Positions 1 through 34,746 of a DNA stretch of 34,746 bases are shown here, piece by piece. The notes below the pieces were generated by a model. The model made no database searches. It was not told where the DNA came from and saw only the letters and a program-made list of their open reading frames with translations. The stretch's first letter is position 1; each line of letters opens with the position of its first letter. The translations under genes were made by a program, and so were the position numbers. The stretch lies in IMG/VR virus record IMGVR_UViG_3300020403_000040, positions 1 through 34,746 of that record; one strand, 5' to 3'. Source of the DNA: a virus (taxonomy: Duplodnaviria; Caudoviricetes).

Positions 1-2
1 TT

Positions 3-3000
3 TTCGTTTACAATTGCTACAACTTGATCTGAATCAAATCCAGATTGAGTTACGCCAAGATACTTGAAGATAGTTACTACGTCATCTGAATCTGGAGCAG
101 ATAGTAATGTTATAGTACTACCATCTGTAGCAATATAATCATCGGAATCTTCTAATAAGATACCATTAGAATATACTTGTATTTTACCAGCAGTATATGA
201 TAATAAGTTGTTATGAGTATCTCTACCAGATATTTCTGAATCACCTACTGTAGAACCACCATCAGGTGTATACTTAAAGGTAAATCTAGATATTTCTAAT
301 TCTTGAGTTACATCTTTACCAAAATACTTTAATACAGATAACTTATCATCACTGTCAGCTGCGGAAACTAAAGTAACTAAGGTACCATTAGTAGCGGTAT
401 AATCAGTGGTATCCATCATTAAGATACCATTTAAGAATACTTGAATCTTATCTACTGCATATGATAAAGTATTACCATTATCATCTGAACCACTAAACGC
501 TGTTTGACCTTGAGTTGCAGTATAATCAAATCTAGTAATGGTAAGATCAGTTAAATTATCATTAAAGATAGCAGCAACTGTATCTGAATCAAAAGTAGAT
601 CTCATCTTTTGAATAACTACTACATCATCTGAATCAGCTGCTAGATTTAGTACTACTGATGTACCGTTTGTAGCGGTATAGTCATCTGAGTCGTTTATTA
701 GTACACCGTTTACATAGACGTTAATGTTTCCAGGTGTGTAAGATAAAGAATTGGTATTTCTATCTGCACCACTAAAAGTAGTCTGAGAATTATTTGCTTT
801 GTACTTAAATGTAGTAAATGTTGATTCTTGAGTAACTACACCACTAGTTTGTAAAGAGGTAATATCATTTCTAAGATCAGCTACAACCTTCAGATCAGAA
901 TCCGTCATACCGGTTCCTGAGCTTGTTGGATTTTCGTTTATTATAGCTACGATTTGATCTGAATCAAATCCTGCAGCTCCTCCGCCGCCTGATCCGCTTG
1001 AATGTGTACTATCAGAATCTTGTTCTATTCTCAGTTGATTAACAGCTTCTTGAAGTGCTTGTAACTTAACAGAATCTGAATCAACATCGTTTCTTAATTT
1101 AGCAACAACAGCTAAATCTGAATCAGTCATTCCAGTTCCAGTGCTATTCTCTGAAATCATAGAAGCTATTTGATCAGAATCAAAACCTTGTTTACCAATT
1201 CTAATAGTACCAACCATACCTGAATGTAGAGTACATTGATAAACTAAAGATTCAGGAGCATCCATAGGTACTACAAACTTAACTAACCCTACCTGAGCTC
1301 CATTATTAGTAACGCCAGATGAATAAGCCGAACCACCGCTAGATAATCTAATCTGGAAAGGATGACCAGAAGCGTTAACCCTAAAGTTATAAGTATGACC
1401 TCTGTGCAAGTAAATAGTTGGATTATCTACACCTGATGGGAAACCATCACCTGTGAAAGTATAAGCCGATGCACCGTTGTTGGCAACATCAAACGACACA
1501 TCCATATCAGTTCTTACTGATTGGATAGCAGTTTCGTCAGAATCTAATCTTGCAGTTAATGAGGTTTCAAGACTACTTAGTTCAGTATCAAGTGCTTGTA
1601 TCTTTAATTCATCTGAATCTAATCTAGGTCCTAATGTGCTTTGAAGAGCTTGAATAGCAGCAGAATCTGATTCTGCATTTTGTTTAATAATTACAATTGC
1701 AGCTGCATCTGATTCAGCATCTCTTCTAGTCTCTGCTAAGTTAAGTGCGTCAGAATCAGTAGATGCTAGTAGTAACTGTATTCTAGCTGTCTCTGAATCA
1801 AGACTAGTCATTACTGAATCTATTCTAGTAGATAGAGCTTGAATAGCTGCACTATCAGAATCCACATCATTTCTTAAAGTAGCAACAACGGACAAGTCAG
1901 AATCATTAGTCAAGTCGGAATAACTAGCTAATCTTATCCAGTTACCACCATGAGCAAAATAAGCTGCTCCAGTAGCGTGAACATGAGCAAACATACCATG
2001 GTAGGTAGATGCGTTAGGTAAATCTACTAGGTTAGAATACACGTTGGCAAATAATACTTTGTTACCGTTACCATCTATATCACCTGACATAGTACCACCA
2101 GCTAATGGTAATCTAGCTGATATAGCAATTTCATCTGAATCTAATCTGGATTCAATCGTAGTTACGTTAGCTTGTAATGCATTAATAGCTGTGAAATCAG
2201 AGTCAAGATCATTTCTAAGGTCAGCCATTACCTTTAGATCTGAGTCTCCTAATGCACCGCCTGATAAAGTTGTTATTTGAGCTTGTAAAGACTGTAGTAC
2301 TAACTCATCAGAATCGGCTCTACTTTCAAGTGAGGTAATTCTACCCCCGTATGCATTTTGAGTAGCTTGAAGAGTCGCAACTGTACCGTTGATAGTTTGT
2401 ACTTTAGCCGATTCAGAATCTACTCTAGCCTCTAGAAGGGTTATACGACCACCTTGAGAGTTAGTAGTAGAGTTTAAAGTCTGTATACTATCAAAGTTAG
2501 ATTTTATTCTAGTATTAAAATTACCAAAGTCGGAATCTAAATCATTGCGCAAGTCAGCTACAACTTTAAGATCTGAATCTGTCATTCCAGTACCAACACC
2601 GCCGCCGGAACCACCAGAGTTAGCGCTATCTGAATCTTGTTCTAATCTAAGTTGATTTACTTGTTCTTGAATCGATTGTAATTTTGTTTCATCTGAATCT
2701 GATCTTGCTTCTAGTGTAGCTAATCTTCCATTTTGAACTGTTTGAGTAGATTGTACTGAACTAACACTACTATCAATACTAGATAATCTAGCATTTATTC
2801 TAGCACTTTCAGAATCCATATCAGTTCTAATAGCTTGTATACCACTACTATCAGAATCTAAATCATTTCTAATTAATGTAATATATGCTGAATCTATATC
2901 AGCTTGAGTTTTAAGAGCTTGAATGACTATTGTATCTGAATCTGCGTCTCTTCTTAGTTCAGCAATAGCTATTTGATCACTATCAGCATTAGATAATAAC

Positions 3001-4013
3001 AATTGTATACGAGCTGTTTCAGAGTCTAGAAGATCTTTAGTTACTAGATTATGTTCACGGAACATGTTAACAACTTCTTCTGAATCAACCATAGTTAATA
3101 CAAATTCAGAATCAACTTTACCTAAGTTATTATTTACAAAATTAATAATAGTAACAAAGTTTTTATCAACGGTATCCATAACTCTATCAGAGTCATAGAA
3201 CCATCCGTGTTCACCACCCATATTAAAGACTTCATCAGAATCAACAAAGTCATCTTTAAGAGCTATTTCACCAGCTTTAATAATAGTTTGTACTACTCTA
3301 TCCGAATCAAAAGTAGCAGTAGTGTTTATACCTTTTTGTGCTGAGGCAATAACTAAATCGGAATCATGAAAAGGGTTACTACCAAAAGCACCAGTAGCTC
3401 TATAGTATTCAAATATATTATTAGGTGAACTGTTTTCACCTCTTACAAATCTTTTTATCCCTAGTAAAGAACCGCCATCAGAATCAGATTCTTGTTTTAA
3501 TCTTTGAATATCTCTTGCATGATCTGAATCGTTATCTCTAGATTCAATTCTAAAAGCTACAAAGTCAGTCTTAAGAGTTGACACTTTAGCTGATTCAGAA
3601 TCTACTCTATTCTGAACAGTTGCAATAGTTGCATCAACTGAATCAAATCTATTATTAACTCTAGCATACTCAGAATCAAACTGATTATTTACAATTTGAA
3701 TTTGACTATCAATATATTCACTTAATGCTTGAATAGCTATACTGTCACTATCAGCATCTGATCTTAATTTAGCTACAACTGCTAAGTCGGAATCAGTAAC
3801 CCCTGCGCCGCCACCACCAGATGTAAGAGCAGCAATGTCTAAATTTTTAAGAACTGTAGCTACAACAAGGTCAGAATCATATACTTCTGATTTGTTACTA
3901 CTTATATAACTAGTAACGAATTCTTCAACAGTGACCTGTGGGTCACCTATTTTTAATGTTGTAATGCCTCTCAGTTCACCAGTGCGAGCGTTATACGTAA
4001 ATCTTTGCGGCAT
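3..4013 (-). CDS. Giant virion fibre/structural protein (partial, runs off window start; at least 1337 aa) with coiled-coil segments, a His-rich module, a cupredoxin-like domain and beta-repeat domains
   Basis: Manually translated: ATG at 4013-4011 (MPQRFTYNARTGELRGIT), SD GAGG upstream, no in-frame stop to the window edge. Contains the fibre motif LPLAGGTMSGDI, YHGMFAHVH, GHPF...YQCTLHSGM and three VxxNG(V/I)L...DYxATxG repeats. Absent from the ORF track, presumably because it has no stop in the window. Confidence 0.9.
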   Translation of the reverse strand, partial: MPQRFTYNARTGELRGITTLKIGDPQVTVEEFVTSYISSNKSEVYDSDLVVATVLKNLDIAALTSGGGGAGVTDSDLAVVAKLRSDADSDSIAIQALSEYIDSQIQIVNNQFDSEYARVNNRFDSVDATIATVQNRVDSESAKVSTLKTDFVAFRIESRDNDSDHARDIQRLKQESDSDGGSLLGIKRFVRGENSSPNNIFEYYRATGAFGSNPFHDSDLVIASAQKGINTTATFDSDRVVQTIIKAGEIALKDDFVDSDEVFNMGGEHGWFYDSDRVMDTVDKNFVTIINFVNNNLGKVDSEFVLTMVDSEEVVNMFREHNLVTKDLLDSETARIQLLLSNADSDQIAIAELRRDADSDTIVIQALKTQADIDSAYITLIRNDLDSDSSGIQAIRTDMDSESARINARLSSIDSSVSSVQSTQTVQNGRLATLEARSDSDETKLQSIQEQVNQLRLEQDSDSANSGGSGGGVGTGMTDSDLKVVADLRNDLDSDFGNFNTRIKSNFDSIQTLNSTTNSQGGRITLLEARVDSESAKVQTINGTVATLQATQNAYGGRITSLESRADSDELVLQSLQAQITTLSGGALGDSDLKVMADLRNDLDSDFTAINALQANVTTIESRLDSDEIAISARLPLAGGTMSGDIDGNGNKVLFANVYSNLVDLPNASTYHGMFAHVHATGAAYFAHGGNWIRLASYSDLTNDSDLSVVATLRNDVDSDSAAIQALSTRIDSVMTSLDSETARIQLLLASTDSDALNLAETRRDAESDAAAIVIIKQNAESDSAAIQALQSTLGPRLDSDELKIQALDTELSSLETSLTARLDSDETAIQSVRTDMDVSFDVANNGASAYTFTGDGFPSGVDNPTIYLHRGHTYNFRVNASGHPFQIRLSSGGSAYSSGVTNNGAQVGLVKFVVPMDAPESLVYQCTLHSGMVGTIRIGKQGFDSDQIASMISENSTGTGMTDSDLAVVAKLRNDVDSDSVKLQALQEAVNQLRIEQDSDSTHSSGSGGGGAAGFDSDQIVAIINENPTSSGTGMTDSDLKVVADLRNDITSLQTSGVVTQESTFTTFKYKANNSQTTFSGADRNTNSLSYTPGNINVYVNGVLINDSDDYTATNGTSVVLNLAADSDDVVVIQKMRSTFDSDTVAAIFNDNLTDLTITRFDYTATQGQTAFSGSDDNGNTLSYAVDKIQVFLNGILMMDTTDYTATNGTLVTLVSAADSDDKLSVLKYFGKDVTQELEISRFTFKYTPDGGSTVGDSEISGRDTHNNLLSYTAGKIQVYSNGILLEDSDDYIATDGSTITLLSAPDSDDVVTIFKYLGVTQSGFDSDQVVAIVNE
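60..815 (-). repeat. Three tandem beta-rich phage structural repeats of about 70-80 aa
   Basis: Units: FKYKANNSQTTFSG..LSY..VYVNGVLINDSDDYTATNGTSVVLNLAADSDDVV; FDYTATQGQTAFSG..LSY..VFLNGILMMDTTDYTATNGTLVTLVSAADSDDKL; FKYTPDGG..LSY..VYSNGILLEDSDDYIATDGSTITLLSAPDSDDVV. Confidence 0.85.
2766..3026 (-). repeat. 14-residue (42-nt) periodic coiled-coil repeat with a D-S-D/E anchor
   Basis: Asp codons at 3024, 2982, 2940, 2898, 2856, 2814 and 2772: DSE-TARIQLLLSNA-DSD-QIAIAELRRDA-DSD-TIVIQALKTQA-DID-SAYITLIRNDL-DSD-SSGIQAIRTDM-DSE-SARINARLSSI-DSS. Confidence 0.85.
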
Positions 4014-4034
4014 AATATTCCTCTAGAGTTTTAT

Positions 4035-4042
4035 TATTTATT
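4035..4042 (-). promoter_or_regulatory. T4-type late promoter-like box (AATAAATA) upstream of the giant fibre gene
   Basis: Matches NATAAATA in the 30-nt gap between the gp17 stop and the ATG at 4013. Confidence 0.6.
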
Positions 4043-4043
4043 G

Positions 4044-5900
4044 TTATAGATTTACGGTTTTATACACATCTTCATACCAAGATGGCAATTCAGGTTCTCT
4101 ATTTTCATCAACTACTACCCATAAGTCACCCGTATTATCCATAATTCTCTCATTCATAGTCGCAAAAGATTGAAAACCTAAAGGCATATCATCTTCTTGT
4201 TCATTGAGTTTATCTTTGTAAATTTCATCTGATGGATTAGTTTCAGTCATTTCTTTCCAGTAATCAGAACCTACACACCATCCAAACAATACCATACACA
4301 TAACTAAATCATCATTAGTACCAGGTTCAGCTGCAAAAGAAGAGTTTACGTTATCATTTTTTCTTGTAAAGGTAGTCATCTCTACATAGATATCATAATC
4401 CGTAGTTAATAACTTATCAGTCTCTATAAGAGATTTAAAGTTAGAACAACCTTTAGTCTTTACAGATGCAGAGGTAGTAACACCTAGTTTTGAACTTTGT
4501 CCTTCTCCTAATACAAAACCAGCTCTTCCTTTAGTTACAGTTTTAAGTAAATTTTCATATTCAAAATCATCATGTAAAGCACCAACAACCTGACCACCAA
4601 CATCGTTAGTCTCTACCAAAATATGTGCGTTATTGAAAAATGTTCCTATGTTAGCTAAAAACTGAGGATAAATCATAGGTGTTACAGTATTCGATCTATA
4701 TTTAGCTACCACTTTATAAGGAATAGTAGTAACATCAAACACTACAAAGGCTGAATAATCTAATCTTAGACCTCTAGCACAATCAACTGTAATTAAGTAT
4801 CTATGATCTTCTTTTGGCTCTTCATAAAAATCTACTTCGTCTTTTTTTCTTATAGGATTAATAAAGGACATATTAGCTAACTTTGACGGTGATATAAGAG
4901 TAGAAGCTGAACCTATAAATTGAGTTTCAAATTCTTGTCTAAATTGATCTTCTGATGTGTTAGCTATCTGTTGCTGTTTCCAATTGTCATCTCTTCCTGG
5001 AACATCCCACCAGTTTATCTCTATAGGCTTAAAAGCTGATCTCTGCTCTTGAGCTTCCATCCACATTTTGTAAAAATGATTCATACCTTTAGGAGTAGAT
5101 ACTACTATCATTTTAGTATCTGAACCTGATGAGATAGTAGGATAAACGGAACGGAAAAAATCTTCAGCGTCATGAGGAGGTACAAATGCAAACTCATCTA
5201 GAAATAATAAACTAAATGACATACCTCGAGCAGCTGAACCAGAACTAGAAGTTGCAACAATTCTAGATCCGTTTTCTAAACTAATTGATCTTTTATTGTA
5301 AGTTTCAACACCTTGCTGTAACCAGAAAGGTAAACTTTCATATGCTAATTGTAATCTTCCTAACAACTCTTGAGCCAATTCACCTTTGTTAGCAAGTATA
5401 CCTACATTTTTACCTTGGTTAAAAAGTACATACCATAAAATAAAAGCAACACTTGTAGTAGATTTACCACACTGTCTAGGAAGTTTACATATACTAAATC
5501 TATTATCTTTAAAGCTGTCAACCATTTTCTTTTGAAAACCGTAAAGAGTAAAAGGAATAGCACCAAAGTCAACAGACATAATTTTAACGTAAGTCTCAGA
5601 AAAATATATTGGATCTTCCATACACTTTTTATATTCTCTAAGCTGTTCAGGAGTATATTCTAGATTTGAATGAGGAGCTTTTACGTTAGGATTACCTAAG
5701 TAATGAGATACATTAGTAGGATTTCTTACAAATAATTCAGGATGAGTTTCTTCAGTTGGCGCGTCTTTATAAGTTCTTTGTTCTGCTAACCAACCTAATA
5801 AATCTTTTTTAGTTTTAACTAATACTTCACCAAAAGTTTTCCAATCTTTATGTAGATTAGAATCATATTCTTTTTTAAGTACTACTTGATAATCGCTCAT
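4044..5900 (-). CDS. gp17: Terminase large subunit (T4 gp17-like)
   Basis: YLGNPNVK N-terminal motif, Walker A PRQCGKST, Walker B LLFLDEFAF, VSTPKGMNHFY, nuclease VDCARG and DDLVM. Confidence 0.97.
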   Translation of the reverse strand: MSDYQVVLKKEYDSNLHKDWKTFGEVLVKTKKDLLGWLAEQRTYKDAPTEETHPELFVRNPTNVSHYLGNPNVKAPHSNLEYTPEQLREYKKCMEDPIYFSETYVKIMSVDFGAIPFTLYGFQKKMVDSFKDNRFSICKLPRQCGKSTTSVAFILWYVLFNQGKNVGILANKGELAQELLGRLQLAYESLPFWLQQGVETYNKRSISLENGSRIVATSSSGSAARGMSFSLLFLDEFAFVPPHDAEDFFRSVYPTISSGSDTKMIVVSTPKGMNHFYKMWMEAQEQRSAFKPIEINWWDVPGRDDNWKQQQIANTSEDQFRQEFETQFIGSASTLISPSKLANMSFINPIRKKDEVDFYEEPKEDHRYLITVDCARGLRLDYSAFVVFDVTTIPYKVVAKYRSNTVTPMIYPQFLANIGTFFNNAHILVETNDVGGQVVGALHDDFEYENLLKTVTKGRAGFVLGEGQSSKLGVTTSASVKTKGCSNFKSLIETDKLLTTDYDIYVEMTTFTRKNDNVNSSFAAEPGTNDDLVMCMVLFGWCVGSDYWKEMTETNPSDEIYKDKLNEQEDDMPLGFQSFATMNERIMDNTGDLWVVVDENREPELPSWYEDVYKTVNL

Positions 5901-6256
5901 TCCTTACCCAACAAGTCTAACAAATCTTTTGTGTTTAATTTTACATTTAAGTTATTAGTTGTAGATTGTTTTTCTTTATTAGGGTTATTAAGCTTTTCTG
6001 TTCTAAGTTGGTGTTCCATCATTTTTTGCGCAATATCACTTAAAGCTGTGGCCGTACCTGTTGCTACTTCTATAGCTCTAGGATGCTCAGATTCTTGAGC
6101 TAACTGTACAGCAGCATCAAGAATATCTTGTAATCTTTCTGCCGATGAATATAATAATTCTCTAGAATAAGTATAATCATCGCCTCTATTTTGAAGTACT
6201 GTTGCTAAATCTTTTTCGATAACAGATACTTCTTGAGAAATGTCTTTCTCACTCAT
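5897..6256 (-). CDS. gp16: Terminase small subunit (T4 gp16-like)
   Basis: DDYTYSRE, AQESEHPRAIEV and TTNNLNV..TKDLLDLL motifs; 4-nt ATGA overlap with gp17; SD AGGAG. Confidence 0.9.
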   Translation of the reverse strand: MSEKDISQEVSVIEKDLATVLQNRGDDYTYSRELLYSSAERLQDILDAAVQLAQESEHPRAIEVATGTATALSDIAQKMMEHQLRTEKLNNPNKEKQSTTNNLNVKLNTKDLLDLLGKE

Positions 6257-6283
6257 AAAATAATCTCCTGTATATCTATAATA

Positions 6284-6291
6284 ATTAAATA
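6284..6291 (+). promoter_or_regulatory. Possible late promoter (ATTAAATA, TAAATA core) for the plus-strand enzyme operon
   Basis: Imperfect match in the gp16/desaturase divergent gap; the AT-rich background lowers its significance. Confidence 0.35.
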
Positions 6292-6333
6292 ATTAGAAGC
6301 TTGTTTTACGAACGAGAAGCTACTCTCTAATAT

Positions 6334-6341
6334 TATTTATT
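6334..6341 (-). promoter_or_regulatory. T4-type late promoter-like box (AATAAATA) for gp16-gp17
   Basis: NATAAATA on the minus strand in the divergent intergenic gap upstream of gp16. Confidence 0.55.
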
Positions 6342-6345
6342 AATT

Positions 6346-6861
6346 ATGGCGTTATTAGGTATTTACATTTCATATATCATTTTAGCTTCTATTGGAGCTA
6401 CTTTTGGATTACATAGATATTGGTCTCATAAACAAGGTAAAAGAAGAATTTGGTTTGAATGGTTAAGTCTATTATGTGCTTTACCATTAGGTGTATATAA
6501 ACCTTTGGGTTGGATAGGTGTACATAGATTACATCATAAGTATTCTGATACAGAACTTGACCCTCATTGCCCGGATCACAAAGGTTTAAAAGTATTATTC
6601 TCAGACTTTTCAGATTCAAAAGTACCTTTATCTTTAGTTAGAGACGTAGCAGTAAATCCAAGGATACAATTTTTTCAAAAGTATGGAAAATATCTTATAT
6701 GGATATTTGTTTTTCTTACTCCATATTTTATAATTATGGCATATGCAGGTATGGGAATACTTAATTACTTTGGACACAATAATGGACAAGCTGTTAATAA
6801 CTGGTTGATTAATATATTAGCTCCATTCGAAGGTAATCATAAGGATCACCATACATGGTAG
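6346..6861 (+). CDS. Membrane fatty-acid desaturase (delta-9/DesC-like), compact
   Basis: Three His boxes (HRYWSH, HRLHHKYSDTELDPH, EGNHKDHH) and hydrophobic segments. Confidence 0.9.
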   Translation: MALLGIYISYIILASIGATFGLHRYWSHKQGKRRIWFEWLSLLCALPLGVYKPLGWIGVHRLHHKYSDTELDPHCPDHKGLKVLFSDFSDSKVPLSLVRDVAVNPRIQFFQKYGKYLIWIFVFLTPYFIIMAYAGMGILNYFGHNNGQAVNNWLINILAPFEGNHKDHHTW

Positions 6862-7517
6862 AACCACTCTTACACTTTGATTGGAAAGTCAACAAAGAAA
6901 AACTTAAACAAGCTTTTACTACTTTTCGTACTAGTCTTTCTCCCGATGATTATATAGCTCCTGACAGGTTAATTTCTATACCTATAAACAGAGTACCTAC
7001 TCATAATGATTGTCATGGTTACTATAAGTATGATGATGGAGAAGACATAACTTTTTATTATGTAGATAATACAGGGGTAAGAATTAGAACAGTATTTAAA
7101 TCAGCTGAAGGTAGTTTAGTTTCTCCAGACTTTCATAATGTTTGGTTTGAAAAGCATAGAGGTAAACCAGCAGTAGAATATATTATGTTTGAAATGGATT
7201 CTTTAGCTAAGAAATTAAGTATAGAAAAATATATTGTAAGGTGTTTAATACTTAAACCTAATAACTTTCTAACTTGGCACAAAGATGGTGAACTTGTAAA
7301 AGCTTCAGTAAATTTTCATATTGGTGAAAGTAGAGACCCTGTAACTTTTTGGCCTAATTTAAAATATGAATATAACACTGCTTTGTTAAACAATCAACAT
7401 TTTCATAAAGTAGATAGTGTATCATCTGAAAGAGTAACTCTTAAGCTCATAAGTTTATCTAGTAGTTATGAAGATATCTATAAAAGGATTAAAGATAATG
7501 ATTGTAAAATATACTGA
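6855..7517 (+). CDS. Putative 2OG-Fe(II) oxygenase (DSBH fold)
   Basis: LTWHKD (HxD), SVNF, LLNNQHFHKV (distal His), ERVTL (Arg). Confidence 0.7.
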   Translation: MVEPLLHFDWKVNKEKLKQAFTTFRTSLSPDDYIAPDRLISIPINRVPTHNDCHGYYKYDDGEDITFYYVDNTGVRIRTVFKSAEGSLVSPDFHNVWFEKHRGKPAVEYIMFEMDSLAKKLSIEKYIVRCLILKPNNFLTWHKDGELVKASVNFHIGESRDPVTFWPNLKYEYNTALLNNQHFHKVDSVSSERVTLKLISLSSSYEDIYKRIKDNDCKIY

Positions 7518-8151
7518 TTTAGATAAAGACCTTTATCAAAGGTTGTTAAAGGATTTAGAAAAACCAATATACATTGCAGATTATTATGCAGATAACTATT
7601 ACAAACCTGACGGTATTGAATCTCATTTTAAAATAAACATACCATTACCTTTAGGCGAAGAGCATAGAGTAAAGATTAAAGATTTACCTGCTAAAGGCTA
7701 TCGTTATACGAAAAAATATTCAAACGATATGTGGGATTCATATAATGATATACCTAATGGTAATCCGCATGCTATTATTGTATCAAAAGTTAAAGAAGAG
7801 CTAGCTCCATCAATTAGAGATATAATTAAACTAATAGTAAACAAAGAAGGTTATGTTGGTTATAATAAAGTAACATGTACACTTGCATGTAAAAGTAAAG
7901 ATTTTAAATTAGTAATACACACAGATAGATCAAGTCCTAAATTTACAAACGGTATTAGATATCATGTTATAGTAAAATCAAATGAAGATAACTATCTTTG
8001 TGATGTTGATGATTATGACGGTAACGGTTTAGTTGAACATAGAATGGAGGCAGGAACAATATGGGCTTTAGATTCAACTACACTTCATTACGCACATAAC
8101 AAAAGTACTAAAGAAGGTGGTATTCATCTTATAATAGATTTTATGGAGTAA
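7498..8151 (+). CDS. Aspartyl/asparaginyl beta-hydroxylase-like 2OG-Fe(II) oxygenase
   Basis: IHTD, RYHVIVKSN, GTIWALDSTTLHYAHN, IHLIID; start moved to ATG 7498 (AAGGA upstream). Confidence 0.75.
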   Translation: MIVKYTDLDKDLYQRLLKDLEKPIYIADYYADNYYKPDGIESHFKINIPLPLGEEHRVKIKDLPAKGYRYTKKYSNDMWDSYNDIPNGNPHAIIVSKVKEELAPSIRDIIKLIVNKEGYVGYNKVTCTLACKSKDFKLVIHTDRSSPKFTNGIRYHVIVKSNEDNYLCDVDDYDGNGLVEHRMEAGTIWALDSTTLHYAHNKSTKEGGIHLIIDFME

Positions 8152-8153
8152 AA

Positions 8154-8984
8154 ATGGTAGCTAAATTTCATAATATAAAACTCAAAGAAATGAGCAATGA
8201 ACAAATAAGAAAATGGGCAGGTATACTTCCTTATGATAATATAGTAGTGCTTAGAGATCAAGACTTAAGTAAAAAAGATCTTTCTAGAGTTTACAATTCT
8301 ATAGGTAATACATTAAAAACAGACGAGTTCTTTTGTGATGAAGAATATCCAGAATTGATGAGAGTAACAAACGAAAGAAAAGATGATGAAAAAATTGGTA
8401 TTTTTGCTGATAAAGAATTAGATTGGCATAGTAATGGTAATGGTAGACCAAGCGGAGTAGAGTGCTGTGTAGGTTTATATTGTGTTAAGCCAGGAAAGAA
8501 TAGTGTAACAAGTTTTTGTGATACCAGAGCTGCATATGATGATCTTAGCCCTGCATTAAAATTAGAACTTAGTAAAATAAAATGTTTGTTTAAGTTTGAA
8601 AATAATACTTTTTATGATTTAGATGAAGATGATAAAGAGTTAGTTATGTTTGAGAATAGAGGTGAGTATGCTCGAGGTACTATCAAGCCTCTAGTTTATA
8701 CACACCCATTTGATGGCAAAAAAGGATTGTATTTTACTTTTCATTATATACAAAAAATGTATAAAGTGCCAGAAGAAAGACAAAAGTTTTTAAAAGAATT
8801 TTTATTTGATCATGTGTTTCAAGAAAAGTATATCTATCATCATGATGATTGGCAACCTGGAGATCTGATTTTTATGGATCAGTTTCATAGTATACATAAA
8901 CGTAATGCAGTAGAAGGTGATAGGTTTATGTATAGAACAACTTTGGATTATACTCATGTTTACAACACCAGTGAAAATTATTAA
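8154..8984 (+). CDS. TauD/TfdA-family 2OG-dependent dioxygenase
   Basis: VVLRDQDL, WHSNG, TSFCDTRAAYDDL, PLVYTHP, WQPGDLIFMDQFHSIHKR, RFMYR. Confidence 0.88.
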   Translation: MVAKFHNIKLKEMSNEQIRKWAGILPYDNIVVLRDQDLSKKDLSRVYNSIGNTLKTDEFFCDEEYPELMRVTNERKDDEKIGIFADKELDWHSNGNGRPSGVECCVGLYCVKPGKNSVTSFCDTRAAYDDLSPALKLELSKIKCLFKFENNTFYDLDEDDKELVMFENRGEYARGTIKPLVYTHPFDGKKGLYFTFHYIQKMYKVPEERQKFLKEFLFDHVFQEKYIYHHDDWQPGDLIFMDQFHSIHKRNAVEGDRFMYRTTLDYTHVYNTSENY

Positions 8985-9477
8985 TGCAGACTTTAATTTA
9001 AAAGATATAGAAATAAAATTAAAAAAGAATTTGCACAAAGCTGATAAAGTAGGAATCGAATCTAGAAAAGATTATTACTATAAAGTAAATTTTGATTTTG
9101 CTGACATATCAGAAAAATTATTAGAATATTCTAAACCCTTTTTATCTGAGCTTGGTATGAAGGATGAGATAGAAATAGATATGTGGGGTAATTATTACCC
9201 AGGTATATGTGTATGTGGTAAACATAATCATTTAAGAAGAAACGTAGTACTATCTGGTATACTTTATATTAAACCAGAGAATGGAATTACTAGATTTTTT
9301 GACCCCATGGCGGAATGGCATGATCAGTTTGGTTATTGGAATATTAGAAAAGGTATAAACGAATACTCTCCTATACCTAATGTGCTATTATTATTTCCTC
9401 CATATTTAGTTCATGATGTTGTTATGTTATCTAATCAAGAAAGGATTACTGTAGCCTTTGATATTAAAGCTAGATAG
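8956..9477 (+). CDS. Putative 2OG-Fe(II) oxygenase (TIGR02466-like)
   Basis: MWGNYY, HNH, LSGILYI, FFDP, LLLFPPYLVHDV, RITVAFDI; start uncertain (8917, 8956 or 8971). Confidence 0.8.
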   Translation: MFTTPVKIINADFNLKDIEIKLKKNLHKADKVGIESRKDYYYKVNFDFADISEKLLEYSKPFLSELGMKDEIEIDMWGNYYPGICVCGKHNHLRRNVVLSGILYIKPENGITRFFDPMAEWHDQFGYWNIRKGINEYSPIPNVLLLFPPYLVHDVVMLSNQERITVAFDIKAR

Positions 9478-10003
9478 ATCACAAATACATATAATAAAAG
9501 AACAGCTGTATAAAGCTTATAAACTAACAGCTGATAAAGGTCATAGAAATCTTAACTGGTTTGATACTCTTATCGCTGATCCTTTCAATAAAGAAAAATA
9601 TAGTAAATGGTATATTATACCTGATGTTGCTTTTGCAACTGTACAAAGTTTTGGGTCTACACAAAGACTACTTACTAGATATTTTGATTTTAGCTGGTAT
9701 AGTATCTATCCAGGAAGAAAACTAGATAGAGTAACTCCAGCAGTAGAGCTACTTAACTCTCAATTAGATGATTTTAATCAAGGGTTTGTTAGTTTAGAGT
9801 ATATGAAAAGAAAGAAACTTATTAAAAAGACAGCTGAAAAATATAATATGTTAACAAATAAAAAATGGGTAGTACCTAATGGTATGTTTAAAACTTGTAA
9901 TCATGAATGTGCACAATGCTGGCAGCATATTACTTTTACAGGTAGTAAACCAGAATTAGAAAGTATAAGTTATGAAGAATGGAATAGAAGATTTCAACCC
10001 TAG
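9458..10003 (+). CDS. Hypothetical protein with C-terminal CxxxCxxC-WQH motif
   Basis: 181-aa ORF (TTG start) tiling the operon with overlaps at both ends; CNHECAQCWQH. Confidence 0.6.
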   Translation: MILKLDRSQIHIIKEQLYKAYKLTADKGHRNLNWFDTLIADPFNKEKYSKWYIIPDVAFATVQSFGSTQRLLTRYFDFSWYSIYPGRKLDRVTPAVELLNSQLDDFNQGFVSLEYMKRKKLIKKTAEKYNMLTNKKWVVPNGMFKTCNHECAQCWQHITFTGSKPELESISYEEWNRRFQP

Positions 10004-10562
10004 ATGGACATATGTTCGCGGGTTAAATTTATTAGGTGAGGAGAGATTACTTCTTAAGAGACTCTTTTTAAAAAAAAATAAAGTAACATTAGAAAATGTT
10101 AATACTATTCCTAATCAAGCTAATCCTATTTTTTATTGGCTCAAAATCGATGATCCAGTTGTAAGCAATTATGAACGTAAAATTAAAAATATAGTTGGAG
10201 ATATAAATACTAAAACAATTTTTGTTATTCATAAACCAGGTGATAATCTTAGACCTCATATTGATAAAGAATACGAAGAAAAACATATGAGAGTTTGTTT
10301 ACTAAACTTTCCTATAATGTTACCTTGTACTGTACCCACCGATTGGTACGAGAATGTTGAAAAAGTTTCTGATAGATGGTTCGAAGAAGATAAAACAAAA
10401 ATTATAGATCAAACATACTATGATAAAGGTGATACAGTTTTACTTAATACAAAATATATCCATGGAGCTAATAATACAAGTAAACATTGGAGAATTTTTC
10501 TACAAATAACATTCGAAGAAACCTATGAAAATATATTGAATAAATTAAAGGATTTGTTATGA
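9972..10562 (+). CDS. Putative 2OG-Fe(II) oxygenase
   Basis: LRPHID, LLNFPI, LLNTKYIHGANN, WRIFLQITF. Confidence 0.75.
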   Translation: MKNGIEDFNPRWTYVRGLNLLGEERLLLKRLFLKKNKVTLENVNTIPNQANPIFYWLKIDDPVVSNYERKIKNIVGDINTKTIFVIHKPGDNLRPHIDKEYEEKHMRVCLLNFPIMLPCTVPTDWYENVEKVSDRWFEEDKTKIIDQTYYDKGDTVLLNTKYIHGANNTSKHWRIFLQITFEETYENILNKLKDLL

Positions 10563-11185
10563 AGTTTGAATATGAGTATGAAGACAGGTTTGCTGAGTTA
10601 AAGCACGATGATAAACAAATGAGAAAGATCTTAGATAGGATCTTTAAATATAAAATTCAACCACACTTTGAAGATCACTCTACTATTGGTATCGGTCATG
10701 ACGAGCAAAAAATTTATCATGTTTGTTATGACTGTAACATAGAATTATGGAGTAAAATTTTTGAAGTAGTAAAAAGATTAGGTGAAAGATGTAATGTAAA
10801 CTTAGACTGGGATGCTATAAGACATGTTACTAAGTTTACTTTTATCTGGATGCCGCCGCATGGTACATTAAAACCTCATACTGCTCATGCTCTTAGGACT
10901 TTCTCAGCATTTAACATACCACTTAGAGGTATTACTAAGTTAGATATGTATGACGAAGATCTTAATTTACTTGAAAGAAGAGAGTATACTAAACCGTGTT
11001 TCTTAAATACTTATCAACCTCATGGTGTAAACAACGATTGTAACGAAGAAAGACTTATACTTAAAACTCATTTACAAATAGTACCAATGCAGATGTTAAA
11101 AGATAGTTATATGTCTGATAAAGTTGTTTCACCTTTTAATTTTGAAATGCCTTGGAGGCAATTAAGAAAGACAGGTGAGTTATGA
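10559..11185 (+). CDS. 2OG-Fe(II) oxygenase-like protein with H-x-A in place of H-x-D
   Basis: LKPHTAH, AFNIPL, FLNTYQPHGVNN, ERLILK; same layout as neighbouring paralogues. Confidence 0.7.
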   Translation: MKFEYEYEDRFAELKHDDKQMRKILDRIFKYKIQPHFEDHSTIGIGHDEQKIYHVCYDCNIELWSKIFEVVKRLGERCNVNLDWDAIRHVTKFTFIWMPPHGTLKPHTAHALRTFSAFNIPLRGITKLDMYDEDLNLLERREYTKPCFLNTYQPHGVNNDCNEERLILKTHLQIVPMQMLKDSYMSDKVVSPFNFEMPWRQLRKTGEL

Positions 11186-11802
11186 CTGAATGTTTAATAG
11201 AAAAAACAAAAAGAAGAAGAGTAAAAGGTACAGGACCATCAAGATCTAAACTTCGTACATTCGTTGATCTTGGAATGGTCGATCAAGATATTATTAAACA
11301 CCTTAATTTTATTGCTGACAAATATAAAGAAAATGATATTGGTAGTTATAAGTACGCTATATCCGGACATTGTAATTACGAAGAAGTGTTTAACGTTCAA
11401 GATAAGTATAGACAAATACTTCTTCAAACAACTAACGATTCTAATTCAGTAGATGAATTTACTTATAATAACTGGATCATAGACCCTATACAGTTACCTA
11501 TGTTTAATAATATCTACAGGTTTAGAATAAGTGAAATGAAACCTAATCATACTTTTAAATGGCATATAGATGCTGATACTTCAGTAATGTGTAGAGCTAT
11601 TATAAACTTAAATGATAATGATAGTATTTTTCAGTTTAAAGATAAACAGAGAGTACACACTCTTTTAACTAAGCCAGGTCATTTGTATTTTATTAATACT
11701 GGTTGGATGCATCAAGTACAAACTTATAATATTATGAGAAGAGCAGCTTTATTTAGTTTTCGTTTTGAGGATTACATAGGAAAAACTAATTTAAATGTAT
11801 GA
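11182..11802 (+). CDS. Asp/Asn beta-hydroxylase-like 2OG-Fe(II) oxygenase
   Basis: RFRISEMKP, WHIDAD, GHLYFINTGWMHQV, RR. Confidence 0.72.
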   Translation: MTECLIEKTKRRRVKGTGPSRSKLRTFVDLGMVDQDIIKHLNFIADKYKENDIGSYKYAISGHCNYEEVFNVQDKYRQILLQTTNDSNSVDEFTYNNWIIDPIQLPMFNNIYRFRISEMKPNHTFKWHIDADTSVMCRAIINLNDNDSIFQFKDKQRVHTLLTKPGHLYFINTGWMHQVQTYNIMRRAALFSFRFEDYIGKTNLNV

Positions 11803-12289
11803 TTATTTTATGCGCATTCCTGAAATGGATATTACTAATGAACAAAAAGTAAGAATATTCGAATACTTTAAATCTCTTCCTACAGTTGATAAAGTTTTTG
11901 ACTGCAATAACAATTTTAAGCAAATAGATGATAATGAAGATATAAATTATCTACGTTCTAAACTTAAAGTAAAAAATAGATACTGTTTTGTTTATCAGAA
12001 ACCTAATGTTAAAATAAATCGACATAGAGACTTAGAAGTCAACAACAGGAATACAGTTATAACAATACCTATTAATGCTTCAGTAGGTACTAACTTTTAT
12101 GATGATAGTGAAAATTTTATAGGGGTCACTGATTATGATAAAGGTTCATATATTATTAATGTAAGAAAGTTACATGACTTACATAATACTCAAAAGGATG
12201 AAAGAGTAATGCTACAGTTTATGATAGATCAAGATTATAAAACAGTACTTAAAAATTATTATGAGGGTAGATTATGTCCCATTATCTAG
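11795..12289 (+). CDS. Putative 2OG-Fe(II) oxygenase
   Basis: INRHRD, VITIPI, IINVRKLHDLHN, ERVMLQF. Confidence 0.7.
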   Translation: MYDYFMRIPEMDITNEQKVRIFEYFKSLPTVDKVFDCNNNFKQIDDNEDINYLRSKLKVKNRYCFVYQKPNVKINRHRDLEVNNRNTVITIPINASVGTNFYDDSENFIGVTDYDKGSYIINVRKLHDLHNTQKDERVMLQFMIDQDYKTVLKNYYEGRLCPII

Positions 12290-12873
12290 TTATAGGCTAT
12301 CCAAGAACAGGTACTACATCAGTAGTTGATTTACTTATGGAAACTAATGGTCATAGAAATAACTTCGTACAAGATTTAAAATATAACGGGGTGGATAAAT
12401 GGTTTGCATCTGAAAAAAGTGTTGCAAAGATGCACACTCATAGAGAGTTTAAGTTGTATGGACCACATCTTCAACATATTATTGATAGAACAGATGAAGC
12501 TTTTTTTACAACTTTAAGAAAAAATTTAGAAGAGCATCTTATTAGCTATCTTTGTGTCTATCTTTGCAATGTAGACTCTCATGCTAGCCCAGTATGGCAG
12601 ATGGATTTCGATGTTAAATTTCCTATATCAAATAAATTAGCATACGAACAGATGGGACGTCTTACAACAGCTATGATAGGACTAAAACCTAAATTAGAAA
12701 CTTATAGATGTCTTCCTTGGAAAAAAATTACTGATGTAAATGTATTTGATGGTTTTGATATTCATGTTAACAAATGGATTAACAAATTAGATACAGACTT
12801 TGAAGACCCGGAAAAAATAAAAGAGTACGCTAAATATTATGCTAAGGTTTTAAAAGATGAAGGAATATATTGA
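12274..12873 (+). CDS. Sulfotransferase-like protein (P-loop PAPS-binding fold)
   Basis: N-terminal LVIGYPRTGTTSV (5'-PSB loop), KMH, LRKNLEEHLIS (3'-PB-like). Confidence 0.7.
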   Translation: MSHYLVIGYPRTGTTSVVDLLMETNGHRNNFVQDLKYNGVDKWFASEKSVAKMHTHREFKLYGPHLQHIIDRTDEAFFTTLRKNLEEHLISYLCVYLCNVDSHASPVWQMDFDVKFPISNKLAYEQMGRLTTAMIGLKPKLETYRCLPWKKITDVNVFDGFDIHVNKWINKLDTDFEDPEKIKEYAKYYAKVLKDEGIY

Positions 12874-13345
12874 TATTGAAAGAATACTTTTTGAACTTGA
12901 ACCTCTAACTTATATTTACAAAGATAGAGGTCAAATACTTTTGCAGTTTCCAGAACAATATAATAAATGGTCTGACTTTATGTCTTGGAACGAAACTAAA
13001 AAGCAATGGCATCCTATGGAAGGGTTAAAAGAACAAGACTTTACTAAATTTGCATACCCAGATAAAATGCCGTATACGAAAAGTGTTTTAGAAGATCTGG
13101 GAATGTATAGAACAAGAGCTATGAATTTAAGAAGTAAATCTTGTTATTCTTATCATAAAGATCCAACTAAACGAATTCATATTCCTTTAATAACTAACGA
13201 AGACTGTTTTATAATAGTAAATGATATACTAAACAGATATCCTGCTAATGGTAGTTATTATATTGTAGATACAACAAGAAAACATACAGCTGTAAATGCA
13301 TCTTGGCAAGAAAGAATACACCTTGTAGGTTGTTTCGATGAGTAG
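12857..13345 (+). CDS. Asp/Asn beta-hydroxylase-like 2OG-Fe(II) oxygenase
   Basis: RTRAMNL, YSYHKD, RIHIPLITN, GSYYIVDTTRKHTAVN, RIHLV. Confidence 0.8.
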   Translation: MKEYIDIERILFELEPLTYIYKDRGQILLQFPEQYNKWSDFMSWNETKKQWHPMEGLKEQDFTKFAYPDKMPYTKSVLEDLGMYRTRAMNLRSKSCYSYHKDPTKRIHIPLITNEDCFIIVNDILNRYPANGSYYIVDTTRKHTAVNASWQERIHLVGCFDE

Positions 13346-14732
13346 TATAACTCTTATAGCTCTACCACCAAGAGGTCTTGGTTCAGGTGTCAAAGCACCT
13401 AGTGCTGCTTTGGGTCATATAGTACCAACACTAACAAAAGATAATATTAAAGTTGTCTGTTATGATATGAACATAGACATTTTTGAAGACAAAGGTGCTG
13501 AATGGTATGAAAGAGCTCTTACATGGGGTGAAACATTTGGTGATGTTGAAAGCGACATAGAATCAGAGTTTATAGAATACTTAGAAAACTATATAACTGA
13601 AATAAAAACTGAATGGGTAGGTATAAGTGTGTTTAGTGTTAACTCAGAATATATAGTACCTATAGTATGTAAACACATTCGTAATATTTCAAACGCAAAA
13701 ATAGTAGCTGGTGGTTATGGCTGTAATCCAAAGATAGGTCCTAAATGGAAACAAGATGGTATTATAGATAATTACATTCTTGGTGAAGGTGAAGGATCAC
13801 TTAATAGTTTAATATTAGGTGAAAAACATAATTGTATAGATGGTATTGAAAGACATGAAGTAGAAAACTTAGATGAACTTCCTATACCTGATTACTCATT
13901 ATTTGTAAGAGGCAATAATAAAAAGAGAGACTTTACTATTACTGCATCTAGAGGTTGTGTAAGAAAATGCACATTCTGTAATGTACCAAATATCTTTCCT
14001 AAATTTAGATGGAAGAAAGGTGAGAAGATTGCTGAGGAAATGATTGACATTATACATAAGTATAATCCAGATAATATATTATTCTCTGATAGTTTAATCA
14101 ATGGTAATATGAAAGAGTTTAGAAAATGGACTAGACTTATGACTGAATACTATGATAACAATCCAGATGTAAAAGTAGTTCCTTGGGCAGCTCAATTTAT
14201 TTGTAGAAATAGCAACGCTATGACTAAAGAAGATTTTGACTATATAAAAAGTTCTGGATGTTTTAATTTACAAATAGGAATTGAATCTGGTTCTGAATCA
14301 GTCAGAGAACATATGGGTAAAAAGTTTAATGATGATGATATGTACTATACATTAGGCGAACTAGCTGAAAGAAATATAGACGTTGTTTTGTTAATGATTG
14401 TAGGTTATCCTACTGAAACGGAACAAGATCATGAAGATACAGTTACGTTTTTAGAAAATGTTAATGATTGGTTTGGTCACAAATCTAAGTTTATTGTTAA
14501 CTTAAATGTAATGAAGCTTTTAAGTAATACCCATATATTACATCAAACTGAATTGTACAAATGGAATAAAAAACAAACTGATTTTGTAAGTGCATTAGGA
14601 ACTGATTGGGTAGATAGAAAAGAAAGATTTTTTGAACTATACGAATTAATTGAGTTTAGTAAAAATCTTGTACAAGCTCATCCTAATCCAGAAAAATATA
14701 AAATGCTCAAAAAATATGATAGAGTAGTATGA
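13338..14732 (+). CDS. Cobalamin-binding radical SAM enzyme (class B methyltransferase-like)
   Basis: N-terminal B12 domain (VGISVFS, IVAGG, GEGE, LPIPDY), ASRGCVRKCTFC, GIESGS, MIVGYPTET. Confidence 0.92.
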   Translation: MSSITLIALPPRGLGSGVKAPSAALGHIVPTLTKDNIKVVCYDMNIDIFEDKGAEWYERALTWGETFGDVESDIESEFIEYLENYITEIKTEWVGISVFSVNSEYIVPIVCKHIRNISNAKIVAGGYGCNPKIGPKWKQDGIIDNYILGEGEGSLNSLILGEKHNCIDGIERHEVENLDELPIPDYSLFVRGNNKKRDFTITASRGCVRKCTFCNVPNIFPKFRWKKGEKIAEEMIDIIHKYNPDNILFSDSLINGNMKEFRKWTRLMTEYYDNNPDVKVVPWAAQFICRNSNAMTKEDFDYIKSSGCFNLQIGIESGSESVREHMGKKFNDDDMYYTLGELAERNIDVVLLMIVGYPTETEQDHEDTVTFLENVNDWFGHKSKFIVNLNVMKLLSNTHILHQTELYKWNKKQTDFVSALGTDWVDRKERFFELYELIEFSKNLVQAHPNPEKYKMLKKYDRVV

Positions 14733-15181
14733 TAGGAATTACAGGACATACATCTGGTATAGCAAAGTATATTTACGATAACTATAACTGTAGAGGTTTT
14801 AGTAGATCAAATGGTTATGATATAAACAATAAAAACGATAGGTGGAGAATTATAAACGAGAGCAGAGGCTTTGAGATGTTTATAAACTGTGCGCATAACA
14901 AATATGGACAAACATTATTGTTAGAAGATTTTGTTAGATATAATCCACATATGAAAGTTATTAATGTAGGTTCTAGAGTAACTGAAATAGGTTTACCAGA
15001 ATCTCATGCTCATTTGTTAAACTATCAAAAACATAAACTTAAGTTAAAAGATATTTGTATAAAATATGGTTACGATTACAAATGGTTTGGTTATGTAGCT
15101 ACAGAAAGAATAAACAAAGAATTACCAGACGTTGAAAAAATTAGTATAGAAGAAGCAGTAAAAATTATTTTAGAAAACTAG
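14729..15181 (+). CDS. Short NAD(P)-binding SDR-like protein
   Basis: IGITGHTSGIAK, GFSRS, FINCAH, INVGS, YQKHK (YxxxK). Confidence 0.75.
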   Translation: MIGITGHTSGIAKYIYDNYNCRGFSRSNGYDINNKNDRWRIINESRGFEMFINCAHNKYGQTLLLEDFVRYNPHMKVINVGSRVTEIGLPESHAHLLNYQKHKLKLKDICIKYGYDYKWFGYVATERINKELPDVEKISIEEAVKIILEN

Positions 15182-15782
15182 TACAACCAACTTTTGTCAT
15201 TCCGGGTTTCATTTGTCCTGTACAATGAATATTATACGAATTAAATACAATAGCAGTTCCTACTTTCCAGTCAAATACGCTACCAGTTAAACCATAATAA
15301 AAATCAGATCCGTATGGTAGATGTTCTAACAAATTATCTGGACAGGGCTTATTTGTTAATCCTCTTACACCAGTAGTATCACACATTCTTTTTCTTATAG
15401 CTGGATTACCATGAAACTCTCTTTTAGAAATATAACCACACCAAGTAGCTGCTTTTTCCTTGTAAGTTTGATCAAATACAATTAACTTTTGATCAGGGTC
15501 ATCACATATCAAAGGTACTACTATGTTAATAGTATTTTCATAATCAAAAATATCTACATGAGGATAATATGGATGTTCGTGAGAAAAATAATTACCAGCA
15601 TTAAATCTTTCATAATCAAATTCTCTAAATAATGTTTTTTGAAATAGATATTTGTCGAAGCATACAAGATGCATTAGACCGTTATCTTTTGCATCTTGAA
15701 TAAAATTATTTTTGTTTTCGTACCAGTAATCTTTAAATAAACGAATAGAGTTTTCGTTTACGTTAATCGCATATGGTTGCAT
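15165..15782 (-). CDS. Putative 2OG-Fe(II) oxygenase
   Basis: YYPHVD, INIVVPL, WKVGTAIVFNSYNIHCTG, KVG. Confidence 0.68.
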   Translation of the reverse strand: MQPYAINVNENSIRLFKDYWYENKNNFIQDAKDNGLMHLVCFDKYLFQKTLFREFDYERFNAGNYFSHEHPYYPHVDIFDYENTINIVVPLICDDPDQKLIVFDQTYKEKAATWCGYISKREFHGNPAIRKRMCDTTGVRGLTNKPCPDNLLEHLPYGSDFYYGLTGSVFDWKVGTAIVFNSYNIHCTGQMKPGMTKVGCTSFLK

Positions 15783-16396
15783 TATAAATCTTCTACAATT
15801 ACATGTTTATTAAATGATGGAAATCTAAAATTAGGATCTTTATGATGTTCTAATCTAGATTTATTTTTACCTGGATATCCTATTCCCATAAGTAGTAAAG
15901 GTTTTTCTTCTCCTAATATTTTACCTACCTCTTTAGTATCAAAGCACTGGCAACAGCCAGTTTTATATCCTAAAAGATTAGCTGCTAATGTTAAGTATCC
16001 TGAACCTACACCTAAAGCTATATCAGCATCGTGTTTATATTCTCCTTTTATTCTACCGTTAGAATATTCTTCAGTAGTTCTAGTACCTTCCGATGGATCT
16101 CTATCATCAACAAAAGCAACTAATAGATTAGCTAAAGTTTGAGGATTAGTAGTTGAGGCTCCTGTTTCTAAGTTATATACAAACCCGTCTGTTGCTTCAT
16201 GTATAGCTTCTATTTTTTCTCTATCTTGTATAAAGATAGCTTTATAGAATACTCTATTTTGTTTTGATGAACATTCGGTTACAGATATCTTCATAGTCTT
16301 GATATCTTCTTCTGGTATTTTTTTATCTAGATCCCAGTTACGTTGACATCTTTGTGATGCTGTTATGCTTTTTTCTAAAAACCTGTTAAAGCTCAT
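15782..16396 (-). CDS. Nitroreductase-family (FMN-binding) protein
   Basis: SQRCQRNWD..KIPEED, SSKQN, ALGVGSGYLTLAANLLGYKTGCCQCFD, LMGIGYP; SD GGGAGG at 16403-16408. Confidence 0.85.
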   Translation of the reverse strand: MSFNRFLEKSITASQRCQRNWDLDKKIPEEDIKTMKISVTECSSKQNRVFYKAIFIQDREKIEAIHEATDGFVYNLETGASTTNPQTLANLLVAFVDDRDPSEGTRTTEEYSNGRIKGEYKHDADIALGVGSGYLTLAANLLGYKTGCCQCFDTKEVGKILGEEKPLLLMGIGYPGKNKSRLEHHKDPNFRFPSFNKHVIVEDL

Positions 16397-16418
16397 TGCA
16401 GACCTCCCGTCGTTAATG

Positions 16419-16436
16419 CATATAAATATTTATATG
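16419..16436. promoter_or_regulatory. Bidirectional T4 late promoter: perfect 18-bp palindrome CATATAAATATTTATATG
   Basis: Exact TATAAATA on + (16421-16428) and on - (16434-16427), between the divergent nitroreductase and radical SAM genes. Confidence 0.8.
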
Positions 16437-17504
16437 AGTTGGCGAATAGATAATTTAACACTAGTACTAGATATCACTACACACTGTAATGCTAAGTGTC
16501 CACAATGCGCAAGAACTAATGATTGTGAGAAAGGTTTGCCTAAAGTAGATTGGTTACCTTTAACTCATGTTCCTTTAGATGATCTTAAAAAATATTATAC
16601 AAAAGAAGAACTTAAACTTTTTAAAAAAATAGACATGTGTCCATCATGGGGTGACCCGATGATGCATCCTGATATTTTTAACATATCAGATTATTTTCTT
16701 AAAAATATATCAGAAAAAAAATGGTATAGAATAACTACTAATGGTTCTATGAGAGATGAAGAATTTTGGTTTAAGTTTGGATCTCTAGCTCATAAACATC
16801 CAACTAAAAAATTCTTAGTTACGTTTGATGTAGATGGTATAAATCAAGAAATGCATAGTAAGTATAGAAGAAATACAGACCTATCTAAAGTATTAGCTAA
16901 CATGCATGCTTTTTCTCAAAATGGCAAGTCAATAGTAAGATCACAAAGTGTTTTATTTAAACATAATCAAGACTATATTGATGAAATAAAAGAGTTAGTT
17001 AAACAATATGGTAGTAGTAATCATACTTGGATTAAGAGTAGAAGGTTTGTTTTAGATCCACAAACTAAAAAATTTAGACCATCATTCTTTATAAACGAAA
17101 ACGGAGATGCAGACTATCTTGAATGGGCAGACAAAGAATTTGAAAAGGATTATATACCCCATTATAATGAAGAAGATATTAGTGAAGAAGTAAAGTGTAG
17201 ATGGGCGATGACAAATACAATAGAAGTAAATTTTGATGGTCAAGTACATCCATGTTGTTTCTTAGGTAACCCTAGTCCTTTTATGGCTAACATTATTAAA
17301 CATCACGAAGTAATGAAAGCATATGATCGAAAAGAAAATAATGTTAAGTACAATTCATTAACAAATATAATACAGAATAAATGGTTTAGTGAGCAGTTAC
17401 CTAACAGTATAAAATGTGATCCTACTTTACAATGTGTAAATAATTGTAGCACAAAAAATATACCAAGAAAAAATCAACAAATAAGATCTAGAATTAAATT
17501 ATGA
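16434..17504 (+). CDS. Radical SAM protein with C-terminal SPASM/twitch-like domain
   Basis: CNAKCPQC, GDPMMHP, TTNGS, DVDG, C..FDGQVHPCCF, CVNNC; start moved to ATG 16434 because the 16365 start overlaps the divergent gene. Confidence 0.9.
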   Translation: MSWRIDNLTLVLDITTHCNAKCPQCARTNDCEKGLPKVDWLPLTHVPLDDLKKYYTKEELKLFKKIDMCPSWGDPMMHPDIFNISDYFLKNISEKKWYRITTNGSMRDEEFWFKFGSLAHKHPTKKFLVTFDVDGINQEMHSKYRRNTDLSKVLANMHAFSQNGKSIVRSQSVLFKHNQDYIDEIKELVKQYGSSNHTWIKSRRFVLDPQTKKFRPSFFINENGDADYLEWADKEFEKDYIPHYNEEDISEEVKCRWAMTNTIEVNFDGQVHPCCFLGNPSPFMANIIKHHEVMKAYDRKENNVKYNSLTNIIQNKWFSEQLPNSIKCDPTLQCVNNCSTKNIPRKNQQIRSRIKL

Positions 17505-18214
17505 AAACTATAGTATGTATGAAGTGGGGTGATAAGTATGATGGATATGAATCTAAATTATACGACACAGTAAAAGATCAATGTGATAAGTTTATATGTG
17601 TTACTGATAAACCAATTAACGATTATGATATAATTCTTCCTAACGATTATGAAGGTCATGATTGCTTTACTGTAGAAAAATTATTATTGTTTAACGAAGA
17701 TAAAATCGGTCTTGAAGGAGACGATTTTTTATTTTTTGACTTAGATGTTCTTATTCATAATCCTATAGATAGGTTGTGGCACTTACCTATGGATAAACCT
17801 TATCTTATAGAAGGTTATTGGCAAAACCCAGATAACTTTAGAAAGAACTTTGGAAAGAATGGTCAAGGTACAAAATACAATTCATCACTTATGAGATGGA
17901 ACAGAGGACAGTGTAGACCTGTATATGATCAATTTACAAATAATATAGAGTACTTATCCTTTGTATATTTTAGTTTAGATAACTATCTTATTCACAAATG
18001 GTATAGCAAAGATTTTTTCAATACATTTCCAAAAGGTGTTGCCTATTCATGGTATAAAGGAAATACATTTCCAGATGATATAGAGACAAAAGTATTTAGA
18101 GATGATCATATTATATGTATGTTTAATAATTCAGAGTATGATGATGGTATAGACAATACTGAGTTAGAACAGATGACAGATATAGAAGAGTTAAAAGAAC
18201 GTTGGAAGATATAA
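17501..18214 (+). CDS. Glycosyltransferase-like protein (GT-A fold, DxD)
   Basis: IVCMKWGDKY, FICVTD, LFFDLDVLI, YNSSLMRW, YSW. Confidence 0.78.
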   Translation: MKTIVCMKWGDKYDGYESKLYDTVKDQCDKFICVTDKPINDYDIILPNDYEGHDCFTVEKLLLFNEDKIGLEGDDFLFFDLDVLIHNPIDRLWHLPMDKPYLIEGYWQNPDNFRKNFGKNGQGTKYNSSLMRWNRGQCRPVYDQFTNNIEYLSFVYFSLDNYLIHKWYSKDFFNTFPKGVAYSWYKGNTFPDDIETKVFRDDHIICMFNNSEYDDGIDNTELEQMTDIEELKERWKI

Positions 18215-18828
18215 ATGTAATATCTAATTGGATGAATTCATACTATACTACTATAAAATCTCATCCGTTTTTATTTGATAGACTTAAACATTCATTTGAA
18301 ATCTCACAGCTAGAAAGTAAAAGTTGGGTAAGTGAAGAGCTTGACTCTACAGATTTGTATTTTAAAAATACAGTAATTATAGGTGGTTGGTATTGCCATG
18401 TACTTGCTAATATACTAGAACCTTTTACTGATTATATGTGTAATTATGAAACAGATCCAGATGCTGTACAGTTAAGTAAAAGATTTAATAGACATATTAG
18501 TTATAAATTTACTTCTAAACTTAGAGATTTGTATATGGAAGATTTGTATAGATATCACGTCAACAAAGGTAAGATAGAATTGGTAGTTAATACTTCTTGT
18601 GAACATATGTTTCCATTTTATAAATTAAAAGAAAGAATAGAGCATCAAATTAATTCAGTACCTTTGTATGTACTACAATCTACAGACGAAGAAAAATATA
18701 GAGATCATATTAATACAGTTAGAGATGTAGATGAACTAATAGATCAAGCAGGCATTACTAGAGTTTGGTACAAGGGTAAAAAAACTTTATCTAACGGTAT
18801 GAATAGATTTATGGTTATAGGAAAATGA
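18202..18828 (+). CDS. Class I SAM-dependent methyltransferase-like protein
   Basis: SQLESKSW, VIIGGWY, YETDP, VVNTSCEHM, LQST, RFMVIG; TTG start uncertain. Confidence 0.7.
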   Translation: MEDINVISNWMNSYYTTIKSHPFLFDRLKHSFEISQLESKSWVSEELDSTDLYFKNTVIIGGWYCHVLANILEPFTDYMCNYETDPDAVQLSKRFNRHISYKFTSKLRDLYMEDLYRYHVNKGKIELVVNTSCEHMFPFYKLKERIEHQINSVPLYVLQSTDEEKYRDHINTVRDVDELIDQAGITRVWYKGKKTLSNGMNRFMVIGK

Positions 18829-19673
18829 AAAATCTTATTTTTTCTATGTATTTTAAATTAGAAGATGATGAGTTAGATAAAGAAGATTATGAAAAAAATA
18901 TCTTCTCTCGTGATCAACAAGATTATTATCAATCACATCTTTGGCTTAACAAATTAAGTTATAGTAAAAAAAATAATTGTGATTTTATTTTATTTGATGA
19001 TAATGAAGATCTTAATAATTTTTCTAAGCAATTTGATTCTGACATACCAAAATACGTAAAAATAAACTTTTATAAACTTCACTTATTAGATAAACTAGCT
19101 GAAGAGTATGATAATATTCTTTACTTAGATCATGATGTATATATTGATAGCCAAGAAAATATTTTTACTTCTTTAGATTCAAATAAATTACATGTTTGGT
19201 TTGAAGATATTAAAGAAGATATGATAGAGTTTATTCACGTTTATAATAATAGAGAGTTATACAGTAGATCATATATTAGTAAATGTTTATCTTCATACTT
19301 AACTTCTTTTACTTTTGACTGGAAAATAGATTATAAAAAATTTAATACTGGAGTTATTTTTTCTAATTCAGAACAAATAAAAAAATTAAAGTTTAAAAAA
19401 TATTTAGATTTTTTACTTGCACATTATAAAATGATATACTATAATATGGATATTCCTGAAAATTTAAGAAGAAGGTTTCTACTTAATAATGAAGCCTTGT
19501 TTGCAAATATTATTGCTGAAGAAAAAATAGATGTAGAAAACTTAAACGGTAAGTGGCACACTATATTAACAGGAGATAAAAGTAAAGAAACTTTTGATTC
19601 TCATAACAGTAATTTCTACCATTTTATTAATAAACAATTTAAGTGGATTTTATCTGATAGTAAACACCAATAA
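18825..19673 (+). CDS. Glycosyltransferase-like protein (GT-A, GT8/GT34-like)
   Basis: YKLHLL, YDNILYLDHDVYI (DxD), FNTGVIF, NNEALF, WH, FYHFINK. Confidence 0.78.
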   Translation: MKNLIFSMYFKLEDDELDKEDYEKNIFSRDQQDYYQSHLWLNKLSYSKKNNCDFILFDDNEDLNNFSKQFDSDIPKYVKINFYKLHLLDKLAEEYDNILYLDHDVYIDSQENIFTSLDSNKLHVWFEDIKEDMIEFIHVYNNRELYSRSYISKCLSSYLTSFTFDWKIDYKKFNTGVIFSNSEQIKKLKFKKYLDFLLAHYKMIYYNMDIPENLRRRFLLNNEALFANIIAEEKIDVENLNGKWHTILTGDKSKETFDSHNSNFYHFINKQFKWILSDSKHQ

Positions 19674-20076
19674 TTTCTATAATGTCTTTTGATGTTCTTA
19701 TTTTCTTTTTTAGTTCTCTATCTTTACAATTTTCAACTTCTGGCTGCTCAAACACCCACATTTTTAGATTAAATAATTCTTCTTCAGTATAATTTTTAGT
19801 TAATACTAAACTTAGCTCGTCATTAAGACTCATATACTTTTTAAATTTTTCGTACAGTATATGTTCTTTTTCGAAAGCAATATTATATTCTTTGGTATTT
19901 TTTTCTATTTTTTCAATACCACCTGACTCTGATACTATTTTAGAAACTTCAGCGTCTTCTAAATTCATAGTTATAATTTCTGCAGAGTTGTTATCGTAAA
20001 AAACTTTAAGCTGTTTTACTTCATCATGTTCATCATTAATAAAAATACAATTCGCAATATTCACTTTTAACCTCAA
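19639..20076 (-). CDS. Hypothetical protein
   Basis: 145-aa ORF, TTG start overlapping the upstream stop; no recognised motif. Confidence 0.6.
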   Translation of the reverse strand: MRLKVNIANCIFINDEHDEVKQLKVFYDNNSAEIITMNLEDAEVSKIVSESGGIEKIEKNTKEYNIAFEKEHILYEKFKKYMSLNDELSLVLTKNYTEEELFNLKMWVFEQPEVENCKDRELKKKIRTSKDIIEIIGVYYQIKST

Positions 20077-20954
20077 AGTATAAGATAATATGGTTGATGT
20101 ACTACAGCAGAACCTGAAGGTGTACTAAAGGCTTTGTAAACATCACTAGGACCTGGATCAGTACCAGCTGGTGGTTCATCATATGTCTCATCAGTAGTAC
20201 TTAGTCTAGTATCATTAAATGTACCTCTGTTAATAGTACTTAAAGCTGTAGTTACGCTGTAGTATAAATCATTAGACATATTTCTAGTTAATATAGGAAG
20301 TAAAATATTTTGAACTAGATTACTTGACTTAGCTATTTCAACTTCCTTTAATCCTTTATTACTATCTCTAGCTATAGGATAAACATAAGTACCTGGTTCA
20401 ACTGCTACTGATCTTTTTAACCACAACTTATAAGTTGTTGTACCAGTATAAGTAGTATCTACAAACCATGTACCTTTATTAGTCCATGTACCGCTACCTG
20501 GATTAGATGTAGCAACTCTATAAGAGCCAACTTCATCTCCTGTTCTGATATCTGTTATTGTTTGAGTAATAACAGTATTAACTATTTCAGCTTCATCAGC
20601 AGTAATAAAACCTTTATTACCATCTAAAACAACAAAGCCGTTATCATCTAAAGTTAAATCAGATGGTGAACTTGGTATGTTTCTATTTTGATTATATGTA
20701 TAGCTAGTGTCAGTTTCTGTACCTGTACCTGGAAAACTTTGTCTACTAGTTCCTTGATTAAATTCTTGTGTTCTACTAGTATCAGAAGCAGTACCAATAG
20801 TTGTACCAGATCCACCTACAAATATACTACCCTGGCCGCCAGAGTTAAGTTGATCAGAATATGCTTGTCTTAAATAGTAACACATCCTATCTAGATGTGA
20901 GTCAGACATTTCTATTAATCCGCGAAAACCGTCTAACTTAAATGGTCTTGCCAT
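20073..20954 (-). CDS. Putative virion structural protein (Thr/Gly-rich)
   Basis: SD AAGGAG; composition and position in the structural operon; internally repeated G-T-(A/F/WF)-x-D-T units. Confidence 0.55.
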   Translation of the reverse strand: MARPFKLDGFRGLIEMSDSHLDRMCYYLRQAYSDQLNSGGQGSIFVGGSGTTIGTASDTSRTQEFNQGTSRQSFPGTGTETDTSYTYNQNRNIPSSPSDLTLDDNGFVVLDGNKGFITADEAEIVNTVITQTITDIRTGDEVGSYRVATSNPGSGTWTNKGTWFVDTTYTGTTTYKLWLKRSVAVEPGTYVYPIARDSNKGLKEVEIAKSSNLVQNILLPILTRNMSNDLYYSVTTALSTINRGTFNDTRLSTTDETYDEPPAGTDPGPSDVYKAFSTPSGSAVVHQPYYLIL

Positions 20955-20966
20955 ATTATAAACTCC

Positions 20967-22139
20967 TTATGAGGCTTCTAAGCCTGGTTCAGGAAGATCG
21001 CTATCTATTTGTAGTAAGTGACCAGCTATAACAATATTACTGTTGACATCTTTTACAGTAAACATTGTAGTGTCAGTAAATCTTTTATTATCAAAAATAA
21101 GGTCTGAGTCAATTGTTACGCTACCTTTAAAGTGATAATCGCCCTCAAAAATAGTATCACCTACTAAGGAAGTAGAGACAATCTTTCTCCACTCTGCATA
21201 TAGTAAATTACCATTACCATCAGAGTCTATAACAACAAGATTGTTATTAACTCTATAATCAGAGTCAGCATTTCTTAACTCATTCTGAAAATCAGAATCA
21301 TCAGTTACAGAAGCATCTAACCAATAAAGTTGACCAGATTCTGAATCTTTATTTTCAATCCAAAAATTACCATTGTTAAGAGCTTTTTCAGGAGCTGTAG
21401 GTTTAACTATAGGAATATTATTAAGCTCTATAATTTCATATTCATCTCTAGGATTTCTTTGTGTTACTTTATAACCTATAGCTAAAGATCCTGAAAAGTC
21501 TATTAAGTATAGATATGAACCTGAGTGACTAATTAATCTACCGTTTCCAAAAGTTCTTCTAAATCCTGTAGTAGCTAAATCAAAATCTATAATAGTACTT
21601 GCAGAAGAAGAATTTAAGCTTATTGAAGTATTAAGTTCTACTCTTATTACTGGGATATAATGAAAATCTATGTACTTTACAAAATCAGTACTAAAGTTTA
21701 TTGAAGCAGAAGAACCTGTAGTTTTAAAGAAAGTTACACTACTTGCATCTGAAGTAACCTGAGCTGCACCAACTTCAGCTATAGCAGCATTTTTAATTTG
21801 TGTAATAATATCAGAGATTAAACTATCAGAATCTAATACTAGAGACTTACTATTACCATTAATACTATATGTAATAGTTGTAGCATCTGAATCAAAATCT
21901 AGATCAGAAATAGTAATTCTAAAACCAGCAGTATTATCAAAAGCTGCTACTGTTTGAGCATATTGAAAAGTACTAAACATTTGTCGTTTAGTGTATAGTT
22001 TTCTAGTAATAAGGTTTATTGCAATCTCACCTTCAAGTACTTGACTTGGAAGAGGCTGCCCTTCTCCGTTTACACCACTGATTCTTGATCTGCGATGTTG
22101 AACAAAACCTCTTTGTACTTGGGTATCACTATCAATCAT
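20967..22139 (-). CDS. Tail-fibre-like protein with a T4 gp36/gp37-type N-terminal motif
   Basis: QHRRS..PLPSQVLEGEIAINLITRKLYTK resembles the distal fibre N-terminal motif; 9 DS[DE]. Confidence 0.6.
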   Translation of the reverse strand: MIDSDTQVQRGFVQHRRSRISGVNGEGQPLPSQVLEGEIAINLITRKLYTKRQMFSTFQYAQTVAAFDNTAGFRITISDLDFDSDATTITYSINGNSKSLVLDSDSLISDIITQIKNAAIAEVGAAQVTSDASSVTFFKTTGSSASINFSTDFVKYIDFHYIPVIRVELNTSISLNSSSASTIIDFDLATTGFRRTFGNGRLISHSGSYLYLIDFSGSLAIGYKVTQRNPRDEYEIIELNNIPIVKPTAPEKALNNGNFWIENKDSESGQLYWLDASVTDDSDFQNELRNADSDYRVNNNLVVIDSDGNGNLLYAEWRKIVSTSLVGDTIFEGDYHFKGSVTIDSDLIFDNKRFTDTTMFTVKDVNSNIVIAGHLLQIDSDLPEPGLEAS

Positions 22140-23532
22140 CTACTCTAGCTCCTGGTACCAATAACTGAACCATTCCAGGAAAAGGTTCATCGGTAATTAA
22201 TAAAATGTTTCCTGTTTGATCTACAATAGATCCTGTTGATACTTGTTTAAAGACTTGAGCAGGAGAAGCGTCTGCAAAACCATTGTATATTTTAGGTCTA
22301 CCTTGTCCGTCTGAATCTAAGTCAGGTGAGTTAGAGAAAGCTCCATCTGAATCTCTACCAAAGACAGCTTTCAATCTTTTAAACGTATCTCTATTTGATG
22401 CAGTTTCAGCTTGAGTATTAATATAATCATACAAGAAGCTATTAATCTGAATAAGAGCTTCAGAATCATACATTGAATTAGTCATTCTTCTGTATACCTG
22501 AAATACAGGTTGTGATACTGCATCGTCTATATCACTTTGTAAAGTAGAAGGTGCAACTGGTAATATATATTGTCCATTTCTAAGTTCTAATTCACCACCT
22601 ACTGTAAGATCAGGTTTGTTCCATTCAATCCAATCACCTGCTTCAAAGTTATCTTGTCTAGCATTCATAATTTGCTGAGTGCTAATTAGTGTGGTTCTTC
22701 TTAATACCCAACCTCTATCAGGACCTTGATATGTAAAAATTAAAGTATTGTCTTGTGCTGTACTAAAATTAACAAATGACTTACCATCATCAATATCAAA
22801 TTTTTGCCATAGTTTAGGATAGTTGTTATTTACTTCTGAATCGTGTTTAGGGTGAAGAAAGTTTACTCTTTTATATACAGGGTAATATTTTACACCTAAA
22901 TGGTCGGTGAGAGCAACAGCGTCTGAATCTGGATAAGTATCCTGAGCTTCAGGTGTATGAGTCTTCCATTCAGTTATTTGAGTAGTGTTTCTAAACTCAT
23001 AAGGTGTGGTCCATATAGAAATATTTTTATGTTTCCAGCTTGAAAAAGAATCTCTAACTTCAATAACATCTCCAGCTCTTGCTAAAGGTAATACTAAATG
23101 AACTGTTCTACCCTGAGAAACTTCTCTTAGATCAGCTGTAATTCTTTCCCCTCTTGATAAGAAATACCATTCACTGTCTCTAAAAATATCTGGTATACCA
23201 TCCGCATTGCTATCTACAAACTCGCTTTCACTATCTACACCATAACCAAAATTATTAATTGTATCTCTTGGTGTTGTTGGACCACCTGACTTAAAATTAA
23301 CAATAGTATATTTACCTGCAGGATGCAATTCTCCTACTTTATATTCATAATCTCTAAAAGGTCTTCTGTAACCATAGAAAGCGTTATTAGGATCATTACC
23401 AATAGGGTTATCACCGAAGTTAGAATACACGTCAGCAAACATATTGTTGATCTTAAGACCACCTTGTCTAGCAGAATCTCCCGTACCCGAATCTGGTGTT
23501 GTACCTAAATTAATTAAATCTTTTGCAGCCAT
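22132..23532 (-). CDS. Baseplate wedge / fibre connector (T4 gp9/gp10-like)
   Basis: INLGTTPDSGTGDSARQGGLKINNMFADVY, LVLPLARAGDVIEVRD..SW, FTYQGPDRGW. Confidence 0.75.
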   Translation of the reverse strand: MAAKDLINLGTTPDSGTGDSARQGGLKINNMFADVYSNFGDNPIGNDPNNAFYGYRRPFRDYEYKVGELHPAGKYTIVNFKSGGPTTPRDTINNFGYGVDSESEFVDSNADGIPDIFRDSEWYFLSRGERITADLREVSQGRTVHLVLPLARAGDVIEVRDSFSSWKHKNISIWTTPYEFRNTTQITEWKTHTPEAQDTYPDSDAVALTDHLGVKYYPVYKRVNFLHPKHDSEVNNNYPKLWQKFDIDDGKSFVNFSTAQDNTLIFTYQGPDRGWVLRRTTLISTQQIMNARQDNFEAGDWIEWNKPDLTVGGELELRNGQYILPVAPSTLQSDIDDAVSQPVFQVYRRMTNSMYDSEALIQINSFLYDYINTQAETASNRDTFKRLKAVFGRDSDGAFSNSPDLDSDGQGRPKIYNGFADASPAQVFKQVSTGSIVDQTGNILLITDEPFPGMVQLLVPGARVDD

Positions 23533-23536
23533 AATT

Positions 23537-23544
23537 TATTTATT
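23537..23544 (-). promoter_or_regulatory. T4-type late promoter-like box (AATAAATA)
   Basis: In the 14-nt gap after gp15, 4 nt upstream of the ATG at 23532. Confidence 0.55.
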
Positions 23545-23546
23545 TC

Positions 23547-24413
23547 CTAAATCAAACCTAAATCACGAACAATCTTAGTTATATTACCATCTGAATCAGA
23601 TAGATTAATAACTGTTGGACTTACTCTAGAATCACTATCAAGTATTGCATCTGAGTCTGGAGCAGTGAGATTAGCAAAACCTACTTCTGAACCTTCTATT
23701 AATGAAGCTCTATTCAATCCATATAAGTCAGGAACATTACCATCAGAATCTCTAGCAGGTACTGCTATTATAGCTCTAGAATCATAAATTATATTCGTAG
23801 TAACTGCAGGACCATATAAGTAAATTTTAGTAGTAAATTCTAAGTTCCATTCAACTAATCTTCTATCTCCTATATCACCTGTATAATCATCTGACCATGT
23901 AACTGCAGTAAGTATAAAAGGCATATCATAAGTATTAGTAGGTACAGGTGTATCAGAATCAGCATCCAATGGAAAGTTTCTTACCTTTACTGTATATGCA
24001 GGAGTAAAGAAAGGAATTATTTGTTCTATAATTTGCCAACCATCATTTAAATTTTTAGTAGTACAATACATAGTAAAATCTAAATTATAAGGAGTTGGAG
24101 AATGTACTCTTTGTCTAGGAATACCTAAAGCATCGGGAGTTCTAATAACAGTTTGCTTATTAGTTATTTTTCTATCATTATCATAACTCATTGCAACTAC
24201 TTCATAACTTAATCTAGGAAGTAGTTTTTCAAACATTTCTTCTTCACGTTTAAATTGTTTTTGTGCTTCTGCCCATTTAGCTCTAGGACCATAAGAAATA
24301 GGTACAGGTAAAAATTTACCATCTCTTCTTTTTATAACAATATTATTAAACAAGCTGCCAAACACGGCAACAGCTGTTTTAATAGATTCGTTGTAAAAAT
24401 GCTGTCCTATCAT
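23547..24413 (-). CDS. gp15: Tail sheath stabiliser / tail completion protein (gp15)
   Basis: GQHFYNESIK..FGSLFNNI, VPISYGP, LPRLSYE, PTPYNLDF, QIIEQIIPFFTP, LEFTTKIYLYGP. Confidence 0.93.
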   Translation of the reverse strand: MIGQHFYNESIKTAVAVFGSLFNNIVIKRRDGKFLPVPISYGPRAKWAEAQKQFKREEEMFEKLLPRLSYEVVAMSYDNDRKITNKQTVIRTPDALGIPRQRVHSPTPYNLDFTMYCTTKNLNDGWQIIEQIIPFFTPAYTVKVRNFPLDADSDTPVPTNTYDMPFILTAVTWSDDYTGDIGDRRLVEWNLEFTTKIYLYGPAVTTNIIYDSRAIIAVPARDSDGNVPDLYGLNRASLIEGSEVGFANLTAPDSDAILDSDSRVSPTVINLSDSDGNITKIVRDLGLI

Positions 24414-24592
24414 GCTAATATTTTTTCAAATTCTTCTTTTGATAAAGTTACACAAGTAGACTCATCAAGTTTTATTTCTAAAAAATTTCCGTCAATGTTT
24501 ATAACTGTTGCTACTTGAGCTGGATAGTCAATAGGAAGTCCCTCTTCTATACCACTAAAAACTACTATATGTTCTGATCCAACTTTAAACAT
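24410..24592 (-). CDS. Small hypothetical protein
   Basis: 60-aa ORF filling the gp14-gp15 gap, 4-nt overlap with gp15. Confidence 0.55.
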   Translation of the reverse strand: MFKVGSEHIVVFSGIEEGLPIDYPAQVATVINIDGNFLEIKLDESTCVTLSKEEFEKILA

Positions 24593-24600
24593 TTTTTACT

Positions 24601-25653
24601 CTATATATCATCTAAACTATTGATTACTCCAGCATAGCCAAAGGCCTCCGCTGTGTAGTCCTTGGTAACTACATTTCCTTTATCTTTTAATGGTTCACCT
24701 TGATTATCATATTTTGTTTCTTTTTGTGCTCGTTCTTCAATAGCTTTATTGTCCGCCCAAGTATCTAAATGATCATCACTATCATCAGCAATATTAAGAT
24801 TACGTGTTTCAGAATCAGTTAATTCTAGTCCAGTCTTGGCACGTGCGATAGGTCCTGTATCTGAATCAATAAGGTTTTTCTGAGTTCCATCTTTATTATA
24901 TTCAACAACTCTCGGGTTAAATTCAAGGTCTTCTCCACTAAGCTCGAACAATCTACATCTAAGTTTATATTGGTAGTTGTCACCTATTTGGTAAAATGCA
25001 CCATCATGATAAGTAGTTACTCTTAAAATTTCGAAAACTTTTGGAATATATTGCTCTTTATTTTGAGCAGATCTACCAAATGGAATAACTACTAAATCAC
25101 CTTCTAAAGGTCTAGTTCTTTTAAAAGTTTCTGCTTCGTCACTATCTCCTCCAGATTTAAGATCTGAATCAAAACTATTATAAAGTTTTTCAAAATTATT
25201 AATAGCAACGGAAAGTATGACTTCTTCTCTAAACTCAATACCATAAGTAGTCATAATATCACCTTCACCTTCAAAGCCAGCTGCGGCTACTAGGTGAACA
25301 TCCATTTGTAATCCTCTATGAAATCTACTTTCAGGTTTTTCATTCCAAACTTCATCTGAGTATGGAGATGATCTTGGCATGTATCTTACTGTAATGCCAT
25401 TAATATTAATAGATTCTCTAATTAAATTTTGTACTAGTCTTTGTTCGTTCGTTGAGAAACGAGAAGAGGCACCGAATTGGTTGATGTAGCCATCAATATA
25501 AGTATTTCTAATGCCCGCTGAGATGGCATAATCGTCATTGACTTTTTGTATAGATCTGTTGAGGTTAACACCGAAGTCTGAATCATTATCAGCGTCGTTG
25601 AGTGCGGTTGTAGATGCTAGTGTAAAACCTGAATAATTGTTTTTTATTGCCAT
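24601..25653 (-). CDS. gp14: Neck protein (gp14)
   Basis: EQRLVQNLIRESININGITVRYMPR, GFEGEGDIMTTYGIE, RPLEGDLV, FYQIG, YKLRCRLFE. Confidence 0.9.
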   Translation of the reverse strand: MAIKNNYSGFTLASTTALNDADNDSDFGVNLNRSIQKVNDDYAISAGIRNTYIDGYINQFGASSRFSTNEQRLVQNLIRESININGITVRYMPRSSPYSDEVWNEKPESRFHRGLQMDVHLVAAAGFEGEGDIMTTYGIEFREEVILSVAINNFEKLYNSFDSDLKSGGDSDEAETFKRTRPLEGDLVVIPFGRSAQNKEQYIPKVFEILRVTTYHDGAFYQIGDNYQYKLRCRLFELSGEDLEFNPRVVEYNKDGTQKNLIDSDTGPIARAKTGLELTDSETRNLNIADDSDDHLDTWADNKAIEERAQKETKYDNQGEPLKDKGNVVTKDYTAEAFGYAGVINSLDDI

Positions 25654-26420
25654 TAGCCATAGTACCCGGAATCGAATCCTCTTTGATCAAATCTTAAATG
25701 TGTTTCTATTATAGCATCATTTACATTTCTTGCTTTTATATTATTAGACTCTCTAGTACCAGCTTCTGTTTTAATAAAATTATCATATAAGGCTAATTGT
25801 TGTGCAGCTGTCAAATCAGTATCAGCATTACCATCTCTATATCTTGCTAATGCTGTTTTATAGTCAAATGCAGCATCATCTCCAGAGTTTTGATAAAGTA
25901 CATCATATTTGTTTTCTGATTTACTATACTGTAATAATGAACCTCTATGTAAAACCATGTCTCCTTCAGACATGTTAATACCGTTTTCTTTAATATTAGG
26001 ATATGTAGATCTCCAACTAGAAAAACCTTCTGCTCTTAAAGTTGTTTTAACTACTGCAACATTTTTATCGCTTATCATACTTAAAGGTAAATCTGCATAA
26101 TCTAATATACCTAAAAAAGGACCGTAAAATTCTAATCTATTAAGTTCTTGATCAATAATTTCATTTGTGATATATTCAGCTTCAATGAAGTTATTAATCT
26201 TGATAAACGCAGTACGCAAAGGATCACCGTCATTAGCATTAGGAGCAGTACCAATATCAACAACTGTTGATTCAGTAGTGCGCCTATCAGTGCTAGTATA
26301 TTGGATAATATTTCCATCTGAATCCTTAACGTTTGGAATAAGATCTGGCTCACTTGCTGACCTACCTTGTGGGTACAAGTGAAAATCTAATCTTCTATTT
26401 AGCGATGCGTATCTAGCCAT
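25653..26420 (-). CDS. Structural protein with a gp9/gp10-type N-terminal motif
   Basis: VVDIGTAPNANDGDPLRTAFIKINN. Confidence 0.6.
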   Translation of the reverse strand: MARYASLNRRLDFHLYPQGRSASEPDLIPNVKDSDGNIIQYTSTDRRTTESTVVDIGTAPNANDGDPLRTAFIKINNFIEAEYITNEIIDQELNRLEFYGPFLGILDYADLPLSMISDKNVAVVKTTLRAEGFSSWRSTYPNIKENGINMSEGDMVLHRGSLLQYSKSENKYDVLYQNSGDDAAFDYKTALARYRDGNADTDLTAAQQLALYDNFIKTEAGTRESNNIKARNVNDAIIETHLRFDQRGFDSGYYG

Positions 26421-26598
26421 TCTTTTCTACTAACTTTTCTAATAAACTTTCTATTCTATTTATTTTATTTTCTAGATTGTCAATTCTTTCCTTTTCAGCT
26501 CTTCTCTTTTTAGCAGCTTCATAAATTTTCCAATCTGTAGTTATAACCGCAGCATCTCTTTTTATTAAGTTACTATGTCCTCTTACCTTTACACTCAT
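26413..26598 (-). CDS. Small coiled-coil hypothetical protein
   Basis: VKVRGHSNLIK..AVI, C-terminal heptads RIDNLENKINRIESLLEKL; directly follows the VrlC-like gene. Confidence 0.7.
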   Translation of the reverse strand: MSVKVRGHSNLIKRDAAVITTDWKIYEAAKKRRAEKERIDNLENKINRIESLLEKLVEKNG

Positions 26599-26602
26599 AA
26601 TA

Positions 26603-29600
26603 TTATATGTCAGCTATAATTCTTAAATCTTTTATGCGAGGAATCTGAGCTTCGTTTTCAGTAATCATTCTTATTCTAATCTTAAAGGATGTAAATTCAA
26701 AAGGTACATTTGCACTAACTGTATATTCTTTAAAATCAGTATCTGAAGTAAACGGTCCATTATTAGATTCAGTAATAAATTGTGTTACTTTAAAGTCTTC
26801 AAAAGCAATATCTTCAAATGGAGTAGTATCACCTTTTTGTCTTGCTTTATATGCAAACTCTAATTTAGACCCAGGTTCCATATCAGCGTCAAACTTAATT
26901 GTAAAACCATCTGCTGGAATTTCTAAATCAATTTGTTTTGTAACATAAGCACTAAATTCATCTTCTGATTTTATTGCAGATAGTCTAGAAGTGTATTCTT
27001 GAATAGTTGAATCAGTACTACCACTAGTAATAGATGTCGTAGTTAAACCTTCTATGTCAGAATCATTTAGTAATGTACCTACTATGTTTCTAAACACAAC
27101 AGGGTTAAGTGAATCTCTAACTCTAAATGAAGGTGAACTATATATGTTTGTACTATCTAAAGTATATCTCATAACTAGATCATTTGACGTAGAGTTTAAC
27201 AAGTTTCTAACAATATGAGGTTCTTCTAACTCAGTATATTCATTTATATCTATAGGTACTTCAACCCCTGAAGTAACATTTGCTAAAGAATCGTTCTTAA
27301 TTTTATTAGAATCAACTACTAGATTAAGAGAGTTAGTAGTAGCTGAGGTTAAGAAACCGTTAACTTGATCATCTTCCTGTCCTTTAAAGAAAGGTACGTT
27401 AGCTTGTAAACTATCAAATACAATTGGTTGAGTTGCAAATGTATTAAAGATAGGTACAGGAGGATTACCTGATGAAGTTGCTTTAGTTGTAGTTTTTACA
27501 AAGTAAGAATCTAAAGTAGCAAACAACACATCATGAGTCCCATTAAGCTCTGAATCAGGAATACCATTAAAGTTATTAGGAGTACCGAATCTATCAAAAC
27601 CTTCTAAAGTAACTTCTGCATTATTAAAGTGCATACCATGATTAGGATGATTTATTCTTACATAGTTACTATTCTCAAAAGTTTCAATAGCTAATCCTCT
27701 ATTAAAAGCTCCAATGTCTGCTTTATATGTCTTAAGATTGCTTAACTCATTTTTCATGGTAAAGGTAGATGTTGGTGGTACACCTGTACCGTCAATATCA
27801 AAATTAGCTCTATTCAATCTAAATGTTAGATCCATATTCTGTTCAGCAGTCCATGTAGTCTGATTTTGCGAAACAAAGAACGAGCCAAAATAGCCCCCTA
27901 CGTTAGGTTGATTTTCATGTATACCAGAGCCATCTAAAAGTTGCTGACCTATTTCTGCTATAAAGACTTCTGTAGCATCAGAAGGTGATTTTATAACTAT
28001 AGAATATTCAGTATCACCTTTTAAGTAAATAGGTTCTTTAAATCTAAAGTTAGTAAAGTTTGTAGCAGTTGGAGATTCTACTTCCATTGATTTATCTACA
28101 TTTACAAAACCTGTATGTCCTATAACATGTTTTGGACCACCAGGATAACCGTTTACTGATTCTCTGATATCAATAATAATTTTATCCATTCCTGGTCTTG
28201 TATCTACAAAACACATCCAAAGATCAATAGAAGTAACGATAGCTACTGGTTCAGTACCAAAAATATCTCCAGCAAGAATTTGCGCAGTAGTAGGATCACC
28301 TTTAGTAGGTAATTTAAAGAGTTGAGCAATAGGATCACCACTATCTCCTCCACCATTATCATCATCTGGCGGATCAGGAATTCTAAACGAAGATTGACTT
28401 ACTACTTGTCTGCCAAGATTTGTAGTATCAATTCTTTTATCATCTACATCAGCTATTACATCTGCAAAATCTCTGTGACCTATAGACGTAAAGATAGTAG
28501 AAGCACTTGAAGCTCTTCCACTTATTGCAACATCTCTAATTATAACTCTTTCTTCACCTGCTTTAAAAGTTTGATAAGGTATATTAAATGATCCAGATGT
28601 TGCTCCATTAGCATCAGTATTGATACTTGGAATAATAGTAGTGTCACCCATAACTAATTCATGTTCAGTATTAGCTCTTAAACCATCAACTTCGAAAGTA
28701 ATACCACCTGATGGATTTATCATAAAGTAATCTTGCAAGTTTTGAATTACTTCAGAACCTGTAATAGTTTCACTTGGTTTAGTACCATCTATAACTCTAG
28801 GAGAACCAAAAGTAGTAGTAGTTACCCTTCTTCTAGCTTGAGTAGTGGTAGTAGTAACTACATTGCCTACTTGAGAAGAAGATGTACTTCTAGCGCCAAA
28901 CCATTCAGTTCTAGAGGAACTAGAACCTCCTGGAGATGCTGTTGTTACTCTTAAGAATTGACTGAACGTATCTGAATCACCACTAAACGGTCTCACTCTT
29001 CCATTAAACCTTGTAAAGTAATTATTTACTCTAGTTCTCCAATGGTGTTCAGAAGGTGTAATCTGTAACTCACCTCTATAAATCCAAGTTGCAAACGGAT
29101 TAATTAGATGACATCTAGTTGCTTGAGGTTGAGATAAAAATTCTTCTTCGTTATACTTCTTTATTACAATATCTGCATTATTATAATAATAGCTGTCTAT
29201 ACTTTCACTGCTAGATAATTCCATAGGAATAGGAACACCTTCAGTTTGTCCCGGAATCAATATATTATCTACTACATCAATTGAAGCGTTATATTCAGGG
29301 TGTTCAGTATCGGCTGAACTATTAGGGTTATTCTCTGCTAAAGAAAAGTCATCAACTACAAATCCAGACTTTGCTCTATCATCTAAATTATCATGCAAAG
29401 CTTGAGACTCTAATAAAGATAATGCTACAGAAGTTTCTAATCGGTTAACTCTATCTTCTATTTTACCGATATCTCTCATAGTGTATCTTTTATTATCTAC
29501 TTTTTCAACATCAATCTCTTCTTCTGCATATCTTAACCCACCAGGAATAGTAAGATAAAATAACGCCATAGCATCTTTTACTTCTTGTGGCTTTTTAGGA

Positions 29601-32302
29601 TTTTTTAGAGCTGGGTTACCTTTTTGAAAGATTAAAGCATTATCTTTGTCAATACTAATGCTTGTAATATTTCCTTGAAACTGCTCAAAGTCAGTAGTAA
29701 AGACAGTATCTGGTTTAATTCTTGGTTGTTTAAAATAGTTTCTTGACTTAAAATACAAAGGTGATTCAGTAATATCAGTAACTATATCTTCAACTCTAAA
29801 TCTGAAGTCTATTGAGTTTCTTAAGTCTCTACCTTTATTTCCTGGTTTATCATTAACAGGTTGTGGTTCATTATAAAATCTTACATCATCTTTGTAATAA
29901 TCGAATTTACTATAACTATCAGTACTGTAATAAAAAGTGTTAATAGGACTAGCAGTAAAGTAAGAGTAGAATACAATAATATCATTTGATGCAGGAGCTT
30001 GTTTACCTCTAGCTCTTACAAGCCTGCCAATATCATAGAATTCACTTCTTTGACCATTATCTAAATTATATAAACCGTCTATACTACGACCTGTAGCTGC
30101 AGTAGCGCTAGTATAAGTTATAGGACTAGTATATGCTGATGTACCTGCTGGTGATGTTACTTTAAGAGGTTCATTTGCAGTAAATTCGGTATTCTTTTGA
30201 TATATGATTTCTAAAGTTGAAGTAGAACCAGTTCCAGTTAAGAAGCTATGATAACCTGAAGTACCAGCTATATCACCTGCTCCAGTTGAGGTAGCATTTT
30301 GTAAAACTACTAATGCTTCAGTACCAGAAGTTAATCCTTTTATTACTGATCCTACAGGTACTAAACCAGTAGTAGATATTTCTATTCTAGGAAACTGACC
30401 AGTAGAAAATGAAGAACTTGTAGTTTCGTTTATTCCATAAACTTTATATACATCTGGATAGGCTAATGAAATTTGAGCATCTTGAGCTGACCATCCAAAG
30501 TTAACTCCTGTACGAGCTGCTGAACCTGTATTTTTAATCTTTACATATTTAAAGTTTATATTCTTTTCAATCTCTTCTTGATCATCAACTCTGCTTTCAT
30601 TCCAATAACCATTCATAGTACCTGAAGCCAAACCAGTGTCTTCAAGAATAGTAAAGTCATTATCAAATACTGTTGCAGTACCTCTAAGAGTTTTTATCTC
30701 GTTAGATAAAGTGTTTATCAGTTCTGGATTAAGATTAAGCGGTTCAGAAACTGAAGCAGTAAAACCTCCGGCTCCTGATACACTAACTACATCATTTAAC
30801 TCAAACACTTGAGAGTTACTAACTGTAACAGAAGCTCCTATTGTAGCTACAGTAGATGTTACATTTTGAGAGAAAGGTATTCTACCTGACCAACCTATTA
30901 GAGTTGTAGCATTTCCTGTTACACCTGCTTGACCATCAGCGTTATAAACATAACCTACTTGTCTGCCCACTTTAATATCGTTACCATCGGAAACTGTAAT
31001 AGATGAATTAGTAACAATAACCTGAAACATCTTAACGTCATAAACATACAAGCTATTGTTAAGAAAACCATAAGCACGTGCTACACCAATTACATCACCA
31101 TCAGAATCTTTTAGTTGTAATCTATTAGCATACGTATAAGGATCACTTCCTGTTTGCCCTGGTAAAGTTCCAGAAGATGATGAAACTAAAAAGTTTGTAA
31201 TATTATTAAACGGTACTTTAAAATTATTAGTTCTAACCGCATCAGTATTTTTAGTAAAGTTAAAGTTTCTAGGAGCTGAAAGTTCTACTTCAAAACCTTT
31301 AACATAAGCTTTAGATGGACCAACTCTAAGATCGTAAGTATCTGAATCTAAATCGGTGATAGTTAGCGGGAAAGGTCTAACACTATAATTACCTGATTCA
31401 TCATATGTTCTTCTAGCTAAAGTATTTCCTATATCTGAATATTGAGGGTTACCTTTTATCTTATCAGTAATAACTCCATTTTCTATAGTTACTACTCTAA
31501 AGAAATCTTCTTCATCTTCTGCGTCTATATTAACAACTGCAAATGATAATGTTTGTTTTAATCTGTGCGAGCCGGGTGCACCTTCATTAGATGTGCCTCT
31601 AGCATTATCATAAAGAGTAGAATCATTATTTTGAGTTGTTATTGATTGTTCTGCTCTAAAACCTAATTTAGCTGTAGGTGTTTGAGATGAAGTGCTTATT
31701 GCTACAGTCTGTCTAGGAACTCTAGTAAAGAAACCGTTAACATAATAAATGCCTTCAGCTATTTCACCTATACAAGAAGGTGATTTAGCACTAAAGGTGT
31801 TTACTAATTCAGAAGTAACTGTACCTGGATTATCAGCTATGGTAGCATAGATAAATCCGCTATCACCAAATTCTTTAGCAGTAATATATTGAACAAATAG
31901 GTTACCGACATTACTTAAGGTATTTGAAGAAGCTGGTTGTTTAATAACTCTAGCTCTAACTGAACCGTCTGCGCTTGTTATAATTTTACCTTCTAAAGTA
32001 GCAATATTAGCTATACTTGAACCTGTCCTAGCATTTTCTAAAGGAAAAGAAGCGTTACCTGAGCCTGATAAGAAAAGACGGTGAACATTATTTGTAATTG
32101 ATACGCCACCTTCACTAACTCTTGAACCGTTTTTGAAAACATGATCACCAAATCTATTAACTTGGTTTTGCATAAACGATTGTAAGGTTGTTAACTCTCT
32201 TGCTTGAACTGGAAAACCAGGACGAAATAGGACCCTTAGAAAATCTTTATCAGGATCAAAATCATCGAAGTAAGGAGATACGTTTAAGTTTATATTAGCC
32301 AT
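26603..32302 (-). CDS. Large baseplate/virion structural protein (VrlC / DUF4815-like)
   Basis: NLNVSPYFDDFD..RVLFRPGFPVQARELTTLQ, APGSHRLK, LARRTYDESGNY, RYTMRDIGKIEDR, KSGFVVDDF, DPIAQ, PRIKDLRIIA. Confidence 0.88.
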   Translation of the reverse strand: MANINLNVSPYFDDFDPDKDFLRVLFRPGFPVQARELTTLQSFMQNQVNRFGDHVFKNGSRVSEGGVSITNNVHRLFLSGSGNASFPLENARTGSSIANIATLEGKIITSADGSVRARVIKQPASSNTLSNVGNLFVQYITAKEFGDSGFIYATIADNPGTVTSELVNTFSAKSPSCIGEIAEGIYYVNGFFTRVPRQTVAISTSSQTPTAKLGFRAEQSITTQNNDSTLYDNARGTSNEGAPGSHRLKQTLSFAVVNIDAEDEEDFFRVVTIENGVITDKIKGNPQYSDIGNTLARRTYDESGNYSVRPFPLTITDLDSDTYDLRVGPSKAYVKGFEVELSAPRNFNFTKNTDAVRTNNFKVPFNNITNFLVSSSSGTLPGQTGSDPYTYANRLQLKDSDGDVIGVARAYGFLNNSLYVYDVKMFQVIVTNSSITVSDGNDIKVGRQVGYVYNADGQAGVTGNATTLIGWSGRIPFSQNVTSTVATIGASVTVSNSQVFELNDVVSVSGAGGFTASVSEPLNLNPELINTLSNEIKTLRGTATVFDNDFTILEDTGLASGTMNGYWNESRVDDQEEIEKNINFKYVKIKNTGSAARTGVNFGWSAQDAQISLAYPDVYKVYGINETTSSSFSTGQFPRIEISTTGLVPVGSVIKGLTSGTEALVVLQNATSTGAGDIAGTSGYHSFLTGTGSTSTLEIIYQKNTEFTANEPLKVTSPAGTSAYTSPITYTSATAATGRSIDGLYNLDNGQRSEFYDIGRLVRARGKQAPASNDIIVFYSYFTASPINTFYYSTDSYSKFDYYKDDVRFYNEPQPVNDKPGNKGRDLRNSIDFRFRVEDIVTDITESPLYFKSRNYFKQPRIKPDTVFTTDFEQFQGNITSISIDKDNALIFQKGNPALKNPKKPQEVKDAMALFYLTIPGGLRYAEEEIDVEKVDNKRYTMRDIGKIEDRVNRLETSVALSLLESQALHDNLDDRAKSGFVVDDFSLAENNPNSSADTEHPEYNASIDVVDNILIPGQTEGVPIPMELSSSESIDSYYYNNADIVIKKYNEEEFLSQPQATRCHLINPFATWIYRGELQITPSEHHWRTRVNNYFTRFNGRVRPFSGDSDTFSQFLRVTTASPGGSSSSRTEWFGARSTSSSQVGNVVTTTTTQARRRVTTTTFGSPRVIDGTKPSETITGSEVIQNLQDYFMINPSGGITFEVDGLRANTEHELVMGDTTIIPSINTDANGATSGSFNIPYQTFKAGEERVIIRDVAISGRASSASTIFTSIGHRDFADVIADVDDKRIDTTNLGRQVVSQSSFRIPDPPDDDNGGGDSGDPIAQLFKLPTKGDPTTAQILAGDIFGTEPVAIVTSIDLWMCFVDTRPGMDKIIIDIRESVNGYPGGPKHVIGHTGFVNVDKSMEVESPTATNFTNFRFKEPIYLKGDTEYSIVIKSPSDATEVFIAEIGQQLLDGSGIHENQPNVGGYFGSFFVSQNQTTWTAEQNMDLTFRLNRANFDIDGTGVPPTSTFTMKNELSNLKTYKADIGAFNRGLAIETFENSNYVRINHPNHGMHFNNAEVTLEGFDRFGTPNNFNGIPDSELNGTHDVLFATLDSYFVKTTTKATSSGNPPVPIFNTFATQPIVFDSLQANVPFFKGQEDDQVNGFLTSATTNSLNLVVDSNKIKNDSLANVTSGVEVPIDINEYTELEEPHIVRNLLNSTSNDLVMRYTLDSTNIYSSPSFRVRDSLNPVVFRNIVGTLLNDSDIEGLTTTSITSGSTDSTIQEYTSRLSAIKSEDEFSAYVTKQIDLEIPADGFTIKFDADMEPGSKLEFAYKARQKGDTTPFEDIAFEDFKVTQFITESNNGPFTSDTDFKEYTVSANVPFEFTSFKIRIRMITENEAQIPRIKDLRIIADI

Positions 32303-32320
32303 TTTTCACCGTAATTTAAT

Positions 32321-32328
32321 TATTTATC
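32321..32328 (-). promoter_or_regulatory. T4-type late promoter-like box (GATAAATA)
   Basis: At the gp8 stop, upstream of SD GGTGA and the ATG at 32302. Confidence 0.55.
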
Positions 32329-33757
32329 AGAAACTTAGTACAAAATTTATAGATTCAATTTGATCTTGAGATCTAATTAATGGACGAGCTTTCCAGTCAG
32401 CAACTATTAACTCTCCAGAATTAAAAATAATATCTCTATCAAAAGTTTTGTTTATAGTATGAATTTTATTAACACCATCTATTAGAACAACTTGTTCACT
32501 ATCGGTAAATTTTTCATGTTCTTTATCGTTAACAAAATTAATGTAGTATACTCTATTCAAATCAATAGCAACTACTCTTGCTCTTCTTCCATCATCAACA
32601 GGATGAGGTTTAATTATATCGTTTACATTATAAGAAGCTGTTGTTGCATCAACTTTAAAACTCTTACAAGCTACATAAAAATCTTGAGATGCTATATTTT
32701 CCGTTGCTATATCAATAGGGTTTCTTATCAAGTTTGCCATTTGATATTGATTTTGAGCTAAAGGTAAAAACTCATCTTGAGGTATATTTCTAGAAACCAG
32801 CATAATATTTACCGCATTAAGATCACTAGGAGCATCTGAACCATGACCTAAACCACCAGCTATCTTAGATGTACAACCAGGCAGTAGTTTCCCATCTTGA
32901 TCTTTTACTTTCAATACACCTACATATCCTAATCCGTTTTGAGTAAGAGCAGGTTTAAATGAGTTTGACTCAGAATCATATCTAATTGTTGCTTGAAAAT
33001 GTTGTTCAATTAAATCGCTATCTAATCTAGAATCTGACACTCTAACTTGAACTGTTCTATCTAAAGTCCAATCACTATCTCTTCCTGCTTTTAAAGTATC
33101 ACTATCAAAAGCAAAACCATATACAGCTCCTAGCTGAGCGTTTTCTTGTACTGCATATTGTAAGTATCTAGAAGTACCGGGAACTAAAGTAGCAGCTTCT
33201 TCTTCTGTTACTCTTTCAGGCACAGGCATAAATTCTGAGTTAAGAAATCTTACAGCGTCAGAATTAGATATTGAATACAAATATTGCCACACATAACCAT
33301 CTGACATAGTAATAGGAGATGCACTTGTCCCAGTTGGTGCATTTAAAGATGGTGTATTAGGAGAGAATAAACATTTATAGACATTTAATCTACCAACACC
33401 CGAAACAAACTCTCTTACTAATACATAAAAATTTTGTTCTGAAGGCCATGCATTGTAAATTCTATTATTAATCCAATCTATTCTAGGTACACATCTACTA
33501 ATTCCACCAGGTAAAATTCTATGAAGAGTTAAAGTATTCTGGTTGTAAAAAGATTGATCATCAGCAGCAAAGTCTGAATCTGCACCACCAGCAAATTCTG
33601 ATTCACTATCAAAGCTAGAAGAATAATCGTTGTAATCACTGTCTTTAGTAAAAGCAGTTGCAGCATAAAACGTTTCTTCATTTGTAGCTTTTTTCAAACT
33701 ATCAAACAAAGCTTTTGCTAACAAAATATTAATATTAGGTGTTACTTTTGCTGTCAC
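32327..33757 (-). CDS. gp8: Baseplate wedge subunit (gp8)
   Basis: VPRIDW, NFYVL, VYKCL, PTGTS, DGYVWQYLYSI, FMPV, GHGSD, ESINFVLSF. Confidence 0.88.
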   Translation of the reverse strand: MTAKVTPNINILLAKALFDSLKKATNEETFYAATAFTKDSDYNDYSSSFDSESEFAGGADSDFAADDQSFYNQNTLTLHRILPGGISRCVPRIDWINNRIYNAWPSEQNFYVLVREFVSGVGRLNVYKCLFSPNTPSLNAPTGTSASPITMSDGYVWQYLYSISNSDAVRFLNSEFMPVPERVTEEEAATLVPGTSRYLQYAVQENAQLGAVYGFAFDSDTLKAGRDSDWTLDRTVQVRVSDSRLDSDLIEQHFQATIRYDSESNSFKPALTQNGLGYVGVLKVKDQDGKLLPGCTSKIAGGLGHGSDAPSDLNAVNIMLVSRNIPQDEFLPLAQNQYQMANLIRNPIDIATENIASQDFYVACKSFKVDATTASYNVNDIIKPHPVDDGRRARVVAIDLNRVYYINFVNDKEHEKFTDSEQVVLIDGVNKIHTINKTFDRDIIFNSGELIVADWKARPLIRSQDQIESINFVLSF

Positions 33758-34746
33758 TTTACTCTTCTACCTTTCATGGAATTAAAAGTATCTCTCCAAG
33801 GCTCTAAACCTGGTCTTTGATTCTCATCATTCCAGTCAAATATATTTCCTACACTATTATTTAATACAGCTTCGTCACCTGTTTGATAGTGTGTATTCCA
33901 TATTATATTATCCGAATCTAAGTTATCCCATACTATAGGTTTCCAAGGAGTTTTTTCTTTTCTATAATCCGGCATTCTTTTTTCTGCATATGTTACGTAT
34001 AAAAATCTAGGCTTAACTTTCATATTTTGAATAAAAGAACTATATCCGTTTATTTCCCATCCTTCGCTATCCGCTCTAAATGAATTAATAAAGTTCCATT
34101 TTCTTTCATATGCATCTACATCAGTATAAACAGTACCATCCTGTTCAACAAATGTTAAAGTACCATCAAGTCTCATAGCTTTGTTTAAGTCAGTAGCTTT
34201 CTTAAACATCATTTCTTTTTTTCTATCAGTATTATACCACTTGAATGTTCTAGGATCTTGTCCAGTTTTTAATCTATTATAATCTATAGCTGTGTACACT
34301 CTGTTTTCACTATCAGTCCATCTTAAATGAAAACCAACAGGTAAATCTGAATCATAGATATCATATACATCGTTTATAGGGTCAATAAACTTAGTACTAG
34401 CTACTTGAATAGGATCATAACTTCTTCTAGTTCTAGATTCTCTTTTATAAAGATCTTGAATAGTACCATCAAACTTTTTATAGTTTTTTATTAAAGCAGA
34501 TACTTTACCACTACCATCTGAATCTTGAGAAGTAACATGTCTTATAAAAGATGTTTCAGAATCAAAATTTAAATAATTGTTGTAAAAATTATCATAATCT
34601 ACATATTCTTTTCTTACCAAACCTAAGGGCTCAAAATCAAACCAGGAAGCACCAAATTCCGATACTAGTGCTTCATCAAAACCTCTTTCAAAGCTGCTTG
34701 CAGTTAGAGCATATATTTTGTTACTTTGTTGATTATAGTATCTTGC
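33754..34746 (-). CDS. C-terminal part of a large baseplate protein (gp7 position), partial
   Basis: Frame is open past 34620 to the window edge (..ARYYNQQSNKIYALTASSFERGFDEALVSEFGASWFDFEPLGLVRKEY..); 4-nt overlap with gp8; identity inferred from synteny only. Confidence 0.6.
   Translation of the reverse strand, partial: ARYYNQQSNKIYALTASSFERGFDEALVSEFGASWFDFEPLGLVRKEYVDYDNFYNNYLNFDSETSFIRHVTSQDSDGSGKVSALIKNYKKFDGTIQDLYKRESRTRRSYDPIQVASTKFIDPINDVYDIYDSDLPVGFHLRWTDSENRVYTAIDYNRLKTGQDPRTFKWYNTDRKKEMMFKKATDLNKAMRLDGTLTFVEQDGTVYTDVDAYERKWNFINSFRADSEGWEINGYSSFIQNMKVKPRFLYVTYAEKRMPDYRKEKTPWKPIVWDNLDSDNIIWNTHYQTGDEAVLNNSVGNIFDWNDENQRPGLEPWRDTFNSMKGRRVK

Follow-up and report, generated by a model that had tools for sequence, protein, structure and literature searches.

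Among described systems, the glycosylation of staphylococcal Ser-Asp repeat adhesins offers a close parallel: SdgB O-GlcNAcylates Ser in their DSD motifs, and the SdgB/SdgA paper tallies 60 DSD motifs with 59 GlcNAc added (PMC3794999). As in that system, the serine considered here lies within Asp-Ser-Asp of a surface structure. The adhesins, however, form one protein family with long SD dipeptide arrays, whereas the phage sites are single and spread over many unrelated proteins. The phage motif also accepts Glu in third position, and PF00534 GT-B (GT4), the type to which SdgB presumably belongs, was found in none of five phage records searched (two 85-86% and one 100% complete; control positive in 14/14). 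The Bacteroidetes have a general O-glycosylation sequon, D(S/T)(A/I/L/M/T/V) (PMC4030854). It shares with the phage motif the form of a three-residue Asp-Ser-x sequon distributed over many unrelated proteins, but the phages use D/E as third residue and do not use Thr (D-T-[DE] 15 observed, 35.7 expected). Moreover, Bacteroidetes O-glycosylation acts on exported proteins, whereas phage virion proteins assemble in the cytoplasm.

Mycobacteriophages encode glycosyltransferases that glycosylate their virions (Freeman et al. 2023, as cited in PMC11256854). Phage glycosyltransferase genes (here the GT-A-like i18, in relatives GT8-like and GT25 genes) and a particle glycan coat, here a proposed one, are common to both cases; there, however, glycans have been shown, and on capsid proteins, whereas here they are a prediction and it is the exterior of the tail, not the capsid, that bears the tag. 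Pelagimyophages and cyanomyophages carry a host recognition cluster between VrlC and gp14, the glycosyltransferases of which are read as modifiers of the host O-chain (PMC7029224, main text, in which the word "motif" is absent), and some phage sugar-transferase genes are currently read as host-surface modifiers (PMC7029224; PMC12801897). The window, by which we mean the whole 34,746-nt stretch of DNA analysed, likewise has a variable island with glycosyltransferase and radical SAM genes in its structural region, as does the cultured Pelagibacter phage Mosig (MT647606), with 10 of 20 families in common; the window's island, however, is situated between post-gp15 fibre genes and gp16, with ORF 19639 next to it on the former side. 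Finally, the host enzyme MepM is reported to methylate an ELS motif in the tail protein of a phage (PMC13445384). Here too a modifying enzyme would read a short tail-protein motif, although that case concerns one protein and a methyl group, and ours dozens of sites in about ten protein classes. In the literature covered, main texts mostly from outside subscription journals, we found no description of a D-S-[D/E] motif in phages.

Abundance and placement of the motif

In the structural block of the window (ten ORFs, 6084 aa, the motif-free ORF 20073 included), D-S-[D/E] was observed 94 times against 6.85 expected, about 14 times chance. The sites are isolated tripeptides, 72 of the 94 reading DSD (4.58 expected) and 22 DSE (2.27 expected). 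All ORFs of the block are on the minus strand. The long tail-fibre-type protein (1..4013, 1337 aa, running off the contig; phrog_677, tail fibre PHROGs) holds 47 sites, where 2000 shuffles gave a mean of 2.5 and a maximum of 9, and the other ORFs hold 47 against 4.33 expected. These are the fibre-type ORF 20967 (20967..22139, nine sites), the gp9/10-like N-terminus protein (22132..23532, seven), the tail terminator gp15 (23547..24413, five, in a clade-specific insertion and a C-terminal extension), the neck protein gp14 (24601..25653, six, in variable segments and termini), the clade-specific ORF 25653 (25653..26420, one, p=0.22 and alone not significant), the VrlC-like baseplate protein (26603..32302, five, p=0.018), the baseplate wedge protein gp8 (32327..33757, eight) and a gp7-like fragment running off the contig (33754..34746, six). 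Other subclades have 10-11 sites in the VrlC-like protein, and counterparts of ORF 25653 have 4-5 in the G001/G005 subclades and none in the G007-type subclade. A preliminary description of this DNA had arrived at the same counts, except for six instead of seven in the gp9/10-like protein. It had also noted the near-absence of the motif from the island and its absence from the terminase subunits, which our recount bears out: two sites against 2.4 expected in the 20 ORFs (4525 aa) of the mobile enzyme island (6346..19673), and none in gp17 (large subunit, 4044..5900, minus strand, the negative control), gp16 (small subunit, 5897..6256, minus strand) or the small ORF 19639 (19639..20076, minus strand).

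In the same ten ORFs, permutations of the motif remained near chance (observed/expected: SDD 8/4.6, DDS 2/4.6, ESD 3/2.3), substitutions gave DTD 2/4.0 and NSD 1/3.4, and SDE, which overlaps DSDE, gave 8/2.3. A set of 56 motif-rich proteins contained 685 D-S-[DE] against 42 expected, but since the set was picked by at least three sites per protein, only its control motifs are informative: D-T-[DE] 15/36, E-S-[DE] 14/20 and N-S-[DE] 19/33, with D-x-[DE] at or below expectation for other middle residues, Thr included. Flanks were nearly unconstrained in this set. Hydrophobic or small third residues were at chance (D-S-A 23/22, D-S-I 20/22, D-S-L 21/21, D-S-V 19/21), and D-S-[I/L/V/T] was at expectation in motif-rich proteins. 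The loop motif Dx[DN]xDG binds calcium; as an identity for the sites it was rejected, the D-x-D-x-D-G pattern being found at 7 of 685 sites and the middle residue being strictly Ser. The site of carrier-protein phosphopantetheinylation is D-S-L, with a hydrophobic third residue, and a phage PPTase was likewise rejected given D/E in this position and PF01648 in 0 of 5 records.

Serine was retained at sites in 93.8% of 321 comparisons versus 65.7% for other serines, and a relative of 65-89% identity (G003) retains 32/32 sites. Far subclades share only 16 of these 32 sites and possess 43-48 of their own, and sites were gained at new positions in each subclade. In the gp8 model five sites are in coil, three at helix starts and none in strands, and 0/23 site columns fall within strands. 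Within fibre coiled coils, 16 of 20 heptad-assignable sites begin at b, and the third residue falls on heptad position d. Six motif-free datasets contain R-h-x-x-N-E 17 times; the four DSD datasets lack it, and each of them has 7-13 copies of its D-form. D-S-[D/E] sites replace the Asn core layer of the coiled coils.

Distribution over clades and virion proteins

The group that carries D-S-[D/E] is one of uncultured marine T4-like phages, and a search for its members in species genomes, aimed at the host, returned none. An observed/expected ratio of at least 5 was found at 42/42 gp15 loci within the clade versus 0/22 outside, loci that are related rather than independent, in a comparison covering two or three lineages (metagenome contigs L392 and L395 covered 10 kb either side of gp15). 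A second, related clade has a D-S-small motif with A/D/S/G/N in third position, where the DSD clade has D/E, and the same protein classes are tagged. These classes form the exterior of tail, neck, baseplate and fibres. The term "virion-wide" used earlier was too broad, as the capsid (1/0.5 observed/expected, two proteins), portal (1/1.4), tube (0/0.3) and gp6 (0/2.5) are untagged in relatives, and so are their gp25, gp48, gp26 and gp27-like proteins; the inner baseplate thus lacks the motif along with capsid, portal and tube.

Conserved non-outer proteins were depleted of the clade-matched motif in the DSD clade (13/32.5 vs 45/48.7, p=0.004; rank 5 of 212 comparable motifs, with S-D-[DE] equally low at 18/32.5, rank 4) and in the D-S-small clade (46/84.6 vs 86/103.4, p=0.012; rank 5 of 212). 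These results should be read in light of the fact that the conserved-protein set was defined three times; a less strict set gave no depletion for the D-S-small clade (0.85 vs 0.83), and the DSD counterpart of that set was discarded, being contaminated by clade-specific fibres. Avoidance in core proteins, modest in size, lends modest support to an enzyme that reads the motif.

Candidate writer enzymes

The island encodes a desaturase, TauD, 2OG-Fe(II) and Asp/Asn-hydroxylase-like oxygenases (one Asp/Asn beta-hydroxylase-like ORF at 12857..13345, plus strand; PF05118, E 5e-11), two radical SAM enzymes, and nitroreductase-like, weakly sulfotransferase-like, methyltransferase-like and two GT-A-like ORFs. 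At its end are three plus-strand genes: i18, a predicted GT-A (GT8-like) glycosyltransferase with a DxD motif (17501..18214); i19, methyltransferase-like (18202..18828; no Pfam match, Mosig homologue annotated as putative methyltransferase); and i20, predicted GT-A-like with DxD and remote kin of the "famB" glycosyltransferase family (18825..19673), which is missing from the G001/G002 islands and present in Mosig. Single-sequence tblastn negatives were set aside and given no weight as evidence of absence, because profiles recovered these families in Mosig and C48C1 and tblastn is therefore too insensitive.

At least one tested sugar-transferase-type family is present in 10/10 long motif-bearing records; three of five motif-free long records lack any, and HTVC008M has the IGNG type only. 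No family among those tested tracked the motif cleanly. GT25 was rejected as a universal writer (in 7/10 motif-bearing long records; absent from G001, 85% complete, G002 and G005), and all GT-A, g105-type and IGNG families of G001 also occur in motif-free Mosig. The IGNG (MptE/Maf-like) family was rejected as well: alignment of its two clade forms is weak (HHalign probability 35%, E 4e-4), Pfam PF01973 matched at E ~0.1, there was no PDB match, and Mosig and HTVC008M have homologues. Nor was the motif tracked by the hydroxylases, TauD, the sulfotransferase-like ORF, the radical SAM enzymes or the methyltransferase; the Asp/Asn-hydroxylase-like family is present in motif-free Mosig, G016 and G018 and was not found in G011, G012, G014, G015 or C48C1, and Asp hydroxylation, or iron-chelator mimicry, was rejected on these grounds. 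Of the island genes, only the i18-type glycosyltransferase is left as a candidate writer, and for the DSD clade alone. Its family has three members in Mosig and no true homologues in complete G011 or in G014, its tree shows no clustering by motif (85/500 shuffles as low), the window's i18 belongs to an all-DSD branch of eight (support 87, unstarred), and its profile had no PDB match below E 0.2.

Weighing the readings

We consider D-S-[D/E] to be a sequon for O-modification of Ser, likely by glycosylation, with a probability of about one half. An enzyme in the infected cell would modify the serine, most likely through O-glycosylation by one of the phage's GT-A sugar transferases rather than decoration by the whole island, before or during assembly, and the purpose would be a shield or surface coat over the tail. 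From these patterns we infer that a modification exists, as well as its target, the sugar, the timing and the coat role. Ser is the probable target because neither clade varies D or S, whereas the D-S-small clade admits Ala or Gly in third position, and the proposed timing follows from the third residue occupying core position d. The part of the preliminary description that took DS[DE] for a modification site thus has indirect support in the strictness of the Asp and the Ser, in purifying selection on the sites and their turnover, in the loop and helix-start location and in core depletion. The part that made the island its server did not hold.

If the island enzymes were a dedicated D-S-[D/E] decorating system, including its glycosyltransferases, hydroxylases, sulfotransferase and methylases, one could point to 9/10 DSD records with an island of i18-type and i19-type genes at the same place, to Asp/Asn-hydroxylase-like genes in six of these, and to the all-DSD branch of i18. 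Yet Mosig has homologues of 10/20 island ORFs and is motif-free (DSD 9/13.4, DSE 9/11.5); the close relatives G004/G009 keep their sites with a Mosig-type island swapped in (seven genes 51-62% identical to Mosig's, i19 59-62%); the G006 fragment (31 kb) has the motif and no island at the locus; G011, a complete genome of the D-S-small clade, has no such cassette, and G012 and G014 are likewise tagged without it. Across related genomes the island does not track the motif and is independent of it, which makes this account quite improbable. An artefact of composition, fibre repeat expansion or a DNA motif such as GANTC has a negligible chance of being the explanation: some of the fibre sites belong to repeated modules, and 44/47 fibre sites use TCN codons, but the excess of 47/4.3 persists outside the fibre in non-homologous proteins and 30-residue local shuffles leave the outcome unchanged, AGY codons are at background there (15/47 sites; background 29%), ES is not enriched (30/26), GANTC is rare off-frame with no enrichment found, and each subclade has gained new site positions. 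With every Ser codon and either Asp codon in use, the earlier claims that selection acts on the protein and that duplication is insufficient agree with our results.

Two further accounts are both unlikely, though less so. That a host enzyme reads the word, or that the change is not a sugar (Ser phosphate, or a change of the first Asp), would fit the lack of a phage enzyme tracking the motif, the strictness and depletion that suit any cytoplasmic reader, and the host methyltransferase reported to act on a short phage tail motif (PMC13445384). The abundance of sugar transferases and nucleotide-sugar genes in motif-bearing genomes speaks against it, as does the absence of kinase PF00069 and PPTase PF01648 from 5/5 records searched, which leaves host enzymes only for such changes. 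An unmodified word that binds cations (Ca, Mg, Fe) or forms an acidic tail surface would explain why a turn presents a hydroxyl between two carboxylates and why the search for a writer failed, and an acidic residue in place of the coiled-coil Asn core layer suits cation binding equally. Against this, D-x-D-S-[DE]-G occurs at only 7/685 sites, other middle residues, even Thr, are not favored, third position in the related clade is filled by Ala, Gly, Ser or Asn, which takes away one ligand, and core enzymes would have no expected reason to avoid a passive motif.

The glycosylation reading may be extended, tentatively, to two related clades sharing a cytoplasmic Asp-Ser-x code with diverged third-position specificity, which would coat the tail, neck and fibre exterior at hundreds of serines, sites being gained outside (even in coiled-coil cores) and kept out of core enzymes, while separately a swappable island would tailor the passenger ORF 20073 (20073..20954, minus strand, 293 aa). 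The island is inherited together with this motif-free ORF and with ORF 19639, and i19 co-occurs with ORF 20073 and not with the motif, so that ORF 20073 would be a likelier substrate of the island than the tagged proteins are. Its structure had no BFVD match, and the best PDB hit (Z 5.1) is too weak for naming a fold. As a marker of the motif i19 was rejected: among 50,697 phage records it matched two, Mosig and RsoM2USA, and both were motif-free over the stretches covered (140 of 141 kb and 50 kb, respectively).

The virion proteins of tailed phages are generally taken to be unmodified for the most part, and to our knowledge the few exceptions have no recognized sequon spread over many proteins. 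If the glycosylation reading is true, modified virions would be predictable from sequence across marine metagenomes, some sugar-transferase genes now assigned to host-surface modification would gain a role, and a new cytoplasmic peptide-tag glycosyltransferase would be indicated. The structural proteins of Mosig have a mild excess of DSS (15/6.0), which leaves room for a weak, different tag that this phage may carry.

Distribution and conservation of the D-S-[D/E] word

The window is an entire virus contig (34.7 kb) whose T4-like structural block (gp7 fragment, gp8, VrlC, gp14, gp15, fibre-type genes, gp16, gp17 and a long fibre) is interrupted by an enzyme island of 20 ORFs (6346..19673). Ten structural-block ORFs hold the word D-S-[D/E] 94 times versus 6.85 expected, and 47 times versus 4.33 with the fibre left out, compared with 2 (2.4 expected) in the island and none in gp16/gp17. 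Seven window ORFs lie above every one of 2000 global and local shuffles; VrlC is less extreme (p=0.018), and the count in ORF 25653 is not significant. The enrichment claimed in the preliminary description stands after these controls, with permuted versions of the word near expectation, and its per-protein counts were right save for the gp9/10-like ORF (7, not 6). Its view that selection acts on protein and not on a DNA motif is borne out by mixed codons at the sites; GANTC showed no off-frame enrichment. Among distinct gp15-anchored loci, 42/42 in-clade (at least 55% identity) have observed/expected ratios of 5.9-24 and 0/22 outside reach 5, a contrast drawn without a further 26 loci, which came from genome tiles and the D-S-small search (below).

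The word was initially described as virion-wide, which the long relatives contradict. In these, the tagged classes are gp7 (143/8.6, observed/expected), gp8 (60/3.2), VrlC (51/9.8), gp14 (45/2.7), gp15 (40/1.6), sheath (15/1.3), gp13 (10/0.6), gp53 (6/0.6) and the fibres, whereas capsid (1/0.5), portal (1/1.4), tube (0/0.3), gp6 (0/2.5), gp17 (0/2.4), gp25, gp48, gp26, gp27-like and gp21 are untagged; gp5 is ambiguous (4/1.6). The outward-facing placement of the tagged classes is one we assume from T4 architecture. The tag is real, under strong selection, and on the tail exterior, and could serve to predict outer virion components. Two ORFs of the long relative G001, distant from its structural block (36231-36881 and 41968-42933), contain five DSD each, have no Pfam match, and are likely virion proteins so far unrecognised. 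In the G007-type subclade (L018:6000-9000, L114, L118, L395) the VrlC-like gene is split over two ORFs, with a desaturase-like ORF between them in L018 and L395.

Positions 1 and 2 of the word are strict and flanking residues nearly free. The site Ser is retained at 93.8% versus 65.7% for other Ser, indicating purifying selection; one relative (G003) retains 32/32 window sites, and far subclades have 16/32 in common plus 43-48 of their own. The proposed mapping onto AlphaFold models, scored for gp8 (pLDDT 83.5; comparison with T4 gp8 confirmed the fold) by secondary structure rather than accessibility, placed the sites outside strands: of eight window sites five are in coil and three at helix starts, and 0/23 site columns from 15 clade orthologues fall in strand, which makes up 35% of the model. 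In the fibre, the third residue occupies heptad core position d in 16/20 sites with heptad signal, 26 other sites being without heptad. An R-h-x-x-N-E form occurs 17 times in six motif-free datasets, with the Asp form in its place in four DSD datasets.

Island and motif

The preliminary description had the island's enzymes serve the motif. This was not supported, since the two do not track each other across related phages. A search with i19 (18202..18828, methyltransferase-like) matched only two of 50,697 phage records, one being Mosig (MT647606), described in PMC7892664 as a cultured Pelagibacter phage. Mosig has homologues of 10/20 island ORFs and is motif-free (DSD 9/13.4, DSE 9/11.5, DSA 9/11.4), although DSS is mildly over-represented in its structural proteins (15/6.0). 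G004 and G009 have a Mosig-type island and retain the D-S-[D/E] sites; in gp14, gp15 and the gp9/10-like gene they share 82-94% identity with the window. In G006 (18% complete) the fibre genes run directly to gp16 without an island, and 156 sites are present; G011 (complete), G012 and G014 display the D-S-small word and lack the cassette. Decoration by a dedicated island is unlikely. True homologues of its predicted glycosyltransferase i18 (17501..18214) occur in 8/10 motif-bearing long records and also in Mosig. Islands of this sort have been described as host recognition clusters (PMC7029224). The island of G007 (25800-5400, L058) encodes seven radical SAM/SPASM paralogues.

The closest matches to the window among the 50,697 records were only ~40% (gp15) and ~54% (gp17) identical, so its clade is without a close named relative, and no members were found in species genomes. 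Gene exchange with Mosig hints at a host akin to that of Mosig (SAR11).

ORF 20073 (20073..20954, minus strand; 293 aa) and the small ORF 19639 (19639..20076, minus strand) occur together with i19 in 21/22 datasets. C48C1, added afterwards, has the ORF 20073 domain fused to a 3347-aa protein and no i19. Identities of both ORFs track the island and not gp15; judging from these comparisons, they are inherited together with it. D-S-[DE] is absent from 42/44 ORF 20073 homologues, and on visual inspection the confident model (pLDDT 91) contains three helix-strand units that resemble one another, without a clear match to a known fold. ORF 20073 is a candidate island substrate.

A second clade and avoidance in core proteins

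A pattern search revealed phages with the word D-S-[A/D/S/G/N], whose third position does not extend to E or T. In the gp15 tree, the DSD clade (19 rows, support 100/100), the D-S-small clade (22 rows, 98/93; the threshold mislabelled five of them) and motif-free phages (17 rows, 94/88) join at a three-way split, so a single origin of both words is possible. Tagged classes are largely common to both clades; gp13 and gp53 are tagged in the DSD clade only. C48C1 (OQ984149.1), a complete GenBank genome for which a literature search found no paper, is a relative of the D-S-small clade with a weaker DSD excess (38/19.0), mainly in fibres and sheath and in part in tandem repeats. It also carries GT25, famB, IGNG and i18-type genes (L400-L404).

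Avoidance was examined in non-redundant proteins that motif-free phages also possess, after exclusion of outer classes and of proteins with a fibre-like composition. D-S-[DE] is depleted in the DSD clade (13/32.5 versus 45/48.7, p=0.004, fifth of 212 comparable motifs), and the D-S-small clade is depleted in its own word (46/84.6 versus 86/103.4, p=0.012, rank 5 of 212), with D-S-[DE] at normal level. These results should be read alongside two earlier sets, the first giving p=0.01 and 0.04, the second contaminated for the DSD clade and without depletion in the D-S-small clade; S-D-[DE] is likewise low in the DSD set. The depletion lends modest support to a reader that would act on enzymes too.

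Nature of the tag and candidate enzymes

We consider D-S-[D/E] a likely Ser modification sequon, with a probability of about one half. A search of five records found no kinase, PPTase or GT4. Glycosylation is the best-supported chemistry because of the association with glycosyltransferases and the SdgB precedent; the enzymes are candidates. GT25 is present in 7/10 motif-bearing long records versus 0/5 motif-free, but was not found in G001/G002, where joint coverage appears to leave a small gap only. A second glycosyltransferase cluster, outside the island (G001:105-6996, G007:62135-67604; GT25, famB and IGNG types), is present in all long motif-bearing records spanning it, and also in Mosig. 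Modification by the host, or with a non-sugar group, is rather unlikely. An unmodified, metal-binding word seems similarly doubtful, and D-S-[D/E] does not belong to the calcium-loop motifs. Nor does the proposed sequon fall within the Bacteroidetes O-glycosylation or carrier-protein systems, or within SdgB/SdgA, although it would work like the latter.

Other gene clusters were observed in these genomes. G001:55081-67938 (L038, L039) encodes an IGNG-type protein, UDP-glucose dehydrogenase, thymidylate-synthase-like protein, pyrophosphohydrolase, DNA alpha-glucosyltransferase-like protein, epimerase and cytidylyltransferase, possibly a DNA sugar-modification system. G001:8037-11270 and 70940-76726 contain a ketoacyl synthase, a short-chain dehydrogenase, two TauD genes and a block homologous to HTVC008M curli-associated and adenylate cyclase genes. 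Ralstonia phage RsoM2USA (L297, MG752970.1 190000-211000) carries an array of ~30 paralogous 200-aa ORFs starting MKL.
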